NCBI GenBank assembly: GCA_964445985.1
Contig: CAYUMU010000001.1
Location: 71,596-135,595, forward strand
Reading direction: 5' to 3'
Length of the DNA stretch: 64,000 bases
Origin: an uncultured Pirellulales bacterium
GTDB lineage: Bacteria > Planctomycetota > Planctomycetia > Pirellulales > S012-138
The notes under the pieces were generated by a model. It worked only from the letters and a program-made list of their open reading frames with translations, ran no database searches and was not told the origin of the DNA. A program made the position numbers and the translations under genes. Below are positions 1 through 64,000 of the stretch, piece by piece (positions within the stretch are counted from its first letter, which is position 1; every line of letters starts with the position of its first letter).

Positions 1-401
1 ATCAGCAAGTCGTCTTGCTGCATTTGGCCCGTGGGGCGGTTGGGAATGCCCGTGTCTCGAGACATGATCAGCATCGATCCGGTGCTGCCGGGAAGGCCGC
101 CCGGGGGCGTGGCGACGCGGCGAAGGTGATCGGGGTTGCCCCGGAGCGCGCTTTCATTCCAGCGGCGATTCTTGGAAAAGCCGCCCGGCATGCGGGTTTG
201 CTCATCTTGTTCGTCGCTGGCCTTGGGAAAGTTGTAAATGTATCCCCACTCTGGGTCTTCAAAGTCGTCGCCCACCTGTTCCACCTTTTTGCCCGTGCCA
301 GGAACGAGTTGAGCCTGGGCCGCAGTGGCGGCCATCAGGACGGCCGCCGCCACGATGGGGACCGTTGCGAACGAATACATACTGCGATTGTGGATCCGCA
401 T
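1..401 (-). CDS. hypothetical secreted protein (N-terminal part only; the gene runs off the left edge)
   Basis: My own minus-strand translation from the ATG at 401, with GGGAGG about 10 nt upstream, gives MRIHNRSMYSFATVPIVAAAVLMAATAAQAQLVPGTGKKVEQVGDDFEDPEWGYIYNFPK... The N-terminus looks like a signal peptide and the frame stays open to position 1. It is absent from the ORF track because there is no stop in the window. Confidence 0.5.
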   Translation of the reverse strand, partial: MRIHNRSMYSFATVPIVAAAVLMAATAAQAQLVPGTGKKVEQVGDDFEDPEWGYIYNFPKASDEQDEQTRMPGGFSKNRRWNESALRGNPDHLRRVATPPGGLPGSTGSMLIMSRDTGIPNRPTGQMQQDDLL

Positions 402-867
402 AATTGTCGTGCCTCCCTGCTTCGAAATTTCGTCTGTGTTGGGAAGAGCGGACATGCTTGTCCACCCTTTGGGGGTGCGATTGATTGGGCCGCGGACGCG
501 AGGCAGGAGCTAGCGGCAGCGCGCACTCGCAATGGCTGGCTCTCCTCATCTTGCCAGGAACGTGCTGCATGATTCGACGCCCCCCTTGCGGTTAGCACAA
601 CCTGTCGGCCTGGTGCTGTTCGCGCTTGGGGGGATCGTTTGCTCCGCCCGTTGCCCGGTGTTAGTTCATGTCGCTCATTGGTCTCGAGGGGCCGCTATAT
701 TTGGCACCATCGTTACCAATCGGCGAGCAAGGCGAATCGAATCCACCAAATCGACCGCGATAAACGAAGGTTCCTACCGATCGCCGCCTGGCAATGGCAA
801 ATTGGCGAATGTAAGCCTGCGAACGTGAGTCGGCGGCTTGCTGAGTTGGGCTTTGGCAGATGGACGT

Positions 868-1092
868 TCAATGTTCGGACGATGAACCGTCCTCTTGCAT
901 GCCTTCACAATCGCGGCGATCGTCGGGGTGCCAGAGCGGCAGGCCCTTTCGGAGTCGTTCTGCTAGCACATCGAGTTTATGCTTGGAGCCTGGCAGGGAT
1001 TGGGTACAGTCAAAGTTGCGATCTTCTGGAGTCCAATGCGGCTCGAAATCCCATTCCCCCAGCTTAATTGCTTCGAGTACCGACTTTGGCAC
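868..1092 (-). CDS. small hypothetical protein (74 aa)
   Basis: GTG start at 1092 with AAGGAG 8 nt upstream. The sequence is not low-complexity (…LGEWDFEPHWTPEDRNFDCTQSLPGSKHKLDVLAERLRKGLPLWHPDDR…). No family recognised. Confidence 0.55.
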   Translation of the reverse strand: MPKSVLEAIKLGEWDFEPHWTPEDRNFDCTQSLPGSKHKLDVLAERLRKGLPLWHPDDRRDCEGMQEDGSSSEH

Positions 1093-1773
1093 TTTTCAAT
1101 CTCCTTATCCGGGTAGAACCGAACCGACTGCGATCCAGCCGGTTATTTGACAACGGCCGGCTTCTCTATCCGTTTCTCGGCGAAAATGCGAACTCAACAG
1201 ACGCCAACTTGGTGGGCAGAGCCACCGAGCCCCAGCCGGGTAACCGCTTCTGACTTGAGCATGCGCGTAACGAGCTTGTGACTTAAGTGCAGTGGTTCCT
1301 GCGAACCGCAGAGGAACCGCTGCAGCCAAACTCCATTGACGGTTTACCCGCGTGGGGAGACTTACTTCTTACCGCTAAGACCGCGAAACGCGTGTCGAAT
1401 TGAACCCAAGCTCACCTCTTGGTTGGCATGGACCGCGGAAGCGGACCTGGGTTGCCTGTTTATGTACATCTGGCGTGGGGATGTCAAGAAAATGTTGTGT
1501 AGCAGTTGTAGGGCTGCAAAGGGAATCGACCCTGTGGCATATCGTTCGGAACGACGCGTGCCTTGCTGTCAGCAATGAATTCGCAAGATACAAATCGTTA
1601 CCTGGGCACAGTTACGGGGTACAATCCGTTGGGGGACTGTTACGCGTCCCCATAGAAACGAGTGCTCGCACCGTGGTGTTCAAGCGATTTTTTGCGTGGC
1701 TGAATTCGATGAAGTCGGCCAGGCTGCTCTCCTGTGAATTGCTGGCGGCGCGAGAACTATTGAGGAAATTGCC

Positions 1774-2484
1774 ATGATTGCTCGCCTTGTGTGTTGTTTG
1801 ACCGCCGGATGCTTGGCCTTGGTTAGCGCCTCTCATGCGCTGGCGCAGTTTCCCCAAGGAGCTGGGGGCGGCGGACTGAGCGCGGGAGGTGGCACGTCCT
1901 CGGGTTCCGGAACCTTTGGCGCGCGCACGCTGGGTGGCAATTTGAGTGCTCGTAGCGGCACGATGTTCGGCAGCGGCGGCACGGCGGCCGGCGCTACGCA
2001 GCAAGATACTCAAGCGGGGCAAATATCGGGCAATGAGCGCTTTGTGCGCGACAACCGCCAGGGCCAGTTTGTCGGGGCAGACACGGCCGACACCAGCCAG
2101 ATTGGCGGGTTTGGGAATGCCGCGGCAAATTTTTTGCGTGGTCCCACGGGGCAAGCGGCTCGCGACGCCAATCAGGCGAATCAAAACACCCAGGTCAAAC
2201 GTCCCTATCGAACGACCATGCAAGTGGGTTTTGGCTACAGTTTGCCGCCAGCAAGCGAGTTGGCTGCCAAGCTCACGAGCCGTCTTGACCGCGCGAGACT
2301 GGCCCCGCTACCAGATTCCTTTGAGGTGCGGATTCAAGGCCAGACTGCCATTTTACGTGGTGTGGTGCCCACGGACCATGCGCGCGTTCTAGCGGAACAA
2401 TTGGCGCTCCTAGAGCCCGGGATTGGGCGGGTCGATAACCAACTGGTGGTGGCGCCTGCGTTGCCACCTGCCCGGCAAGATTAG
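1774..2484 (+). CDS. secreted BON-domain protein with a Gly/Ser/Thr-rich linker
   Basis: N-terminal signal peptide (MIARLVCCLTAGCLALVSASHALA). The C-terminal ~65 aa (LAAKLTSRLDRA…FEVRIQGQTAILRGVVPTDHARVLAEQLALLEPGIGRVDNQLVV) fit the BON-domain pattern. Confidence 0.75.
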   Translation: MIARLVCCLTAGCLALVSASHALAQFPQGAGGGGLSAGGGTSSGSGTFGARTLGGNLSARSGTMFGSGGTAAGATQQDTQAGQISGNERFVRDNRQGQFVGADTADTSQIGGFGNAAANFLRGPTGQAARDANQANQNTQVKRPYRTTMQVGFGYSLPPASELAAKLTSRLDRARLAPLPDSFEVRIQGQTAILRGVVPTDHARVLAEQLALLEPGIGRVDNQLVVAPALPPARQD

Positions 2485-3541
2485 GCACGATCGGGATCAG
2501 CCCGCCCGCGGATTGCGAGGGATCCATTGAACTGACCGAGGTCGATGAACCGCGATAGCTCGGCTGCGCTTGCCCTGGGTAGCCTGGCGTGGAGCGCGAG
2601 CGGAATTGCGATAAAGTCGGCGTCATGGTTGCCTGCCCCGCTGAGTTGCCCGGGGGGCGATGCGATACCGTGGTGGTGTAGCCTGCTGCCTGATGGGCCG
2701 TTTGTGGTTGTGTTCCCTGCCACGCCTGGTTGCGATCAGCAGGATTTGCGCCCCAGTTGGCGGCCCCCGCGTTTACCGCTGGCGCCGCTCCGTAAGTGGC
2801 CTCGCTGCTGGACGTTTTCGGTGTGCCCGTATTGAATCGCGACGGCAGATCGATGGTGGTGGTCTTCATGCGGGTTTGCACGGTGCCTGGCGGAAGATCG
2901 AGCCCACCGCCTGGGTAAGGCTGGACTGGCTCTTGATAGTCAACCAGTCTCGCCGTGGGCGTCTCGTCCGACATTTGCATATTGCGAGTTGGCCCCTTCA
3001 ATCGGTATTTCAACTTCTCTGCCAGGGGAGCATCGCGGCCAGGCAGACTATGGTGGGTTTGCTCGCTGATGATCGTCTCTCCGCCCGAAATGGGAGTGAA
3101 CCGGGTGACCAGCGTAATCTGCAATTGAGGTCCGCCCGTTTCATCCCAGGGCAACCAGAAGCTGTAGGAGTGCCCCAACGGCTTCTTGGGGCTGTAATGC
3201 TCTTTGAACTGCTCGGGTGTGAACACATATTTTCGATCGGGCTTGGTATCGACCGCTTCGCGTCCATCTTCAACAAAAGCGTAGACCTCGAGGGTGCCGG
3301 CAGTCTTCGTAGGCTTTTCGCTGCCCGCGTAGAAGAATACGCGCCCGCCAAATCCGCGGATGGAGGGCTGACCCTCCTGGTGAAGAATGGTGTCTTGCCA
3401 CATCCCCACCACGCGCATGGCCGAGCCGAACTCACCGTTCTTGCCGGCGCCCCAGGGGATATTGCGCTGCATATCGAACTGGTTGCAGCCGCTGCTCATT
3501 GCGAGGAGCAGCCATCCGAACCATGATCTTCCCAACCGCAT
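2273..3541 (-). CDS. hypothetical lipoprotein with a folded N-terminal domain and a long disordered P/G/S/T/Q-rich tail
   Basis: An internal ATG at 3541 gives MRLGRSWFGWLLLAMSSGC, a lipobox-like signal. The ORF-track start at 3694 adds 51 aa that look non-native. The N-terminal ~200 aa are non-repetitive and the rest is low-complexity. The 3' end overlaps the BON gene. Confidence 0.6.
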   Translation of the reverse strand: MRLGRSWFGWLLLAMSSGCNQFDMQRNIPWGAGKNGEFGSAMRVVGMWQDTILHQEGQPSIRGFGGRVFFYAGSEKPTKTAGTLEVYAFVEDGREAVDTKPDRKYVFTPEQFKEHYSPKKPLGHSYSFWLPWDETGGPQLQITLVTRFTPISGGETIISEQTHHSLPGRDAPLAEKLKYRLKGPTRNMQMSDETPTARLVDYQEPVQPYPGGGLDLPPGTVQTRMKTTTIDLPSRFNTGTPKTSSSEATYGAAPAVNAGAANWGANPADRNQAWQGTQPQTAHQAAGYTTTVSHRPPGNSAGQATMTPTLSQFRSRSTPGYPGQAQPSYRGSSTSVSSMDPSQSAGGLIPIVPNLAGQVATQAPPPVGYRPAQSRALGAPIVPLERAHGPWAPHHVKWQSGLESAPQRNLVAGPVSRGQDGS

Positions 3542-3809
3542 CGCAGAATCCTTTCTCGGACGTGGTGGTCTGCCTTCGCCTTGACCTCCGCCAAGCACGT
3601 TGGCCATGGCGAAAGCTCGAGGTGAATTGCAAGGTCGAAGCATGCTGTCTGTCGTGTTGATCTCTGTGTTGCCGCGTTTCAGCGAACCGTGCATGAGGCG
3701 GCCGTGTTAAATGTGCGAAGCAGTCTCTGGTTTCTTGTTCGTTATCATCTCTGCAAGCTGCAAAGAACTTTAATGCCTCAGCGTCTGCTTGCGGTTTACC
3801 CGCGTTAGG

Positions 3810-6800
3810 TTATCGTTGTTGTGACGGAGACGCGGTTGTTGTTCGCCAGGCCGAAGTGGCTTCGACGGACTGGGTTTCGCGACGCTGCCAAGGCCGATCG
3901 GACCCACTCGGCGCTGCCGAAGGAAAGGGTCGCGCGCCATGGGTAGACGGAGGCGGCCCCAATCCCACCGCCGGTTGCACGGCGGGCGGTGCGTTGTTAG
4001 GTGGCGGTTGATTCCACTGGGGAAGTCCGCTTTGTGCCGGCCCATGCCAGGTCGCCGGTTGCACCTGCACTGGCAGGAGTTGCGCGGGCGGGCTCTGTGC
4101 CGGTGAAGTCGCGGCGGGCATCATTCTTGTTGGCAACTGCGGCTGTTGGGCGGCATGACCTGTCGGACTTACCCGTGGCAACGGACGCAACGGTCCTGGT
4201 GGCTGAGGCCGGGGCGGAGGCAGCGGAGAGCCATCAGGAACGGCATCCAGTTCGCTTGGCGTGAGCTTGCCGGCGGGCACCTCTTCAGGGCGACCACTAG
4301 GATTCACGTGTGGATAAATAATGGGGATTTCGGGTTCTTCCCACGCATCGCCTCGTCCGCGAATCCCGGCATCGCCATGCAAGTCGCGCACGTCGGACAG
4401 CACCCAGTGCATCCGCGACGACTCCACCTGCTTGATGAGTTCCATATCGGCTTCGTCGCGAACCACGCGCGGAGTGAGAATGATCAACAGCTCGGTACGC
4501 TGCTGCACGTTGGCGTCGTAACGGAACAGGTGGCCCAGCACCGGAATCGAAGCCAGCAGCGGCACCCGGCGGTGGGTTTGAGCCTTGGTCTTGGTGATCA
4601 GCCCGCCCAGCACGATGGTTTGGCCACTAATGGCGCTCACGGTGGATTGGGCCAAAGTGGTGTTGATTCGCGGGGAACGAATGACGTCGCCGGTGGGCAA
4701 AACCGAAACGGGGATGCCTTCGGACTCAGGACCGACCTCCGACTTTTCCACGTCGATTTCCATGACGACCAGGCCATCGGGACTGATGCGGGGGGTAACG
4801 CCAAGAATCAAACCGACATTCTGCTGCGCGCCCAACTGGTTGGTTTGGATGCCCGTGGCCTGATCGAAGGTGGTTGCGGTAATCAACTGCACGCGCTGGC
4901 CCACCTGAATGAAGGCCGGTTGGTTGTCGAGCGTCATTACTTGGGGACGAGAGAGCACATCGAGCCGGCGGCATTCCTGCAGAGCGCGAATCAGGATGCT
5001 GATGCTTTCATTGCTGGCCGAAAGCACCAGGCCGCCATAGCCGAGCTGACTATTCACGCGTCCGACCGAGAAACTACTGAGGGCCTGGCCGCCCACCTTA
5101 TTGGAGGTGTTTCGCGAAAAGTCGCTGCCGCTGTTGCCGATGGGCTGGTTATTAAACAAGTAGCCCGGCGCCATCGACGCACCTTGAATGATTTGGTTGG
5201 TGGCAGTAACGACCGTGTTGCCTTGCGGCGTTTGCGTGCTGTTGGTGGTCGTGATCAAGTCGCCCAGCAAGCTGCGATCGAAGAGGATCGAGTCCTGTAG
5301 GCCGAGTTCCACGCCGAATTCGTCGGTGTTGTTCAATTGCACTTCGCCAATCAGCACTTGGATCATCACCATGGGTGGACGGCGATCGAGCTCGTCAATG
5401 ATGCGGCGGATTTCGTCAAAGTACCGGGGAGTGGCGGTGACAATCAGGCTGTTGGTCACAGGCTCGCCCACCACGACCACTTCTTCTTGAATTTGCTGGA
5501 AGGCGCTGCGCACCCCCTGTTGTTGCACGGCCCGCTCGGCTTGCAATAGTTGGTTGATGCTATTGGCCACGTCGAGCGACGGGGCGTTTTTCAATCGATA
5601 AACCTGAGTTTCCCGTTCACGCACGTCGCTCTCATCGAGGCGAAGCAGGATCGCCTCGACAATGGTCAGATCCGAGGAACTGCCCGTGGCGAGAATGGAG
5701 TTCGTGCGGTTATCAACGGCAAACCTCAGCGGCACGATCGATCCATCGGACTGAATGCTGGCGCCTTGCGTGCCGAACTGTCCGCCGCCAAACTGACCCG
5801 CGTTGGTCGCCTGGCCAAATAGCGCCGAGAGCATGCTTACCAGGCTTTCAGCGTCACCATTGAGAATGGTGAACACTTTGATCTGGGACGTGGCGCCGGG
5901 AATGTTATCGAGTTGCTCAATCAGCGCCTCGATCAGCGGCATGCTGTCCGCGGGAGCCCGCACCAGCACCGAGTTGGCTCGGGCATCGGCCGTGACTTGC
6001 ACTTCGGTCAGAATGCCAGAACGCAGAATTTTACGCTCGCGGGCATCTAACGTCATCAATCGCAACACGGCCGAACGCTGCGCCTGCTGTTGCTGACCTT
6101 GCTGCCCTAACCCCTGCTGGCCGGGCAATTGCGGCCCAATTTGCTGCCCCTGGCCGGCAGCGCCTACGCCGGTGATCGCGGCTTGCAGCACGGCCGCCAA
6201 CTCTTCGGCCAGCGAGTTGCGTAGTTGGAAAACCCGCAAGGTTAGCTCCGAAGGGGAACTGTCGACATCAATGCGATTGAGCAAGCTGGCGATCTCGGCC
6301 AGGTCGCGAGGGCTGGCCCGCACAATCAAGGCATTGGTGCGAAAGTCGGGGATCACGTTGACCCGCGGAAACAACCCTTGCAGTTGCGTTTGTTGTTGAT
6401 TTTGCTGCTGCTGGCCAGGCCCGGCAGTTGCGCCGTAAAATTGTTGCAGCGTAGTGGCGGCTGCCTGAGCCGAGGCGAACTTGAGCTTGAAAACTTCAAA
6501 TTGGGCATCGGGCACCGCCGGCACATCGAGCCGTTTGATCAACTCCAAGGCTGCCTGCACGCTGGCAGGTGGTCCCACCAACAGTAGCGCGTTAGGGTCG
6601 ATCAGCGGCGTAATGCTCACGCGGCCTTTGCGAGTGGCATAAACCGAGTCGTAAAGTTGAGTCACGATCGTCGCCAGCGATTCGCCATTCACGTATTGAA
6701 GTGGATAAACTTCGATCAGCGGCTCGGTCTCTAAACTCGTCTCTTCAATTTGCTGAATGATTTTTACCAACCGATCGACGTCGTCTTTCGAGCCCCGCAA

Positions 6801-8126
6801 TACAATCACTCCCAGGTCTTCCAGAACTTCCACCTGCACCGGTCCTACCAGGGCCGACGTGTCGGGCCGCTGCGGGAGCGGCACAATTGCCTCGCCCGTA
6901 TTAGGAAGCGCTGGCGCCGCGGCGGATCCGGCGGTTGTCCCGGCGCCGCCTTGACCATTGACCGCCGGCGGAAGTTGCGGCCCAGGGAAAGTCGGTTGGG
7001 CAGCGTTGCCCGGTTGCGAGGGGGCAGGCGGCTGGTTGTTTCCGGCTCCCGGCTGAAACAAATGGGCCACGAACCGGGATGAGCGAACTTCTTCTTGCGC
7101 TGCCCGGCGCATCGCATCACTATGCTGCTTGGCTTGCTGTAGCATCGTCGCCACTTGAATGACCTTGGCGGGCGACGAAGCCCCCAGCGGCATCACTTGC
7201 GTGCGAACCGGAGATTGCCCTTGGGACGAACCTTCCAGCAAAGCCAACAAGCGAGCGCAACGTTCGCTCGACTCGCGGGGACCATGAATGGCCACCTGGT
7301 TGCTGAGCTGATCGAACTCAATTCGCAATCGAACTTGCGGCCCCATTTCGAGGGTGTACATCGCCACATCGCGATTGCTGCTCGACGCCAACTGCAGGCG
7401 AGTACCCCACAACTCTTGCAGGCGGCGCTGCATTTGATCCGAGGGAATTCGCAACTGCAGGATTTGGCCCCCGCCCACGCTGGCGGTCAGCAGTCCAAAA
7501 TTTGCGCCTTGGGGTGACTGTGGAGCCGGCATATCCAGATTGGGCTGCCCGCCAAGCCTGATAGGTCTAGTGGCCGTTGCCGGTCCACTCGCTGCCAGCC
7601 CGGCTGGTGCTGAAGCTGCGCCAGAGGCAGCCATGGACTTGACGCCCAAGAATCGGCCAATCTCTGCTTGCACGTCGGCAGGGGCCACAATCAACAACTG
7701 TGCATTGCGGCCATCGCTCGCCACCCGAGCGCCATGGGGACCAAATTGAGCCCGCACGGCCTCGCCCATCTGTTCCAACTGGTCGGCGGGGGCAGGATAA
7801 GTTTGCAGCGTGGGCGGAACGACGCTCGCCGCCGTGGGCTGATCCAGGGCCTGCAGTGTCTGACGCACCAATTGCTGCACGGAATCGTCGCCGTGAACAA
7901 CCAGCGCATTCTGAGGCACATCAACGGACACCTCGCCTCGGAGGGCCGAGTGATCCATGAGTTGCAAGACAATTTGCTGGGCATCTTGCGCTGCAACGTG
8001 ACGCAACACATACCCCTGAGTCGGGGCAGCCGGTTGCGCCAAGGCTATCGAAGCGAGGTCGCTCACGCCAACCAATAGCAGCGCTAGCAACGTCGCCGAT
8101 TCCAATCGTGCTTTACGATTCAACAT
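3810..8126 (-). CDS. giant outer-membrane secretin, GspD/type II secretion secretin family (1438 aa)
   Basis: Has a signal peptide. About nine copies of the Secretin_N-type motif N-x-L/I-x-V-x-A/G…I/L-x-x-L-I/L-x-x-L/I-D (e.g. TNALIVRASPRDLAEIASLLNRID, ANSVLVRAPADSMPLIEALIEQLD). C-terminal secretin core: LILGVTPRISPDGLVVMEIDVEKSEV … GQTIVLGGLITKTKAQTHRRVPLLASIPVLGHLFRYDANVQQRTELLIILTPRVV. Also has Gln-rich linkers and a ~190-aa Pro-rich tail. Confidence 0.9.
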   Translation of the reverse strand: MLNRKARLESATLLALLLVGVSDLASIALAQPAAPTQGYVLRHVAAQDAQQIVLQLMDHSALRGEVSVDVPQNALVVHGDDSVQQLVRQTLQALDQPTAASVVPPTLQTYPAPADQLEQMGEAVRAQFGPHGARVASDGRNAQLLIVAPADVQAEIGRFLGVKSMAASGAASAPAGLAASGPATATRPIRLGGQPNLDMPAPQSPQGANFGLLTASVGGGQILQLRIPSDQMQRRLQELWGTRLQLASSSNRDVAMYTLEMGPQVRLRIEFDQLSNQVAIHGPRESSERCARLLALLEGSSQGQSPVRTQVMPLGASSPAKVIQVATMLQQAKQHSDAMRRAAQEEVRSSRFVAHLFQPGAGNNQPPAPSQPGNAAQPTFPGPQLPPAVNGQGGAGTTAGSAAAPALPNTGEAIVPLPQRPDTSALVGPVQVEVLEDLGVIVLRGSKDDVDRLVKIIQQIEETSLETEPLIEVYPLQYVNGESLATIVTQLYDSVYATRKGRVSITPLIDPNALLLVGPPASVQAALELIKRLDVPAVPDAQFEVFKLKFASAQAAATTLQQFYGATAGPGQQQQNQQQTQLQGLFPRVNVIPDFRTNALIVRASPRDLAEIASLLNRIDVDSSPSELTLRVFQLRNSLAEELAAVLQAAITGVGAAGQGQQIGPQLPGQQGLGQQGQQQQAQRSAVLRLMTLDARERKILRSGILTEVQVTADARANSVLVRAPADSMPLIEALIEQLDNIPGATSQIKVFTILNGDAESLVSMLSALFGQATNAGQFGGGQFGTQGASIQSDGSIVPLRFAVDNRTNSILATGSSSDLTIVEAILLRLDESDVRERETQVYRLKNAPSLDVANSINQLLQAERAVQQQGVRSAFQQIQEEVVVVGEPVTNSLIVTATPRYFDEIRRIIDELDRRPPMVMIQVLIGEVQLNNTDEFGVELGLQDSILFDRSLLGDLITTTNSTQTPQGNTVVTATNQIIQGASMAPGYLFNNQPIGNSGSDFSRNTSNKVGGQALSSFSVGRVNSQLGYGGLVLSASNESISILIRALQECRRLDVLSRPQVMTLDNQPAFIQVGQRVQLITATTFDQATGIQTNQLGAQQNVGLILGVTPRISPDGLVVMEIDVEKSEVGPESEGIPVSVLPTGDVIRSPRINTTLAQSTVSAISGQTIVLGGLITKTKAQTHRRVPLLASIPVLGHLFRYDANVQQRTELLIILTPRVVRDEADMELIKQVESSRMHWVLSDVRDLHGDAGIRGRGDAWEEPEIPIIYPHVNPSGRPEEVPAGKLTPSELDAVPDGSPLPPPRPQPPGPLRPLPRVSPTGHAAQQPQLPTRMMPAATSPAQSPPAQLLPVQVQPATWHGPAQSGLPQWNQPPPNNAPPAVQPAVGLGPPPSTHGARPFPSAAPSGSDRPWQRRETQSVEATSAWRTTTASPSQQR

Positions 8127-8613
8127 CGAAAACTCATTTCTCAGGGCGCCCCCCCTGGAACTGAGTCAGCCAACGCAGAGCCATCGGCTCCAAGGCGAAA
8201 CACTCTGCGTGGTCTGTCTAATCGGCATCGCTCATCCAATTCTCCAGTTAACTGATCGAAATCCCTGAGCCAACCAAAGTTTCTCTAACGAGAACCGTTT
8301 GAAAATATGTCAATCCTCGTGGTACGACTCGACGGTTCCGCGCGTGTCAAGATCATCTTCCCAATCCAGCTTACTTGCTGATAATTCAGGCAAACCACCC
8401 CACCTTGAATATTGGGTTTGATTCTTCGGAGCCTTCGGCATATGGTTTGCCACCTTTCATTTCCCAAGATTCTTCCGTCTCATACCCAGCTTGCTCGCAA
8501 CCTCGACAGCAATGCAAGCTGCCATATAGCGACGCCTTGCATGGTTCGAATGCGGATTTTTGGCGGAGAATTGGCTTCGGTTCGAAGCGCACCACAAAAG
8601 GATCCTGTCTCTT

Positions 8614-8790
8614 ATGAAACACTTCTTCCGTGTCAACGCGTTGTTGCTGCTGCTTCCCCTGGGCTGCGCTCATCGCCCTGTTTGCCCAGCCCAGTGCTGG
8701 TCACCATCCCCGGCCTGTGGTGTTCCCGCATGTCCTTCCCCCTGCGCGCCGATCATTCAGAATTCGGCGCCGGTGACCTACGGTCCGTAG
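8614..8790 (+). CDS. candidate small Cys/Pro-rich lipoprotein (58 aa)
   Basis: ATG at 8614 gives MKHFFRVNALLLLLPLGCAHRPVCPAQCWSPSPACGVPACPSPCAP…, a lipobox-like LPLGC followed by a Cys/Pro-rich body. It lies in an 840-bp lower-GC divergent intergenic region and competes with an antisense 95-aa ORF. Weak call. Confidence 0.3.
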   Translation: MKHFFRVNALLLLLPLGCAHRPVCPAQCWSPSPACGVPACPSPCAPIIQNSAPVTYGP

Positions 8791-8966
8791 AGGGCCTCCA
8801 ATCAAGGAAATCGTGGGCATGCAGCGAGCATGGCGAGGCCTGCCTGCACTGCTAGCCTCCGGTCCCGATTGGTGGGGCGCGGCCCCCGTTTCAATTCGCC
8901 TCCCCTTGCGTTAAACTGCGCGCCCAAAGCCTTCCATTTGTGTCGCGGATAAGGGGGAAATACCGG

Positions 8967-11045
8967 ATGATTGGCCGCCTCAACGACAAGCTTTTCCTTG
9001 GGCCTGCACTGCTATTGATAGCGTTGCTGCTCGGCATGGTGTTGCACGTGGACTCGATATCTGCGGACGAGGGAATGTGGCTCTTCAACGATCTGCCCAA
9101 GGCTCGGCTGAAAGAGATCTACCAATTTGATCCCACCGACGAGTGGACCGAGCACTTGATGAAATCGAGTGTTCGCTTCAATTCTGGTGGATCAGCGTCG
9201 TTTATTTCGGCCAATGGCTTGGTGCTCACCAATCACCACGTGGGGGCCGATACCCTCCACAAGCTTTCCAACGCCAAACGAAACCTGTATGACGCTGGCT
9301 TTCTCGCGGAGTCGCTCAAGGACGAAATCCCGGCGCCCGATCTGGAGTTGAATCAGCTTGTTTCCATTGAGGATGTAACCGAAAAGATCCAGGCCGCGGT
9401 CAAGCCCACCATGACGGCCGCGGACGCCTCGAAAGCCCGCCAGGCGGCCATGTCGGTGATAGAGAGCGAGTCGCAGGAGAAGACGGGCTTCCGCAGCGAT
9501 GTTGTGACACTGTTCGGAGGAGCGAGATACCATCTTTACCGCTATAAACGCTATACCGATGTCCGGCTGGTATGGTCGCCCGAATCGTCCATCGCCTTCT
9601 TTGGCGGCGATGCCGACAATTTTGAATATCCTCGCTATTGCCTCGATGTGTGCATCTTTCGAGTCTATGAAAATGACCAGCCCGCCAAGATTGAACACTT
9701 TCTGAAGATTGCCTCGAAGATTGAAAAGGAAGAGCTGGTGTTTGTGTCTGGCAACCCAGGCAGCACCAATCGTATTTATACGGTGGCCGCGTTGAAGCAT
9801 CTCCGCGACACCTGGTTGCCGTATCTGATGGACTATCTCCGCCGTCAAGAAATCATGCTGCAACAGTTTAGCCTCGAAGGCGAAGAGCAGGAGCGCCGAG
9901 CCAAGGATGATTTGTTCTCCATTCAAAACAGCCGCAAGGCCGTGCAGGGAGAACTTTCTGGCATGCAAGATCCTGAGTTCTTCAAAACCAAGCGGCAACG
10001 CGAGGCGGCTCTGCTGGAACAGATTCAAGGAAATCCCAAACTCCGAGCCTACCAAACTGCTTGGGAAAAGATTGCGGCAGCCCAACAGCGGCGGGCCGCC
10101 ATCCAAGGCAAATCGCCTTCGATCAATGGGCGGCTATTCAGCCTTGCCGAAACCCTGGTGCGAATGGCCGATGAAGACGCCAAGCCCAGCCAAGACCGGC
10201 TGCGCGAATTTCGCGACTCCAATCGCGAATCGCTGGAGCAAGATCTCTATTCAGCCGCGCCCATCTACTTGGACTTGGAACAGGCCAAGTTGGCCGACTC
10301 GCTGGCGCGCATGACCGAACGGTTTGGCGGCGATCACCCTCTGGTGCGTCAGGTGCTATCAGGCAAGAACCCGCAAGACCGCGCGTCGGCCCTCGTCCAA
10401 GGCTCCAAACTAACCGACATCGATTTTCGCCGGGCACTGGCCGCGGGCGGCAAGGCCAAACTGGATGAAAGTCAAGATCCCATGTTGATCCTGGCGCGAT
10501 TGGTCGACCCTACCTCGCGACAGATCCGCACCGAGTTTGAAGAGATTCAAGAGGTGGAGCGACAGGCCTACGCTCAGATTGCCGAAGTTCTCTTCAGTCA
10601 GCAGGGAACCGCCACCTACCCCGATGCCACCTTCACACTGCGACTGGCATTCGGACCGATTCGGGGCTACGAAGAAGGAGGCCGTGAAATTGCGGCCTGG
10701 ACCACCATGGGTGGCGCTTTTGAGTCGGAACAGGCACATGGCGCCAAGTCGCCCTGGAAATTGCCCGAATCGTGGCACGCGGCCAAATCGAAACTGAACC
10801 TGGAAACTCCCTTCAACTTTGTCTGCACCGCCGACATTATCGGAGGCAACTCCGGGAGCCCCGTTGTCAACCGGGCAGGCGAGCTGGTAGGCGTCATTTT
10901 CGACGGCAATATTCAGTCGCTCGCGGCCGACTATTTGTATAGCGAGGAACAGGCCAGGGCGGTTTCCGTCGCGGCGCCGGCCGTGATCGAGTCGTTACGC
11001 AAGATTTATCGAGCGGAGCGGATCGTCGATGAGTTGATGAAGTAA
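8967..11045 (+). CDS. peptidase family S46 (dipeptidyl-peptidase 7/11-like serine protease)
   Basis: ATG at 8967, then a signal peptide and DEGMWLFNDLP, which is typical of the mature N-terminus of S46 enzymes. Catalytic motifs LTNHHV (His) and GGNSGSPVVNRAGELVGVIFDGN (Ser). Confidence 0.9.
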   Translation: MIGRLNDKLFLGPALLLIALLLGMVLHVDSISADEGMWLFNDLPKARLKEIYQFDPTDEWTEHLMKSSVRFNSGGSASFISANGLVLTNHHVGADTLHKLSNAKRNLYDAGFLAESLKDEIPAPDLELNQLVSIEDVTEKIQAAVKPTMTAADASKARQAAMSVIESESQEKTGFRSDVVTLFGGARYHLYRYKRYTDVRLVWSPESSIAFFGGDADNFEYPRYCLDVCIFRVYENDQPAKIEHFLKIASKIEKEELVFVSGNPGSTNRIYTVAALKHLRDTWLPYLMDYLRRQEIMLQQFSLEGEEQERRAKDDLFSIQNSRKAVQGELSGMQDPEFFKTKRQREAALLEQIQGNPKLRAYQTAWEKIAAAQQRRAAIQGKSPSINGRLFSLAETLVRMADEDAKPSQDRLREFRDSNRESLEQDLYSAAPIYLDLEQAKLADSLARMTERFGGDHPLVRQVLSGKNPQDRASALVQGSKLTDIDFRRALAAGGKAKLDESQDPMLILARLVDPTSRQIRTEFEEIQEVERQAYAQIAEVLFSQQGTATYPDATFTLRLAFGPIRGYEEGGREIAAWTTMGGAFESEQAHGAKSPWKLPESWHAAKSKLNLETPFNFVCTADIIGGNSGSPVVNRAGELVGVIFDGNIQSLAADYLYSEEQARAVSVAAPAVIESLRKIYRAERIVDELMK

Positions 11046-11090
11046 ACCACTCCAACCGCAGGCAGCGGTTGCACAGCGAAAAATTTTGAG

Positions 11091-11137
11091 CCGCGGCCGC
11101 AACGCCAACTCTTTGGCAATGCGGCCGCGGTTTTTTT
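11091..11137 (+). terminator. rho-independent terminator after the S46 peptidase gene
   Basis: Perfect 10-bp GC stem ccgcggccgc (11091-11100) / gcggccgcgg (11121-11130), plus one A-T pair, followed by a T7 run (11131-11137). It starts 46 nt after the stop codon. Confidence 0.8.
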
Positions 11138-11614
11138 GCGTTGGCTTACAAATGTTGGCGCTCGCCTCGCAAACCGCCCAAACCGAACAATCGGCACAAC
11201 CTGAGGGACTGCTATAAAGGGAAGCAATGCTTGCAGCTTCGCGCGACAGTCATATTCGAAAAACATGACGTAAACGGAATATCTTTTCTGAAAAACCTCG
11301 CCGCGGCTTTACTTGCTAGTGAAGATGTCATTGCTTCCCTCATTCTCCAGTTTATTTGGGATTCATTTAATCTCATTCGCTTGCATTCGAGTGGAAAACA
11401 TTCAAGAATGACGTACAAGATTGAACAGCCAGAGATAGAGGACCCCCAGTGGTTCTAATCTCACGGCTCATGAATGTGAACATGAGTAGCCGTTGTGATC
11501 GTGCCCCGGCCTGGAAGGCTCGCATGTGGCAACGGGTTGATCGAGATTCATATCAACACCGCAAGGGCCAGTTCGGCGCAAGGAGGGCCGAAGCGAGGTC
11601 GAGGAGCTTGAACG

Positions 11615-13165
11615 ATGCGTTTCTTTTCCGGGTTATTCGCCCTGGTCGCGCTCGCTTCGCCGCTCGGCATTCTCACAGGCGATTGCTGGGGGCAAGGGTG
11701 CCAGCCACTCGCTTGCGAGGTCTACCCCACTCAGACCTACCGACTGGTCTACGAGAATGCCTGCGAGCAGCGGCAGGTCACCTGCTACCGCCTCGAGACG
11801 GAAACCGTTTATGAACAACAGCAGGTAACCTGCTACCGCAATGTGTGGGAAACGGAAACGCGCGAACGCCGCTACAACGTGCAGCGGCCGGTTTGGGAAA
11901 CCAACGAGCGCGAAGAACGCTTCACGGTGCAAAAGCCCGTGTGGGAAACGCGCATGCGTACCGTCAACTACAACACGGTTCGCAACGTGGTGGAAAACCT
12001 GGAACGCGAAGAGCGGTTTACCGTGCAGCGGCCCGTGGTGGAAACCCACATGCGAGAAGAACGCTTCTGCGTGCAGCGCCCCGTGATGGAAACCGCTGAG
12101 CGCGAAGAGTGTCAAACGGTGATGCGCCCCTGCACAACCTACAAGACCGTGTCGGTCGACAACGGCTGCTGGACCGAGCAGCAGGTGCTTCGTCCAGGCC
12201 CGGTGCAAACACGTTTGCGGTGGGTGCCCGGTGGTTGCCAGGTGGATCCTGTCACAGGGCAGTCGTTCTACCGGGGAGGCGGATTGTCTTGGGTGCAACA
12301 GCCCTGCCCGCCCACCGTGGAATGCCAGAAGGTTTGGAAGCCCAATGTGCAATGCTTCCAGGTTCCGCAAACGGTCATGGTTCCGCAAGTGGAACGGCGA
12401 ACCGTGCAGTACCAGGTCTGCAAAATGGTAACCGAAGAGCGCGTGCGGCAAGTGCCCTACCAGGTATGCAAGACCGTGTGCGAAGTTCAGGTTCGTAAAG
12501 TTCCGTACCAGGTTTGCCGCCAGGTGGTGGAAACCTGCCAACAGCAAGTGCCAGAACGTGTTTGCCGGATGGTGTGCGAAGAGCAAGTTCGACGAATTCC
12601 CTACACCACCTGTCGCATGGTTTGCGAAGAACGCGTGGAGCAGATTCCGGTTCGGGTTTGCCGGCAAGTCGCCGTGCAGCAAACCATTCAAGTGCCGCGC
12701 TGTGTAACTCGCAAGGTTCCCGTGACTTACACCATGAACGTACCGCGAGTCATTGTGCATCGTATTCCCGTGGATCCTTGCACCGGGGCCGACGTCGCCC
12801 CCACGCCCTCGCAAGACAGCGGGCCTTTGACGCAACCAATGGTGGAACAGCATTCGCTGATTCAACCGCCCGCGTCCGATAGGCAGCCTACTCCGGCGAT
12901 CCCTTCCACTCAGCCGCAGCCCGAGCCCTCTCAACCCCGCACGTTTGGACCGGGTGGAGTTGCACCGCGGCCGGCATATCCGCAAACACGGCCCGACGTG
13001 CCTCGAACGGAACCAGAAACGCCGCAACCGCGGTTGGAACCGAATGAAGGTCCCGATGAAGGCTCCACGGGCGCTCCCAATGTGAATACCAACTTCCGAT
13101 CGACCTGGCGGCAGAGCCTGCCCGGGCAACCGTCGCTGAACGCCGCCTCCTTCCATCGCGGCTAA
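11615..13165 (+). CDS. secreted Cys-rich tandem-repeat protein with a Pro-rich C-terminal tail (516 aa)
   Basis: GAGGAG lies 8 nt upstream of the ATG, and there is a signal peptide. Two repeat blocks are present (see the repeat feature). The C-terminal ~125 aa are Pro/Gln/Thr-rich. Confidence 0.8.
   Translation: MRFFSGLFALVALASPLGILTGDCWGQGCQPLACEVYPTQTYRLVYENACEQRQVTCYRLETETVYEQQQVTCYRNVWETETRERRYNVQRPVWETNEREERFTVQKPVWETRMRTVNYNTVRNVVENLEREERFTVQRPVVETHMREERFCVQRPVMETAEREECQTVMRPCTTYKTVSVDNGCWTEQQVLRPGPVQTRLRWVPGGCQVDPVTGQSFYRGGGLSWVQQPCPPTVECQKVWKPNVQCFQVPQTVMVPQVERRTVQYQVCKMVTEERVRQVPYQVCKTVCEVQVRKVPYQVCRQVVETCQQQVPERVCRMVCEEQVRRIPYTTCRMVCEERVEQIPVRVCRQVAVQQTIQVPRCVTRKVPVTYTMNVPRVIVHRIPVDPCTGADVAPTPSQDSGPLTQPMVEQHSLIQPPASDRQPTPAIPSTQPQPEPSQPRTFGPGGVAPRPAYPQTRPDVPRTEPETPQPRLEPNEGPDEGSTGAPNVNTNFRSTWRQSLPGQPSLNAASFHRG
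11744..12769 (+). repeat. intragenic short peptide repeats (~13-19 aa units) in two blocks
   Basis: Block 1 units: VQRPVWETNEREERFT / VQKPVWETRMRTVNYNT / VRNVVENLEREERFT / VQRPVVETHMREERFC / VQRPVMETAEREECQT. Block 2 units: VRQVPYQVCKTVCEVQ / VRKVPYQVCRQVVETCQQQ / VPERVCRMVCEEQ / VRRIPYTTCRMVCEER / VEQIPVRVCRQVAVQ. Reminiscent of the 'YTV' repeat described for Rhodopirellula proteins (from memory, not verified). Confidence 0.7.
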
Positions 13166-13208
13166 TTTACAACTTACCAATGATGTTCGGGTTGCAGTCT
13201 GAAACGCA

Positions 13209-13243
13209 AACGCCCGGCCGATTGCTTCAATCGGCCGGGCGTT
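13209..13243. terminator. bidirectional stem-loop between the convergent repeat-protein and sod genes
   Basis: 15-bp perfect stem aacgcccggccgatt / aatcggccgggcgtt with a 5-nt loop. The flanking U-runs are only weak (gctgttt on +, gcgtttc on -). Confidence 0.55.
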
Positions 13244-13313
13244 GCTGTTTGATGAACGGAGTCGTCCGCGGCCAGCAAAGTTGACTGCCAGGCGAGCGGG
13301 ACCCGGGGCGGGA

Positions 13314-13922
13314 CTACTTGGCCTTCCCGTATCGTTCGGCAACGGCGGACCAGTTGATCACATTGAAAAAGGCAGCCATGTAGTCGGGACGGCGATTTTG
13401 ATACTTCAAATAGTAGGCATGCTCCCACACGTCCATCCCTAAGATCGGCGTGTGCCCCACCATCAGAGGGCTGTCCTGGTTGGGAGTGCTCTCCACGGTC
13501 AACTTCTTATCGCCGTCGAGACTCAGCCAGGCCCAACCGCTGCCGAAACGCTTGGCGCCGGCTTCGGTAAACTTCTCTTTGAAGGTTGCAAAACTGCCAA
13601 AGGCGGAAGTAATTGCTGAAGCCAATTCGCCACTGGGCTCGCCGCCGCCGTTGGGGCTCATGATGGTCCAAAACAGCGAGTGATTGGCGTGGCCGCCACC
13701 GTTATTCCTCACGGCGGTGCGAATGTTCTCCGGAACCGTATCGATTTTGCCGCACAACTCTTCGATCGAAAGCTTGCCCAAGTCAGAGGTTCCGAGCGCG
13801 TCGTTCACGTTTTTTACGTACGCCGCGTGATGCTTGTCGTGATGGATCTCCATCGTCTTCGCGTCGATATGCGGTTCCAAAGCATCAAACGCATACGGCA
13901 GGTCGGGAAGGGTGTACGCCAC
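13314..13922 (-). CDS. sodA: superoxide dismutase, Fe/Mn family (Mn-type signature)
   Basis: GTG start at 13922 with AGGAGA 6 nt upstream gives (M)[31 protein letters not shown]… The ORF-track start at 13958 is probably 12 codons too long. The C-terminal [18 protein letters not shown] matches the Mn-SOD-type motif. Confidence 0.93.
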
Positions 13923-14259
13923 GGCTAATCTCCTGTGGTGAAGCGGCCCCTCAGGCAAAATTCAATAAGGAGGGGCGAACGAATATGGGACTTTAGTACA
14001 CGTGAATGGCAGATCGCCTCGAACATACCGAAAAGGTCGAGTGCTCGCAAATGAGACGCGGCACGGCATCGGCGTTAACCGAAGGTTTCGTCCCCGCCGC
14101 GAACGCACCAATTGAGCCAGGGTCGGTAGCCGTTTGGATCAGCGGGGTGCGAAAACTGCTTCCGGGGCCTATCTTCCCAGGCTCGGCAACTACAGAATCA
14201 CGCTGAGCAGCATTTGCGCCAACCTGCCCAATTTTGCGCTAACCTTCGCCGCCCCCCAC

Positions 14260-15720
14260 ATGAGCGATTCGCCCATCCCCCCGCCATTCATTGTCCCCAC
14301 GCCGCAGACCGAACGGTTAGAAGTCTCACCCGAGGCCATGCGGAAAATGGGTTACGAGGCGATCGACTTGCTCGTCGCTCATTTCGAAGGACTGCCCAAT
14401 AAGCCAGCCACGAGGCATGTCGATCGAGAAACGCTCAAGGCGAAGCTCTTCTGCCCACCCCCAGAACATCCAGAACCTTGGCACGACATCTTGGCCGGTG
14501 TTCAGCAAGATGTCATGTCGGCGATTGGCCTCACCGGGCATCCACGGTTCTTTGCATTTGTACCCAGTCCGAGCAATTTTGTCAGCGTGATGGCCGAATG
14601 CCTGGCGGCCGGCTTCAATGTGTTTGCAGGCAATTGGTTAGAAGGCGCCGGCCCCAGTCAGGTGGAGCGAACCGTGCTCGAATGGCTGCGCACCTGGTGC
14701 GGCATGCCCGAAGATACCGGCGGGGTTTTGGTGAGCGGCGGTTCTCATGCCAACCTGACGGCTCTCGCCACGGCTCGGCACGTAAAACTTCGGAACAACG
14801 CGGTTCAGGGGGTCGCCTATGGCTCAGACCAATGCCATTCGTCGCTCAAACGTGCCTTTCAACTGCTGGGCTTTGCGCCCGACCAGTTTATTCAACTCCC
14901 TTGCGACGAACAGTTTCGGCTGCCCGTTGCGGCCCTGCGAGAACGGGTGGCCTTGGATCGGCGGCGCGGGCTCCATCCGTTTTGCGTGGTCGCCAATGCC
15001 GGTACGACCAATACCGGCGCGGTGGACCCTTTCCCAGAATTGGCCGATTTTTGCGAGCAAGAGGGGCTATGGTTGCACGCCGACGGCGCCTATGGAGCCG
15101 CGGCCGTGCTTTGCGAAGATGGGAAACAGGCCCTGGGCGGCCTCGGCCGGGTAGACTCCCTGACCATTGATCCCCACAAGTGGTTGTTTCAGCCCTACGA
15201 GTGCGGTTGTGTCTTGGTCCGTCGGTGGCGGGATCTGTTCGACGCCTTTCAGGTGTCTGCCGAATACCTGGCCGATGCTTTGCGGATTAGCGAAGACGTG
15301 AATTTTCAAGACATGGGGATTCAACTCACGCGATCGTTCCGTGCCCTCAAGCTCTGGATGTCGGTTCGCTTCTTCGGGCTCGAGGCGTTCCGGCAGGCCA
15401 TTGGCCGCGGCATCCAATTGGGGCAGATCACGGAACGACTGATTCGGGAAAGTGAAGTTTTGCATATTTTCTCCGCCGCCCAACTTGGTATCGTTACCTT
15501 CTTTTACGCTCGAGCCGAGCACGACCTGTCGGCCGCCAACGAAATCAATCAGCAAATCGTAGATCGAGTCCTCTCCCTGGGGTTTGCCACGGTAACTTCG
15601 ACCAAATTGCATGGGCGTAGGGTTTTGCGCATGTGTACGATCAATCCGCGTACCTCGGAAGAAGATCTGCGGGCCACCTTGGCTCACCTGATCCAACTGG
15701 GCGAGGAAATCAGTTCATGA
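14260..15720 (+). CDS. PLP-dependent group II decarboxylase (aromatic-L-amino-acid decarboxylase-like)
   Basis: SGGSHANLTAL and the PLP-lysine motif SLTIDPHKWLFQPYECG; length is about 486 aa. Start chosen at the ATG at 14260 (MSDSPIPP…); the upstream part of the ORF looks non-coding. Confidence 0.85.
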   Translation: MSDSPIPPPFIVPTPQTERLEVSPEAMRKMGYEAIDLLVAHFEGLPNKPATRHVDRETLKAKLFCPPPEHPEPWHDILAGVQQDVMSAIGLTGHPRFFAFVPSPSNFVSVMAECLAAGFNVFAGNWLEGAGPSQVERTVLEWLRTWCGMPEDTGGVLVSGGSHANLTALATARHVKLRNNAVQGVAYGSDQCHSSLKRAFQLLGFAPDQFIQLPCDEQFRLPVAALRERVALDRRRGLHPFCVVANAGTTNTGAVDPFPELADFCEQEGLWLHADGAYGAAAVLCEDGKQALGGLGRVDSLTIDPHKWLFQPYECGCVLVRRWRDLFDAFQVSAEYLADALRISEDVNFQDMGIQLTRSFRALKLWMSVRFFGLEAFRQAIGRGIQLGQITERLIRESEVLHIFSAAQLGIVTFFYARAEHDLSAANEINQQIVDRVLSLGFATVTSTKLHGRRVLRMCTINPRTSEEDLRATLAHLIQLGEEISS

Positions 15721-15991
15721 GCCCGCGGCCCTCCCAAGCAATTGTTCGTAACTGCAAGAATGGCCGATTTATGTGGCATTTTGTCGCACCCAGCGGAGGG
15801 CCTTGCCCCTGCTATTCAATCGTGTACAAAGAGCGTTGCTTATTTGTTCGGGGGAATTGTAAAAACTTCGGTCGGCGGCCTGCGGTTTTCCGCGGGACGA
15901 TCACGGGGTTTCCATTGAGCGCAAGCCGTTTCTCCTGCTTTGCTTAACAGCCAGTGGGAATGGGAGCGGCGGTCACGGCGAGTGGACGCGA

Positions 15992-17167
15992 ATGGACGAC
16001 AAAAAGAAAATGACGGTCGCCGAAATTCTGGCGGCCGCTCGCAAGTCGGATAGCGGCAATGCGGCCGGTTCGGGCGGCGCTAGCGCCAATGAGGGAGTTG
16101 CTGCTTCCCAGCCTGCGCCCCCTCCGGCGAGTCCTCCAGCATCGGACACGCCCGGCGCTAAGCCCAGCGTGGCGGAAATTTTGGCCAAGGCCCGAGCAGA
16201 GAAGCAAGCGGCGGCCGCTCCCAAGGCCGAGTCTTCCGCCCCCGAAACTGCCAAGCCTGCCCCGCCCGCCACTGCGGGTGGCAAGCCCAGCGTCGCCGAC
16301 ATTCTGGCCGCCGCAAGGCAGGCAAAAGGTGGCGCGGCTGCAACGCCTGCCGCGGCCGAATCGACCCCCGCAAAGGCGCCCGCCGCCAAGTCGGTGGAAA
16401 AGAAGGCAGTTGTACCCGAGGAACCGGTTGCTCCGGCAGGTCCGCCGCAAACGGCGAGCATTTTGGCTGCGGCCCGAGCCGACAAGAAACGTGGTCCGCT
16501 CAGCAAAGCCGAGGCTGGGATCGCGAGCGAACCTCGGGAAAATCGCGTTGAGAACGCCCTGGCAAAGCCAGGTAAGCCAGCAGTTCCGCCGATGCCCGCC
16601 AAGCCGGCCTACGCCCAAAAGAAACCGGCCGACGCCAAGAAGGTCGATCAGGGTCGTCGTGGCGTATTGGCAATGATGGGGGCGATGGTCGGCACGTCAC
16701 TCGGCATCGGGTTTGGCGCTCTGGCTGGCACCTTCGGTCTGTGGACCCTTGGGTTCGCCCGCTTCATGTTCCCCAACATTCTCACGGAACCGCCGAGCCA
16801 GTTCAAAATTGGTCAGCCATCGGACTTCCCGCCTGGCATGGTCGATGAGCGGTTCAAGGCGGCATTCGGCGTCTGGGTGGTCAATGGCGAATACAACGGC
16901 CAGCAGTTGATCTACGCCTTGAAGACCGTCTGTACACACTTGGGCTGCACGCCCAACTGGCTGGAAAGCGAACAAAAATTCAAGTGCCCCTGCCACGGCA
17001 GCGGTTTTTACGTCGATGGGATTAATTTTGAAGGCCCCGCCCCGCGTCCCCTGGAGCGGTATGCGATCCGACTGGCCGATGACGGTCAGATTGAGATCGA
17101 TAAGAGCCGCGTCTTTCAAGAAGAAAAAGGTGAGTGGACCAATTCTGACAGTTTTGTCGTGGTCTAA
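15992..17167 (+). CDS. Rieske [2Fe-2S] subunit of a cytochrome bc-type complex, with a ~220-aa Ala/Pro-rich N-terminal extension
   Basis: Rieske boxes CTHLGCTPNW … CPCHGSGF. A twin-arginine motif (QGRRGVLAMMGAMVG) is followed by a TM helix at aa ~222-250. The extension carries 4 repeats (see the repeat feature). Confidence 0.9.
   Translation: MDDKKKMTVAEILAAARKSDSGNAAGSGGASANEGVAASQPAPPPASPPASDTPGAKPSVAEILAKARAEKQAAAAPKAESSAPETAKPAPPATAGGKPSVADILAAARQAKGGAAATPAAAESTPAKAPAAKSVEKKAVVPEEPVAPAGPPQTASILAAARADKKRGPLSKAEAGIASEPRENRVENALAKPGKPAVPPMPAKPAYAQKKPADAKKVDQGRRGVLAMMGAMVGTSLGIGFGALAGTFGLWTLGFARFMFPNILTEPPSQFKIGQPSDFPPGMVDERFKAAFGVWVVNGEYNGQQLIYALKTVCTHLGCTPNWLESEQKFKCPCHGSGFYVDGINFEGPAPRPLERYAIRLADDGQIEIDKSRVFQEEKGEWTNSDSFVVV
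16013..16477 (+). repeat. four copies of a 10-aa motif [ST][VA][AS][ED]ILA[AK]AR inside the Rieske N-terminal extension
   Basis: The copies are TVAEILAAAR (aa 8-17), SVAEILAKAR (59-68), SVADILAAAR (100-109) and TASILAAARA (154-163). Copies 2 and 3 also repeat at the DNA level (aagcccagcgt[g/c]gc[g/c]ga[a/c]att[t/c]tggcc). Confidence 0.75.
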
Positions 17168-17381
17168 GCACTGACTGCAAGGAGCGGAGCGCCGGACCCT
17201 GCTCCGCATGGGGATGGGTGGGTTTGCCTGCTCTGTTCACTGCCGCTGGAATTGGTTTTGAAGGTGGGGCGCGCCGTTCGACCGGCCGGCTCATGCAAAT
17301 GGAATGTTTTCGGATCCAACCGCTAGGGTTGGGCTGACTAGATATCGCCACGCTAATCTCGAGATTCATTAGGATAGGCCG

Positions 17382-18158
17382 ATGCCGTCAATTGGCGAAA
17401 CGGTTCGCAATAGCCAGATCTGGAAGAGTGTTTTCCGTCACCCGATGCCGCTAGATCGGCGAAATCGCATCGTGGTGATGCTGACGAACTTCTTCCTGCA
17501 CTTGCACCCGGTTTCGATCAAGAAGCAGGGGATCGCTCTCAGTTACACCTGGTGCATGGGTGGAGTGACCTTCTTCCTGTTTCTGGTGGAAACGGTCACC
17601 GGCGTGCTGCTGATGTTTTACTATCGGCCCACGCTTGAATGGGCTTATGCCGATATTCAGGCCCTCCGCGATGTAACCAGTTTAGGCATCTTGCGCGAAC
17701 TCCATCGCTGGGGCGCCCATGCCATGGTCATCACCGTCTGGCTGCATATGTATCGCGTGTTTCTGACCGGAAGTTATAAACCGCCCCGCGAGTTCAACTG
17801 GGTGGTCGGGGTAATTCTGCTGCTGCTCACGCTGCTGCTTTCGTTCACGGGCTATTTGCTGCCGTGGGATCAGTTGGCGATCTGGGCTATTACCGTGGGT
17901 TCCAACATGGCTCGGGCCACTCCGTTGCTTGGCAGCGAAGGTCCGGGGCAGCAGTTATTAACGGTGGGCGGAATTGACATGATCACCAGCGGGTCGGACG
18001 CCCGATTTGGTTTGCTTGGCGCTCGATTTGTGGGCGAAGAAACGCTGAACCGGTTCTACGTGTTGCACTGCATCGCCATTCCCTTGGCGGTGGCCATGCT
18101 CCTTGCGATCCACTTTTGGCGAGTTCGCAAAGACGGCGGCATCAGCGGTCCACTGTAA
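17382..18158 (+). CDS. cytochrome b, N-terminal (b6-like, haem-binding four-helix) subunit
   Basis: 258 aa with the typical cytochrome b/b6 N-terminal pattern (…[27 protein letters not shown]…[38 protein letters not shown]…[14 protein letters not shown]). Conserved His pairs sit in helices B and D. Confidence 0.9.
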
Positions 18159-18269
18159 TTTTGCAATTCAGTAACCAAGGTCACGGCAGACAACTTGAAG
18201 ATAGGTCTCCTCCCCCCAGAGCAACCTGCTGGCGAACAATAGCCCAGGTTGGCGAGAACGGATCCTAGA

Positions 18270-19601
18270 ATGCACGGCGCAGATCCCAGCTTCATAGTAC
18301 GCGTCACCACCTTTTTAGGTACTTATTACCTGATTTTGGCGGTGATGAACGCCGTTGCGGCGGCCATGTTTCAATACCAATGGAAGCGAACGCCGGCAGC
18401 CCTGGTTTCGCTGGCTGCTGCTTTTCTGTTCGTGCTGCTGGCGGCCTTTTCTTGGAACGGCACTTTGCCCTCGCTGGGGCACGGCATTGAGTCCCTTGCC
18501 ACATCGCTGCTTTCCGGCAAGTGGGGCGCGGTTAGTTATACCATTGGCACCACGGCGGCACTGGTCATCTTGTATCTCGGACGCCGCTTTTTCGCCAAGC
18601 CAGTGGTCGCCTGGGCCGGCTTGAATCTCACGCTGTTGTTGATGGGCCTGTCGATGACGAATCCCTATTTCTGGGAAATCGTCTCCAAGCCCGACAACGT
18701 GCCGATCGTGATGCTGGTCTTGCTGCTCGGCTTTTTCACCTGGCTGGCCACGTGGAAGGCCGTGCAGAACGACGATCGGGCCAGAGAAGGTCTGCCGCCG
18801 CTTGAGAAAGACGATAGCGAAAAGGTTCTGGTATGGCCGGACCTGGTCTATACCGAGCTGATCTGCATGGTGTTATTGACGGCCTTCTTGCTGGTGTGGG
18901 CAATATTGCTCAAGGCGCCTCTCGAGGAACCCGCCAGCAGCGTCAAAACGCCGAACCCTTCCAAGGCGCCCTGGTACTTTCTGGGGCTGCAAGAAATGTT
19001 GGTGTACTTCGATCCCTGGATGGCGGGTGTTTTGCTCCCCAGCTTGGTGATCGTGGGCCTGATGGCCATCCCCTACCTGGATTTCAATAAAGAAGGCAAC
19101 GGTTATTACACCATCGAGAAACGCAAGTTCGCCTATGTGATGTTCCAGGTGGGCTTCTTGGAATTGTGGGTCACCTTGATCGTGCTTGGCACGTTTCTGC
19201 GGGGGCCAAACTGGAACTTCTTCAGTCCATTTGAGTACTGGGACGCCCACAAGGTCGAAGCCGGCAATAACGTGAATTTGTCCGACTATTTTTGGATCAA
19301 CTTCATGGGCGCCAGCGTGCCGCGGGTGACCTCCGATATGGGCGTGATGGAATCGTTGCTCGTCATCTTTAAACGAGAAGGGTTGGGTATTATTTTATGC
19401 CTGGGCTACTTGATCGTCTTGCCACCGCTCATGGCGGCGACGGTGCTCCGGCCCTTCTTTGTGAAGATGGGGTTCATCCGCTACATGGTTCTGGCGAACT
19501 TGATCCTGTTTATGGCGGCCCTGCCTATCAAGATGGTGCTGCGGTGGACGTTGGACTTGAAGTACCTCGTCTACATCCCTGAGTTTTTCATCAATATATA
19601 A
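18270..19601 (+). CDS. cytochrome b C-terminal / subunit IV-like polytopic membrane subunit (extended)
   Basis: Multi-TM protein containing the PetD/cyt b C-terminal motif KAPWYFLGLQEMLVYF. The start is uncertain (TTG at 18249 or ATG at 18270). Confidence 0.8.
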   Translation: MHGADPSFIVRVTTFLGTYYLILAVMNAVAAAMFQYQWKRTPAALVSLAAAFLFVLLAAFSWNGTLPSLGHGIESLATSLLSGKWGAVSYTIGTTAALVILYLGRRFFAKPVVAWAGLNLTLLLMGLSMTNPYFWEIVSKPDNVPIVMLVLLLGFFTWLATWKAVQNDDRAREGLPPLEKDDSEKVLVWPDLVYTELICMVLLTAFLLVWAILLKAPLEEPASSVKTPNPSKAPWYFLGLQEMLVYFDPWMAGVLLPSLVIVGLMAIPYLDFNKEGNGYYTIEKRKFAYVMFQVGFLELWVTLIVLGTFLRGPNWNFFSPFEYWDAHKVEAGNNVNLSDYFWINFMGASVPRVTSDMGVMESLLVIFKREGLGIILCLGYLIVLPPLMAATVLRPFFVKMGFIRYMVLANLILFMAALPIKMVLRWTLDLKYLVYIPEFFINI

Positions 19602-19672
19602 CCGACGGCTTGGCGATTGACCCAAGCCGCTCGCTTCCCGATCAGGCCCCATGATGGCTCCGGAGAGGGCAA

Positions 19673-22600
19673 ATGCCCGCTAACGAACAGACCTGGCGCA
19701 ACCAAACTCAGATGCACTTGATCTTTGGGATCTCTTCCGCGGCCATGTTGGTGGCTACGGTGTGGATGATCGCCGACGATCACAATCGTGAGTGGAAGAC
19801 CTACCAGGAAACCTACTACGAAGATCTCGAAACCTGGACGTTGCAATCGCGCATCTACCAGCAGATGGCCACCGATTATGAAGGCGGTCGTCGCGCGCGT
19901 GCGGACGTGCTTCAACAACAGAAAGAACTGGCCCCGCCGGCCGAGTTCGGCGAACTGTTTTTGTTGTATGTCGCGCGGCACGCCGTGATGCAGCAGGCCA
20001 GTGCCGCCGCTGGCAGGCCAGGGTCCGAAAACGCGCTCCCCGATGCGTCCCCCGGAACCGACCGTTTCTATGCGGCGAACCAGACTGCCGCCATCGCCTT
20101 GGAATTGAACGCCGAGGCGGCAGATTTGGCCGTCAACTTGGAAATCGACCGCCGCTCGGTCGATCTGGAAGCTGACCCACGGCGAAGAGCCATCTTGGAA
20201 GGCCAAATTGCAGCGGCTGAAAAGCGGCTGGCCACGGTTCAACAACGGCTTCAACAGCAGGTTCAAGCAGCGGCTCCCCTGGTTCGCGAACTACTGGAAG
20301 AATACAGGCAACAGTTGCCAGCCAACCGCGGTCGTTTGCTGGGCGACGTACAACAGTCCCTGGAAGTCGCCGTGCAACAGCCTTCGGCCGAGCATCGAGC
20401 GCAGTTGACTCGGGAACTGGATGCCATCGTCAAGAATGCGCTGTTCAGCGAAGAAGTTCTTCAACGCGACCTCAAGTTCCTCCGCGCCGAGCTCGATGAA
20501 GCTCGCAGCGCTTTCAACCTGGCCTTTGGCAACGATGCCCCCCAGGCCGAGCTCGGCGCTCTCCAAGCCAAAGCCGATCAGTTCACCGCCCGCACCAGCG
20601 ACCTGAATGCTCGCTACGAAGCCGCCAAGACGTATCGCGAACGTTTGGAGAAATCGCGAGACGCGGTCAATGCTCGGGTGAATGTGGCGCAAAAGAGTTT
20701 GGACCGCTACGAAACAGAAATGGAAAGATTGCGAGCGCAGCTGGCTCGCAGTAAGCCGGGCGTGGGCAAAGACCTGATCAACATGCCCATCCTCGACGCC
20801 TTTAGCAAAGAAGGCGATATCAAGGTTCGCCAGATTTGGCTGCCAGAGCTAACCATCAACTTCAACTTCAAAGATGTCGCCCGCTTCGACCGCTGCATGA
20901 CGTGCCACTTGGGCATCGAGAAAACGGCGCCGGGATCGGCGGTCGCCGCCGGTTATCCAGCCGAACAGATCTTGCCCGGCCTGATGCTGGAAAGCCCTGC
21001 CGAGCCGCCCCTGCTATCGCCGGCCGAAGGCGAAGACCCGAACTCCTCGTCGGCCCTGTTGATCCCCAACGAGTTGGACCTGGAAACGCAGAATCAGTTG
21101 TTGCTGCAGGCTTACGGTTTCAGCCTGGCCCCCCAGGGCGTTTTCCGTGCCGATGACGCCACGATTGAGTTCGTGATGGATCGGAGCCGAGCTGCCAACG
21201 CGCGACTGCAACGCGGCGACGTCATCCTCAGCATCGGCTCTCGAGAAGTGCTCAATCGCGGCGAGGCCGCCGACCTCCTGCTGGGCGTGGTCCAATGGGG
21301 ACAACCGCTCGAGCTGAAGATTCGTCGTGGCGTACCCCAGCCTTATAGCACGCACCCCCGCTTGGATTTGTTCGGCGCTTCCACCAGCCCTCACTCCTTC
21401 GCGGCGATTGGCTGCACCGTTTGCCACGATGGCCAAGGTAGCGCCACGGCCTTCAAATGGGCGTCCCACACGCCCAACACGGTGGAAGAAGAACACCGTT
21501 GGACGCGTGAGTATGGTTGGTTCAACAACCACCACTGGATTTTTCCGATGATGCCCAAGCGGTTCTCGGAAAGCCTGTGCCTGAAGTGCCATCACGACGT
21601 GGTGGAGCTTTCCCCCAGCGAACGGTTTGCCGAGCCTCCCGCCCCGAAACTTATGGAAGGCTTCAATCTGGTTCAAGAGTACGGCTGCTTCGGCTGCCAC
21701 GAAATCAAAGGCTTTGATGGGCCGAATCGGCGCATCGGTCCCGACCTGCGGCTGGAGCCCGGCTATGCTTTCGCCGGATTGGCGCTCTTTGCGAATCCCA
21801 AGCTCTATACCGACGCAACCTATCGCAAAGATCATCCGGAGAGCTATCAACAGCGTCTCCAGCAGATCTTCGGCCCCAACGTCGTGGTTAAAGACGGTAA
21901 GCCTGGTTTCAAAAATGAGTCGCCCCGCGGCGATGAAGAGTTGGCTGCCTTCGCCGAACAGTTGCAGAAGCTGGCAGGCGACATTGTGGACAACCCCTCC
22001 AACGACACCTCGCGGCGGCGGTTGGTGCAGTTGCTGCAAGAAGACGAAGCGCGTGCCCGAAATCCGATTTCGCTCGAGCCTCCTTTCCTCAGCGCCGAAC
22101 AACACCGCCTGGCTCTCGTCCTGGCCGACACCGATACCCCAGGCGCCATGCGGCCGGTTGGCCCAAGCTTGCGATATCTGTCGCATAAGCTCAGCAAGGA
22201 GTTCGTGTTCAGCTGGATTCAGAATCCTCGCGATTTCCGCCCACAAACTAAAATGCCGCGATTCTTTGGCCTGGATGAACACCTGCTCCAGAAGGAAGTT
22301 TCAGAAGGCGAGGCATTCGGCAATACGGTCGATGAACCAGCTCACACGCACAAGATGGAAGCCATCGAGATCAGGGCGCTTACCGAGTACCTGCTGACTT
22401 CGAGCCAGCCCTTCATTCAGGCCGTGCAGCCAGAAGGTGTCACCGAGCAGGCTTCGGCGGAGCGTGGTAAAGACCTGTTCGCCAATCGTGGCTGCCTGGC
22501 TTGCCACCAGCACACGGCCTTCCCCGATCCGTTGCTCAAGGCCGACCAAGGACCCGATCTGTCGAACATCGGCACCAAGTTGCAAACCGGGGGCCAAGAA

Positions 22601-24613
22601 GCAGGCGAAAAAGGTGCCCGCTGGCTTTATACCTGGCTGAAGAATCCCTCGCACTACTCGGTGCGAACCAAAATGCCCAACATGCTGCTGGACCCCATCA
22701 CCGATCGAGAAGGCAAGGTGAGCGACCCGGCCGCCGATATTGCCTTGTTCCTGATGGGTTCGACCAACAACTGGCAGCCCGCGCCGTTGCCGCGCATCGA
22801 TCAAGAAGCCCTGGACCGTTTGGCGCTCGATCACTTGCAAGGGGTGTTCACCCGTCAGCAAGCCCAACAGTACTTGCAGACGGGCATCCCGCTGGAATTG
22901 GCCTCGGAAATCAAGGGCGACGAAGGAGAACTCTTGGGCCGGTTCCAGAACGAAACGGAACGGGTCAACAAGATCTTAAGATTTGTGGGTTCGCGAACCG
23001 TGCGCAAGTATGGTTGCTTTGCCTGTCACGATGTTCCTGGCATGGAAACGGCCAAACCCATCGGCACCGCCCTGGCAGACTGGGGACGCAAGGAACCTTC
23101 CAAGATCGCGTTCAACCAGATTGGCCAATTCGTCAAGCACACCGACCCCGATGTCGTCGTCGCGGGTCCCGGTGGCGAGCCCCATCTCCAATTGGAAGGC
23201 ATGAAGAACAAAGACAAAGCATTCTTCTTGCACGCCTTGCTAGGACACCACCGCGAAGGCTTCTTGTGGCAAAAACTACGGGCTCCGCGAAGTTTCGATT
23301 ACGAAATGACGCAGAACCAGCGCTACGACGAACGACTGCGAATGCCGCAGTTCCCCTTTGACGATAAACAGCGCGAAGCGGTGATGACCTTTGTGCTTGG
23401 GCTGGTCGCCGAGCCGCCGGCCGATCAATTCGTGTATCAGGCCGATCCCCGTCAGAAGGCGCTGAACTCCGGTCGGGCCGTGATTGAAAAGTTCAATTGC
23501 GGCGGTTGTCATACGCTCGATATGCCCAAGTATACCTTTACGTACGACCCCAGTTCCCCCCTCTATTCCAAGCAACAGCCCCCAGCGCCCGACGATTTCC
23601 ACGCGCTGTTCAAGCCGCATTACACGCCGCGGCAAGTCAGTGCTTCACGAGACATCGATTCGCGAGGGCTAGGCACGGCGACCATTTCTGCCATGCGAAG
23701 CGAAGGCCCACGGCCCGGTGAGTTGGGCACCGATGAAGATGACGAGGGCAACGAGGTCTACCTCTTTACCCTGTGGCAAGACGCGTTGATCGACGGCAAT
23801 TACTGGCTGAGCGGGGATCGCGGTTTCCGGGTCGTGCCCAGTTCGCTAATTCCCAACCCCAGCGAGCCGAGCCGGCCAGCCTGGGGTGGCGATTTCGCTC
23901 GCTGGCTCTATCCGCGCGTCGTTGAGCAGCGTAATCCTAAAGACTTGCCCAGTGCCTGGGGCTACGTACCTCCTCCCCTGATGGGAGAGGGCACGAAGGT
24001 TCAGCCTGCCTGGCTTTACGATTTCCTCCTTGAACCCTATCCCATTCGGCCCGCGGTCGTGTTGCGGATGCCAAAGTTTAATTTCTCGCCCCACGAAACG
24101 TCAGCGCTCGTTGATTTCTTCGCGGCCCGCGACAACGCCAAATACCCCTACGACTTTGTCGATCGCAAGAACGACCAACAGTTGGCTGCCAAGGCGGAGG
24201 AATACCCGCAACGGTTGGACGACGCGCTGAAGATCATCACCAACCGCAACTATTGCGTGGCTTGCCATCTGGTCGGCGATTTTGCCCCGGATGGCGGGGC
24301 CGAGGCTCTGGCGCCGAACCTGGATCAGGTTCATTCGCGACTCCGGCCCGACTACCTCGAACGCTGGATCGCCAATCCCAAGCACATCTTGCCGTATACG
24401 GCCATGTTCTCGGTAATCAAGCCCGAGCAACCGATTCGGCCAGACAAGTTCCAGGGCGAGGTGGGCGAACTGATCAAACAAGGAACACCCATGCAACAGA
24501 TCGACGCCATCGTTGACCTGCTGCTTAATTACGATCGCTACATGAAAAACCAGGTATCCATCAAGCCCCTGATTCAAGGATCGGCTCCAGCGGAAACCGA
24601 GGCGGACCAATAA
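19673..24613 (+). CDS. membrane-anchored octahaem c-type cytochrome with coiled-coil and PDZ-like segments (1646 aa)
   Basis: GGAGAGGG RBS. N-terminal TM helix (LIFGISSAAMLVATVWMI). Eight CxxCH motifs: CMTCH (nt 20894), CTVCH, CLKCH, CFGCH, CLACH, CFACH, CGGCH, CVACH. Class-I-like contexts are present (GCFGCHEIKG…IGPDL; GCLACHQH…GPDLSNIG). Confidence 0.9.
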   Translation: MPANEQTWRNQTQMHLIFGISSAAMLVATVWMIADDHNREWKTYQETYYEDLETWTLQSRIYQQMATDYEGGRRARADVLQQQKELAPPAEFGELFLLYVARHAVMQQASAAAGRPGSENALPDASPGTDRFYAANQTAAIALELNAEAADLAVNLEIDRRSVDLEADPRRRAILEGQIAAAEKRLATVQQRLQQQVQAAAPLVRELLEEYRQQLPANRGRLLGDVQQSLEVAVQQPSAEHRAQLTRELDAIVKNALFSEEVLQRDLKFLRAELDEARSAFNLAFGNDAPQAELGALQAKADQFTARTSDLNARYEAAKTYRERLEKSRDAVNARVNVAQKSLDRYETEMERLRAQLARSKPGVGKDLINMPILDAFSKEGDIKVRQIWLPELTINFNFKDVARFDRCMTCHLGIEKTAPGSAVAAGYPAEQILPGLMLESPAEPPLLSPAEGEDPNSSSALLIPNELDLETQNQLLLQAYGFSLAPQGVFRADDATIEFVMDRSRAANARLQRGDVILSIGSREVLNRGEAADLLLGVVQWGQPLELKIRRGVPQPYSTHPRLDLFGASTSPHSFAAIGCTVCHDGQGSATAFKWASHTPNTVEEEHRWTREYGWFNNHHWIFPMMPKRFSESLCLKCHHDVVELSPSERFAEPPAPKLMEGFNLVQEYGCFGCHEIKGFDGPNRRIGPDLRLEPGYAFAGLALFANPKLYTDATYRKDHPESYQQRLQQIFGPNVVVKDGKPGFKNESPRGDEELAAFAEQLQKLAGDIVDNPSNDTSRRRLVQLLQEDEARARNPISLEPPFLSAEQHRLALVLADTDTPGAMRPVGPSLRYLSHKLSKEFVFSWIQNPRDFRPQTKMPRFFGLDEHLLQKEVSEGEAFGNTVDEPAHTHKMEAIEIRALTEYLLTSSQPFIQAVQPEGVTEQASAERGKDLFANRGCLACHQHTAFPDPLLKADQGPDLSNIGTKLQTGGQEAGEKGARWLYTWLKNPSHYSVRTKMPNMLLDPITDREGKVSDPAADIALFLMGSTNNWQPAPLPRIDQEALDRLALDHLQGVFTRQQAQQYLQTGIPLELASEIKGDEGELLGRFQNETERVNKILRFVGSRTVRKYGCFACHDVPGMETAKPIGTALADWGRKEPSKIAFNQIGQFVKHTDPDVVVAGPGGEPHLQLEGMKNKDKAFFLHALLGHHREGFLWQKLRAPRSFDYEMTQNQRYDERLRMPQFPFDDKQREAVMTFVLGLVAEPPADQFVYQADPRQKALNSGRAVIEKFNCGGCHTLDMPKYTFTYDPSSPLYSKQQPPAPDDFHALFKPHYTPRQVSASRDIDSRGLGTATISAMRSEGPRPGELGTDEDDEGNEVYLFTLWQDALIDGNYWLSGDRGFRVVPSSLIPNPSEPSRPAWGGDFARWLYPRVVEQRNPKDLPSAWGYVPPPLMGEGTKVQPAWLYDFLLEPYPIRPAVVLRMPKFNFSPHETSALVDFFAARDNAKYPYDFVDRKNDQQLAAKAEEYPQRLDDALKIITNRNYCVACHLVGDFAPDGGAEALAPNLDQVHSRLRPDYLERWIANPKHILPYTAMFSVIKPEQPIRPDKFQGEVGELIKQGTPMQQIDAIVDLLLNYDRYMKNQVSIKPLIQGSAPAETEADQ

Positions 24614-24898
24614 ACCCGCCAGCAGCGGGCGTCTGTGACAATATGCCGCAGAACCGCCAAGGCAGGATTGGATATGATGACAGCAGGCAACAGAGTTTGA
24701 CGCGCAAAACGGGGGATCGGCTCGTATAATGGCAGGCCGATCGCGTGGCGCGATCGACGGCGTTGGTCACTCCATCAGGCGAGTCGGCGTCGTCCCACCC
24801 CCCGCAGGATTGTCACCCCAGGACCAACGGGTGAGACCTCAACGACCCTTGTGCCACCCGGGAAGAGTGGTTGCGAGCGAGTCAGGAGAAACTGGAAG

Positions 24899-25663
24899 AT
24901 GCTACATCGATTGTTTATCAAACCAGCCGCGATCTTCGGTTTTGCCCTCTGGACGATTTCCGGCGTTGCTTCCGCGGCCGATTGGGCCAACTTGAAGGCC
25001 ACGTTCGTCTATGATGGCAAGCCTCCCGTCGCCAAGCCCATTCAAATCAATAAGGACCAGGAAGCCTTTGGCAATCTGGGACTGGTCGACGAATCTTTGC
25101 TGGTTAGCAAAGATGGCGGCATTGCCAACATTGTGGTCTATGTTCGCACGCCCGATGTCGCAGTGAGCCCGGAGATCGAGAAAAACATCAAGCCCCAGGT
25201 AAAGTTTGATAACAATGGCGGCCGATTCGAGCCGCACATTCTGCCGGTCTGGATCGAGAAGCAGCAGGTTGTACTGCACAACAGCGACCCCGTTCCCCAC
25301 AATGCCAACCTGCAACCGTTGGGCGACGAAGGCAAGAACCCCCTGCTCCCACCCAACACCGAAGTGGATCACCGGTTCAATCGCCAGCAAATCATTCCGG
25401 TGCCTGTAACCTGCAACATTCATCCCTGGATGAAGGGCTACATTCTCCCGCGCAGTAACCCCTATGTGGCTATTAGCGATAAAGATGGCAACCTGGTTCT
25501 GGAAAACCTGCCGGCCGGAACCGAACTGGAATTCCAGGTTTGGCACGAACGGGCCGGCTATTTGGATTTTGGCGCATGGGCTCGAGGGCGCGTCACCATG
25601 AAGCTCAAGGCCGGCGACAACGACCTGGGCAAGATCAAGGTGCCCCCGGCCGTTTTTAAGTGA
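24899..25663 (+). CDS. secreted cupredoxin-like (amicyanin-type loop) protein with a C-terminal CarboxypepD_reg-like beta-sandwich, paralogue A
   Basis: ATG at 24899 (AGGAGA upstream) followed by a signal peptide. Putative type-1 Cu ligands: NSDPVPHN … CNIHPWM (C-x2-H-x2-M, as in amicyanin CTPHPFM). C-terminal ISDKDGNLVLENLPAGTELEFQVWHE. Confidence 0.7.
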   Translation: MLHRLFIKPAAIFGFALWTISGVASAADWANLKATFVYDGKPPVAKPIQINKDQEAFGNLGLVDESLLVSKDGGIANIVVYVRTPDVAVSPEIEKNIKPQVKFDNNGGRFEPHILPVWIEKQQVVLHNSDPVPHNANLQPLGDEGKNPLLPPNTEVDHRFNRQQIIPVPVTCNIHPWMKGYILPRSNPYVAISDKDGNLVLENLPAGTELEFQVWHERAGYLDFGAWARGRVTMKLKAGDNDLGKIKVPPAVFK

Positions 25664-25816
25664 AATGATCGAAATTCTGGCGCGGCTGGGGAGGACCATC
25701 TCCAGCGGTTCGCCAGGGTGGCCAAATTAGAAATCAAGTCTCGCCAGGCGGTGGACCAATGCCCCCCTGGCGAGACAGTTTTGCTTGCTCCTCCCCCCTA
25801 CGTTTCGCAACCCACC

Positions 25817-26713
25817 ATGTATTTCAAGAAGATAATCACCATCGCCTTCGCAACTGTCCTGCTGGCCGCCACGGGATGCGGTGATAGTTCCCGCTCCAGC
25901 CGGGCTCCGGCTCCCAACCGCGCCGTGGTTGACAATCTCCGCGGCAAGACTGGTGGCAGTGAAAGCGGCGACGAAAGCGCTGGCGGCGGCATGGACAAAG
26001 CCGACGGTTGGGGCACCCTCAAGGGCCGCCTGGTTTACGGCGGCAGCCCTCCGCCGCAATTGCCCGTATCCGTTACCAAAGACGTGCAATTCTGCGGTCA
26101 GCATCAATTGCTGGAGCAGACCTTGGTGATTGCTCCCGATGGCGCCGTGAAAGACATCGTGCTCTACCTCCGCACACGCAATCCCAAGGTGCATGAATCG
26201 TACGAAGCCAAGATCAAGGAACCCATTGTTTTCGACAATCACAACTGCCAGTTTGAGCCGCATGTTCTGCTCGTGCATACCGGCCAGCCCATGCAGATCC
26301 TTAACTCCGACCCGGTTGCCCACAATACCAGCGTGCAATTGCAGCGCAATCCATCCTTCAGCACGGGCGTGGCTTCCAACCAGCGCGTGGTGCAAACCAT
26401 GGATGTGGCCGAAACCTATCCCGCACCCGCGGCTTGCAATGTGCATCCTTGGATGGGTGGCTGGATCGTTGTGAAAGACAACCCCTACATGGCGGCTTCC
26501 GACGACAAAGGCAACTTCGTTATCGAGAACCTTCCCGCTGGCGTGGAGCTTGAGTTTCAAGTTTGGCACGAAAAGGGATCCGGCAACCAGGGAAGCGTGG
26601 ATGGCTCGAGTTCCAACGCTAAAATCAGCAGCGGTCGATTGAAGGTGACCATCCCCAAAGACGGCGAGTTGGATCTTGGAGACATCACGGTTCCCGCCTC
26701 GTCGTTCCGGTAA
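25817..26713 (+). CDS. cupredoxin-like lipoprotein, paralogue B of 24899-25663
   Basis: ATG at 25817 gives MYFKKIITIAFATVLLAATGC (lipobox). Same conserved blocks as paralogue A: NSDPVAHN, CNVHPWM, SDDKGNFVIENLPAGVELEFQVWHE. Confidence 0.7.
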   Translation: MYFKKIITIAFATVLLAATGCGDSSRSSRAPAPNRAVVDNLRGKTGGSESGDESAGGGMDKADGWGTLKGRLVYGGSPPPQLPVSVTKDVQFCGQHQLLEQTLVIAPDGAVKDIVLYLRTRNPKVHESYEAKIKEPIVFDNHNCQFEPHVLLVHTGQPMQILNSDPVAHNTSVQLQRNPSFSTGVASNQRVVQTMDVAETYPAPAACNVHPWMGGWIVVKDNPYMAASDDKGNFVIENLPAGVELEFQVWHEKGSGNQGSVDGSSSNAKISSGRLKVTIPKDGELDLGDITVPASSFR

Positions 26714-26849
26714 AAAGCCAAATGTATCTGCCCCGATAACCGACTCAACGGGGCGCTACTTGATCCGAATCACAACCCTTATGGTTGCATACAGACAAAC
26801 TTCCGGCGGGCTTCGCTCGCTTCATGAACTGGTGGATGGCAGTCAAGCA

Positions 26850-28160
26850 ATGGAAAAATTGACCCACAACGTGCAGGGGAGGGCGCCCATGCTTCAGGCA
26901 AAGGTGACTCGCGCCTCGCGTCCAAATCTTGCGCGCTGGAACTTGGCGATCTGGAACATTGCGATCTGGTGTGGAATCAGCGTCTGCCTGGCCGCGTCGG
27001 GTTGCGGCAGCAGCGATGTTCAGTTTGGCCTCAACCGGTTGATTGTGCCGCCGACCAATCTGGTGGTGACCAGCGAAGAAAGTGTTCTGGCCCAGCAGAA
27101 TCTCTCCACCGCGGAGGTGGAGGAAAAGCTGGACGCCTTGGATGAAACGTATCGCCGCAATGAAGAAATGTTGACCAGCGCGCTGGTTGCCGTCTTCGGC
27201 ACGCCCGATGATCCTTTCGCTTGGCCTGGCCTGGGGCTCGACATTCGCAAGCTGCGTATGGCCGCCGGCCCCACGGGGGTGCGCGGCGTTACCCGTGGCC
27301 TCTACCGCGAACACTGCGTGCATTGTCATGGCATCAATGGCGACGGGCTGGGTCCCACCGCGCGATTCCTCAATCCGTATCCGCGAAACTTTCAGCTCGG
27401 TGTGTTCAAGTTCACGTCCACCAATCAGGGCCGCAAGCCCACCATGGGCGATTTGCATCAAACTCTTCGCGATGGTATCCCTGGCACCGCAATGCCTTCC
27501 TTCAAGTTGAATTCGACCGCTGAAGTGGAAGCCTTGGCCGAATACGCCAAATACCTTTCAATTCGCGGTGAAGTGCAATTGCAATTGATGACCGCCTTTC
27601 AAGCGGCAGGCGGGGCCGTGGATGAGAAAACGCTCGAGGAAGAATTGAATGTCGTCCTGGAACTTGTCGGCAAGTCCTGGGGCGATGCACCCGAATATGT
27701 CGTGATCCCCGCGCAACGTCCCCCATTTCGCAGCGAGCAAGAAAAGCTGGACTCCATTGCCCGCGGCAAGGCGATCTTTCTCAATGCCGGCAAGGCAAAT
27801 TGCCTGGGCTGTCATGGCCCCACCGGTCTAGGAGATGGCGGCCAGGTCGATTACGACGTGTGGACGAAAATGCAGCGTGAGCAGGTCGCCCGTTTTCCAG
27901 GGTTGGCCAACTATTGGCCCCTTCCCGTCCGCCCCGCCGAAGCCCGCAATTTGCATCTAGGCATTTATCGCGGTGGAAGACGCCCCGTGGACTTGTATCG
28001 CAGAATTTACGCCGGCATCAAGGGAACGCCCATGCCGGCTCAAGGCCAAACGCTCAAGTCCGACGAAATTTGGAGCGTGGTGGATTATGTGATGTCGTTG
28101 CCGTACCAGCATGAATCGCCCCAGGCGATCGCTCCCACGGCACACCGAGTTGGCCTGTAA
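26850..28160 (+). CDS. dihaem c-type cytochrome, probable lipoprotein
   Basis: Two CxxCH motifs in class-I contexts (YREHCVHCHGINGDGLGP… and KANCLGCHGPTGLGDG…). TM/lipobox-like segment (IWCGISVCLAASGCGSS). The start is uncertain (ATG at 26850 or 26892; the ORF-track start is 26676). Confidence 0.8.
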   Translation: MEKLTHNVQGRAPMLQAKVTRASRPNLARWNLAIWNIAIWCGISVCLAASGCGSSDVQFGLNRLIVPPTNLVVTSEESVLAQQNLSTAEVEEKLDALDETYRRNEEMLTSALVAVFGTPDDPFAWPGLGLDIRKLRMAAGPTGVRGVTRGLYREHCVHCHGINGDGLGPTARFLNPYPRNFQLGVFKFTSTNQGRKPTMGDLHQTLRDGIPGTAMPSFKLNSTAEVEALAEYAKYLSIRGEVQLQLMTAFQAAGGAVDEKTLEEELNVVLELVGKSWGDAPEYVVIPAQRPPFRSEQEKLDSIARGKAIFLNAGKANCLGCHGPTGLGDGGQVDYDVWTKMQREQVARFPGLANYWPLPVRPAEARNLHLGIYRGGRRPVDLYRRIYAGIKGTPMPAQGQTLKSDEIWSVVDYVMSLPYQHESPQAIAPTAHRVGL

Positions 28161-28248
28161 GAGATATCAACCGAAGACTCGCGGAGTGGCCGCCGATTTC
28201 CCCACGGCAAACAGGCGGCGCCGCATAGCACCCCCTAGGGAGTAGCAC

Positions 28249-28998
28249 GTGGGACGTTTTTGGAGTTTGTTGTTTCTGCTAGTGCCGGTGCTGGGTGTCG
28301 CCGCGTTCCTGGCTGCGCCGGTCTACCATCATTGGTTGCCCGACGACTGGTCATCGCATGGCCACCGTATTGACCAGCTTTGGTACTTCATTCTGTACCT
28401 CACGGGCGCGGTGTTCGTGGCGACAGAAGTTGTGCTGTTTTGGTTCATGTGGAAATACGACGGCGCAAAGAACAAGCAACCGGCCGAATACATGCACGGC
28501 AGTCACAATCTCGAAGTGATTTGGACGCTGATCCCCGCGGCCACGCTGCTGTTTATTGCGATCATGCAGATGTCGGCCTGGGAAGAGTCCAAGATGGATA
28601 AACCTCATCTGCCCCCCTTGGCCCGCGTGACGGCCAGGCAGTTCGAATGGCGAATTCAATATCCCGGCGCCGATGGCAGGCTAGATACGTCCGATGATCT
28701 CTACACGGTGAACGACCTTGCGGTCCCGCTCAACGAAGAAATCATCGTCGACCTGGAGAGCATGGATGTGCTCCACAGCTTTTTCCTGCCCAACATGCGC
28801 GTGAAGCAAGATGCCGTGCCCGGCAGCGTAATCCCGGTCTGGTTCCGGCCCACCCGGGCTGGCGAATACGACATTGTCTGCGCCGAACTCTGCGGCTGGG
28901 GCCACTACAAAATGAAGGGTCGACTTTTGGTTCTCGCTCGACCTGAATACGAACAATGGCTTGAGAACTTGCGGATTCAGCAAGAGGCAACTCAATGA
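28249..28998 (+). CDS. ctaC: cytochrome c oxidase subunit II (CuA subunit, no fused cytochrome c domain)
   Basis: GTG start with AGGGAG 6 nt upstream and two N-terminal TM helices. CuA motif: DVLHSFFLP … CAELCGWGHYKM (H…C-x-E-x-C-G-x2-H-x2-M). Confidence 0.95.
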   Translation: MGRFWSLLFLLVPVLGVAAFLAAPVYHHWLPDDWSSHGHRIDQLWYFILYLTGAVFVATEVVLFWFMWKYDGAKNKQPAEYMHGSHNLEVIWTLIPAATLLFIAIMQMSAWEESKMDKPHLPPLARVTARQFEWRIQYPGADGRLDTSDDLYTVNDLAVPLNEEIIVDLESMDVLHSFFLPNMRVKQDAVPGSVIPVWFRPTRAGEYDIVCAELCGWGHYKMKGRLLVLARPEYEQWLENLRIQQEATQ

Positions 28999-30803
28999 GC
29001 AGCACGGTGGCGGGAGCCCACGCGCACGGCGATGCCCACGGCCCCCAAGAGCATTCGCTCGGGTTTTTACAAAAGTACGTCTTCTCCCTCGACCATAAGG
29101 TGATCGGGATTCAGTTCCTGTTTTCCACCTTGCTATGGTTTGTGGTCGGAGGCTTGCTCGCCTTGGCGGTTCGCTGGCAAGTGGCCTGGCCGTGGAGCAA
29201 TATGCCCATCGTGGGCGACATGCTATTCTCGGGAGAAGGCGGACAAATATCGCCCGAGTTCTATACCATGCTGTTTACCATGCATGCCTCGGTGATGATC
29301 TTTTTCGTGATCATCCCCATCCTCGCGGGGGCATTCGGTAATTTTCTCATTCCGCTGATGATCGGCGCGGATGATATGGCGTTTCCGGTGCTCAACATGC
29401 TCAGCTACTGGGCCATGTGGCCGGCCTTCTTCTGCATGATCTTGGGCTTTTTTGTGGAAGGCGGAGCCGCCTCGGCCGGGTGGACGGCATACCCCACCCT
29501 GTCATCAGTTCCGGCGGCGGCGCCGGCCAGCGGTCAGGGGCAAACGCTCTGGCTGCTGGGACTAATTTTCGTCGGCATTTCATCCATGATGGGCTCGGTT
29601 AATTACTTAACCACCGTGATTCAGATGCGTGCGCCTGGCATGACCATGTTCCGCTTGCCAATGACCATCTGGGGGATGTTCATTACGGCCGTGCTGCAAG
29701 CATTCGCGCTGCCCGTGCTCACCGCCGCGCTCTTCATGCAATTGATGGATCGCGAACTCGGAACCGGCTTTTTCGCCCCCATGGGCCTGATTGTGAATAA
29801 CACCACCGCCGGCGCCGGCGGCGGGCAGCCCCTGCTGTGGCAACACTTGTTTTGGTTCTATTCGCACCCCGCCGTGTACATCATGATCCTGCCCGCGATG
29901 GGCATGGTTTCCGACATGATCTCCTGCTTCGCCCGCAAACCACTGTTCGGTTACAAACCGATGGTGTATTCCCTCTCGGCAATCGCCGGGCTGGGGTTCA
30001 TCGTGTGGGGGCACCATATGTTCATGTCGGGCATGAACCCTGCGCTCGGGCTCACGTTCATGGTCTCCACCATGATGATCGCCCTGCCCAGCGCGGTGAA
30101 AACCTTTAACTGGCTTGGCACCATTTGGGGTGGACGGATTCAATTTACCACCGCGATGCTGTTCGCCCTCTCGTTTGTGTCCATGTTTATCATTGGCGGC
30201 CTGTCAGGCATCTTCATGGCCGCCACGCCCGTCGATATCTTCATTCACGATACTTACTTCATCGTGGCCCACATTCACTACGTACTCTTTGCCAGCACGG
30301 CGATGGCGGTCTTCGGCGCAATCTATTTTTGGTTCCCCAAAATGTTCGGTCGTATGATGAATGAAACGCTCGGCAAGATTCATTTCTTCCTGACGTTTAT
30401 CTTCCTCAACGGCACCTTCTTCGCCATGCATATTCTCGGGGCCGGCGGCTTTCCCCGGCGGCTCGCCGATCCATATCACTACAAGACCTTCGCCCACCTC
30501 CAAGGTCTGAACGAGTTCATTACCATCTGCGCACTGCTGATGGGCCTGGTCCAAGTCATTTTTGTCTTCAACTTTGTCTACAGCCTGTTTGCCGGTCCTC
30601 GCTGCGGGCGGAATCCCTGGCGCAGCAATACTCTGGAATGGACCGCGCCGAGCCCTCCGGGACACGGCAACTTTGACTTCCAACCCATCGTCTACCGGGG
30701 ACCTTACGAATACTCCTCGCCAGAAGTAGACGAAGACTATTACCCCCAAACGCAGCCGCCCCCCGAAGGCGTTGAACCGCGCCCCGAAGGCGGGCACCAC
30801 TAG
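28995..30803 (+). CDS. ctaD: cytochrome c oxidase subunit I (haem-copper oxidase catalytic subunit)
   Basis: ATGA overlap with the subunit II stop. Canonical motifs WFYSHPAVYIMILPAMG, GHHMF and HDTYFIVAHIHYVLF. 602 aa, 12+ TM helices. Confidence 0.97.
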   Translation: MSSTVAGAHAHGDAHGPQEHSLGFLQKYVFSLDHKVIGIQFLFSTLLWFVVGGLLALAVRWQVAWPWSNMPIVGDMLFSGEGGQISPEFYTMLFTMHASVMIFFVIIPILAGAFGNFLIPLMIGADDMAFPVLNMLSYWAMWPAFFCMILGFFVEGGAASAGWTAYPTLSSVPAAAPASGQGQTLWLLGLIFVGISSMMGSVNYLTTVIQMRAPGMTMFRLPMTIWGMFITAVLQAFALPVLTAALFMQLMDRELGTGFFAPMGLIVNNTTAGAGGGQPLLWQHLFWFYSHPAVYIMILPAMGMVSDMISCFARKPLFGYKPMVYSLSAIAGLGFIVWGHHMFMSGMNPALGLTFMVSTMMIALPSAVKTFNWLGTIWGGRIQFTTAMLFALSFVSMFIIGGLSGIFMAATPVDIFIHDTYFIVAHIHYVLFASTAMAVFGAIYFWFPKMFGRMMNETLGKIHFFLTFIFLNGTFFAMHILGAGGFPRRLADPYHYKTFAHLQGLNEFITICALLMGLVQVIFVFNFVYSLFAGPRCGRNPWRSNTLEWTAPSPPGHGNFDFQPIVYRGPYEYSSPEVDEDYYPQTQPPPEGVEPRPEGGHH

Positions 30804-30814
30804 TAAATCCGTTT

Positions 30815-30836
30815 CGCGAAGTCTCGCTACTTCGCG
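30815..30836 (+). other. intercistronic stem-loop between ctaD and the haem A synthase gene
   Basis: Perfect 8-bp inverted repeat cgcgaagt / acttcgcg with a 6-nt loop, 12 nt after the ctaD stop. There is no U-run, so it is more likely an mRNA processing or stability element than a terminator. Confidence 0.35.
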
Positions 30837-30837
30837 G

Positions 30838-32007
30838 ATGCTCGAATTTGGCTGGTCCGTTGGAAACGCCCTCCAGTCTAGCAGCGAACGCTTCGCCCCT
30901 AAAAACCCTTTCAGAAACTGTGTTGTGACGTCAACTTCCTCCGCGCCGCTAAGTCCCTGGCCTCATCGCATGGCGGTGCTGCTGGTGTGTCTTACCTATC
31001 CATTGATTTGGATCGGGGGGCTCGTCACTACTTTTAAGGCAGGCATGGCGTTTCCTGATTGGCCCACGTCTGGTGGATACAACCCACTGGCCTACCCCCT
31101 CGATGAATGGTGGCATGGTCCATTTGATATGTTCATTGAGCATGGCCATCGGCTGTTTGCCATTCTCGTGGGGCTTGTCACCATTGGCTTGGTTGTCGTG
31201 TTCTTCGCCAAAGAGCGACGACGTTGGGTGCGCTGGCTGGCATTGGCCGCATTCGCCGCCGTATGCCTGCAAGGCGGCATTGGTGGACTGCGAGTCGTGC
31301 TCGATCAACGCCGCGTGGCGATGATCCACGGGTGCGTGGGACCGGCCTTTTTTGCGTTTGCGGTCATTCTGGCCGTGGTCACTTCGCGCCGCTGGCGAGA
31401 TTCAACCGGCATCCCGGCTTCTCCTCAAGCAACTCGTCTGCGTCGGTTGGCCGTGGCCACCGCTGCCTTGGCCTATGCCCAATTGGTATTGGGAGCGTTC
31501 GTAAGGCATGTGCCCGAAACCGGAAGTGCTGGCGAATTTCAAGCGGTCGTCATCTTTCACTTGCTCGGCGCGGTTGTGCTCGCGGCGCACACCATCGGCC
31601 TTGGCGTGCTGGTGCTCAAACGCAACTATCCCGGTGTAGGCTTGCGGTGGTCGGCCTGGAGCCTGGTTACTGTTTTAGGAATTCAAATTGGTTTGGGAAT
31701 CGCCGCCTGGATCGCCAAGTACGGGTTTCCAGGCTGGTTTCAGCAGTTCTCGTTTCCAGCCAATCATCTGATCGTGGCAGGCGGTCCTTGGCAGTACGGT
31801 CTGGCCACGGCTCACATGGCAACCGGATCACTGTTCCTGGCGGCCGCGGTGATGCTGGCCACGCGGGCGCTGCGATTCTTGCGAGTTGAACGCATGCAAA
31901 CGGAAAGCATCAACGCGACGACTAAACTCCCCCTGGCCGATTCGGTAGGCCGCGGTGGCATCACCGACATAAAACGTGTTCGATCGCTCGCGGAGGCGGC
32001 GCCATGA
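30838..32007 (+). CDS. ctaA: haem A synthase (COX15/CtaA family)
   Basis: Polytopic membrane protein with a COX15-like N-terminal region (…LIWIGGLVTTFKAGMAFPDWPT…MFIEHGHRLFA…) and conserved His-containing helices. The start is uncertain (ATG at 30838, GTG at 30922/30925; the ORF-track start at 30772 overlaps ctaD). Confidence 0.8.
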   Translation: MLEFGWSVGNALQSSSERFAPKNPFRNCVVTSTSSAPLSPWPHRMAVLLVCLTYPLIWIGGLVTTFKAGMAFPDWPTSGGYNPLAYPLDEWWHGPFDMFIEHGHRLFAILVGLVTIGLVVVFFAKERRRWVRWLALAAFAAVCLQGGIGGLRVVLDQRRVAMIHGCVGPAFFAFAVILAVVTSRRWRDSTGIPASPQATRLRRLAVATAALAYAQLVLGAFVRHVPETGSAGEFQAVVIFHLLGAVVLAAHTIGLGVLVLKRNYPGVGLRWSAWSLVTVLGIQIGLGIAAWIAKYGFPGWFQQFSFPANHLIVAGGPWQYGLATAHMATGSLFLAAAVMLATRALRFLRVERMQTESINATTKLPLADSVGRGGITDIKRVRSLAEAAP

Positions 32008-32915
32008 GTGTTACCACGACCACGCTGGCCGTGGCAGATGCCCGACCCATCTGGACCAGGGCCAATTCGTATTTGGAACTAGCCAAGCCGCGAATTGCGG
32101 TCCTGGTGCTGATTACCGTTGCCGTTTCCGCGGTGCTCGCCTCGGGCGGTTTCCCCAACTCGCTGATCTTGCTGCACACCTTGCTGGGCACGGCCATTGT
32201 GGCCGCCAGCGCCAGTGCGCTCAATCAATGGATTGAGCAAGATAGCGACGCGCTCATGGCCCGCACTGCCGATCGCCCGCTTCCCTCGGGCAGGCTGGCG
32301 TCGCGCGAGGTGTTGTTGCTCGGGTTACTAGGGGCAATCGCCGGCGTTGCGTATTTGGCGGTGTTGGTGCATTGGCAAGCGGCGCTATTTGGCCTGCTGA
32401 CTTGGACCCTTTACGTTTGGGTTTATACTCCGCTCAAGTCGCGCACCACGCTGAATACGGTCGTGGGCGCCGTGGCCGGCGCCATGCCTGTTTGCATTGG
32501 CTGGAGCGCGGTGGGCGATGTCGATCTGGCGTGCCTGACCATGTTTCTGCTCGTTTACTTGTGGCAGTTTCCACACTTCATGGCCATCGCCTGGCTGTAT
32601 CGCAAACAGTATCATCAGGCCGGCATCTGGATGTTGCCCGTCGCCGACCCGCAAGGTCATCGCACCGGCGCCCAAGCGGTCGCTGGAGCCATGGCCTTGT
32701 TGCCTGTCAGTCTCATGCCCATGGTCTTGCTGCCCGTGGCTTCGTTCTACCCGCTGGGTGTATCGCTGCTAGGGTTGGGCCAGTTGTCCTGTGCCACTTG
32801 GTTCGCTCATGAGCGTTCCGACCGTTCGGCACGGTGGCTATTGCGAGCATCGTTGATATATTTGCCGGCTGTGTTGTTGCTATTGGTTTGGGGACCGCTG
32901 TACTGGCGGTCGTAA
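32004..32915 (+). CDS. ctaB: protohaem IX farnesyltransferase (haem O synthase, UbiA family)
   Basis: ATGA overlap with the ctaA stop. UbiA-type motifs (…ASASALNQWIEQDSDALMARTADRPLPSGRL… and the second Asp-rich region). About 9 TM helices. Confidence 0.92.
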   Translation: MSVTTTTLAVADARPIWTRANSYLELAKPRIAVLVLITVAVSAVLASGGFPNSLILLHTLLGTAIVAASASALNQWIEQDSDALMARTADRPLPSGRLASREVLLLGLLGAIAGVAYLAVLVHWQAALFGLLTWTLYVWVYTPLKSRTTLNTVVGAVAGAMPVCIGWSAVGDVDLACLTMFLLVYLWQFPHFMAIAWLYRKQYHQAGIWMLPVADPQGHRTGAQAVAGAMALLPVSLMPMVLLPVASFYPLGVSLLGLGQLSCATWFAHERSDRSARWLLRASLIYLPAVLLLLVWGPLYWRS

Positions 32916-32934
32916 GAAGGAGTAGGCGTTCTCC

Positions 32935-33894
32935 ATGGCACACGAGGATCACGAACACACGCATATTAAGCTGGAATACCAGCCGGCTTTGCCGCTGCGC
33001 AACGGTAAGCTGTTTATGTGGCTGTTCTTGTCGACCGAGATTATGTTCTTCGCCGCTTTGATCGGCGTGTATATCGTGATTCGCTTTGGCGCTCCGGTTT
33101 GGCCGCACCCCGCCCACGTTCACCTCAGCGAACCTACTGGCGCGTTCAACACGTTTGTGTTGATTTGCTCCAGCGTCAGCATCGTGCTCGCTTTAGAAGC
33201 CGCGCGAAGCGAAAAAACCGGCCAGGCCAAGTTATGGATGGTGGTCACCTTCTGCCTGGGGTCGCTCTTCCTGGTGGTCAAGGGATTTGAATACAACGCC
33301 AAATTTTCCCACGGCATCCACCCCAGCTTTCCCCGCAGCCGCATTTACGAGCAGCCCGACATTTACTATGCCGGCGCGGTGCGGACTCGGGTACGTGAGC
33401 TATCGGCGCCCTTGCTGGAGAAACGCGCCCAATTAGAGCAGCAAGTCAACTCACCCGATGCCGCCGACAAGCCGGCCCTGCGAACAGAGTTGAACCAAGT
33501 GGAAGAGCAATTGCGGTTTTATGACACCAATATTCTCTCAATTGCCAACAACCCGGCGGCCACCGAAGCGGAAATTGCAGCCCTGGCCGATCGAATCATG
33601 CCGCTCCCTCAGCCCCATTCGCACGATCATCGCGTGGGCTTGAATGATCAATATCCCGACTTGAAGCTTCCCGTGGTCATCCCTGGCGGAAACATGTGGG
33701 CCAGCACCTATTTTACCGTCACTGGCTTTCATGCCGTGCACGTGATTGTCGGACTGATTGCCTTCGCATTCCTCCTGCTGCCTGGTTGTCGGCTGGGGCG
33801 CGCCAACGCTGGCACCATTGAAAACGTGGCGTTGTATTGGCACTTTGTCGATCTTGTCTGGATTTTCCTGTTCCCCTTGCTGTACTTGTTCTAG
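32935..33894 (+). CDS. ctaE: cytochrome c oxidase subunit III with a ~120-aa hydrophilic insertion
   Basis: AGGAG upstream. Subunit III hallmarks: [54 protein letters not shown]. The insertion spans aa ~130-250. Confidence 0.9.
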
Positions 33895-34049
33895 GCAGGT
33901 CCGGCGCGTTCCGTTCAAACTTGAGCCAACCAACCACAACAGCAAACGAGCGCCGTAGCCCGCAACCCGTGTTGAAGCCGGCGTTGGCAATAAACACCTC
34001 CAGGACCGCATTGCGTCGCAAAGCTCCTGCCGATGGAAAGTGAGCAACC

Positions 34050-34559
34050 ATGACCAAGCATGACAGCCACGGCGACGAAGAGTACAGCACCCACGGCTAC
34101 GACGAACACCACGGCAAGCCGCACGATGTCAAGAAATACCTCTACGTATTTCTGGCTTTATGCGTGCTGACCATGATGTCGTTTTTCACGTACTCGGAAT
34201 TCTGGCCATTCCATGAGCACCCTCAGGTGGGCTGGACCTTCATGATGGCCGTGTCGCTCTCCAAAGCCCTCTTGGTGATGCTGTTCTTCATGCATCTCAA
34301 GTACGAAGCCAGTTGGAAATACGTCCTCACCATTCCGGCCAGTGTCATGTCGGTGTTCCTGGTGATCGCGCTGATCCCCGATGTTAAATGGCGCTATGAA
34401 ACCATCGTGGGTGGCCGCACGGTCAGCCCGCAGCAGGCCCAGTTCCTCGCCACGCCCGCCGATATGCAGCTATTGATCCGCGAAGAATCCACGGATGCCG
34501 ATAACGCGCATCCCGATCATGATACGCACGGCGACGCGCATCCTGATAAGGCTCACTAG
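34050..34559 (+). CDS. ctaF: prokaryotic cytochrome c oxidase subunit IV family protein with His/Asp-rich termini
   Basis: The core KKYLYVFLALCVLTMMSF…KALLVMLFFMHLKYE…VLTIPASVMSVFLVIALI matches the COX4_pro/CyoD-like pattern. The termini are rich in H/D (MTKHDSHGDEEYSTHGYDEHHGKPHD; DADNAHPDHDTHGDAHPDKAH). Confidence 0.75.
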   Translation: MTKHDSHGDEEYSTHGYDEHHGKPHDVKKYLYVFLALCVLTMMSFFTYSEFWPFHEHPQVGWTFMMAVSLSKALLVMLFFMHLKYEASWKYVLTIPASVMSVFLVIALIPDVKWRYETIVGGRTVSPQQAQFLATPADMQLLIREESTDADNAHPDHDTHGDAHPDKAH

Positions 34560-34585
34560 CCACTTCGCGCCGGAGCTTGATCTTG

Positions 34586-35509
34586 GTGACTGCTGTTGAA
34601 GTAAACGCGGTTTCGTTTCATTACCCCAATCGGCAGGCGCTTCGCGATGTGACTTTTTCGGTGGATCGAGGCGAGCTCTTCGTGTTTCTCGGTCCCAATG
34701 GCGGCGGCAAAACCACGCTCTTTCGCTTGCTGGCCACGCTCATACCCTTGCAGCAAGGCGAGATTGAAGTCTTTGGCCAGCAACTCCGCGCGCAAGCTCA
34801 CAGCATCCGTCGCCAAATCGGAGTCGTCTTCCAGGCGCCGAGCTTGGACAAAAAACTAAAGGTCGCGGAAAACCTCAAGTACCACGGTTGGCTCTACGGG
34901 CTTCAAGGCGCCGACCTGGCCGACCGCGTGGCTCAAATGCTCGCTCGGCTGGGAATTGCCGATCGGGCCAACGACCGTGTCGAAACCCTGAGCGGCGGAC
35001 TGCGCCGCAGGGTGGAACTGGCCAAGGCCTGCCTCCACGATCCCCAACTACTGCTCATGGATGAGCCCAGCACCGGTCTCGATCCTGCTGCCCGGCTCGA
35101 CTTGTGGCGTTACTTGCGGCGTCTGCGCGACGAGCATGGCGTCACCATTCTGCTCACCACGCATCTGCTGGAAGAAGCAGATAAAGCAGATCGGCTCGCC
35201 ATTCTCAACGAGGGCGTCTTGGTTGCGCTGGATACCCCTCAAGCTTTGCGTTCTCAAGTCGGCGGCGATGCCATCACGATCGAAACGGACGATCCAGCCA
35301 ACCTGGGTGCGGCCGTCGAAGCGCAGTTTGGCCTGAAGGGAACTTCGGTGGGAGCAACGCTCAAGCTCCACCAGAACGCGGGACATACCTTGATTCCACG
35401 GCTTGTCGAAGCCTTTCCCCAACAGATCCGCTCAATCTCGGTTGGCAAGCCCACGCTCGAAGATGTCTTTATTGCTCGCACCGGGCATCAATTCTGGGAT
35501 CCCGCCTGA
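34586..35509 (+). CDS. ABC transporter ATP-binding protein (ABC-2/DrrA-like ATPase)
   Basis: Walker A GPNGGGKTT, signature LSGGLRRRVELA, Walker B LLLMDEPSTGLD, H-loop TTHLLEE. GTG at 34586 lies ~9 nt after GGAG; the ORF-track TTG at 34577 is an alternative start. Confidence 0.9.
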   Translation: MTAVEVNAVSFHYPNRQALRDVTFSVDRGELFVFLGPNGGGKTTLFRLLATLIPLQQGEIEVFGQQLRAQAHSIRRQIGVVFQAPSLDKKLKVAENLKYHGWLYGLQGADLADRVAQMLARLGIADRANDRVETLSGGLRRRVELAKACLHDPQLLLMDEPSTGLDPAARLDLWRYLRRLRDEHGVTILLTTHLLEEADKADRLAILNEGVLVALDTPQALRSQVGGDAITIETDDPANLGAAVEAQFGLKGTSVGATLKLHQNAGHTLIPRLVEAFPQQIRSISVGKPTLEDVFIARTGHQFWDPA

Positions 35510-35988
35510 GCGCCCCCGAACTCAATGGTTCCTCGACTCCTCTTCGATCACCATGCGGATGTCAGAACCTCAGGCTGGCCTGCCGGCGCTTTGTGATGAT
35601 CCAGGTTGGGCGCGGGGGGAGGGAGGCTCTCTTCATTCTTCCCATTTGCATTGTCGGGAGGGCAACCTAGGCTTAACCAAGCAAGTTCCGAATGCTGGTT
35701 TCTATGCTGGAGCGTCGCGGTGTCTGAAAGCGTGCTTGTGGTGCTCGTCATCGGCATCGCGAATCTTGTTCTGGGATTCGTCCTGGGCAGCTACCTCATG
35801 CGAGACCGCTTCTGAAGCCAGAATTCGCCGAACCATTAAGCAATCCTGGTATTCGTTGGCAGAACCCACCGCAGGCAAACGGCGATCTGCTCTCATTTCA
35901 TTCAACTTCTTCGATGCCTGGCATCGGGCCGCGCCGCCCCCGGGGGGCTGCGGCAAATTGGCGATCTGCGCGCCAAACGTCTTTCGTT

Positions 35989-36016
35989 TTGCCTGGCAGG
36001 CAAATCGACCTATAAT
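35989..36016 (+). promoter_or_regulatory. candidate sigma70-type promoter upstream of the 36130 gene
   Basis: TTGCCT (35989-35994), a 16-nt spacer, then consensus TATAAT (36011-36016), about 115 nt upstream of the ATG at 36130. This is pattern match only. Confidence 0.35.
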
Positions 36017-36129
36017 GGGGGGGCTGAATTCATCACCCGCCTTCGCATGACCGGTTCGCTGCGACCCGACTGGTTTCCCCCCTCCGAATGCCTTCCTCAT
36101 ATTGAACTTTGACGCGGAGAGACGACTCA

Positions 36130-36804
36130 ATGCCACATCGAATTTTGCTGTTGCTGCTTTCCTGGGGAATGTTCGCCGCCGTGGGCCAAGCGGAAGAAAA
36201 GCAGGTGGCTTCCCTCAAGAGTCCACCTCCTGCCGATATGCTTTCCGCCGAAGTCGCCGAAACCCTGGCCTCCACCGGCTATAAAATCACCGCCGGCGAA
36301 GACACCGTGGCCGAAGTTTGGCTACGCAAAGAATGGCCGATCAAGTCCGACTTCATGCCATCGGCCAACGTGCTTTACCCCTTCAAACCAGGCGAGCTGA
36401 TTGGCGTGATCCGCTTCGAAGGCCGCGGCGAGGATTTCCGCAATCAACAGTTTCGCAAGGGTGTCTACACCATTCGCTATGGTCAACAGCCCGTCGATGG
36501 CAACCACGTCGGCACGTCCGATACCCTGGATTTTCTCCTTCTGCTCCCCGGCAAGAAGGATTCCACCGTGGCGCCGATGGACGCCTTCAAAATGGTGCAA
36601 CTCAGCACCGAAGTGTCGGGCTCCACGCACCCTGCCATCTTGAGCATGCTGGCCGTCACCGATAAGGACAAGCCAACTCCCTCGGTCGTCCACGACAGTA
36701 CCCGCGCGCTTTGGAGTTTGCGGGTCAGCGCCCCGGCCAAGGCAGAAGGCGAAGCCGCTCCGCTGCCCTTGGAATTTGTGTTCGAAGGCCACTCGCCCGA
36801 ATAA
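36130..36804 (+). CDS. hypothetical secreted protein
   Basis: ATG at 36130 with GGAGAG 8 nt upstream. Signal peptide MPHRILLLLLSWGMFAAVGQA. The body is not low-complexity. No family recognised. Confidence 0.6.
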   Translation: MPHRILLLLLSWGMFAAVGQAEEKQVASLKSPPPADMLSAEVAETLASTGYKITAGEDTVAEVWLRKEWPIKSDFMPSANVLYPFKPGELIGVIRFEGRGEDFRNQQFRKGVYTIRYGQQPVDGNHVGTSDTLDFLLLLPGKKDSTVAPMDAFKMVQLSTEVSGSTHPAILSMLAVTDKDKPTPSVVHDSTRALWSLRVSAPAKAEGEAAPLPLEFVFEGHSPE

Positions 36805-36867
36805 GCGGTTTGTGCGCCAGGGACTTGGCCGGGCTAACCGCACTTGAACGAATCGAAGGAGCGAGAA

Positions 36868-37482
36868 ATGTTGCTTTCCATCCGAACGGCATTGGCCCTG
36901 AGCCTGGCCGCGGCCGCGCTCAGCGTTGGGTTGCGAGAAATTACTGCCGAAGCCCCCGCGACGGCTCAATCGACCGCGCCGGCGAAATCGAAGGATTCAA
37001 CCACAGCCAACGCCCAAGAAAGCAACGCCCAAGCACCAGCGGCCGCCGCCCCAGAGCCGGCCGCGGCAACTGCGGATTCCCAGCGCCAATACACCACCGA
37101 GCGCATTCAAGGCCGCGTGGTGTGGATGGCCGAGGCCGTCAAAAAGTTGCATGGCGTGGAAACCGACCCCGACTTCGCCGAGTCGCTCGTGGCTCTGCAA
37201 ACGGCGGAAGGCAGCTTGGTGCCCATCCTCAAAGATGCGCGAGGTCGCGGCTTCATGATGGACCCGCGGCTGCGCGATCGCCCTCTCGAACTGCTGGTGC
37301 GACGCTACGATGGCCTGCCGCTGGTGCAAGTCATCACGGTGTATACGCTTCGCGATGGCAAGACATTCGAACTCGATTACTGGTGCGATATTTGTGCGAT
37401 TTCGATGTATGAATTGAAAGAGTGCGAATGTTGCCAAGGCCCCATTCGGCTTCGTGAGCGGCCTGTGGTCACCCAAGATTAA
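36868..37482 (+). CDS. hypothetical secreted protein with a C-terminal Cys cluster
   Basis: ATG at 36868 with AAGGAG 6 nt upstream. Signal peptide, then an Ala/Pro-rich linker, a folded C-terminal domain, and the ending YWCDICAISMYELKECECCQGPIRL (C-x2-C … C-x-C-C). Confidence 0.6.
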   Translation: MLLSIRTALALSLAAAALSVGLREITAEAPATAQSTAPAKSKDSTTANAQESNAQAPAAAAPEPAAATADSQRQYTTERIQGRVVWMAEAVKKLHGVETDPDFAESLVALQTAEGSLVPILKDARGRGFMMDPRLRDRPLELLVRRYDGLPLVQVITVYTLRDGKTFELDYWCDICAISMYELKECECCQGPIRLRERPVVTQD

Positions 37483-37630
37483 TGCAACCGACGGATTGCG
37501 CTGCGCCGAATCGCAACGCGCGAAGCGCTCTGTCAGTGGCCAACTCCCCAAGCACGTTTGCCGACGGCGCGTTTGCGTCCCCCGGCCGCCCAGGCACGCA
37601 CGTTCTGCACCATGCGGTTCGATTTACCCC

Positions 37631-37927
37631 ATGAAGTACCTTCTGGCCCTGGCCCTGTCCATCATCCTCATCGCAGGCATGGTCGCGTTTCACGCAGTGG
37701 TCACCGCGAATCCCCCCGCGCCATCGAGCGGCGCTGCCCTCTCGGGAAGCCAACTGCTTCTGTTGTCGCTGGCCCAAACGATCGAACAATACCCAATCGT
37801 GCTGGCCGTGGGCATCGTCTTCATTTGCCTCAGCGTCGTGGCCCTGTGCCCCTTCCCGGCTCGGGCACGAACACCCAAGTCGAGCGCACCGCCAGCCGCG
37901 GGTTCACCGCGTAAGGATGCCATATGA
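37631..37927 (+). CDS. small two-TM membrane protein (98 aa)
   Basis: Begins MKYLLALALSIILIAGMVAFHAVV, with a second hydrophobic segment IVLAVGIVFICLSVVALC. Its stop overlaps the hydrolase start (ATGA at 37924-37927). No obvious SD. Confidence 0.5.
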   Translation: MKYLLALALSIILIAGMVAFHAVVTANPPAPSSGAALSGSQLLLLSLAQTIEQYPIVLAVGIVFICLSVVALCPFPARARTPKSSAPPAAGSPRKDAI

Positions 37928-38802
37928 CCGAGTTGGTTGAGTTGGTCCGCGTCAACACGGCCGATGGCATCAGGTTGGACGGCGCCTGGCAAACGGCGTC
38001 TACGCCCCAGCGCGAGTCCCTGGCAGCCTCGCCGCGGGCCTGCGATGCGGTCTTGCTCGTTCACGGAACGGGAGCCAATTTCTACGCGAGTTCTCTGCTG
38101 CAGTACCTGGCCCAGCAGTTCCAACGGCAGGGCATATCGTCGCTGCTGGTCAACACGCGCGGCCACGACATCATCTATACGGCCAGCACGTCGGCCGGCC
38201 CTCAGCGAATGGGCGCCGCTTTCGAACGGGTCGCGGACTGCGTTCACGATCTGGCCGCCTGGCTTGGTTTCCTCCAGTCAAGAGGTTGTCAGCGCATTGG
38301 CGTCGTCGGCCACAGTCTGGGAGCCATCAAGGCCGCATATACATTTGCGGGGCAACCGCCAGAGAACGTCGCCTGGCTCTGCGCTATTTCGCCAGCCCGG
38401 CTCTGCTATCGGCATTTTCTCAATGGTCCCCATGGCCAGGAGTTTCAAAGCACGCTCGCCGAAGCTGAATCATTTGTGCAGGCCGGCCGCCCCGACACGC
38501 TGATGCAGGTTCGCTTTCCCATTCCCTACACCGTCACGGCCGCCGGCTACCTCGACAAATACGGCCCGGCCGAACAATACAACGTGGTTGTTCATGCCCA
38601 ACGGCTAACTTTGCCCAGCCTGTTTACCTTTGGCAGCGTGGAAGTGCAGCAGCACGCCGCCTTTCAAAAACTGCCCGAAGACATCCAGGCACTCCATAAC
38701 CCACACCTTCAAGTCGCGGTCGTCGCGGGGGCAGATCACGTATACTCCGGTGCCCGGTCGGAGCTAAACGCCTGCCTCGATAGGTGGCTGCGAAAGCTCT
38801 AA
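37924..38802 (+). CDS. alpha/beta-fold hydrolase
   Basis: Nucleophile elbow VVGHSLGA (GxSxG), HG oxyanion-like LLVHGTGANFY, and overall length and pattern of an alpha/beta hydrolase. Confidence 0.75.
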   Translation: MTELVELVRVNTADGIRLDGAWQTASTPQRESLAASPRACDAVLLVHGTGANFYASSLLQYLAQQFQRQGISSLLVNTRGHDIIYTASTSAGPQRMGAAFERVADCVHDLAAWLGFLQSRGCQRIGVVGHSLGAIKAAYTFAGQPPENVAWLCAISPARLCYRHFLNGPHGQEFQSTLAEAESFVQAGRPDTLMQVRFPIPYTVTAAGYLDKYGPAEQYNVVVHAQRLTLPSLFTFGSVEVQQHAAFQKLPEDIQALHNPHLQVAVVAGADHVYSGARSELNACLDRWLRKL

Positions 38803-38965
38803 CCCAGTTCTCCCCCGCCTTTCCAAAGACGCTCGCGTAGGCCGCGTCTGCTTCCTCCCATGCTCTTTAATTCCGCTTGGTTTCCCCGCCTTCGCCCAAT
38901 TGGCTCAATGCGACCGCTGGACGGGCGGTAGCATCCCGATAGGTAAATTTTCCTGGTAGGTGTGC

Positions 38966-38992
38966 CATGCTTACGCCCGTGGCGTAAGCATG
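38966..38992. other. perfect palindromic stem-loop in the convergent intergenic region
   Basis: catgcttacgcc-cgt-ggcgtaagcatg, a 12-bp perfect stem. No U-run. It lies between the hydrolase stop (38802) and the pyrB stop (39102). Confidence 0.4.
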
Positions 38993-39101
38993 CTTCAGGC
39001 TGAAAAACCATCAAGCGCCCGAGGTACGTCCTCGCGATCAAGCCCGAACGGGGTGGCTCCGGACGAATAATGAATCGAGTGTGATCGGAGAACCCCAAAA
39101 G

Positions 39102-40070
39102 CTAGCCTTCCCGCTTCCCGCAGCACAGCCAAAGCACGGCCATCCTTACCGCCAGCCCATTCGAAACTTGTTCCAAAATCACCGAGTGCGGACCGTCGGC
39201 CACTTCGGGTGTGAGCTCCACGCCGCGGTTGATGGGGCCGGGGGCCATGATCAGGATGTCGTCTTTGGCCGTGGCCAGCCGTTGGCGGTTCATCGCGTAC
39301 AGGTGCGCGTATTCTCGCACCGAGGGGAACGGCCGGGTTTGCTGGCGTTCGAACTGAATTCGCAGCAGGTTCACCACGTCGCATCGCGGCAGAATGTCGT
39401 CGAGGCTGTAAGAGACTTCCACGCCCAACTCTTCCCAGCGGCGCGAAACCAGCGTGGCCGGCCCACACACAATGACATGCGCGCCCAGTTTTTGCAGCCC
39501 CCAAATATTGCTCCGGGCTGTGCGGCTGTGGGCGATATCGCCGATCAGGGCCACGGTAAGGCCGGCAATTTCGCCGCGGTGCTGGCGAATGGTGAGGATA
39601 TCGAGCAGGCCCTGGGTGGGGTGCTCATGGGGTCCGTCGCCGGCGTTGATGACCGAACAGCCCAGGTTTTGGGCCAGCAGTTGCGGCGTGCCCGGCGTGC
39701 GATGCCGCACCACCACGGCGTCGACCCCCATGGCTTCGATGGTCTTGGCCGTATCGATGATGGTTTCGCCTTTGGAAAGGCTGCTGCTGCTGGCCGAGAA
39801 ATCGATCACATCGGCCCCCAACCGCCGGGCCGCCAGTCCAAAGCTGGTGCGGGTGCGGGTGGAATTTTCGAAGAACAGGTTCGAGATGGTGTAGCCGGTG
39901 AGAACCTTGAGCTTGTGCCGGCCATCGCCCACTCGGGCTTTGAAGTGATCGGCCGTGTTGAGAATCAGGTTGATCTCGTCGGCCGAGAGCGACTCCAGCC
40001 CCAGCAGGTGCTTGCGAGTCCAGGTGGAGGGCACAAGCTCGAGGTCGTGTTCGTTTTCCATCACGTTCAT
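39102..40070 (-). CDS. pyrB: aspartate carbamoyltransferase catalytic subunit
   Basis: Motifs [20 protein letters not shown] and [12 protein letters not shown] at 40070 lies 10 nt after GGAGG; the ORF-track TTG at 40079 is too close to the SD. Confidence 0.95.
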
Positions 40071-40221
40071 GTTCGCCAATCCTCCCGCCAGCTGCTCAAA
40101 TACCCGCCGCCCCCACTAGTTGCTAGCGATTCTAGCAGGCTTGCGGCTGACTGGGGAGCGAGCGGCGGCGAAGTTGCAACGCGCGGCCAACGTGCCGGCC
40201 GGTTGGATAAGCTCGCGGTGG

Positions 40222-41898
40222 TTAGGCTTCGAAGAAGGCCGAAAAATCCTGGCCGTCGGACAGCCAGGGGTGGTCTTGCGGCCAGGCGGCAAACCAGTTG
40301 GCATCGAACGAGAGCTCGGAGAAATCGGTGACAGGGTTGAAGTTGCCAGCCGCAAAGTCGAACTGGCCCTCGGAGTTACTTTCCGGCTTGAGGTCTTTGG
40401 TGATGGCCCTCAGCAGCGAGCCGGCGGCGTGAACCATCCGCTCGGTCGCCTTGGACGAAATTCCGCTGGCAATCCCGCAGGGGGCGTCGTCGTTGGCGTG
40501 CGAATGGCCGTCAGGCTCGGCAGTGCTCGCCAAATTCCTAAAGGATTGCAGCTTGCCGACGGGTATCCAGGTTTCCACGGCAATCAGGTCGCCGTCTTGG
40601 ATTTCGCCTTGGCGGATCATGGTCTCCAACTCGTCGGCCCGAATGGTGCCTCGAACGCGGCCCTTTCGCATCCAGCGGAAGGATTGCTGGCTGCTGGTCG
40701 CGGCATCGAAATCAGCCGCGTCCGCGGGCGGTTCGCTCGCGGCGAGATGGGGGCACAGGCGCGCCAACTGCTGCCAGCAGGCAGACGCCAAGGCCTCCGA
40801 CTGCTCGCGGGTTTCGCCAGCGATATCGAAATGAGCCTTGTGGCTGGCGTTATCTTGGCGGTGCAAAACGGCAATTCGATTGCGGGGCGGAGCGCCGAGC
40901 TGCGTCGATTGGCGGCGGGCTTTGGCGGCCTGATCTCCCAGCGCGCGCACGGCCCGTCCGCTGAGACCCCCGATCATGCCAGAAGCAAAGGTGGTGACCA
41001 GCCGGCCTGTTTCGGCGACCTTGCTGGCTTGTTCGGCCTTGGCGACCAGATGCGGAGGATGCGATCCCCGGTGGGGCGGAACCAGGCCGGCAATATTACT
41101 GAACGACACCCGCTGCTCAACCAGGCAATGGTCGCCGGGCACCAGAACCAGCGCCGCAGGCAGAATGAAAATCCAGCCTGGGGTGGGCGCGGCATCCGCG
41201 GCCGGCAACAGCTTGAGCAGGGCGGGAGCCTGAAACGAAATGCCTTCGACGCCGCCCACCGGCCAGCGGTCGGGCACGGCGGAAATCGGGGCGGCCGGGC
41301 CTTGGATTCGCTGCTGAAACTTGTGCTGGATGTCGGTAAATAGCGTGGAAAACGCAGATTGGACCGCGGCACGGGGGCCTTCGGCCACCGGCGGCGGGGC
41401 CAACGGCAATCCGCTGTGCGGCGTGGGGAGAACCGGTGGCGCCGCGTATGCAACTGCCGTGGGAATAAACGGAGGCTGCGGCGGGGGCGAAAAGGGAGGC
41501 GGCACAAGGGGCGGCGCCCCGGGTGAAGCGCTGCGCGCGATCGCCCCTACCGGCGTTTTCACCACGGCTCGGCCAGGCAGGGCAACATGCGGCGGCCGAA
41601 TGGGCGCGGCCGAATGAACGGCGACGGGTTGAATCGTGAGGTTGGCCGCAGTTGCGGGCGTGCCGACGGCGTGGCTGCTGGCACTCGCCGCGCTGCCAGG
41701 AATGATCGCCGGTTCCGAAACTTCGGTGACCGGCGGAAAGACCCCCGCGACATCACTGGCCAAAATCCAACGATTTCCGGCCGATTGGCAAACGAAGTCG
41801 CTCGGCTGCAAATCGCCGCGATCGGCCATGGCTTGCAATTGAACCAGGGTGAGAGGGCCCAGCCGCTGTCCTTCATTCGCTACATACCACTGCCACAT
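40222..41898 (-). CDS. GYF_2 (DUF4339)-domain protein with Pro-rich and unknown central regions
   Basis: ATG at 41898 lies 9 nt after GGAGG. N-terminal WQWYVANEGQRLGPLTLVQLQAMADRGDLQPSDFVCQSAGNRWILASDV fits the GYF_2 pattern. A second GYF-like segment lies near the C-terminus (FRWMRKGRVRGTIRADELETMIRQGEIQDGDLIAVETWIPVGKL). Confidence 0.7.
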   Translation of the reverse strand: MWQWYVANEGQRLGPLTLVQLQAMADRGDLQPSDFVCQSAGNRWILASDVAGVFPPVTEVSEPAIIPGSAASASSHAVGTPATAANLTIQPVAVHSAAPIRPPHVALPGRAVVKTPVGAIARSASPGAPPLVPPPFSPPPQPPFIPTAVAYAAPPVLPTPHSGLPLAPPPVAEGPRAAVQSAFSTLFTDIQHKFQQRIQGPAAPISAVPDRWPVGGVEGISFQAPALLKLLPAADAAPTPGWIFILPAALVLVPGDHCLVEQRVSFSNIAGLVPPHRGSHPPHLVAKAEQASKVAETGRLVTTFASGMIGGLSGRAVRALGDQAAKARRQSTQLGAPPRNRIAVLHRQDNASHKAHFDIAGETREQSEALASACWQQLARLCPHLAASEPPADAADFDAATSSQQSFRWMRKGRVRGTIRADELETMIRQGEIQDGDLIAVETWIPVGKLQSFRNLASTAEPDGHSHANDDAPCGIASGISSKATERMVHAAGSLLRAITKDLKPESNSEGQFDFAAGNFNPVTDFSELSFDANWFAAWPQDHPWLSDGQDFSAFFEA

Positions 41899-42123
41899 GC
41901 CACGCATCCTCCCTGACACCTTTGCCGACCCGTCCAGACGAATCTGGGCTGGGCGCGGCAACTTTGGCTCGCCCATCGCTCCGCCGGAATCGTCCGGTTA
42001 TCCAGTGAAGTTCGGCATTCGCCGCATGGCCACTAAAGTTTAGCAGGGTGCGATTCTTCGGAGTGGAGCGAGCTTGCGGCGGGCGGCTGGCCCCCCGCCG
42101 GCTCTGCCAGCCGCGCCAGCAAG

Positions 42124-43392
42124 CTACATATTCCAATCGGCCTCGTTGCGGCGATGATCCATTTGAGAGAGAAAATTCGAGTAGCACATCCAAGCCACCA
42201 GGCCGTTGAGGTCGGCGAGTTGCGGTGGCAGGTAGCGGGGAGACGTCAGGAAACCTTCGGCCAGTAGCTGTGCCAGCACCGGAATGTCTTCCAGCGTGGT
42301 CTTGCCGGCAAACAGCAGGGGGATGGTGTCGAGCTTGCCCTTGCGCACGGCCAACTGCACAAACTGATAAACCTGCACAAAGCCTTTGCTGTAGGTCAAA
42401 TCTTTGGTGAACGGACCCAGGGTCGGCGCGCTGCCTCGGAACACGCGGGTGGTGAGCTCGTAGGCTTCGTTGTCGGCAAAACCTTGCTCGCAAAAATAGC
42501 GGAACACATCGAGAAAAGTGGCGCCTTGCTCCGCCAACGCCACTGCGTGAATGCGGTTGGTCAGCCGGTGGATGCGCTGGCGATGCGACGAGAACGTGAT
42601 CAATTCCATGAACAGCGCCAGGCCTTCCTGGGTGATTGTCGAAGACGGCGGGCCTTTGCTGAGGAACGTGCAAACCTCTTGTTCGGCGCCGTTGAAGGTG
42701 GTGGCCACATGGACCCAGCCTTCGTGCACTTCGAGCAATCGCAGATCGCGCTCGTTAAAGCACGAGTCTTTGCGAAGCTTGATGTAATCCGCGCCGGCCG
42801 CGGCGTCGGCCACGATGCCATCGCTGACAATCACCCGCACCCGCCGCTCGGGATCGCAAAACACCCGATCGAGCCGGGTTTGCAACCGCTCCACGGCCTC
42901 TTCACAGGTAATGTTGCGTTCTTCGTTGCGGCCGAGCTCGGTGCGATCAAAGCTGGCCAGCATCTCCGACATCATGTCGCCCAAGTTGGCAATGGTCGGA
43001 TCCCCCTCGTGAAACACGTCGCCCGAGGCCCCGTACAATTCTTGCGAAATCAGCGAAAACTCGGGCGCGCCGCGAGCCAGCAGCATGCGAATGGCCGTGC
43101 GGTACTCGCGGCACATCCGCCGCATGATGCGGCCAATCGGGTTGAGCTGGCCCAACCGACCCTGGATGAGGCGTTCGAGTTCGTAGAACTCGCGCTGCTT
43201 GACGGCCGGATCGAAGCCCAAGCTCCGCTCCTGGTAGTAGGCCACGTCAACCTCGGGTTGTTCGCGGCAACCGGAGGCGAAGAACTTGGCACGAACATTG
43301 TCGTCCCACTTGATGGCGTCAAGGATGCGAATGGGCCGTTGCAGCTCCACTAAACGATCCGACAGTTCGCGAATGACCTGCTTGCTCCACAT
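42124..43392 (-). CDS. DUF1704 / 'flavohemoglobin expression-modulating QEGLA motif' family protein (MATCAP-like putative metallocarboxypeptidase)
   Basis: Contains the eponymous motif ITQEGLALFMELIT and an H-E-x3-H segment (LEVHEGWVHVAT). Start chosen at the ATG at 43392 (MWSKQVIRELSDRL…); the upstream 90 codons of the ORF are Pro/Arg-rich and look non-native. Confidence 0.8.
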   Translation of the reverse strand: MWSKQVIRELSDRLVELQRPIRILDAIKWDDNVRAKFFASGCREQPEVDVAYYQERSLGFDPAVKQREFYELERLIQGRLGQLNPIGRIMRRMCREYRTAIRMLLARGAPEFSLISQELYGASGDVFHEGDPTIANLGDMMSEMLASFDRTELGRNEERNITCEEAVERLQTRLDRVFCDPERRVRVIVSDGIVADAAAGADYIKLRKDSCFNERDLRLLEVHEGWVHVATTFNGAEQEVCTFLSKGPPSSTITQEGLALFMELITFSSHRQRIHRLTNRIHAVALAEQGATFLDVFRYFCEQGFADNEAYELTTRVFRGSAPTLGPFTKDLTYSKGFVQVYQFVQLAVRKGKLDTIPLLFAGKTTLEDIPVLAQLLAEGFLTSPRYLPPQLADLNGLVAWMCYSNFLSQMDHRRNEADWNM

Positions 43393-43792
43393 GTTTTGGC
43401 CGGCGGGGGCTAACGGAACGGGATTGCGTAGGGGGGGCGGAAGGCCAAATCCACAAACCGGCGGAAGAAGCCCTGGCGGTGCGACGGCAGGGGGGGCACT
43501 ATCGCAACTATACCTGCGAATTCGGCCCAACGGAATTCCCGCCAGGCGCCGCGAATGGGAAATGCGGGCATGGCCACGACTGGCAAACCAAGGAAACCGT
43601 GTTAGCCGGAGATGTGGGGGTCCGTCGATCCAACGCCTAGGGGGGAGTGCAACCGCCGGCACAATGGTTTAATCTTGTGGGGAGGTAGACGCCGAGGGCG
43701 TCGCTGCCTCGTCGCTGGTTGGTCAGGAGTGCGCCTGCCCATCCCGCCCCGAAACTCTTTCATTCAACTGCTGTTTCACAAGGACTGAACGC

Positions 43793-44257
43793 ATGATTCG
43801 TCATAAGTTGCCAACGGCTTTCTGCACGACTTTGGTTGCGAGCTTGCTTGCGGTCGGAGTATTCACCGCCACCGCGAGCTCGGTCCAGGCCGACGACCCC
43901 AACACCGCCGCGGCTAGCGCCGACGCCAAGCCGGGCAAAGTCTACGAACTGCGAATTTATACCTGCAATCCCGGCAAGCTAGACGCTTTGCACGCCCGGT
44001 TTCGCGAGCACACGCTCAAAATCTTCGGCAAGCACGGCATGCGGAACGTGATCTATCTCACGCCGGTGGATAAGGACGACACCCTGGTATATTTGATCAC
44101 GCACGACAGCGTCGAGGCGGCCGAGAAGAACTGGGCCTCGTTCCGCGACGATGCGGATTGGAAAAAGGTGTATGAGGAGAGCCACCGCGATGGACCGCTG
44201 GTCAAGAAAGTGGACCGGCAGTTCCTCAAGGCCACGGATTACTCGCCGATCAAGTAA
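43793..44257 (+). CDS. NIPSNAP-family protein with an N-terminal signal peptide
   Basis: VYELRIYTCNPGKLDALHARFREHTLKIFGKHGMRNVIYLTP… fits the NIPSNAP dimeric alpha-beta barrel pattern. It is preceded by a hydrophobic signal sequence. Confidence 0.8.
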   Translation: MIRHKLPTAFCTTLVASLLAVGVFTATASSVQADDPNTAAASADAKPGKVYELRIYTCNPGKLDALHARFREHTLKIFGKHGMRNVIYLTPVDKDDTLVYLITHDSVEAAEKNWASFRDDADWKKVYEESHRDGPLVKKVDRQFLKATDYSPIK

Positions 44258-44486
44258 CGGCGCCCCTGGCACGCGCCCCGCGCGTACCGCAATGGCCGCT
44301 CGATTTGACCATGTAGCGCAACGCACGTTTATCATTGCTTTGCTTCCACGCCCAGGTTTGGCGACGCCTCGGTGAGTCGCCGTTTCAACCATCGGAAGTC
44401 TGATCGCTCAGCGGCTGGCATGGCCGGCTATCGAACGATCAGACGCATTCATCAACCGCGCCAAGTTAATCGGACGTGGAATTGTC

Positions 44487-46793
44487 ATGCGTAACAGCCG
44501 CTGGATGCGCAACGGCGTGGCCGTTGTTGTGGCGCTAGGTATTTGTTTTTTCCTGGGAAATCGCAAGACCATGACGCGTGCCGGAGAGGACACGGCAAAG
44601 CTTTCTGCCCAGCCACAAAAGCCCACTTCGCCCCCTGAGAAAGAGGGTTCCGAAGCGGCGATCTCGGCCCGATTGAGTCTGCCGCTGGAGTACCCTCCCG
44701 CGCGGCAAGCCGACCATGCCGATGAATATCATGGGCAGCAAATCGCCGACCCCTATCGCTGGCTGGAAGACACCAACGGCGCCGACACTTTGGTCTGGGT
44801 GGCTCTCCAGAAGCATCTGAGCGATACATTCCTCCGCGAGATTCCGCAGCGCGCGTGGATTGCTCAACGGCTGAAAACGCTCTGGAATTTTGAACGCTAT
44901 GGATTGCCGTTCAAACGGGGCGATCGCTATTTCTACAGTCACAACAATGGGCTGCAAGAGCAGAGCATTCTCTATTCCACCGACGTGAATTTCGAGAATC
45001 GACGAGTCCTGCTCGATCCCAATACACTTTCGCCCGACGGCGCTGTTTCGCTAACCAGTTACAGCGTTAGTGAAGACGGCAAACTGCTGGCCTATGGCCT
45101 GTCGCACGCCGGCAGCGATTGGCAGGAGTGGAAGGTCCGCGGCGTGGAGAGCGGAGACGATTTACCGGACCACTTGCAATGGATCAAATTCTCCGGCGTG
45201 TCGTGGCTGCCCAACGCCAGCGGCTTTTATTACAGCCGGTACGCCGAGCCGGAGGCCGACGGCAAATTGAAAGACGCCAATTACTATCAGAAACTATACT
45301 TTCATAAGATAGGAACGAAACAGGCGGAAGACGTTCTGGTCTACGCGCGCGGTGACGAAAAGGAATGGGGGTTCTCGCCGCGCGTGACCGAGGATGGCAG
45401 GTATCTGATTATTCATGTTTGGCAAGGAGCGGGGCGCAAAAACAATGTTTTCTATCAAGATTTGTCGCGGCCCGACTCGGCCGTGGTGGAATTGATTCAG
45501 GGCTTCAAGGCGAAATACGACTTTGTGGATAGCGACGGCAGCCGATTTTGGTTGCTGACGAACGACGACGCACCGAATGGCCGGCTGGTGGAGATCGATG
45601 TGGCCCAGGAAGCGGATCGCGGCAACGCTCAGGCCCCCGATCAGCCGCCGGTGATGCAGACCGTGATTCCCGCCGGAGATCACGTGCTGCGGGACGTGCA
45701 TCGAGTCGGAGATCAATTTCTCTCCACCTATCTGGAGCACGCTTGCAGCGTGGTGCGGCGGTTCGATCTTGCCGGCAAGTCCCTCGGTTTGCTGGAATTG
45801 CCGGGCTTGGGAACGCTATCAGGATTGTCAGGGCGGGCGAAATCGAATGAAGCATTCTATGGTTTCACAAGCTTTACCCGGCCGACGACCATTTTCCGCT
45901 ATGATGTGGCAACGCAAAAATTTGACATCTGGAAGCAGCCAATTCTGGCCTTCGACCCCGAGCGATATGAAACCCGCCAAGTATTTGTGGAAAGCACCGG
46001 CGGCGTCAAAATTCCTCTGTTCTTGGTGCATAAGCGTGGGCTGAAACCCAACGGAAAGTTGCCGACACTGCTCTATGGTTATGGCGGCTTCAATATTTCG
46101 ATCACGCCCTCGTTTTCAGTGGCCAGCCAGGTTTGGATGGAGATGGGGGGCGTCAATGCCGTGGCGGTACTGCGCGGCGGTGGCGAGTACGGGACGGCCT
46201 GGCACGAAGCGGGCCAGAAGGCGCAAAAGCAGAATGTATTCGACGACTTCATTGCCTGCGCCCAGTGGTTGATTGAGAACCGGTACACGCGTCCGCGACA
46301 ATTGGCCATCAGCGGTCGAAGCAATGGCGGCCTGCTCGTGGGGGCCTGTTTGACACAGCGCCCCGAGTTGTTTGGCGCGGCCCTGCCGGCGGTGGGCGTG
46401 ATGGACATGCTGCGATTCCACAAGTTCACCATCGGTTGGGCTTGGGTCGGTGAGTACGGCAGCGCCGATAACCCGGAAGACTTTGCCTCGCTGCTGGCCT
46501 ATTCGCCCCTGCACAATATCAAGCCAGGCGCCAAGTATCCGCCCACGCTGGTGAGCACGGCCGATCACGACGACCGCGTGGTGCCCGCCCACAGCTACAA
46601 GTTCGCGGCCGCCATGCAGGCGGCCCAGGCGGGCGACGCGCCGGTATTGATTCGCATCGAAACCAGCGCGGGCCACGGGGCGGGCACGCCGATCTCCAAG
46701 TTGATCGACGAAGCGGCCGACCGCTTGGCGTTCTTGGCGCACTTCTTGGATGTGCCCACCCCCACGGCCAACGCGGAGGAAGGCAGCGAGTGA
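44487..46793 (+). CDS. prolyl oligopeptidase (peptidase family S9A)
   Basis: N-terminal ADPYRWLED, a beta-propeller region, and a catalytic domain with ISGRSNGGLLVG (Ser), STADHDDRVVPAHS (Asp) and AGHGAG (His). Has an N-terminal signal/anchor. Confidence 0.92.
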   Translation: MRNSRWMRNGVAVVVALGICFFLGNRKTMTRAGEDTAKLSAQPQKPTSPPEKEGSEAAISARLSLPLEYPPARQADHADEYHGQQIADPYRWLEDTNGADTLVWVALQKHLSDTFLREIPQRAWIAQRLKTLWNFERYGLPFKRGDRYFYSHNNGLQEQSILYSTDVNFENRRVLLDPNTLSPDGAVSLTSYSVSEDGKLLAYGLSHAGSDWQEWKVRGVESGDDLPDHLQWIKFSGVSWLPNASGFYYSRYAEPEADGKLKDANYYQKLYFHKIGTKQAEDVLVYARGDEKEWGFSPRVTEDGRYLIIHVWQGAGRKNNVFYQDLSRPDSAVVELIQGFKAKYDFVDSDGSRFWLLTNDDAPNGRLVEIDVAQEADRGNAQAPDQPPVMQTVIPAGDHVLRDVHRVGDQFLSTYLEHACSVVRRFDLAGKSLGLLELPGLGTLSGLSGRAKSNEAFYGFTSFTRPTTIFRYDVATQKFDIWKQPILAFDPERYETRQVFVESTGGVKIPLFLVHKRGLKPNGKLPTLLYGYGGFNISITPSFSVASQVWMEMGGVNAVAVLRGGGEYGTAWHEAGQKAQKQNVFDDFIACAQWLIENRYTRPRQLAISGRSNGGLLVGACLTQRPELFGAALPAVGVMDMLRFHKFTIGWAWVGEYGSADNPEDFASLLAYSPLHNIKPGAKYPPTLVSTADHDDRVVPAHSYKFAAAMQAAQAGDAPVLIRIETSAGHGAGTPISKLIDEAADRLAFLAHFLDVPTPTANAEEGSE

Positions 46794-47195
46794 GGGACGT
46801 CGATCACTTACTCCCCGGTCGTTGCTGTCGGCTTTGCTATGCCCCGGGCCACCCCGTCATTCCCGCGGATGCGGGAATCCAGATGCGGCGGATGGAGCAT
46901 TGTACCCGAATCGGCTCGGAATCAAGTTCTGCTCCCGGAGGTTACTCTTTAACCCCCTCCCAAATGGCCGTATCAGGGGCAAGATAATGTCACGGGCGCA
47001 AGCCCGGCGGATTGCAGGAGCGACGAGGCCATGCAAGTGACTTTGTTGGCGCGCGGGCCGCCAAGAGGTCATTGCATCTGCCTGCCGCGTGGGTTTTAAT
47101 GCCCCTTCCGCGCGCCCCGCAACCCAACGGTCCTCATGGCGTGGCGGCGCGACAGCCTCCCTCCCCTGCATGCGAATCAGAAGAGACCCCCGACG

Positions 47196-48632
47196 ATGGT
47201 AGATGGCCGCCCTCAAGTGGCCGCCGTGTCCGCACGGCTTTCGGCGATGATGTTCCTGCAGTTTTTCATCTGGGGGGCCTGGTACGTTACCCCATATCTT
47301 TGGTTGGGGAAGATTGGCTTTTTCTCTGCTGATATTGGTTGGACATACTCGGTAGGCCCAATCGCGGGCATGATCACGCCATTCATCTTGGGCATGGTCG
47401 CCGATCGATTTTTCGCCACGGAGCGGATTCTCGGTGTGTTGCACTTACTCGGTTGTGGGTGCATGTTCCTGGCCGCTTGGTTGATGCAGCAACCATTTCC
47501 CGAGCCTAGCACGATTAACCTCGTCTTTTTCTTGTACATGCTCACGTACTTTCCGACGTTGGCTCTGACCAATAGTCTGGCGCTGCACAACATGACGAAT
47601 CCGGAGAAGCAATTTCCGCTGATTCGGGTGTTTGGAACGCTGGGCTGGATCGCCGCGGGCTGGATCATTAGCGCATTCGCGTGGGACGCTGCTTTGCAAA
47701 TGTTCTATGTGGCCGCGGGCGCGGCTGCCGTGATGGGCATCTATAGCTTCACGTTGCCGCACACGCCGCCCCCCTCCAAAGGCCAGACATTTTCGGCCAG
47801 GGAGGCACTGGGCATCGACGCATTGGTTTTGCTGAAGCGTCCCTCTTTCGCCGTATTCATGCTCTCGTCGTTTCTCATCTGCATTCCCTTGGCCTTTTAT
47901 TATCAGCTCACCAGCCGCTTTGTGGGGCAAGCGGGCTTTAGCGATGTTGCCCGCACGATGAGTTATGGGCAGATCTCCGAGGTCTTCTTCATGTTGGCCA
48001 TGCCGCTGTTTTTTGCCCGGCTCGGCGTGAAGATGATGCTGCTAATCGGCATGCTCGCCTGGGTGCTGCGTTACACCTTGTTTGCCTTGGGGGCCGACGA
48101 CAGCGTGGCCTGGATGATTATCGGCGGCATCGTGCTGCACGGCATCTGCTACGACTTCTTCTTCGTTACCGGCCAGATATACACCGACAAGGTCGCGCCG
48201 CCGAAGATTCGCGGCCAGGCCCAAGGCATGTTGGTACTGTTTACCCTCGGTTTAGGCATGTTTATCGGCGCTCAAATTTGCGGCCGCATTGAAGCCATGT
48301 TCACCACGGACGAGGCGAAAGCCTATAGCCAACAGGCGATTGAACTGGGGGCCGAGTTCAAACAACTACGCAGTGAACTGCCTGCTTTAGTCGGCGCAAG
48401 TGCCGAAGCAGCAACGGAGCGGATGGGGGAGTTGTTAACTCAAATCAATGAACTGCAGGGCAAAGCTTTTAACATCAAGCCGATGTGGAAAGAAATCTGG
48501 GCCATCCCGGCCGTGGGCGCGGGTGTGATTTTAGTTCTGTTCATGGTGCTCTTCCGCGACGATACGCGCAGCAAAAACGGCGTGAATCAAGCCGACGTGG
48601 CGGCCGCGGCCAATCGGGAAGAGATGATCTAG
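47196..48632 (+). CDS. MFS transporter, nucleoside:H+ symporter (NupG/XapB)-like
   Basis: N-terminus RLSAMMFLQFFIWGAWYVT resembles the NHS family. About 12 TM helices, with a hydrophilic coiled-coil-like insertion before the last TM. The start is uncertain (47136 or 47196). Confidence 0.75.
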   Translation: MVDGRPQVAAVSARLSAMMFLQFFIWGAWYVTPYLWLGKIGFFSADIGWTYSVGPIAGMITPFILGMVADRFFATERILGVLHLLGCGCMFLAAWLMQQPFPEPSTINLVFFLYMLTYFPTLALTNSLALHNMTNPEKQFPLIRVFGTLGWIAAGWIISAFAWDAALQMFYVAAGAAAVMGIYSFTLPHTPPPSKGQTFSAREALGIDALVLLKRPSFAVFMLSSFLICIPLAFYYQLTSRFVGQAGFSDVARTMSYGQISEVFFMLAMPLFFARLGVKMMLLIGMLAWVLRYTLFALGADDSVAWMIIGGIVLHGICYDFFFVTGQIYTDKVAPPKIRGQAQGMLVLFTLGLGMFIGAQICGRIEAMFTTDEAKAYSQQAIELGAEFKQLRSELPALVGASAEAATERMGELLTQINELQGKAFNIKPMWKEIWAIPAVGAGVILVLFMVLFRDDTRSKNGVNQADVAAAANREEMI

Positions 48633-48777
48633 CGGCGGGCCGAAGAATTCTTTCCTACGTCGCTTTTCATCGCAGTTGGTATGACCGAGCCAACACTGAT
48701 GGTGCCCATTGATGCCATGGCCGTTGGTTTAGGCTATGGCAACCGGCGCATTGACGATCGCTGGCGCCAAGAAACTT

Positions 48778-49302
48778 TTAAGGGCAGGCTAGTTTCACGT
48801 CGTCACGCAACGTGAGCGCCGGCCTCTTCAAACGCGTTTCGCCCGCGATTTCGCGGAGCGGTTTGCCGAAAGCTGGGTGCAGGTATTCGGGGTCGAGTTC
48901 CGCCAGCGGGACCGCCACGAAGGGGCGTTGGGGAATGTCGGGATCGGGAATCCGCCGATGGTCCAGGCTCAGCGTGGCCTGATCGAACAGCGAGAGGTCG
49001 ATGTCGATGGTTCGCGGGGCGTTCTTGTAGCCCGGATGGCGAACGCGGCCCAGCGCGGTTTCCACCGCCACGATCACCTGGCGATGGAACTCGGCCGCGT
49101 CCAGTTGGGTTTCAACCAACACGGCCGCGTTGAGATAGTTCGACTGGTCCGACCCGTCGAACGGCGCCGACTCCCACACCTGGCTCACGGCCACCACGCG
49201 ACAATGCTTGGCCAATTCTCTCACAGCGGCCGGCAGATTCTGCTCAGGTTCGATGTTCGAACCGAGCGAAAGATAAGCGCGGTGGAGGGGCGAAGATTCC
49301 AT
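48778..49302 (-). CDS. folK: 2-amino-4-hydroxy-6-hydroxymethyldihydropteridine diphosphokinase (HPPK)
   Basis: AYLSLGSNIEPEQNL…WESAPF…GRVRHPGYKNAPRTIDIDL…HRRIPDPD…RPFVAVPLAEL matches the typical HPPK pattern. Confidence 0.9.
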   Translation of the reverse strand: MESSPLHRAYLSLGSNIEPEQNLPAAVRELAKHCRVVAVSQVWESAPFDGSDQSNYLNAAVLVETQLDAAEFHRQVIVAVETALGRVRHPGYKNAPRTIDIDLSLFDQATLSLDHRRIPDPDIPQRPFVAVPLAELDPEYLHPAFGKPLREIAGETRLKRPALTLRDDVKLACP

Positions 49303-49371
49303 GGCCAGTTGTGTTTTCAGGAGGAGTGTTTTCTGCTAAAGACGATGGGCCGCCGCCCTGATCGCGGCAGC

Positions 49372-50304
49372 TCAATATAGCGAGATCGTGGTTCCATCGG
49401 CCAATTTGCCCGCGGGCTGGGCTCGCCGTTGTTCGCGCCCCAGCCATAGCCGTTCTTCGGGAGCCAGGCTGCGCAGGTAGAACCAGCGCCGCCGCGGCGG
49501 CGGCACAATATTTGGCGCCTGCGGCGAGGCAATCCAGGGCGATAGGATTTCGCCCCACGCCTGTCGCCAATGCTTGAGACGAATGTGGATCGGATCCCAA
49601 CCATACCAGTTGGTTCGCTGCTCGACCGTGGGAATGTCGCGGCTGGCGCAGAGGGCTATTACCCGTTCGTTCAAGTCGTCGGCCCGCTGGCGAACCTGCG
49701 TCAGCGAGAAAGGGCAACTGGGAAACATGACGGCCCGGAAGACGCGAAACCGCGTTTCGGAGATCGCCAGACTGTTCTTGACCGGCAGTTGCGTGACCAC
49801 AATCCGCGCCTCGTGCGCCAACAGCCGATCGAGGGTTTCTTCCACCCAGCCGGCAATCGTGGGAATCGAGGATCCATAGAGCAGGTCGTTGCCAATATCG
49901 GTAACCAGAGCCGCCAGCGGGGCGGGCGGGCGATTCTCCAGGGCCTTCCAGATTCCGCAGTGAAGAATACTGGAGAGCACGCGTCCGAACACGTTGGTGG
50001 TTACTCCGAACGACCGTCCATGTCCCAGGGCCAACATGGCATCCAGCGGGTGAGGCCGTGCGGCAGGGTGGGCCGTGGGAACCGTAGCGTTGGTTTCTGC
50101 CTCGGCGCCGGCCCAGGCTTGGTCGCCCCGAACGGCCTTCTCCGGTGCGTTCCCCCAGTAAGCTTGCGCCGTGGCCAGCACGGTGGAGACCCCGCGCGTG
50201 AGATTGCTGGCGCCCAGCAACACCACGCGCCGCCTGGCTGCCGGCTGAATGTGTCCGCTGCCGCTTCCAAAAGCAGGCGGCGGCGAAGGCTCACGCTCCC
50301 TCAT
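49372..50304 (-). CDS. hypothetical protein, SGNH/GDSL-hydrolase-like
   Basis: ATG at 50304 overlaps the M50 protease stop (ATGA coupling). Loosely resembles SGNH blocks I and III (VVLLGASNLTRG and TDIGNDLLYG). Family assignment is tentative. Confidence 0.5.
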   Translation of the reverse strand: MREREPSPPPAFGSGSGHIQPAARRRVVLLGASNLTRGVSTVLATAQAYWGNAPEKAVRGDQAWAGAEAETNATVPTAHPAARPHPLDAMLALGHGRSFGVTTNVFGRVLSSILHCGIWKALENRPPAPLAALVTDIGNDLLYGSSIPTIAGWVEETLDRLLAHEARIVVTQLPVKNSLAISETRFRVFRAVMFPSCPFSLTQVRQRADDLNERVIALCASRDIPTVEQRTNWYGWDPIHIRLKHWRQAWGEILSPWIASPQAPNIVPPPRRRWFYLRSLAPEERLWLGREQRRAQPAGKLADGTTISLY

Positions 50305-51158
50305 CGCTTCCACCAGTCGTCGTCATCGGCTTCGTGGCCCCGGCCCGATCCACCGCCGTAGCCGCCCCCAAAACCGCCATGGGCGCGAATCATTTGCAGG
50401 GCTCGATAGCTATTAAATGCCAACAAACCAAACATCACGCCCATGAGTAGGCCCGAGCTGTAATCTTTGAGCCGAAAGAAGTGGAACAGGCCCAGTGCCG
50501 CGACCACCCCCCCCGTGATGGCCGAAAGTTGCAACGAACGTTCGATGCCCTGTCGAGGGCTCCGCGTGCTGAGCAACTCGCGGGCAACCTGTCCGCCGTC
50601 GAGCGGATACACGGGAAGCAAATTGACCAGTCCCCACAAAATGTTGATGAACAGCATGTTGCCGATCAACGCCTTGACGCGCGGCGGCAAATTTTGCATG
50701 TCCCAACCGACCCCGGTAACAGGGTTGGAAAGATTGAAATGAAAGCCAATGGGGCTGATGAACAGCACCAGAATCAGCAGCGCGGCCAGCAAGAAGCCGG
50801 CCACCGGACCTGCGAGCGCGATCAAGATCATGGCCTTGGGTCCGCGTTCTTGTTCTTGATAGCCCGACAGATAGGAGTCCTGGTCGTCGATGGTCGCCAG
50901 CCCTCCGAGCTGGTACAGAATAATTCGCGATCGCCCTCCAAAATGGCGAATAGCGAAGGCGTGCCCCAGTTCGTGGACCAGAATGGATACAAACACCGTC
51001 ACGATGAAGATCAACACCAGGGCAGGGTCGGAATTGCCGCGCTGCCCGGCCAGCCCCAGCAGCAGGCCCGTCAGCCAAAACCAAGGGCACACCCGCACGG
51101 GAAAACCGGCCACGTTAAAATGCAAATCGAAGCGAGTTCGAGGTGGTTCTGCGAACAT
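50301..51158 (-). CDS. site-2 protease family (M50) membrane metalloprotease
   Basis: HELGHAF (HExxH) within a TM helix, second motif NLLPVYPLDGG, multi-TM, and a Gly-rich C-terminal tail. The start is uncertain (ATG at 51158 preferred over the ORF-track 51350). Confidence 0.8.
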   Translation of the reverse strand: MFAEPPRTRFDLHFNVAGFPVRVCPWFWLTGLLLGLAGQRGNSDPALVLIFIVTVFVSILVHELGHAFAIRHFGGRSRIILYQLGGLATIDDQDSYLSGYQEQERGPKAMILIALAGPVAGFLLAALLILVLFISPIGFHFNLSNPVTGVGWDMQNLPPRVKALIGNMLFINILWGLVNLLPVYPLDGGQVARELLSTRSPRQGIERSLQLSAITGGVVAALGLFHFFRLKDYSSGLLMGVMFGLLAFNSYRALQMIRAHGGFGGGYGGGSGRGHEADDDDWWKR

Positions 51159-51581
51159 CAAGGCGTAAGTTCCTACATGGTCGGCGCGAGTTGGGTAAAG
51201 CTTCTCGCCACGGCGGCTGGCTCTGTCGGCATTGTTTTCGAGGAATTCTTCCGGCGGAGAGATCCAAACTCCCCCCACCATCCTCTGCCGGCAGCGAAGC
51301 CGCGCTCCCTTCAGCTTATCCGGTGCCGACGAAGTGCGCAAGTGACGCAACCTTCGCCCCGCGGGAATAGCTGGAGCAAACCCTATTCCGCGACAGCGGC
51401 CCCTGCCGTTAGAATTGGGGCTATTATCGCAAGATGACGAAACCGGCTGACCGAATCTGGCTGGCGAAAGCGGCTGGCCGGCTCGGTCCCATCGTCAGCG
51501 CCGTGATTGGTCTGCGTCGAATATTGGCACCTTCCCGTTTGTCAGGCAGAATGGCGGAACCTGACCTGCCAGTCCTTTTGA

Positions 51582-52133
51582 ATGGAGCATAGCGGCAGCG
51601 TGAAAGTTCTCCTGAGCCAAGACGATTTGGTCGGCGGCATCGATCGCCTCGCGGCCGAAATCACCGAACGGTATCGCGACCTGCCGCTCACCGTGGTGGG
51701 CGTGCTGACCGGCAGCATTGTGCTGCTGGCCGACTTGATTCGCGTGATTGATATGCCCATGCGGCTGGGCGTGCTACAAGCCCGCAGCTATCGCGGCACG
51801 ACCACGCACCCCGGCAAACTGGAAGTCAACCAAGACCTGGTGCCCGACGTGCGAAACCGTCACGTGCTGCTGGTGGACGACATTCTCGACACCGGCCGCA
51901 CGCTATCGCAATTGGTGATCCAAATGCACGACATGGGGGCGATGTCGGTTCGCACGGCGGTGCTGCTTCGCAAGCGCGGACGGCAACAAGCCCCGCTCGA
52001 GCCCGATTTTGTGGGATTTGAAATTCCCAACGAATTCGTGGTGGGCTACGGCTTGGATTACAACGATTACTTCCGTAATTTGCCGTACGTGGGCGCTCTC
52101 GAGTCTGCCGACCTGGAGGCTGCCAAGACGTGA
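51582..52133 (+). CDS. hpt: hypoxanthine phosphoribosyltransferase
   Basis: PRPP-binding motif VLLVDDILDTGRTLS. C-terminal EIPNEFVVGYGLDYNDYFRNLPYV is typical of HPRT. Confidence 0.92.
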   Translation: MEHSGSVKVLLSQDDLVGGIDRLAAEITERYRDLPLTVVGVLTGSIVLLADLIRVIDMPMRLGVLQARSYRGTTTHPGKLEVNQDLVPDVRNRHVLLVDDILDTGRTLSQLVIQMHDMGAMSVRTAVLLRKRGRQQAPLEPDFVGFEIPNEFVVGYGLDYNDYFRNLPYVGALESADLEAAKT

Positions 52134-53338
52134 ACGCCTTGCGGCTCGTGCTGATTGCCCGCCGCTACTGGCCGCTCGTGGGAAGCGATGCCGCCTTTAC
52201 GGCTGACTTTGCGGCCAACCTGAGGACAGCCGGTGATGAACCACTGGTGCTCACGGCACTTTGGCATGGCAGTTGGCCGGCGCATGTCAGCCATCAAGAA
52301 ACCAAGGTGGCGCGGCTCCCCTACTCCACTCGGGGTCGCTGGAGTGCCTATCGCTACAGCCGGGCGCTCTCGACCTGGTTGAAACGCAACCAGAACCGCT
52401 ACGACGCCGTGTATGTGATCGGCCTGCGAGAAGAAGCTGAAGCCGCCATGTTGGCCCTGCACGGCGCCAGCCGCCCCGTGGTCTGCCGGCCTATTGCCGC
52501 CGGCCTGGGGGGCGATTGTCACTGGCAGTTGGAACACCCCTCGGGCGCGCGAATCAAGGCCGCCTGCTGCCGAGCCGCGGCGTTCGTGGCAGGCGATGCG
52601 GCGCAAGAGGCAGAGCTAATCGCCGCCGGCTATCCGCGGGATCGAATCCACCACATACCCCTGGGAGTGCCCGAGTTCCCCGCGGCCAGCATGTGGAACC
52701 GCGATCAATGCCGCGCGGCGCTCGTGGATTGCAGCCGGGCTTTCTACTTGCCCCAACGGGCGCCCCTGGCCATTTACGTCGGCGACTTGCTGCCCGAATT
52801 GGGCCTGGAAACGCTGCTCGAAGCCTGGCCCCGCGTGTTGGTGAAGCACCCCCTCGCCTGCCTGTGGTTGATTGGCGATGGTCCTCAGCGGGTTCCGTTG
52901 CATCAACTTTGCGAACGCCTGAGGTTGCATCAGCGGGTGCTCATGCCGGGCGCGTTCGACCAGGTAACCGACTTGTTGGCGTCGGCCGATCTGTTTGTGT
53001 CTCCCCAGGCTGCCGCTGGCGTGTCAGAATCGTTGCTCCGCGCCATGGCCGTAGGGCTGCCGGTCGTGGCGGCGCAACCGCCGGGCGGAAGTAAAAACCC
53101 CCTGGTTGTCGATCGGCAAACCGGTCGGCTGGCGGCGGGCGATGACGCGAATTCGATCGCCGATGCAATCTTGGCGGTGCTCGATGACCCAATTTCTGCC
53201 GGACGGATGGGCGCCGCCGCCCGCCAAAAGGTGCAAACCGAATACTCCCTGACGCGAAGCACCGAACTTCATCAACAGTTGTTTCGCCGGCTGTGCGATC
53301 CCAACTTTCAACTTCGACCGCAGCTTCTATCACCGTGA
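52130..53338 (+). CDS. glycosyltransferase family 4 (GT-B, GT1/GT4 clan)
   Basis: GTGA overlap with the hpt stop. C-terminal nucleotide-sugar-binding pattern: LIGDGPQ…LLASADLFVSPQ…SESLLRAMAVGLPVVA. Confidence 0.85.
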   Translation: MNALRLVLIARRYWPLVGSDAAFTADFAANLRTAGDEPLVLTALWHGSWPAHVSHQETKVARLPYSTRGRWSAYRYSRALSTWLKRNQNRYDAVYVIGLREEAEAAMLALHGASRPVVCRPIAAGLGGDCHWQLEHPSGARIKAACCRAAAFVAGDAAQEAELIAAGYPRDRIHHIPLGVPEFPAASMWNRDQCRAALVDCSRAFYLPQRAPLAIYVGDLLPELGLETLLEAWPRVLVKHPLACLWLIGDGPQRVPLHQLCERLRLHQRVLMPGAFDQVTDLLASADLFVSPQAAAGVSESLLRAMAVGLPVVAAQPPGGSKNPLVVDRQTGRLAAGDDANSIADAILAVLDDPISAGRMGAAARQKVQTEYSLTRSTELHQQLFRRLCDPNFQLRPQLLSP

Positions 53339-54483
53339 CGCTCCGCATCCTGCATTTGTTAGACCACCTGCGACCTTCCGCCGCTCGCGCCCAAACAGGG
53401 CAACTCGGTGCCGGGCTGCGAGACGATTGCCACATGCACGTGGCATCGCTCGAACGTATTGCCGGGCGACGTGAGTGCGCGCAAGGCGCGGAAGATCTGC
53501 GCCAACTGGGGGTAACCGTGGACGCGCTGAGCCAGGCGCGCGGCTTCGACCCCCTGGCCCTGTTCCGGCTGCGCAAACTGGTGCAACGCTTCAAGCCAGA
53601 TATCGTGCATGCCTGGCAACCCTGGGGGCATGCTCTGCTCGGATTGCCAGGCAAATCGCTGGGCCCCGCGGTGGCTACCGTGGACTCCTGGCGCAGCGAT
53701 TTGGGCGGCTGGGAGCAACGCTTCCAAAGGGCCGGCCTGCTCCGGGCCGATCGCGTGGTGGTTCCCCTGGTCGAGATGGCGACCAGGTTTTCGCCCGTGC
53801 CGCTGACAGCAGAACAAACTTACATCATCAACCCCGGCGTCGATCGCGAGAGTTTGCCCAGCGAACCGCGTGTAACAAAGAAAGACTTGCTCGCCACCGT
53901 GGGCTTGTCACCCAATACGCTCGTCGTGGCCGCCGCGGGGCGAATGACGCGCGGCCGCGGCCTCCGCGAGTGCATCTGGAGTGCCGACATCCTCGGCAAT
54001 CTCTTCCCCAATTTCTGCTTGCTCATCTTTGGGGAAGGCCCAGAGCGGCGACGGCTGGCCGCCTTCAACCGCCCGCTCCAAGGCTGGGCCTATACTCGTT
54101 TTGTCGGCTGGCACGACCTGCGAGACTGGTGGCCCCATATCGAGTTGTTCTGGCATTCCGACTACGAGCCCGGCCTCAGCCAGGTCTTGCTGGAAGCCAT
54201 GGCCGCCGGCAAACCGGTGGTGGCCAGCGACACCCCCAGCCACCGCCGCTTTCTTTCCGACAACGAGAACGCCAGCCTGGCCGCGGTGGGCGATCGAACG
54301 TCGATGGCCAAATGCGGGCGGCGTGTCTTGCTGGACGAAGAACTCAAGCATCGGATCGCCGCGGCCGGCCAACAAACCGTGGAAGACAGATTTCCTCTCT
54401 CCAAATTTTTGATCAGCTACCGCGCGCTCTATACAGGCTTGGCAAGCTCACCAGCGACTCAACAGGCCAGGGCCACGGCGTAA
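53335..54483 (+). CDS. glycosyltransferase family 4
   Basis: GTG at 53335 overlaps the upstream stop (GTGA) and gives (M)TLRILHLLDHL… C-terminal E-x7-E-like pattern: GLSQVLLEAMAAGKPVVASD. Confidence 0.8.
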   Translation: MTLRILHLLDHLRPSAARAQTGQLGAGLRDDCHMHVASLERIAGRRECAQGAEDLRQLGVTVDALSQARGFDPLALFRLRKLVQRFKPDIVHAWQPWGHALLGLPGKSLGPAVATVDSWRSDLGGWEQRFQRAGLLRADRVVVPLVEMATRFSPVPLTAEQTYIINPGVDRESLPSEPRVTKKDLLATVGLSPNTLVVAAAGRMTRGRGLRECIWSADILGNLFPNFCLLIFGEGPERRRLAAFNRPLQGWAYTRFVGWHDLRDWWPHIELFWHSDYEPGLSQVLLEAMAAGKPVVASDTPSHRRFLSDNENASLAAVGDRTSMAKCGRRVLLDEELKHRIAAAGQQTVEDRFPLSKFLISYRALYTGLASSPATQQARATA

Positions 54484-54619
54484 AACAGCGGGCAGTTGTT
54501 GCGGGATCTCCCGTTCATGTTCGGGCAGCCGCGCCGCCGGTTGCTGGTAGTTCAAATAACAAATGCCCGCTGGTTCCGCTGACGTCCCGTGGTAAGATTC
54601 TAGGGAGAGGAGAACAACA

Positions 54620-54838
54620 ATGTCACATGCTACCGAACCTGCAAAAACCGCCGCCAAGGCGATTCTTGACGCGCTACCCGACGACGCGTCCTGGGAAGAC
54701 GTGCAATACCATCTCTACGTCCGGCAACAAATTGACGCCGGCTTAGAAGACGAAGCAGCCGGGCGCCTGATTAACACCGACGAGATGCGACGACGTTTAG
54801 CTGAACACAAGGCTCAACGCGGGAAGGCAAACAGTTGA
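54620..54838 (+). CDS. small antitoxin-like protein (72 aa)
   Basis: ILDALPDDASWEDVQYHLYVRQQIDAGLEDEAAGRLINTDEMRRRL resembles small antitoxin partners of RelE/ParE-type toxins (recognised from memory, no search). It is followed by an overlapping toxin-like remnant. Confidence 0.5.
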   Translation: MSHATEPAKTAAKAILDALPDDASWEDVQYHLYVRQQIDAGLEDEAAGRLINTDEMRRRLAEHKAQRGKANS

Positions 54839-54906
54839 AAGTTCGCTGGACGGAACGAGCTTCCAAGGATGCACTGGAGCAGGCGGTCGGGGCTGGGACG
54901 CCCTGA
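54835..54906 (+). pseudogene. truncated RelE/ParE-like toxin remnant (23 codons)
   Basis: A TTG overlaps the antitoxin-like stop (TTGA) and reads (M)KVRWTERASKDALEQAVGAGTP*. The first ~17 aa match the usual ParE/RelE N-terminus (K-V-x-W-T-x-x-A-x-x-D-L-x-x), and then the frame stops. Confidence 0.3.
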
Positions 54907-55054
54907 GGTTACGAAGGGCGTGGTCGAGGCCACATGCCGGGGCGGCCTTTTTTGTCATGGCTTTGGCCAAACTCCGCTGCTGCCACGCCCTTCGCTGAGG
55001 CTCAGGGGACGTGCCACCAGCCCGATCCATCCGAGCAACACTTGGCAAAACCCC

Positions 55055-56083
55055 TTAGTCGCGCGCCACGCCGCGGCTGCGCAGCTCCGCCACCACGGCC
55101 TGCACAATGCGATCCACCTGGGGACCAGTAGCTTCCGCGGCCCGCACGGGGCAGCCTCCCACCGGCTCGTTGGCAAAGCCTTCCTCGGCCAACAGGCATT
55201 GTAGCGTATCGCTCACCACGGTCAGGTCGACGTGCTGGCTGGGCGCCAGCGGCTGCCGGCCCACGCCCGTTTCAAACCCGCGCAGCCGCAGGGCCGCGCG
55301 AAAGCCTTCGGGGAAATCGGCCGTATACAACATGGCGTCGAACAGTTTGAGCAGCTTGTACTGCAGCACCCGGGCTTCGTCCAAACGCAGCGCCAACGTC
55401 AAGTCGTACAGCTTCCGCGTGATCTCGGGCACAATCCCGCTGGTGGCATTCGTGCCGCCGTCGCAGCCAATGATCAGCATCGGCACCAGGGCCGCGTCCC
55501 AACCGGTCAAGAAGCAGAAATCGGGACGGGTCGGCCGCACCGCCTGAATCATCCGCATCATGTGCGGCAGATCGCCCGAACTATCTTTGATCGCCACCAC
55601 GCGCGGACATTCCTCGGCCAGCCGCTGCACCGTGGCCACATCGATCGGCGAGGCAAACATGGGAATGTTGTACAGCGTGACGTCAATCGGCGAATTATCG
55701 GCAATTTCCTTAAAGTACGCATAAACGGCCGGCGGGCTCAGCTTGTAGTAAAAGGGCGAAACAATCGCCACGGCGCGAGCTCCCATCTCGTGGTAAGCCT
55801 CGCAGGCCCGAATGGTTTCGCGGGTATTGGCCTCCGCGGCCCCCGCCAAAACCGGCACGCGGTTCGCCGCCTGGTCGGTCACGATCTCGATGATTCGCCG
55901 CCGTTCTTCGGCCGTGAACCGCGTGAATTCGCCCGTCGATCCGTTCGGATATAGACCATGCACGCCCTGTTCGATAAGCCAATCGGTATACCGCCGCAGC
56001 TCTTCTTCGTGAATTTCGCCGCGGCGATCGAGCGGCACCAGGTTCGGCGTGAAAATACCGCGCAGTTCAAATGTGTCAGGCAT
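55055..56083 (-). CDS. dihydrodipicolinate synthase / N-acetylneuraminate lyase family (DapA-like class I aldolase)
   Basis: [17 protein letters not shown] and the Schiff-base lysine context [10 protein letters not shown]. Start chosen at the ATG at 56083 ([14 protein letters not shown]…). Confidence 0.88.
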
Positions 56084-56426
56084 AACGACCGGGGAATGCG
56101 GGGTGCTGGAAGGTGTTTGGCGGGTGAGGTCGGCGAAATCCGTGGGCAACCGCGGGCGGGGCGGAAGCAAAAATCCTGGCGGAATTTCGCGCGCATACCC
56201 GGCGCCGCATGTCCATCATAGCTTGCAGTTGGCCTGCCGCGAGATACCTTTTTCGCCAGGAACTTTCTCCCAGACGTTACAACCCCAGCCCTCGCTGCGC
56301 CTGCCGCAACGTCGTAGAATTGCAGCGAATGGCATACGTCTCCCCGCCCCCCCCCAAGGCCTCCCCGCGGTCTCGCCAGGCAAAGTCGAATCACCGCGGG
56401 CGACCTCCCACCGATGTGGAAACCCC

Positions 56427-57098
56427 ATGGAATTGTTGATCGTGGAAGATGAGCAGCGGCTTGGCAAAGCGCTGGAACGCGGGCTGCAAGAAGCGGGCCA
56501 CATTTGCACCTGGTCTCGCAACGGCTCGCAGGGCTTGGAATTGGCGCAAACCCAGCAGTTCGACGCCGTGATTCTCGACCTGATGTTGCCCGACCTCGAC
56601 GGCATGGCCATCTTGCAATCGTTGCGGAAAGACGGCATCCAAACCCCCGTGCTGGTGCTCACCGCCTTGGGCTCGGTGGATGATCGAGTACGTGGGCTCG
56701 AGCACGGGGCCGATGATTACCTGGTCAAGCCGTTTGCTTTTCCAGAACTGCTGGCCCGCCTGCAGGCTCTCTGCCGGCGATCCTCGGTGCGGCCGGCCCT
56801 CTGCCATCGCGCTGGCCCTCTGGAACTCAACCTCAGCACCCGCAAGGTCACTCGCGGGAACGCGGAGATCGATCTCTCCCCCACCGAGTTCAGCATTTTG
56901 GAATTCCTGATGCGGCACACCGGCCACGTGGTGACGCGCAAAATGCTCAACGAACACCTGTGGGGAGAAGATTGGCAGGGCATCACCAACGTGATCGACG
57001 TGCACATCAATCGGCTGCGGCGGAAGATCGACAAAGGACAGGACGAATCGCTGATTCACACCGTGCGAGGCCGAGGCTATGTTCTTCGCGCGGGTTAA
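56427..57098 (+). CDS. OmpR-family response regulator (CusR/CopR-like)
   Basis: ATG at 56427 gives MELLIVEDEQRLGKALERGL…DAVILDLMLPDLDG…LTALGSVDDRVRGLEHGADDYLVKPFAFPELLARLQALCRR, followed by a winged-helix C-terminus (…IHTVRGRGYVLR). The long ORF-track start (56049) is upstream read-through. Confidence 0.93.
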   Translation: MELLIVEDEQRLGKALERGLQEAGHICTWSRNGSQGLELAQTQQFDAVILDLMLPDLDGMAILQSLRKDGIQTPVLVLTALGSVDDRVRGLEHGADDYLVKPFAFPELLARLQALCRRSSVRPALCHRAGPLELNLSTRKVTRGNAEIDLSPTEFSILEFLMRHTGHVVTRKMLNEHLWGEDWQGITNVIDVHINRLRRKIDKGQDESLIHTVRGRGYVLRAG

Positions 57099-58473
57099 AC
57101 AAATCAGCCGCATGCTCCGCTTTCGGCTGCTGCTCTGGAACGTGGTCGTCATCGTGCTGACCGCGGTCGCCACCCTGCTCGGAATGCAAATCGGCGTCCG
57201 TCGCGCCCTGTTGCACGAAGTCGATACTTTTTTGCTAGACGACGTGGCGTCGCTGCAGGGCGTCGAAATCAATGCCCCGTCGCCTCCCAGCGTGCCGATC
57301 ACGGCCCAGCGGTCGTCGCTGCAACATCACGGGCATGGCCGCTTTGTCGCCGTGTTCGATCATCGGGGCCAACTTCTGTGGGAAAGCGACGATCAGCCTG
57401 GCGATCTGCTCCCTGCGCTACCGCTCAAGAACCTGGGACCAACCCAAACGGCCGGCTTTCGAATCGTGCAACGCTTTGTTACCAGCGCCGAGGGCGCCCC
57501 CATCCTGGTTCGCGTGGGCATACCCTTGGACGTGATCGTGGAAGATGTGCAGCGCGTGGATATGCTGGCCGTGATCGTGGCCTGCATTGTGCTGCTGATT
57601 GCGCCCGTGGTGGGGTACGCACTCACCGGTCGCGTGATTTCGGTGATTCGCGATATTACCGATCGCACCTCGTTGCTCCGACCGGCCAAACTGGACGAAC
57701 GCTTGCCCATTCGCGGCACCGGCGACGAACTCGACCAACTGGCCGCCACCGTCAATGGCCTGCTCGACCGCTTGGCCTCGTATCTGGGCCGGCGCGAAGA
57801 CTTCGTTGCCAATGCGGCGCACGAGCTGCGCACGCCCGTCGCGGCCATTCGCAGCACGGCCGAAGTTGCCCTGGTATTCGGCCGCACCCCGGCCGAATAC
57901 CAGGACATTTTGGACGGCGTGATCGAAGAATGCTCCGGTCTCGACCACCTGGTAAATCAATTGCTGCTGCTGTCGGAAAGTGAAGGCGACCGCCTTCGCA
58001 TTCACGGCGAAAGAGCCCCTCTTCACGAAGTCGTTTCCCGCTCGTGCGAAATGTTCGCCGCCGTGGCCGAATCGCTCGAGATCACGCTCACCGTCAATGT
58101 GCGGCCGGCCGTCGTGGAAGGCAACGCGGCCCACCTCCGCCAGGTGATCAATAATCTACTCGACAACGCACTCAAGTTCACCCCGCCGGGAGGGCGAATC
58201 GACGTGAGCTTGGAGCACAATCGCGACCTGCGGCAAACCGTGCTCCGCGTGGCCAATACCGGGCTCGGCATTGCCGACTACGACCTGCCTTTGATTTTCG
58301 AGCGGTTCTACCAATGCAATAAGTCACGTTCCAGCAACAATGGCCGCCGCGGCACGGGCCTGGGGCTCAGCATTTGCAAAAACATTGTGGAAGCCCACAA
58401 CGGCGCCATTGAAGTCACCAGCGAGCTCAATCAGCTCACGGTGTTCACGGTGACGCTCCCTTTCGCCAGCTAG
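57079..58473 (+). CDS. sensor histidine kinase (two TM helices, HAMP, HisKA, HATPase_c; CusS-like architecture)
   Basis: H-box FVANAAHELRTP, N-box NNLLDNALKFTPPGG, G-boxes GTGLGLSICK. It overlaps the response regulator gene by 20 nt. Confidence 0.9.
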   Translation: MFFARVKQISRMLRFRLLLWNVVVIVLTAVATLLGMQIGVRRALLHEVDTFLLDDVASLQGVEINAPSPPSVPITAQRSSLQHHGHGRFVAVFDHRGQLLWESDDQPGDLLPALPLKNLGPTQTAGFRIVQRFVTSAEGAPILVRVGIPLDVIVEDVQRVDMLAVIVACIVLLIAPVVGYALTGRVISVIRDITDRTSLLRPAKLDERLPIRGTGDELDQLAATVNGLLDRLASYLGRREDFVANAAHELRTPVAAIRSTAEVALVFGRTPAEYQDILDGVIEECSGLDHLVNQLLLLSESEGDRLRIHGERAPLHEVVSRSCEMFAAVAESLEITLTVNVRPAVVEGNAAHLRQVINNLLDNALKFTPPGGRIDVSLEHNRDLRQTVLRVANTGLGIADYDLPLIFERFYQCNKSRSSNNGRRGTGLGLSICKNIVEAHNGAIEVTSELNQLTVFTVTLPFAS

Positions 58474-58813
58474 GAGTGGCCGCCCTTTAAGGGTTTCTCG
58501 CCCCACCGTTTCCAGGTGTATTGGACTTTTGCAGACCCTTCGCAGCCGTCCTCCGGTGCTGCAATTGCCGCATTAATCGCAACCCGACGCGTTAGCGAGG
58601 GACGTTTGCCGGTCTCCTTCGCGGTCGCGTTGGGGCAAGAATCAGCGGCGAGGCGTGCATCCTCCGCGAAAGGGAACGAATCGAGAATCCGTTAAAGTCA
58701 GAAGGGTTTTGATGTGCTTTTCCCCGGTTTGGGCATGTTAGACTGGCGGAAACACGCCAGGGGATTCATTCTTTCCCCCCGGTCATCGTTGAGAGAATGG
58801 GGTCACTCGCACA

Positions 58814-61800
58814 ATGGATCGTCCATTTTCGCACTCCTCGCTAGGACTTTCGCGGCAGCGACAGATCGATTCCATTTGCGACGCGTTTGAAGCGGCCTGG
58901 CAAGCGGGCCAGAACCCGCCCTCGGAGCTCTTTCTAGCTCGTGTGCCGCAATTGGAAAGGATGGCCTTATTAAGGGAACTGCTCCGCTTGGAGCTTACCT
59001 ACCGCCTGGCAGCCAACGAACAGCTGCAGACCGCGGAGTTCCAACACCGGTTCCCTGAGTTTCCGGAGGTTGTTGCCGAGGTTCTCGATCAATTGCCGCA
59101 ATTGGGCGAAACCCGCCTCCGCCGGGTGGCGGAACGCAGTTCCGCCCATCGTACGTTCACGCCTCGCGCTTCTACCGAACCAAGGCTAGCGGCCGATGAC
59201 ACCGCCCAATTTGCAGATGAAACACATGCTTCGCCGCCGCGAAAGCGCTTTGGCAATTACGAACTGCTCCAGCGAATTGGCCGCGGCGGCATGGGCGTTG
59301 TGTACCAGGCTCAACAGATGGAGCCAATCCGCCGCGTCGTGGCGATCAAGATGATTCTGGCGGGGCAATTCGCCGACCCCTGCGACGTCCAGCGGTTTCA
59401 CGCCGAAGCGGAGGCTGCCGCCAGCCTCGATCATCCCGGTATCGTGCCCATCTATGAGGTGGGGCAGCAGGAAGGCCAGAACTACTATTCGATGGCATTT
59501 GTCGAGGGTGAAGGTCTCGCCAAGCGACTGATCGCCGGACCGCTTCCGCCCACCGAGGCCGCCAGCATCGCGCTGCAAATTTCGCAAGCGGTCGCGTACG
59601 CCCACAGCCAGGGCATCATCCATCGCGACCTCAAGCCGGGAAATATTTTGCTCGATGCGAGCAACCGACCCCGCATTACCGACTTTGGCCTGGCCAAGCG
59701 ATTGACCGAAGACAGCGATCGCACGGCCGAAGGCCAAATCCTGGGCACTCCCAGCTATATGCCCCCCGAACAGGCGCGCGGGGAGCGCAGCAGTATTGGG
59801 CCGCGTTCCGATCTCTACGCGCTGGGTGGAATCTTGTACGCCATGCTGACCGGCCGTCCGCCGTTCCAGGCCGCCTCGTTCGAAACCGTACTCCAACAAC
59901 TGATGCAGCTGGAGCCCGTTTCGCCCCGACAGCTCAACCCCGAGGTGCCCAAAGACCTCGAAACCATCTGTCTGAAGTGTTTAGAAAAGGATCCGGCCCG
60001 GCGGTATGAATCCGCCCTCGAACTCGCGAACGATCTGGTCCGGTTTCTTGGCAACAAGCCCATCCACGCGCGCCCCGTTCGCCGGCTGGAGCGCCTGCAA
60101 AAGTGGGTCCGCCGCGATCCCCGAACCGCCCTGCTGTTAACTGCGGTTGTGGCGGCGCTCACCGTGGGCGCCACCATCTCCACCGTTTATTGGCTGCGCT
60201 CCGAACACGCCGCCCACGAATTGCGGCAGACCAATATCAGTTTGGCCGACGCCAATCTTCGGGAGCGCGAAGCCCGCGGTCAGGCCACGCTCCGAGCCCA
60301 AGAGGCCGTCGAAGCTCGCCAGGCCGTGGCATCGGCGCTCGATCGATCCCAAAGCGAACTCGAGTTGGCTCGCCGTCGGTTGTACATCGCCGACATTCAA
60401 CTTGCCGATCAGGCATACCACGAGCAAGACCTGGCTACGCTCCAGCATCTGCTCGAGAAGCATCTTCCTTCGCCCGACTCGGATGCGCCCGACCTGCGCG
60501 ACTGGGAATGGTACTATCTCCGCAGCCGCTGCCAGCAAGACGACCTGACGTTCCGAGCACACTCCCACCGAGTGGAATCCCTTGCTTGGAAGCCCGATGA
60601 AACCGAGGTTGCCTCGGCTGACTCCAGTGGGCAAATCTTGGTTTTTGATCCCCACCACGGCAACGTGCGTCTCCGCTTGAATTATGGCATCGCCAAACAA
60701 TGCCAACTTCACTGGCAGGCCGAAGGCACGTACCTGCTCGCGGTGCTCGCGCCAATCGAGCGGCAGCTTCCCTCCACGCCGTCCGAGCCCTCCCCGATTT
60801 TGGTCTGGGACGCCGCGACCGGCGAGGCAGTGCTTTCCGAAATGGGGCTGGACGCGGTTTGGTCGAGCAGCGGCGACCTTCTGGCTTGGATCGACGCCCA
60901 AAACCAGGTCCGCCTCAGGGAGCCGGCAAAGGCAGAAACTCGGCAGCTAGCTCAATCCGCCACCCAGCCGCTGGCGCTGTGTTTCAACCCCGATGGCTCT
61001 GAGTTGTGCGTCGTGAACAAAACCCACGCTCGCACCCTCAATGTCAGCACCGGCGAGATTCGCTTGGAGATCCCCCTTGCCAGTCCCATGCAGGCCAAAG
61101 TGGCCTGGAGCCATGACCAGCAGAATTTGGCCCTGGCCCTGCAGCCAGCGGCCGGCGGCCCGCAACCACTCATTGTCTACCAGGCGAGCGATGGCAAAGT
61201 GCTACACCGGTTTGCTTTCGAGGGCAATCCCCTGCAATTGCAATGGTCGGCCGACTCGCAACTCTTAAGCCTGCAAGCCTTCGATACGCTGTTTGCCTAC
61301 TCGCTTCCCACGGCGGCCACCACCAGAGTCGCCGCTTATTGCAGCCAGGTGAACGAAACGGCCGGCACTCTTTTGGCGGGCCAGCGCTCCCTTCAACTGC
61401 ATGAGATCGCCGCCGATGGAACCGCCGTGGCACGCAAAACCTGGTTGGGCCATATCGGCACTTTGCGAGCCATCGCCTGGTCGCCCTCGGGACAACGCAT
61501 CGCGTCGGGCGGCGCCGATACCACCGTGCGAATTTGGAATGCTCAGCCCGCGGCAAAACCCCAACTGCTTAGCCCCGATGGCCGCTGGCGGTTCGTCGAT
61601 GAGTATCCCAACCTGAAGATTCACGACACCCGCAACCAACAACCGCCACTACAACTGGCCCGGAACACGATTCGCCAACTGATCTGGGATGCACGCTGCC
61701 AGCGCCTGGCCATGTTGCACGTTCATCCCGCGCAATCCATGGCAGGCCGGCTTACCCCGTCCAGGTCCACGGCTCAAATTTGGGATAGCGCCTCGGGCAT

Positions 61801-62689
61801 GCTCTCGCCCGAAGTTGAAGTTCCCCTGGCGATCGAATTGCACTGGGAACCCAATGGCGAACGATTGATCGTGGCCGGCCAACGCCAGACCATCGGTGTC
61901 GATCCCGTCACCCTGCAGTTGACTCCCCTACTTGCGAAGTTCACCCTGCCAGGCGATGAGCGGATTGTCGGAGTCGATCTCCACGAGCCATCGGGCCGCT
62001 TCGCGCTCACCCTGTGGAAGCAACTCACCCCGACCGCGCTCCGTGCTTATGCTGACAACAAGGATGGCAGTCTCGATGAAACCGGCAATGCCGTGAGAAC
62101 GGTCATTGTGGACGCGGAGGGACAAGTCTTACATGCCTTTTCAGTGCCCGGCTTCCTGCGCAACGTCAGCCGCGCCTCCCTTTGGAACCATCGTGGCGAT
62201 CAATTGGCATTCGCCGCCTGGGACGGTAAACAACGGGAGTCGGTCATCCTGGTCTGGAACCTGCCCGGGGCCAATCGCCCACCCGTGTCCCCCACACCTG
62301 CATCGCCATTCCCGGATGTCGATCCTGCCGATCTCCAGCTATCGAGCGACGGCTTCACCATGCTCCGCGGCCCTGGAGAGCGAGCGGTCTCGCTGCTCTG
62401 GTCGCCCAACGACCGCCGCCTGGCCATTGCTTATCGACCCTTGCCGGCCATGATTCGGATTTGGGATACCGAACAATCCGAACGGCTGATCGATATCGAA
62501 GGGATCGTGCCGCCAGGCAGTGAGCTGCACTGGGAACGCGACGGCCGCGCCGTCGCCTGGTCGGGCACGCATGGGGGCTACGGCATGGGCGAACACGACG
62601 CCTCGCGCGGCTATGAAGCCGCCGACCCGCTGCCGGAAGGTTATTTTCGCCTGCAAGAAAGAGCGCCCCCCGGCGGAGGCTTCTTTTGA
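58814..62689 (+). CDS. Ser/Thr protein kinase with a TM segment, coiled coil and a large WD40/beta-propeller region (1291 aa)
   Basis: Kinase motifs GRGGMGVVY, VAIKMI, HRDLKPGNILL, DFGLAK, GTPSYMPPE. TM segment ALLLTAVVAALTVGATISTVYWL. WD40-like units such as GHIGTLRAIAWSPSGQRIASGGADTTVRIWN. Confidence 0.92.
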   Translation: MDRPFSHSSLGLSRQRQIDSICDAFEAAWQAGQNPPSELFLARVPQLERMALLRELLRLELTYRLAANEQLQTAEFQHRFPEFPEVVAEVLDQLPQLGETRLRRVAERSSAHRTFTPRASTEPRLAADDTAQFADETHASPPRKRFGNYELLQRIGRGGMGVVYQAQQMEPIRRVVAIKMILAGQFADPCDVQRFHAEAEAAASLDHPGIVPIYEVGQQEGQNYYSMAFVEGEGLAKRLIAGPLPPTEAASIALQISQAVAYAHSQGIIHRDLKPGNILLDASNRPRITDFGLAKRLTEDSDRTAEGQILGTPSYMPPEQARGERSSIGPRSDLYALGGILYAMLTGRPPFQAASFETVLQQLMQLEPVSPRQLNPEVPKDLETICLKCLEKDPARRYESALELANDLVRFLGNKPIHARPVRRLERLQKWVRRDPRTALLLTAVVAALTVGATISTVYWLRSEHAAHELRQTNISLADANLREREARGQATLRAQEAVEARQAVASALDRSQSELELARRRLYIADIQLADQAYHEQDLATLQHLLEKHLPSPDSDAPDLRDWEWYYLRSRCQQDDLTFRAHSHRVESLAWKPDETEVASADSSGQILVFDPHHGNVRLRLNYGIAKQCQLHWQAEGTYLLAVLAPIERQLPSTPSEPSPILVWDAATGEAVLSEMGLDAVWSSSGDLLAWIDAQNQVRLREPAKAETRQLAQSATQPLALCFNPDGSELCVVNKTHARTLNVSTGEIRLEIPLASPMQAKVAWSHDQQNLALALQPAAGGPQPLIVYQASDGKVLHRFAFEGNPLQLQWSADSQLLSLQAFDTLFAYSLPTAATTRVAAYCSQVNETAGTLLAGQRSLQLHEIAADGTAVARKTWLGHIGTLRAIAWSPSGQRIASGGADTTVRIWNAQPAAKPQLLSPDGRWRFVDEYPNLKIHDTRNQQPPLQLARNTIRQLIWDARCQRLAMLHVHPAQSMAGRLTPSRSTAQIWDSASGMLSPEVEVPLAIELHWEPNGERLIVAGQRQTIGVDPVTLQLTPLLAKFTLPGDERIVGVDLHEPSGRFALTLWKQLTPTALRAYADNKDGSLDETGNAVRTVIVDAEGQVLHAFSVPGFLRNVSRASLWNHRGDQLAFAAWDGKQRESVILVWNLPGANRPPVSPTPASPFPDVDPADLQLSSDGFTMLRGPGERAVSLLWSPNDRRLAIAYRPLPAMIRIWDTEQSERLIDIEGIVPPGSELHWERDGRAVAWSGTHGGYGMGEHDASRGYEAADPLPEGYFRLQERAPPGGGFF

Positions 62690-62733
62690 TGGCCTCCCCC
62701 CCACGACCAATACAGCTTGAGCATTTCCAAAAT

Positions 62734-64000
62734 TTACTTGGAATCCGCAATCGCTTCCCGGCGTTCGATGTGCCCGCGCAGGTCGGTGGGGCCATTGTAA
62801 GTATAGTGCAGGCGTTCGTTCGCCAACTGCTGCCGTAACACCGCCGGTTGATTGGGCCGTGGTTGCTCGGCCACGTAGCGAACGGTTCGCGCCACCGTCG
62901 CGCGTCCCAGCGCGTCTGTCTGTTCGATCAGGGCGCCGTCCGCCGTGAACGATTCTTCCGCCTCGCCCCGGGTGCGCGTCCAGCCGAGCAGGGTTCCGTC
63001 CGCGTCGTGGCGATAGTCATCGCGCCACGATTTGGGAATGTCCCAGGCAGGGTCGACATAGTTCCCCTTCTCCGCATCGCCGCGATACGTAATGCTCAGC
63101 GGCTGGCCTTGGTCGTTGTAGGTCCGCTCTTCGTTATCCAGCGTGTTCACGCAGAAGAAAGCCGGGGCCGATAGTTGGCTTCCATTATCGGCGAACAACC
63201 CAATCTCGATTCGGTTCGATTCCATTTTCGACCCCGCCGCAATCGGCTGCCGCGGTTGCCACCGCAAAGTGACCTTGGCTTGCCGTCCACCACCCGCCGG
63301 TTCAATCTTCACCTGCTCGGCGTTCCCTCGCAGCAGCACCCAGTGAAAGCTGAGCGGCTTGCCAGCCAGGTCATGGCTCCCCTCGGCCGACAGCACATAA
63401 CTTCGCGCGCCGGCTGTCGAACGCCACACCCGGGCCACGGCCGCCGAAGTATCAAACAGTTTCTCCCGCTCGCCCACATCGAAGCAGTCCCGGCTCAAGA
63501 CAAATTCATCTTCCGTGATCACATCTAGCCGGCTGACTGGCGGCAGCGTTTCCAGCGTCAGGTCGTGTGCCAGCTCAACCATCTTGAGTACATCAAGCTG
63601 GCTACCGTCAAACACCGTGGGGTGCGCCGCCCCGCTCAGATAGTCCTCTGGCTGCTTGACCTGCTGATTCGAGCGGCGAAACACTTGCTGCAACGTGGGG
63701 GCGATCGTGCCCGTGGCGATCAATTTCTGTTTCACCTCGGGCCGCAACGCCGCCAGCGCGCAAGCAAAGGCTCGCAAGAAGGCCTGGTCGCTCCCCGACG
63801 AGCCCTGGCTGATGACCATGTAGGGCGTGTTGGCCGCATACACGTCGCCATGGCCGGTCGCCCTGGGGTCCGCGTCGTCTGCCCCTTTGCCGTTGTGCCC
63901 CGGATCGTGATCGCGATGCTCGGGATAAAAATAGATATGGTTGCTGGCATACTGCTCGGACAGCGTCACCGCCCCGCCTCTCGAGGTATAAGCCGCCCGC
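62734..64000 (-). CDS. hypothetical protein (C-terminal part; the frame is open to the right edge, so the N-terminus is outside the window)
   Basis: The ORF-track GTG at 63969 is preceded by an in-frame stretch open to position 64000 (…RAAYTSRGGA-VTLSEQYASNHIYFYPEHRDHDPGH…). The sequence is not low-complexity. No family recognised. Confidence 0.55.
   Translation of the reverse strand, partial: RAAYTSRGGAVTLSEQYASNHIYFYPEHRDHDPGHNGKGADDADPRATGHGDVYAANTPYMVISQGSSGSDQAFLRAFACALAALRPEVKQKLIATGTIAPTLQQVFRRSNQQVKQPEDYLSGAAHPTVFDGSQLDVLKMVELAHDLTLETLPPVSRLDVITEDEFVLSRDCFDVGEREKLFDTSAAVARVWRSTAGARSYVLSAEGSHDLAGKPLSFHWVLLRGNAEQVKIEPAGGGRQAKVTLRWQPRQPIAAGSKMESNRIEIGLFADNGSQLSAPAFFCVNTLDNEERTYNDQGQPLSITYRGDAEKGNYVDPAWDIPKSWRDDYRHDADGTLLGWTRTRGEAEESFTADGALIEQTDALGRATVARTVRYVAEQPRPNQPAVLRQQLANERLHYTYNGPTDLRGHIERREAIADSK

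Follow-up and report, generated by a model that had tools for sequence, protein, structure and literature searches.

A conserved planctomycete gene cluster predicted to link a b6-type Rieske/cytochrome b complex, an octahaem cytochrome c and cupredoxins to an A2-type oxidase

The stretch of DNA analysed here (the window, 64,000 nucleotides from an uncultured Pirellulales bacterium) carries 13 co-directional plus-strand genes at 15992-34559, which probably encode a forward menaquinol:O2 respiratory branch built of two modules. The genes are, in order, Rieske protein, cytochrome b, subunit-IV-like protein, octahaem cytochrome c, the cupredoxins cup1 and cup2, dihaem cytochrome c, CoxII, CoxI, CtaA, CtaB, CoxIII and CoxIV (Table 1). 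The original prediction had placed these genes at the same coordinates and read them as a complete quinol-to-O2 branch. The assignments are borne out by Pfam and NCBIfam matches (Rieske, b6-like Cytochrome_B, Cytochrom_B_C, COX2, COX1, COX15-CtaA, UbiA, COX3 and COX4_pro), by the CXXCH counts and by the cup1 fold, and on paper the gene set is sufficient for such a branch. The sufficient gene set, the separate electron donor of the oxidase and the synteny thus stand, but co-regulation as a single operon is only a possibility.

Table 1. Features of the cluster and its downstream neighbour (window coordinates)
Feature	Position	Strand	Remarks
Rieske iron-sulfur protein	15992-17167	+	Pfam Rieske
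Cytochrome b, b6-type, four-helix	17382-18158	+	Pfam Cytochrome_B, 143.6 bits
Subunit-IV-like membrane protein, extended	18249-19601	+	Pfam Cytochrom_B_C; NCBIfam ExtQ, b6f subunit IV
Octahaem cytochrome c, 1646 aa, membrane-anchored	19673-24613	+	exactly 8 CXXCH
Octahaem, single TM helix	19718-19774	+	
Octahaem, helical/coiled-coil region, ~330 aa	19793-20788	+	
Octahaem, PDZ domain	21110-21337	+	Pfam, PDB sequence and fold matches
Candidate -10 element, exact TATAAT	24725-24730	+	octahaem-cup1 gap
cup1, secreted (Sec signal, ASA/A), two-domain	24899-25663	+	type-1-copper cupredoxin domain and C-terminal beta-sandwich
cup2, lipoprotein (signal LAATG/C)	25817-26713	+	cup1 paralogue, 39% identity
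Dihaem cytochrome c lipoprotein (lipobox AASG/C), 436 aa	26850-28160	+	2 CXXCH; Pfam Cytochrom_C, Cytochrome_CBB3
CoxII	28249-28998	+	NCBIfam CoxB, 152.5 bits, above cut-off
CoxI	28995-30803	+	Pfam COX1, 492.7 bits
CtaA (haem A synthase)	30772-32007	+	Pfam COX15-CtaA; position constant in all loci
CtaB (haem O synthase, UbiA family)	32004-32915	+	Pfam UbiA, 173.9 bits
CoxIII, short 5-TM type	32935-33894	+	Pfam COX3; top NCBIfam match actinobacterial CtaE; hydropathy
CoxIV (prokaryotic subunit IV)	34050-34559	+	Pfam COX4_pro
ABC-transporter ATPase	34577-35509	+	Pfam ABC_tran

The gaps of 214 bp (17168-17381) and 285 bp (24614-24898) that had been pointed out are present, and the CoxII/CoxI and CtaA/CtaB genes overlap by 4 bp. 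Minus-strand ORFs within the cluster lack Pfam matches and have a codon GC pattern that is the mirror image, so they are taken as shadow ORFs. The subunit-IV-like gene may start at TTG 18249 or ATG 18270, the dihaem gene at 26850 or at 26889 (the public gene call), and the true start of CtaA is probably ATG 30838 or 30970 rather than 30772.

Synteny among relatives, on which the original prediction depended, is strict. The gene order is identical, without inserted genes, in 58/58 related loci with enough flanking sequence, that is, those in which octahaem and dihaem genes are both present. It recurs in L081 (a Planctomycetales MAG of 36% identity), in L085/L086 and in the closest relative (L087). 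All diagnostic motifs are conserved across the related loci as well. The ABC-transporter ATPase follows CoxIV in eight related loci (in L081 accompanied by an ABC-2 permease) and is absent from three loci with room for it; it is probably a variable downstream neighbour outside the core cluster. Horizontal acquisition, as the word "island" might imply, was rejected: the base composition is like that of the surroundings, and the upstream SOD and decarboxylase genes are shared with the closest relative.

The cluster joins two evolutionary modules. More distant lineages keep the Rieske, cytochrome b, subunit IV, octahaem and cupredoxin genes without those for the oxidase. At the cox-less loci L083/L084 the octahaem gene is followed by cupredoxin homologues with CxxHxxM, and two further cox-less contigs have two unnamed genes of matching length there. 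The dihaem gene lies immediately upstream of coxII wherever cox genes are present, and is missing from four cox-less contexts. Since the cupredoxins travel with the bc and octahaem genes even without an oxidase, and the dihaem cytochrome only with the oxidase, one module comprises the bc, octahaem and copper proteins, and the other the dihaem, cox and cta genes.

The Rieske protein starts with an Ala/Pro/Lys-rich extension of about 220 residues containing four [ST][VA][AS][ED]ILA[AK]AR repeats, followed by an RR motif, one TM helix and the cluster-binding domain (CTHLGC...CPCHGSGF), the boxes of which are kept in 56-57 of 57 loci. By a rule quoted in PMC4122944, a protein with its S-F signature should have a mid/high potential, near +260 mV. 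Such a value would be high for a menaquinol oxidiser, a point against the forward reading. Cytochrome b has its His pairs (108/122 and 229/244) at b6-like spacing, and its CMGG (CxGG) motif, to which haem ci would be bound covalently, is found in 65/65 loci. Its top PDB matches are cytochromes b6 of b6f complexes (E 3.5e-45), and its top NCBIfam match is ExtP (265 bits, below the cut-off of 290). For the subunit-IV-like protein, hydropathy predicts about nine TM helices. Its Qo motif, APWY (18966-18977), is present in 69/71 loci, and NPSKAPWYFLGLQE is unchanged even where the adjoining octahaem protein shares only 26-36% identity with that of the window.

In the octahaem cytochrome, the N-terminus, TM helix and helical region are followed by haem 1, the PDZ domain and then haems 2-8. 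All eight CXXCH motifs and the candidate distal ligands, three His and five Met, are invariant in alignments of 21 and of 30 sequences, and the eight motifs occur in 71/71 loci and also in distant relatives of 968-1547 aa. With eight invariant candidate distal ligands for eight haems, the protein fits an electron wire better than a catalytic haem protein. The N-terminus and TM helix are highly conserved (MPA[TN]EQTW...), which supports the view that the protein may be an integral subunit of the bc complex. In one lineage (P0441), octahaem and cupredoxin are fused in a single protein through a Pro/Ala linker without signal peptide.

Neither cup1 nor cup2 has a Pfam or NCBIfam match. The AlphaFold (AF2) model of cup1 (pLDDT 93.4) retrieved cupredoxins, amicyanin and pseudoazurin from the PDB with Foldseek (E 1e-5 to 1e-3, target TM 0.65-0.74), and its copper ligands, His134 and Cys172-X2-His175-X2-Met178, are invariant in 35 homologues. 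Cup2 has a flexible linker of about 40 aa and the T1Cu loop CNVHPWM. The CxxHxxM motif is present in 137 of the 141 cup genes of the related loci, of which 52/58 have two copies, five have three and one has four; across all contexts examined the number ranges from one to four. A loose regular expression finds about one lipobox-bearing copy per locus.

The top PDB relative of the dihaem cytochrome is the dihaem cytochrome 6h5l_B (E 3e-26), which spans both domains, and two CXXCH motifs are found in 55/56 loci. CoxII has an intact CuA site (H176...CAELCGWGHYKM; CuA in 55/56 loci), and the Trp of its FEWRIQY motif presumably sits in the place of the electron-entry Trp of A-type oxidases. As predicted, it lacks a fused cytochrome c domain, here and in the relatives (no CXXCH in 56/56 related loci). 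With CuA intact, electrons must therefore come from a separate carrier. CoxI has the D-channel motif DMAFPVLN, the K-channel motif SAVK, and WFYSHPAVY in helix VI, where the alignment has YSHPAV in place of HPEV (51/54 loci). Its motifs assign the oxidase to the A2 type of haem-copper oxidases, a refinement of the earlier label aa3. CoxIII contains a helical insertion of about 143 aa between TM3 and TM4 (33292-33720), of variable length among loci (CoxIII has 497 aa in L086), and the termini of CoxIV are both His-rich.

The cluster may not be a single co-regulated operon. The exact TATAAT in the 285-bp gap is conserved in L087, and the octahaem-cup1 junction has it in 5/70 other loci versus 0.15 expected; it occurs at no other junction. 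The consensus scan did not report it because TTGACG at 24697 sits 22 nt upstream. An internal promoter before cup1 is thus plausible, and the two halves of the cluster may be regulated separately.

In the chain that we propose, menaquinol would be oxidized at the APWY Qo site of a b6-type Rieske/cytochrome b complex, which would combine haems bL, bH and ci with an extended subunit IV. Menaquinone is the likely substrate because it is the usual planctomycete quinone. One electron would pass from the Rieske protein through the octahaem wire, which would replace cytochrome f or c1, to the type-1-copper cupredoxin(s), of which one would be free in the periplasm and the other lipid-anchored. From there it would reach the second module, which consists of the dihaem lipoprotein and the A2-type aa3 oxidase (CoxI-IV) together with the oxidase's own synthases for haem O and haem A, and travel via CuA and haem a to a3/CuB and O2. 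The other electron would be recycled by way of the b haems (Q cycle), and both complexes would feed the proton gradient. The direction of flow, the order of the carriers and proton pumping are inferred; for cupredoxins acting before the dihaem cytochrome, the evidence is co-occurrence and the one fusion. Blastopirellula marina has three cytochromes b (PMC4122944), and Planctomycetes also carry ACIII-COX operons (PMC4013037), so that the branch need not be the main one.

Less likely, though it deserves some weight, is an obligate stable supercomplex, in which bc/octahaem, copper proteins, dihaem cytochrome and oxidase form one rigid assembly that electrons never leave. The strict synteny, the octahaem-cupredoxin fusion, CoxII without fused cytochrome c, the additional TM helices of subunit IV, and a CoxI closest to the mycobacterial supercomplex CtaD together with a CtaE-type CoxIII would agree with it. 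The long helical segments of the octahaem protein (~330 aa) and CoxIII (143-310 aa) could be bridges; judged by the topology of 5-TM subunit III homologues, the CoxIII segment would lie in the periplasm. However, cup1 has a cleavable Sec signal and is predicted to be soluble, and cup2 and the dihaem cytochrome are lipoproteins with flexible linkers, as is typical for mobile tethered carriers. A carrier set with one secreted and two lipid-anchored members is explained by tethered shuttles no less well than by a rigid assembly. Moreover, the cup copy number varies, and the lineages that have the first module without adjacent oxidase genes retain the extra subunit-IV helices. We lean towards tethered shuttles.

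A reverse or bidirectional hub seems improbable. Periplasmic dehydrogenases or an inorganic donor would feed the octahaem, copper and dihaem carriers, and most electrons would run downhill to the oxidase, some uphill through the APWY bc complex to menaquinone, as with rus and petI of Acidithiobacillus ferrooxidans. The combination of cupredoxin, dihaem cytochrome and aa3 oxidase recalls the rus operon, several class-I-like octahaem domains could serve to gather electrons, in one distant context the module is followed by a 1533-aa PQQ-repeat protein, and for the forward direction relatives have other bc complexes as well as ACIII. Yet outer-membrane cytochrome, porin or dehydrogenase genes are not conserved members of the cluster in the related loci compared, and the cluster is conserved throughout an order known as one of aerobic heterotrophs. 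The APWY Qo motif and the predicted mid/high-potential Rieske protein have been argued to be marks of reverse operation (PMC4122944), but for APWY this proposal was built on one Geobacter gene neighbourhood and not on biochemistry, and hard-wiring to a terminal oxidase is the expectation for a forward complex III. That the cup proteins are periplasmic copper chaperones or stores that metallate CuA/CuB is very improbable: they are encoded beside the oxidase, and Sco, PCuAC and CtaG genes were not seen within the cluster, but the amicyanin-like spacing of His/Cys-X2-His-X2-Met on a cupredoxin fold is that of a classic electron-transfer type-1 site, the cup genes stay beside the bc/octahaem module even at loci without oxidase genes downstream, and one copy is fused to octahaem.

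We found neither a description of this cluster in the literature nor a solved structure. Linkage of bc and oxidase genes is also a feature of actinobacteria. The actinobacterial bcc-aa3 system (QcrCAB and CtaCDEF; PDB 6adq, 7rh5) is also a menaquinol-to-O2 chain with CoxII lacking a fused cytochrome c and a dihaem cytochrome c bridging to CuA; its CoxI is the top PDB match (mycobacterial CtaD of the supercomplexes, 427 bits), and its CoxIII is of the same short CtaE type. In contrast, cytochrome b is split here (b6 and subunit IV) and has the CxGG motif for haem ci as well as an APWY Qo motif, the bc-associated cytochrome is an N-terminally anchored octahaem protein, two cupredoxins are interposed, the dihaem cytochrome is a lipoprotein travelling with the oxidase rather than the qcr genes, and the oxidase is A2 (YSHPAV) instead of A1 (HPEV).

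The split b6 and subunit IV, the His spacing and the CxGG Cys are shared with cytochrome b6f and the Firmicute-type b6c menaquinol:cytochrome c reductases, and b6f also has a cupredoxin acceptor, plastocyanin. Here, however, the 1646-aa octahaem protein replaces cytochrome f or a small c subunit, about six TM helices are added to subunit IV, APWY takes the place of PEWY or PDWY as the Qo motif, and the cupredoxins have an extra C-terminal domain. Anammox bacteria (Kuenenia), of the same phylum, have b6f-like Rieske/cytochrome b complexes with hexa- or octahaem c instead of cytochrome f (PMC12954380). They share the b6-like cytochrome b, the subunit-IV-like protein and the multihaem c subunit, whereas the present cluster, which belongs to aerobic lineages, lacks an NAD(P) oxidoreductase or HAO-like subunit and is connected with cupredoxins and an O2 reductase.

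The cluster is relevant to a published proposal, namely that of reverse operation in APWY-type bc complexes. Planctomycetes are listed within the cytochrome b APWY clade, for which this direction was proposed (Kao & Hunte 2014, PMC4122944). The APWY motif is shared with the Geobacter ExtOPQS type (NCBIfam NF040969-71), and ExtP and ExtQ are the top NCBIfam matches of cytochrome b and subunit IV, although the scores are below both cut-offs; here the complex has a terminal oxidase as its hard-wired partner. The gene clusters and supercomplex of alternative complex III-caa3 (Bacteroidetes "COX operon type a-I", also in Planctomycetes; PMC4013037) likewise form a compact quinol-to-O2 chain, with a quinol oxidoreductase containing multihaem c beside A-type oxidase genes. 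Unlike the present cluster, they lack a Rieske/cytochrome b core and cupredoxins, and their CoxII usually carries a fused cytochrome c. Finally, the rus operon of A. ferrooxidans (cyc2-cyc1-coxBACD-rus) also brings a cupredoxin and a dihaem c-type cytochrome together with an aa3 oxidase, but its electrons come from Fe(II) via an outer-membrane cytochrome, and the bc1 complex, which works in the reverse direction, is encoded at another locus.

The thirteen genes of the cluster follow one another on the plus strand, as the original prediction had it. Pfam and NCBIfam families bear out the proposed identities for the Rieske protein, a b6-like cytochrome b, a subunit-IV-like protein, CoxII, CoxI, CtaA, CtaB, CoxIII and CoxIV, and direct translation does so for the haem motifs. 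The two sizeable gaps and the coupling overlaps foreseen for the run are also present, the latter with 4 bp each at CoxII/CoxI and CtaA/CtaB. The minus-strand ORFs within the cluster match no family, and their codon-position GC pattern is that of shadow frames. The cluster has the same base composition as the remaining window and is flanked by genes for housekeeping proteins, including a YTV-repeat protein with a domain that we take to be specific to planctomycetes. Superoxide dismutase and decarboxylase genes upstream are also present in the closest relative, L087, where the octahaem cytochrome is 68% identical. In view of the uniform composition and the shared flanks, horizontal acquisition of the cluster was rejected.

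Several neighbouring genes deserve mention. The superoxide dismutase (Fe/Mn type) is encoded close upstream of the cluster, in a neighbourhood common to the closest relative. CoxIV is followed by an ABC ATPase gene, with no recognisable permease gene adjoining it in the window; the ATPase gene is seen in 8 related loci and missing in 3 loci with room for it, and in one locus (L081) an ABC-2 permease lies next to it. The window also encodes a bacterial homologue (438.8 bits) of the tyrosine carboxypeptidases of the MATCAP / DUF1704 family, and a secretin of 1438 aa in which the Secretin_N repeat occurs six times.

Coordinates of the cluster, its parts and neighbouring or related features
Feature	Sequence	Position	Strand
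Secretin	window	3810-8126	-
Fe/Mn superoxide dismutase	window	13314-13958	-
Two non-coding blocks, ATGTGGCATTTTGTCGCACCC and TCAATCGTGTACAA	window	~15770-15830	
Thirteen-gene cluster	window	15992-34559	+
Rieske N-terminal extension	window	15992-16657	+
Gap, 214 bp	window	17168-17381	
Octahaem cytochrome c	window	19673-24613	+
Gap, 285 bp	window	24614-24898	
TTGACG	window	24697	
TATAAT	window	24725-24730	
Cupredoxin cup1	window	24899-25663	+
Cupredoxin cup2	window	25817-26713	+
His-rich stretches	window	28995-29040, 30780-30800, 32935-32965, 34050-34130, 34500-34556	
CoxIII helical insertion	window	33292-33720	+
ABC ATPase	window	34577-35509	
MATCAP / DUF1704 homologue	window	42124-43662	-
Octahaem-cupredoxin fusion P0441	L085	6861-12290	
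Octahaem-cupredoxin fusion P0441	L086	6231-11660	
CoxIII, 497 aa	L086	19427-20920	
GAF/sigma-54 enhancer-binding protein	L083	9601-12654	opposite to cup genes
GAF/sigma-54 enhancer-binding protein	L084	9693-12746	opposite to cup genes

A pattern scan derived from the octahaem alignment, with one genome per species, turned up relatives in 584 genomes or more; 80 loci were retrieved. Wherever the flank is long enough, the genes stand in the same order, all on one strand, and none is inserted between them. The number of cupredoxin (cup) genes varies slightly: in the 58 loci with octahaem and dihaem genes there are two in 52, three in 5 and four in 1, and the complete cluster of a relative at 36% identity includes only one. 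In four contexts at 31-32% identity, the Rieske, cytochrome b, subunit IV and octahaem genes are retained together with two more genes, and neither dihaem nor cox genes adjoin them. Where the DNA was at hand (L083 and L084), the two extra genes are cup homologues (E 1e-17 to 1e-29) with CxxHxxM loops. The dihaem gene adjoins coxII, and is missing where the bc module stands without cox. The cluster is thus made of two modules, with the cupredoxins belonging to the bc/octahaem module and the dihaem cytochrome c to the oxidase module. In a still more distant relative (26% identity), there are the bc genes only, with a cytochrome of 968 aa in which eight haem motifs are still present. After the cup genes of L083 and L084, a gene for a 1017-aa GAF/sigma-54 enhancer-binding protein is found, which may be a regulator of the cox-less module in this lineage.

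The octahaem and cupredoxin proteins are also joined in nature. P0441 (1809 aa) is a fusion of the two, with eight CXXCH motifs and a CSIHPWM loop, and the joint is a Pro/Ala linker without a signal peptide. Its gene lies in a complete cluster that retains two free cup genes. The DNA of the two loci that encode it, L085 and L086, is identical over the gene, and the fusion therefore counts as a single observation.

The bc module combines familiar and unusual parts. The Rieske protein has both [2Fe-2S] boxes (CxHxGC and CxCH, here CTHLGC...CPCHGSGF), which are kept in 56-57 of 57 loci. Its S-F pair predicts a mid to high potential of about +260 mV, according to a signature rule quoted in PMC4122944. 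The RR motif and transmembrane helix are preceded by an N-terminal extension of about 220 aa, which is of low complexity, rich in Ala, Pro and Lys, and contains four copies of [ST][VA][AS][ED]ILA[AK]AR; similar IL..AR repeats are found in 54 of 57 related Rieske genes. Cytochrome b is of the four-helix b6 type, with His pairs 108/122 and 229/244 in b6-like spacing, and its closest PDB sequence matches are cytochromes b6 of b6f complexes (E 3.5e-45). CMGG, an instance of the CxGG motif, lies at residue 58 and is present in 65 of 65 loci. The cysteine of the CxGG motif is taken to bind haem ci (PMC5600118), and CMGG is a predicted attachment motif for a covalent haem ci/cn. The C-terminal part of cytochrome b is encoded separately, as a 450-aa protein with a subunit-IV core and about nine predicted transmembrane helices. 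The protein does not have the canonical PEWY/PDWY motif of the Qo site; APWY is found instead, in the window and in 69 of 71 loci, which places the complex in the uncharacterised 'APWY clade'.

The c-type subunit is neither a cytochrome f nor a mono- or dihaem cytochrome c. Its place is taken by the 1646-aa protein with an N-terminal anchor and exactly eight CXXCH motifs, a number that recurs in 71 of 71 loci. The strongly conserved start MPA[TN]EQTW... is followed by a single transmembrane helix, a region of about 330 aa that is rich in A, L, R, E and Q, poor in Pro and Gly, and weakly matches coiled-coil and SMC proteins, and then by haem 1, a PDZ domain and haems 2-8. All eight motifs, and also three His and five Met residues, are invariant across alignments of 21 and of 30 homologues. 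These residues would suffice as sixth ligands for all the haems, which suggests a role as an electron wire and not as an enzyme. A structure model of residues 395-1590 is of moderate confidence (pLDDT 69); Foldseek comparison of this model with the PDB matched the PDZ domain and nothing else, and a PDB sequence search gave domain-level matches only, the overall architecture resembling no PDB chain.

The cup1 and cup2 proteins are paralogues (39% identity) without matches in Pfam or NCBIfam. An AlphaFold (AF2) model of cup1, built with 35 homologues, has a pLDDT of 93.4, and its N-terminal domain has the Greek-key beta-sandwich fold of cupredoxins. Foldseek matches it to 5fc9, amicyanin, pseudoazurin and CuA domains with probability 1.00 and target TM scores of 0.65-0.74; the Nitrosopumilus purple cupredoxin is among the structural matches. 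In the model, the cupredoxin domain is followed by a second, C-terminal beta-sandwich. The type-1 ligand set His134, Cys172, His175 and Met178 is invariant in 35 sequences, and CxxHxxM is present in 137 of 141 cup genes of the related loci. The C-X2-H-X2-M spacing is presumably that of the amicyanin ligand loop. Both proteins are predicted type-1 copper cupredoxins, judged by ligands and modelled fold. A cleavable Sec-type signal (ASA|A) and no anchor are found in cup1, a lipobox and a flexible linker in cup2. The two-domain family is large and comprises 7,906 representative clusters (50% identity; E <= 1e-10). The cup domain also occurs in unlike proteins (examples are among P0346, P0347, P0399, P0411 and P0479). 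Some have a BlaR1/M56-like HExxH motif and, by eye, apparent ankyrin-type repeats, the copper ligands often being lost; one reads as a kinase with TPR and SOD-like parts.

The 436-aa dihaem cytochrome has two CXXCH motifs, as in 55 of 56 loci, and the lipobox of a lipoprotein signal; among the matches listed in a homologue search, there are close Pirellulales relatives only. CoxII (NCBIfam CoxB, above cut-off) has an intact CuA site, H176...C-A-E-L-C-G-W-G-H-Y-K-M, kept in 55 of 56 loci, as expected of a cytochrome c oxidase and not of a quinol oxidase. The original prediction that CoxII has no fused cytochrome c domain is confirmed by the absence of CXXCH from CoxII in the window and in 56 of 56 loci. 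The Trp of its FEWRIQY motif is at what we take to be the position of the electron-entry Trp of A-type oxidases. CoxI is full-length (COX1, 492.7 bits) and aligns most closely with mycobacterial CtaD. In helix VI, however, it reads WFYSHPAVY where the mycobacterial protein has FGHPEVY. YSHPAV, present in 51 of 54 loci, replaces the HPEV of the A1 type and is the signature of subtype A2. At the motif level, the D- and K-channels are represented by DMAFPVLN and SAVK. The CtaA and CtaB genes are placed between those of CoxI and CoxIII. CoxIII is of the short five-helix type, with a helical insertion of about 143 aa between TM3 and TM4 that would, by homology, face the periplasm. The length of the insertion is highly variable: the protein has 319 aa in the window, as against 497 aa in L086. 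CoxI, CoxIII and CoxIV have His-rich termini (e.g. DNAHPDHDTHGDAHPDKAH), which could be metal-binding tails.

The best-supported reading of the cluster is a forward branch from menaquinol to O2. Menaquinone is the quinone suggested by general planctomycete chemotaxonomy. Quinol would be oxidized at the Qo site, with one electron passing to the Rieske protein and on to the octahaem wire, and the other feeding a Q cycle via haems bL, bH and ci. From the octahaem protein, electrons would pass to one or both cupredoxins, the dihaem cytochrome c, CuA, haem a and finally the a3/CuB site, where O2 is reduced, probably with proton pumping. The original prediction went further, to a possible supercomplex. 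A rigid assembly of this kind would fit the strict synteny, the actinobacterial-like character of CoxI and CoxIII, and the long helical arms of the octahaem protein and CoxIII, but it is weakened by the presence of one soluble carrier (cup1) and two flexibly tethered ones, and by the existence of the bc module alone. We consider it somewhat doubtful that the main O2 respiration of aerobic planctomycetes runs through a new respirasome, in which a forward APWY b6-like complex feeds the octahaem protein and the two-domain blue-copper proteins and lipid-anchored dihaem c, with physical ties to the A2 oxidase through the long periplasmic helical arms of the octahaem protein and CoxIII. If true, this would contradict the reverse-flow proposal for the APWY clade. 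Reverse or bidirectional operation as an electron hub would be in line with the APWY motif, the Rieske signature, the published proposal (PMC4122944), and the other bc complexes and ACIII-COX operons in relatives. However, the cluster has no conserved gene for a donor enzyme and the reverse-flow proposal is itself purely genomic, which weakens this reading. The cupredoxins are unlikely to be copper chaperones, since they have the type-1 ligands and are linked to the bc module.

A consensus scan of 15600-35500 found 0 sigma-70-like promoters against 6.8 +/- 2.8 in shuffled sequences, a depletion that could stem from the constraints of coding, or from promoters that follow other rules in planctomycetes; terminator-like sites in the same scan were at chance level. 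Such a scan is a weak guide to transcription units in planctomycetes. A hairpin right after the octahaem stop codon lacks a T-run and folds only slightly better than its shuffled versions (z = -2.1), and the folding of two other intergenic stretches is unremarkable. The gap between the octahaem and cup1 genes has an exact TATAAT, with TTGACG 22 nt upstream. This TATAAT is kept in the closest relative, and an exact TATAAT is found at the same gap in 5 of 70 other loci (0.15 expected) and at no other junction. This conservation and enrichment make it plausible that cup1 is preceded by an internal promoter. Upstream of the Rieske gene, the two non-coding blocks ATGTGGCATTTTGTCGCACCC and TCAATCGTGTACAA are identical in L087; a 21-nt block in this region is common to this closest relative only. 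ATGTGGCATTTTGTCGCACCC resembles a sigma-54 promoter, but a sigma-54 reading was rejected as a general property of these loci: between GG and GC the motif is one nucleotide shorter than the consensus, and it lies upstream of the Rieske gene in only 1 of 56 other loci. The Rfam scan of 13000-37000 (E <= 0.1) gave no matches.

The cluster is real and strongly conserved, and its outline is well explained. Since it is conserved across the Pirellulales and their relatives, it is probably one of the major routes by which this group, abundant in water and soil, respires oxygen. Rieske/cytochrome b complexes of the APWY type occur widely; none had been characterized by 2014, and it had been suggested that they run backward (PMC4122944). 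We found no characterization of such a complex in the later literature. With an APWY complex here hard-wired to a terminal oxidase, and in aerobes that can be cultured, the direction of flow becomes directly testable. The main interest lies in this wiring, in the two-domain cupredoxins as a large uncurated protein family, and in the unique octahaem subunit, which with its coiled coil and PDZ domain represents a new architecture, like no solved structure, in the place of cytochrome f or c1. Knowledge of both modules should improve the metabolic annotation of planctomycete genomes.

We found no account of such a cluster in aerobic planctomycetes in the literature, and PDB sequence searches returned no close solved relative for any subunit, so that the PDB copy searched holds no published structure of the system. 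The closest parallels are the actinobacterial bcc-aa3 supercomplex, the b6f complex with plastocyanin, the b6f-like complexes of anammox bacteria and the ACIII-caa3 clusters. In the actinobacterial supercomplex, the dihaem cytochrome c is a subunit of the bc complex and is encoded with it, whereas here it is encoded with CoxII and has a lipoprotein signal. The actinobacterial complexes also work without a soluble carrier between them, unlike the cluster described here, where cup1 is predicted to be soluble. The cluster has APWY in the place of PEWY or PDWY, and the octahaem protein in that of cytochrome f or c1. The anammox b6f-like complexes have a hexa- or octahaem cytochrome c in the place of cytochrome f (PMC12954380). 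In the studied caa3 enzymes of subtype A2, cytochrome c is fused to subunit II, which is not the case for the CoxII of the cluster. The cluster would work like a complex III-IV chain, and it differs from each of its closest parallels in defining features.

Follow-up and report, generated by a model that had tools for sequence, protein, structure and literature searches.

In several prokaryotes, electrons leaving a quinol-oxidising complex reach a terminal oxidase or a reaction centre by way of membrane-tethered or paired blue copper proteins, in place of soluble cytochrome c; examples are auracyanins A and B of Chloroflexus and Roseiflexus, halocyanin of haloarchaea, and sulfocyanin (SoxE) of Sulfolobus. 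In Rhodobacter, a soluble cytochrome c2 and a membrane-anchored cytochrome cy connect the bc complex to the oxidase. Soils, waters and sediments all harbor abundant planctomycetes, whose aerobic respiratory chain is known almost solely from gene lists. Auracyanin has been described as accepting electrons from alternative complex III in the periplasm (PMC10873879, PMC7439408), and in Acidithiobacillus ferrooxidans the cupredoxins AcoP and rusticyanin have a dihaem cytochrome c and an aa3 oxidase as working partners, AcoP interacting with both (PMC4059628; PMC5982212). In the genome of the planctomycete Thermogutta, no typical cytochrome c or plastocyanin gene was found for the transfer to complex IV from complex III (PMC5673643).

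Within the window, that is, the whole 64-kb stretch of DNA analyzed here, two neighboring genes designated cupA and cupB lie between the genes for a bc complex and those for an aa3-type oxidase (Table 1), as pointed out in an earlier note made from the sequence alone. From their fold, ligands and context we infer, with moderate confidence, that the products of both genes are type-1 copper electron carriers operating between the bc complex and the oxidase.

Table 1. Features of the cupA/cupB locus, with positions numbered along the window.
Feature	Positions	Strand	Description	Basis
Rieske protein	15992-17167	+	bc complex, upstream	Pfam and NCBIfam
Cytochrome b (b6-like)	17382-18158	+	bc complex, upstream	Pfam and NCBIfam
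Subunit-IV-like cytochrome b C-terminal protein	18249-19601	+	bc complex	
Octahaem cytochrome c	19673..24613	+	1646 aa, membrane-anchored, 8 CxxCH motifs	
cupA	24899..25663	+	254 aa, two-part cupredoxin, predicted secreted	ORF and translation
cupA NSDPVPHN block	25280..25303	+	His134 (codon 25298-25300), predicted first copper ligand, then conserved Asn135	
cupA CNIHPWM ligand loop	25412..25432	+	Cys172, His175, Met178; C-x2-H-x2-M	
cupA C-terminal beta-strand region (NPY...ELEFQVWHE...)	25457..25660	+	like PF13620 positions ~28-63	
cupB	25817..26713	+	298 aa, lipoprotein paralogue of cupA	
cupB Cys93 and Cys144			probable disulfide	
cupB CNVHPWM ligand loop	26435..26455	+		
Dihaem cytochrome c lipoprotein (LAASGC)	26889..28160	+	423 aa	
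aa3-type oxidase genes CoxB, CoxA, CtaA, CtaB, CoxC, CoxD	28249..34559	+		
CoxB	28249-28998	+	intact CuA motif CAELCGWGHYKM; lacks a fused cytochrome c domain	

Reading of the ORFs placed the start of cupA at an ATG with AGGAG upstream, and its product begins with MLHRLFIKPAAIFGFALWTISGVASA followed by ADW, which was assigned by eye as a Sec-type signal (residues 1-26) with an A-S-A cleavage motif. The product of cupB, whose start agrees with public gene calls, begins with MYFKKIITIAFATVLLAATGC, a lipobox also assigned by eye, in which Cys21 (codon 25877-25879) leads into a linker of some 43 residues rich in Ser and Gly. The two proteins share 39% identity over 242 residues in BLASTP (E 4e-58), a similarity far above chance that identifies them as paralogues, and they have three blocks in common: NSDPVPHN in cupA and NSDPVAHN in cupB, CNIHPWM and CNVHPWM, and NPYVAISDKDGNLVLENLPAGTELEFQVWHE and NPYMAASDDKGNFVIENLPAGVELEFQVWHE. 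The earlier description of tandem diverged paralogues sharing three blocks, one with a cleavable signal and the other with a lipobox, was therefore borne out, and the pairing of signals is conserved phylum-wide. No member of the family besides these two was found in the window. A scan of positions 24400-28400 revealed no promoter-like sites, and terminator-like hairpins were detected there on the minus strand only, in lower numbers than in shuffled sequence.

The AlphaFold2 model of cupA, built without metal, has high confidence (pLDDT 92.9, pTM 0.86), and all 50 PDB matches listed for it by Foldseek are cupredoxin-fold proteins or domains, CuA domains and similar ones among them. There were 38 PDB matches at E <= 1e-3, and target-normalized TM-scores ranged from 0.65 to 0.78; amicyanin, pseudoazurin, plastocyanin and a Nitrosopumilus cupredoxin were matched at E values from 3e-6 to 1e-3, with 2.9e-6 for 5fc9 and about 1e-5 for amicyanins. 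A PDB search with the single sequence gave no match, and the family profile alone reached amicyanin, aligning 87 positions at an E of 0.01-0.05 that is marginal on sequence alone. In this profile alignment the PHN, Cys, His and Met positions are in register, with His134, Cys172, His175 and Met178 of cupA falling on the four copper ligands of amicyanin and the His134 block on its MPHN; the C-x2-H-x2-M loop reads CTPHPFM in amicyanin. The amicyanin-type spacing and the upstream histidine proposed from the letters alone both occur in a protein with a predicted cupredoxin fold. In the model, Cys172, which is the sole cysteine of cupA, ends strand 168-171, and Met178 adjoins the start of strand 179-185, placements that, with the in-register alignment, lend indirect support to a putative common site for the four ligands; the corresponding predicted ligands in cupB are His169, Cys207, His210 and Met213. 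No curated cupredoxin model of Pfam or NCBIfam matched cupA or cupB at threshold, a single relative of 33 matched Cupredoxin_1 (E 0.028), and NCBIfam returned no match of any kind for either protein at E <= 1, amicyanin included.

The 33 relatives show no variation at His134, Cys172, His175, Trp177 and Met178. Among 280 family domains the complete HCHM set is present in 243, the first-ligand His in 254 and the hallmark Asn after it in 253. About 13% of the domains lack one or more ligands, and in cupA/cupB orthologues the four ligands are essentially invariant. The residues at the cysteine pair of cupB covary, reading C/C in 178 domains and F/G in 64 with one mixed case, which points to a disulfide, in keeping with the periplasmic location suggested by the signal of cupA and the lipobox of cupB. 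Given the modeled fold and the conservation of the ligands, cupA and cupB are predicted to bind copper.

The C-terminal part of these proteins had been described in the earlier note as CarboxypepD_reg-like, and this held for a likeness to the second half of the model, while cupA and cupB themselves stayed below threshold. The segment NPY..(S/T)D..G.F.I..LP.G.Y.L.VW fits positions ~28-63 of the 82 in the CarboxypepD_reg model (PF13620, gathering threshold 32.3 bits), but the Pfam scan gave no match at threshold for either protein. Weak matches of 12-18 bits were obtained for 19 of the 33 relatives, and a Sinorhizobium homologue with the same architecture reached 35.6 bits; the matches in relatives covered model positions ~28-63 or 30-82 only, never the whole model contiguously. 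A further connection between the family and CarboxypepD_reg is provided by P0268, in which the family C-terminal region coincides in part with true CarboxypepD_reg repeats. Joining the N-terminal strand to the C-terminal part in a spliced sequence widened the PF13620 match to positions 2-48 or 13-51, with a modest gain that never exceeded the threshold. CarboxypepD_reg domains have a transthyretin-like seven-stranded sandwich fold. When residues 183-254 of cupA were modeled alone (pLDDT 87.7), most strands were lost, a sign, short of proof for the fold, that the region does not form an autonomous domain; Foldseek found nothing significant in the PDB for this truncated model (best E 2.1), and the matches listed for the full model span the cupredoxin part only. 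The N-terminal strand (residues 29-38) probably completes the module, and since its first half would seemingly come from that strand, across the cupredoxin in the sequence, the CarboxypepD_reg-like domain would be split.

The position of the two genes suggests how such proteins could work. Because CoxB has a CuA motif and no fused cytochrome c domain, the oxidase needs an electron donor. As periplasmic blue copper proteins with an amicyanin-like site (His, then Cys-x2-His-x2-Met), cupA and cupB would each consist of a cupredoxin core packed on the extra beta-sheet module resembling half of a CarboxypepD_reg domain, cupA being released into the periplasm and cupB being held at the membrane by its lipid anchor and flexible tether of about 43 residues. 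The Rieske/cytochrome b complex, with its octahaem cytochrome c as the probable donor, would pass electrons to them, and they in turn to the CuA of the aa3 oxidase, either directly or through the dihaem cytochrome c lipoprotein, so that the pair would take the role held elsewhere by soluble cytochrome c or plastocyanin. This role in electron transfer is predicted from fold, ligands and gene context, and the sequence in which the partners act is likewise a prediction. The dihaem cytochrome c lipoprotein, whose gene accompanies a cupredoxin gene at other loci too (adjacent in L049 and L063), could alone link the bc complex and the oxidase, and if it sufficed the cupredoxins would be dispensable or otherwise employed.

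The co-occurrence with the oxidase cluster extends well beyond this genome. The order Rieske, cytochrome b, octahaem cytochrome c, two or three cupredoxin copies, dihaem cytochrome c, CoxBA, CtaAB and CoxCD was found at 66 of 80 related loci, reaching relatives of ~35% identity, and typically a soluble copy is followed by a lipoprotein copy ahead of the dihaem cytochrome c. The placement between the bc complex and the oxidase first noticed in the window is thus a conserved one, and the rest of the 80 loci are mostly other respiratory settings (Nar-type reductase genes, c-type cytochromes). At the 64 multi-copy loci, a lipoprotein stands last in at least 50 (about 61 by eye) and first in at most 7. 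The nearest neighbors from other genomes are of the same copy type for 64 of 65 first copies and 60 of 65 last copies, and the first and last copies are separate old orthologous lineages, distinguished by a distance tree together with this nearest-neighbor test; comparison of bit scores alone did not separate cupA-type from cupB-type orthologues. Single copies adjoin NarG/NarH/NarJ-like genes, a second Rieske/cytochrome b set, or a dihaem cytochrome c gene, and a Rhodobacteraceae homologue lies between two c-type cytochrome genes. One proteobacterial homologue adjoins a MauG/CCP-type dihaem peroxidase gene. The family comprises ~1,900 clusters at 50% identity (E <= 1e-30).

One lineage has a fusion protein in which the octahaem cytochrome continues at its C-terminus, across a Pro/Ala-rich linker, into a third copy whose ligands are intact. 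A gene-call artefact was considered as the source of this fusion and set aside, the 1809-aa product being identical in three assemblies, which may stem from one population. Covalent fixation of a copy to the cytochrome, the membrane tether of cupB, and an extra beta-sheet module that could serve as a docking surface would all be in keeping with cupA and cupB being fixed subunits, accessory to the oxidase or to a bc-aa3 supercomplex, which in the manner of AcoP would stabilize the oxidase and provide a built-in copper relay. We regard this as unlikely, because cupA, like nearly all first copies, lacks an anchor and has a cleavable signal, and because linkers as long as that of cupB or that of the fusion suggest a swinging domain and not a rigid subunit; the occurrence of the family with Nar-type enzymes likewise speaks against it, as does the lack of any significant sequence relation to AcoP (loop C-x6-H-x4-M).

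Ligands of the kind His/Cys/His/Met, combined with a conserved Asn and the spacing of amicyanin, are characteristic of a buried electron-transfer site, whereas the known CuA chaperones, PCuAC and Sco, have exposed Met/His or CxxxC sites. Family members are also found beside genes for molybdenum nitrate reductases, which need no copper, one copy is fused to a multihaem cytochrome, and two to three diverged copies with different anchoring would be hard to account for in an assembly factor. These observations make it very improbable that cupA and cupB are copper chaperones or assembly factors supplying the CuA or CuB of the oxidase, even though CtaA and CtaB, for haem A assembly, belong to the same cluster, the scan of cluster genes revealed neither Sco nor PCuAC, and a gene of the SCO copper-chaperone family adjoins the Sinorhizobium homologue. 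Least probable of all is a role as non-redox modules for binding or sensing in the periplasm, or as CopI-type copper-tolerance proteins, with an incidental respiratory placement: CarboxypepD_reg-like sandwiches are generic binding modules and the module does occur, often without ligands, in sensor-type proteins (ankyrin-repeat proteins of the BlaR1/M56 type, a fusion with an ECF sigma factor, and a Ser/Thr kinase that also has a Cu/Zn superoxide dismutase domain), but the near-invariance of the four ligands in cupA/cupB orthologues and the gene order kept across distant relatives argue against it, and copper-resistance genes were not seen nearby among the genes scanned. The loss of ligands in part of the domains and these sensor-type proteins indicate that the family is not always a redox carrier.

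We therefore retain electron transfer from the bc complex to the oxidase as the preferred role of cupA and cupB. A wider and clearly more tentative proposal, which we put forward as a possibility, is that Planctomycetota and some Alphaproteobacteria share an undescribed class of blue copper proteins in which a cupredoxin is inserted in a split CarboxypepD_reg-like sandwich, and that the planctomycete set of free, lipid-tethered and sometimes cytochrome-fused forms would serve as a general system of periplasmic electron distribution, taking the place of soluble cytochrome c in linking the octahaem bc complex to the aa3 oxidase and also feeding periplasmic Nar/Nxr-type enzymes. Neither Pfam nor NCBIfam has a model covering the family, and no description of it was found in the literature on planctomycete cupredoxins, on the combination of cupredoxin and CarboxypepD_reg, or on "methylamine utilization protein". 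The label resembling this last name, which the earlier note gave for similar proteins, was not encountered; current labels are "hypothetical protein", "plastocyanin" (JGI) and, for the Sinorhizobium homologue, "carboxypeptidase regulatory-like domain-containing protein" (PGAP). With no curated model and such vague labels, a probable core component of respiration is overlooked or misnamed by annotation pipelines. The family provides a concrete, testable candidate for a carrier between complexes III and IV, of which none had been recognized in planctomycetes, and its combination of a short-loop type-1 site with an extra beta-sheet module bears on the tuning and docking of copper sites.

Among described proteins, amicyanin (MauC) of Paracoccus and methylotrophs ranks among the best matches of the cupA/cupB family in both sequence and structure, with the same cupredoxin fold, four ligands in register, the PHN motif and the C-x2-H-P-[F/W]-M loop, to our knowledge the shortest ligand loop known. 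Amicyanin is, however, a single domain of ~105 residues that serves methylamine dehydrogenase, whereas cupA and cupB have 254 and 298 residues, an added beta-sheet module and a place in a bc/aa3 cluster. An assignment as amicyanin proper was rejected, since size, gene context and NCBIfam all disagree with it; no mau genes were found among the neighbors scanned. From CarboxypepD_reg (PF13620) proteins, cupA and cupB differ in that their likeness is confined to the model's second half and stays below threshold. AcoP has a dihaem cytochrome c and an aa3 oxidase as partners, as is predicted for cupA and cupB, and differs in its C-x6-H-x4-M loop, its green site, its lack of a CarboxypepD_reg-like part and its acidophilic iron-oxidizing chain; no sequence relation to AcoP or rusticyanin was detected.

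Auracyanins, halocyanin and sulfocyanin follow the same logic as cupA and cupB, with one free and one anchored form, but belong to other cupredoxin subfamilies with longer ligand loops, are single-domain proteins of other phyla, and have ACIII or SoxM as partners; none of them appeared among the sequence matches of cupA and cupB. By its lipobox, its conservation as a lipoprotein copy, and its linkage to a quinol-oxidizing complex and an oxidase, cupB fits the functional class of tethered carriers, a fit of function and not of sequence membership. The same diffusible and tethered design is seen in cytochromes c2 and cy of Rhodobacter, which are unrelated proteins that use haem, not copper.

The interval in which the earlier note had placed tandem diverged paralogues is filled by two ORFs, A and B, both on one strand, and the public gene calls give identical products. 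The two proteins share 39% identity over 242 residues (E 4e-58), which bears out the claim, and all three sequence blocks quoted as common to them were found in both. As had also been noted, one copy carries a cleavable signal and the other a lipobox: A begins with a Sec-like signal (MLHRLFIKPAAIFGFALWTISGVASA, followed by ADW) with an A-S-A cleavage site, and B with a lipoprotein signal (MYFKKIITIAFATVLLAATGC), from which some 43 residues rich in Ser and Gly lead to the conserved part. Cys172 is the only cysteine in A, and four occur in B (Cys21 of the lipobox, Cys93, Cys144 and Cys207). When all six frames of the window were searched with the family profile, no third copy was found.

The reported placement between a bc complex and an oxidase proved correct, with the bc genes upstream and the Cox genes downstream. 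The octahaem cytochrome gene keeps its syntenic position across the phylum, and CoxB carries a CuA motif that is intact and is fused to no cytochrome c domain. The position of the ABC-type ATPase gene directly after CoxD is kept elsewhere; the ORFs that follow it (window 35403-37927) gave no family match. One relative has a small lipoprotein-like ORF between its octahaem cytochrome and first cupredoxin genes, and no comparable ORF was found in the 285-bp spacer of the window (24614-24898).

Locations of the genes, residues and related loci discussed in the text
Feature	Location	Strand	Remarks
Rieske protein	upstream of A	+	bc cluster
b6-type cytochrome b	upstream of A	+	bc cluster
Subunit-IV-like protein	upstream of A	+	bc cluster
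Octahaem cytochrome c	19673-24613	+	1646 residues, eight CxxCH motifs; fourth gene of bc cluster
Gene A	24899-25663	+	254 residues; ATG start, AGGAG upstream of start
Positions 57 and 108 of A	25067-25069, 25220-25222		equivalent to Cys93/Cys144 of B
Gene B	25817-26713	+	298 residues; ATG at 25817 is the best start
Dihaem cytochrome c	downstream of B		423 residues; itself a lipoprotein
CoxB, CoxA, CtaA, CtaB, CoxC, CoxD	downstream of dihaem cytochrome gene		in this order
DrrA/NodI-like ABC-type transporter ATPase	34577-35509	+	also L001 20047-20774, L063 14619-16420
Secretin	3810-8126	-	1438 residues, six Secretin_N repeats; typical planctomycete gene
YTV-repeat protein	11615-13165	+	typical planctomycete gene
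MATCAP (microtubule-associated tyrosine carboxypeptidase) family protein	42124-43662	-	512 residues; PF08014, E 2e-131
Ser/Thr kinase with WD40 propellers	58814-62689	+	1291 residues; typical planctomycete gene
Lipoprotein-like ORF of one relative	L001 9801-9998 / L002 1156-1353		65 residues
NarG-, NarH-, NarJ-like neighbours	L022 3332-14952; L024; L020; L015; L049 2820-14014		single-copy loci
Cytochrome-cupredoxin fusion	L085 6861-12290		1809 residues
Sinorhizobium meliloti pSymA homologue	L088 7992-8711
Rhodobacteraceae plasmid homologue	L089 6995-7756		twin-arginine (TAT) export signal

Neither Pfam and NCBIfam scans of A and B nor a single-sequence search of PDB sequences gave a match. The suggested cupredoxin fold was nevertheless recovered by structure prediction, as an AlphaFold2 model of A, built from an alignment of 33 relatives (mean pLDDT 92.9, pTM 0.86), had 38 Foldseek matches in the PDB at E <= 1e-3, and all 50 matches listed were cupredoxin-fold proteins or domains. 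These included a Nitrosopumilus cupredoxin (E 2.9e-6), many amicyanin entries (about 1e-5), the cupredoxin domain of a Thermus nitrite reductase, a Cupredoxin_1 protein of Bacillus anthracis, pseudoazurins and plastocyanins, over alignments of about 90-110 columns with TM-scores of 0.65-0.78 (normalised to the target). By sequence alone, the family profile reached amicyanin marginally (E 0.01-0.05), aligning NSDPVxHN with REAMPHN and CNIHPWM with CTPHPFM of amicyanin; His134, Cys172, His175 and Met178 of A therefore fall on its four copper ligands, in keeping with the amicyanin-like loop and upstream His first noticed. These four residues and Trp177 are invariant in the 33 aligned sequences, and among 280 family domains pooled from two database searches the complete His/Cys/His/Met set is kept in 243, Trp177 in 277 and an Asn after the first His in 253. 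In classical cupredoxins, an Asn always directly follows the first His ligand. In the model Cys172 ends one strand and Met178 begins the next, as in known type-1 sites, and from homology we infer that the four side chains would converge on one predicted copper site.

Positions 57 and 108 (A numbering) covary nearly perfectly across the 280 domains, being Cys/Cys in 178, Phe/Gly in 64, Phe/Ala in 6 and mixed in 1. This fits a putative disulfide in most members, B included, which would link the first strand of the cupredoxin with the N-terminal segment, with Phe/Gly packing taking its place in A-type proteins; such a Cys pair would also agree with a periplasmic location.

The proposed CarboxypepD_reg-like domain stood as a resemblance of its second half, seen weakly in relatives, and not as a match of A or B, neither of which was hit by CarboxypepD_reg-type Pfam models. 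Among the 33 relatives, matches to PF13620 (19 proteins) and PF13715 (8) were all below threshold and always aligned residues ~182-220 with model positions ~28-63, in the second half only. A Sinorhizobium homologue with the overall architecture of A and B reached 35.6 bits (Pfam threshold 32.3), over positions 30-82 only, and in the distant relative P0268 seven repeats match family profile positions 166-214, these stretches being genuine CarboxypepD_reg repeats by Pfam (E 2e-59). The long N-terminal strand of A (residues 29-38, LKATFVYDGK), a segment of the kind that typically opens CarboxypepD_reg-type domains, probably provides the absent first half. Two observations, both only suggestive, favour this: residues 183-254, when modelled by themselves, lose strands 198-205 and 239-248 seen in the full model, and when the N-terminal segment is spliced to the C-terminal part, the Pfam match grows to cover model positions 2-48 or 13-51. 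Residues 183-254 modelled alone had no significant structural neighbour.

When the family profile was searched against 1.84 billion representative proteins, 13,479 clusters were found at E <= 1e-3, the weaker of which may match the sandwich part alone, and 1,867 at E <= 1e-30. Scanning one genome per species revealed at least 593 family-encoding loci, the best 80 of which, nearly all from Planctomycetota, were probed with the respiratory proteins of the window. The association with the oxidase cluster proposed earlier holds across these genomes: 66 of the best 80 loci keep the gene order of the window (Rieske, cytochrome b, subunit IV, octahaem cytochrome, two or occasionally three family copies, dihaem cytochrome, CoxB, CoxA, CtaA, CtaB, CoxC, CoxD), and two more loci found by exact protein look-up agree. 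The complete aerobic bc-aa3 cluster occurs in metagenome bins labelled 'Candidatus Kuenenia stuttgartiensis' (L028, L031, L042, L059, L062); these labels, and that of a Chitinophagaceae-labelled locus (L038), look doubtful.

The pairing of soluble and tethered versions is likewise conserved, since under a strict rule at least 50 of the 64 multi-copy loci have a lipobox on the last copy (about 61 by eye), and at most 7 have one on the first copy. In a distance analysis, the nearest neighbour from another genome was of the same kind for 64 of the 65 first and 60 of the 65 last copies, and in a neighbour-joining tree 62 of the 65 last copies share a branch with only 6 first copies. The soluble and tethered forms therefore represent ancient lineages, each conserved in its own right, rather than recent duplicates.

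In one lineage, a Pro/Ala-rich linker joins the octahaem cytochrome to a third family copy, which follows it and has its ligands intact. This fusion, identical in three assemblies of perhaps common origin, has a cytochrome portion 39% identical to that of the window and is followed by a Sec-type and then a lipoprotein copy; it argues that the family module physically works with the octahaem cytochrome. Five single-copy loci adjoin NarG-, NarH- and NarJ-like genes, accompanied in L022 by a MOSC-domain gene and a second Rieske/cytochrome b/multihaem set, and in L049 by two MFS, nitrate transporter-like genes and a dihaem cytochrome c gene. One NarG-like protein bears a TAT-like signal, by which these Nar/Nxr-type enzymes would be periplasmic, and the arrangement suggests that the carrier also serves them. 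In L049 and L063 the cupredoxin gene stays beside the dihaem cytochrome gene, with the oxidase genes elsewhere. The C-x-[IV]-HPWM loop is present in all 12 single-copy loci examined (CN[IV]HPWM in 11, CTVHPWM in L082), and the first-His motif N-x-[DE]-x3-H-N, as a strict pattern, in 10.

Beyond Planctomycetota, alphaproteobacterial homologues share architecture, ligands and Cys pair, among them genes carried by rhizobial megaplasmids. The pSymA gene, annotated only as 'carboxypeptidase regulatory-like domain-containing protein', adjoins an SCO family gene, with SoxYZ, c-type cytochromes and a cbb3-like oxidase close by; the Rhodobacteraceae homologue keeps ligands and Cys pair and is flanked by c-type cytochrome and MauG/CCP-type dihaem peroxidase genes. 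One or more ligands are absent from about 13% of family domains. The module also lies, often without copper ligands but sometimes intact, inside larger proteins (P0121, P0122, P0187, P0177, P0198, P0257) with a BlaR1/M56 peptidase and ankyrin repeats, an ECF sigma factor, CarboxypepD_reg repeats and a redoxin domain, or a Ser/Thr kinase, TPR and Cu/Zn superoxide dismutase domain; the BlaR1/M56-ankyrin, ECF sigma and kinase proteins indicate use beyond the respiratory cluster.

We consider it rather probable that A and B are type-1 copper electron carriers joining the bc complex to the terminal oxidase, because they combine a cupredoxin fold and an intact, strongly conserved type-1 ligand set with export signals that give one free and one long-tethered form, because they are sited between a quinol-oxidising complex and an oxidase whose CuA subunit has no cytochrome of its own, and because c-type cytochrome genes are recurrently adjacent and a bc-complex cytochrome is naturally fused to the module. 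Electrons would pass from the quinol-oxidising bc complex, with its multihaem cytochrome, through A and B to the oxidase; the copper proteins could precede the dihaem cytochrome, follow it or work alongside it, all three being compatible with the sequences, and a link to periplasmic nitrate reductase-type enzymes would fit some relatives. The main alternative, to which we give a rather low probability, is that A and B would be bound partner subunits of a supercomplex, by analogy with AcoP of Acidithiobacillus ferrooxidans, which interacts with the oxidase as well as with a dihaem cytochrome c, and maintains oxidase activity (PMC4059628; PMC5982212). A copper-chaperone role is less likely, since the predicted site is of the electron-transfer type, relatives go with enzymes needing no copper, and diverged, differently anchored copies are conserved. 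The ligand conservation in these orthologues makes a purely structural or sensing role unlikely.

The paralogue observation is thus confirmed, and within the reach of computation its interpretation as electron carriers is supported. The 'methylamine utilization protein' label mentioned in the earlier note was not found among the database names of the family, which were 'hypothetical protein', 'plastocyanin' (JGI) and the carboxypeptidase regulatory-like name (PGAP), and full-text literature searches found no description of it. A reconstruction of respiration in the planctomycete Thermogutta terrifontis found no typical cytochrome c and no plastocyanin gene to serve the complex III-to-IV step (PMC5673643). 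The two-part architecture, the conserved soluble/tethered pairing, the octahaem cytochrome fusion and the phylum-wide role appear to be undescribed. Amicyanin proper is rejected, as size, context and models all disagree, and CarboxypepD_reg is matched by half only in this family. A and B have the fold and ligands of the cupredoxin superfamily, yet match no curated model of it. Respiratory chains with a blue copper carrier are a well-known kind of system, and by mechanism A and B group with amicyanin, plastocyanin, auracyanins, halocyanin, sulfocyanin, rusticyanin and AcoP.
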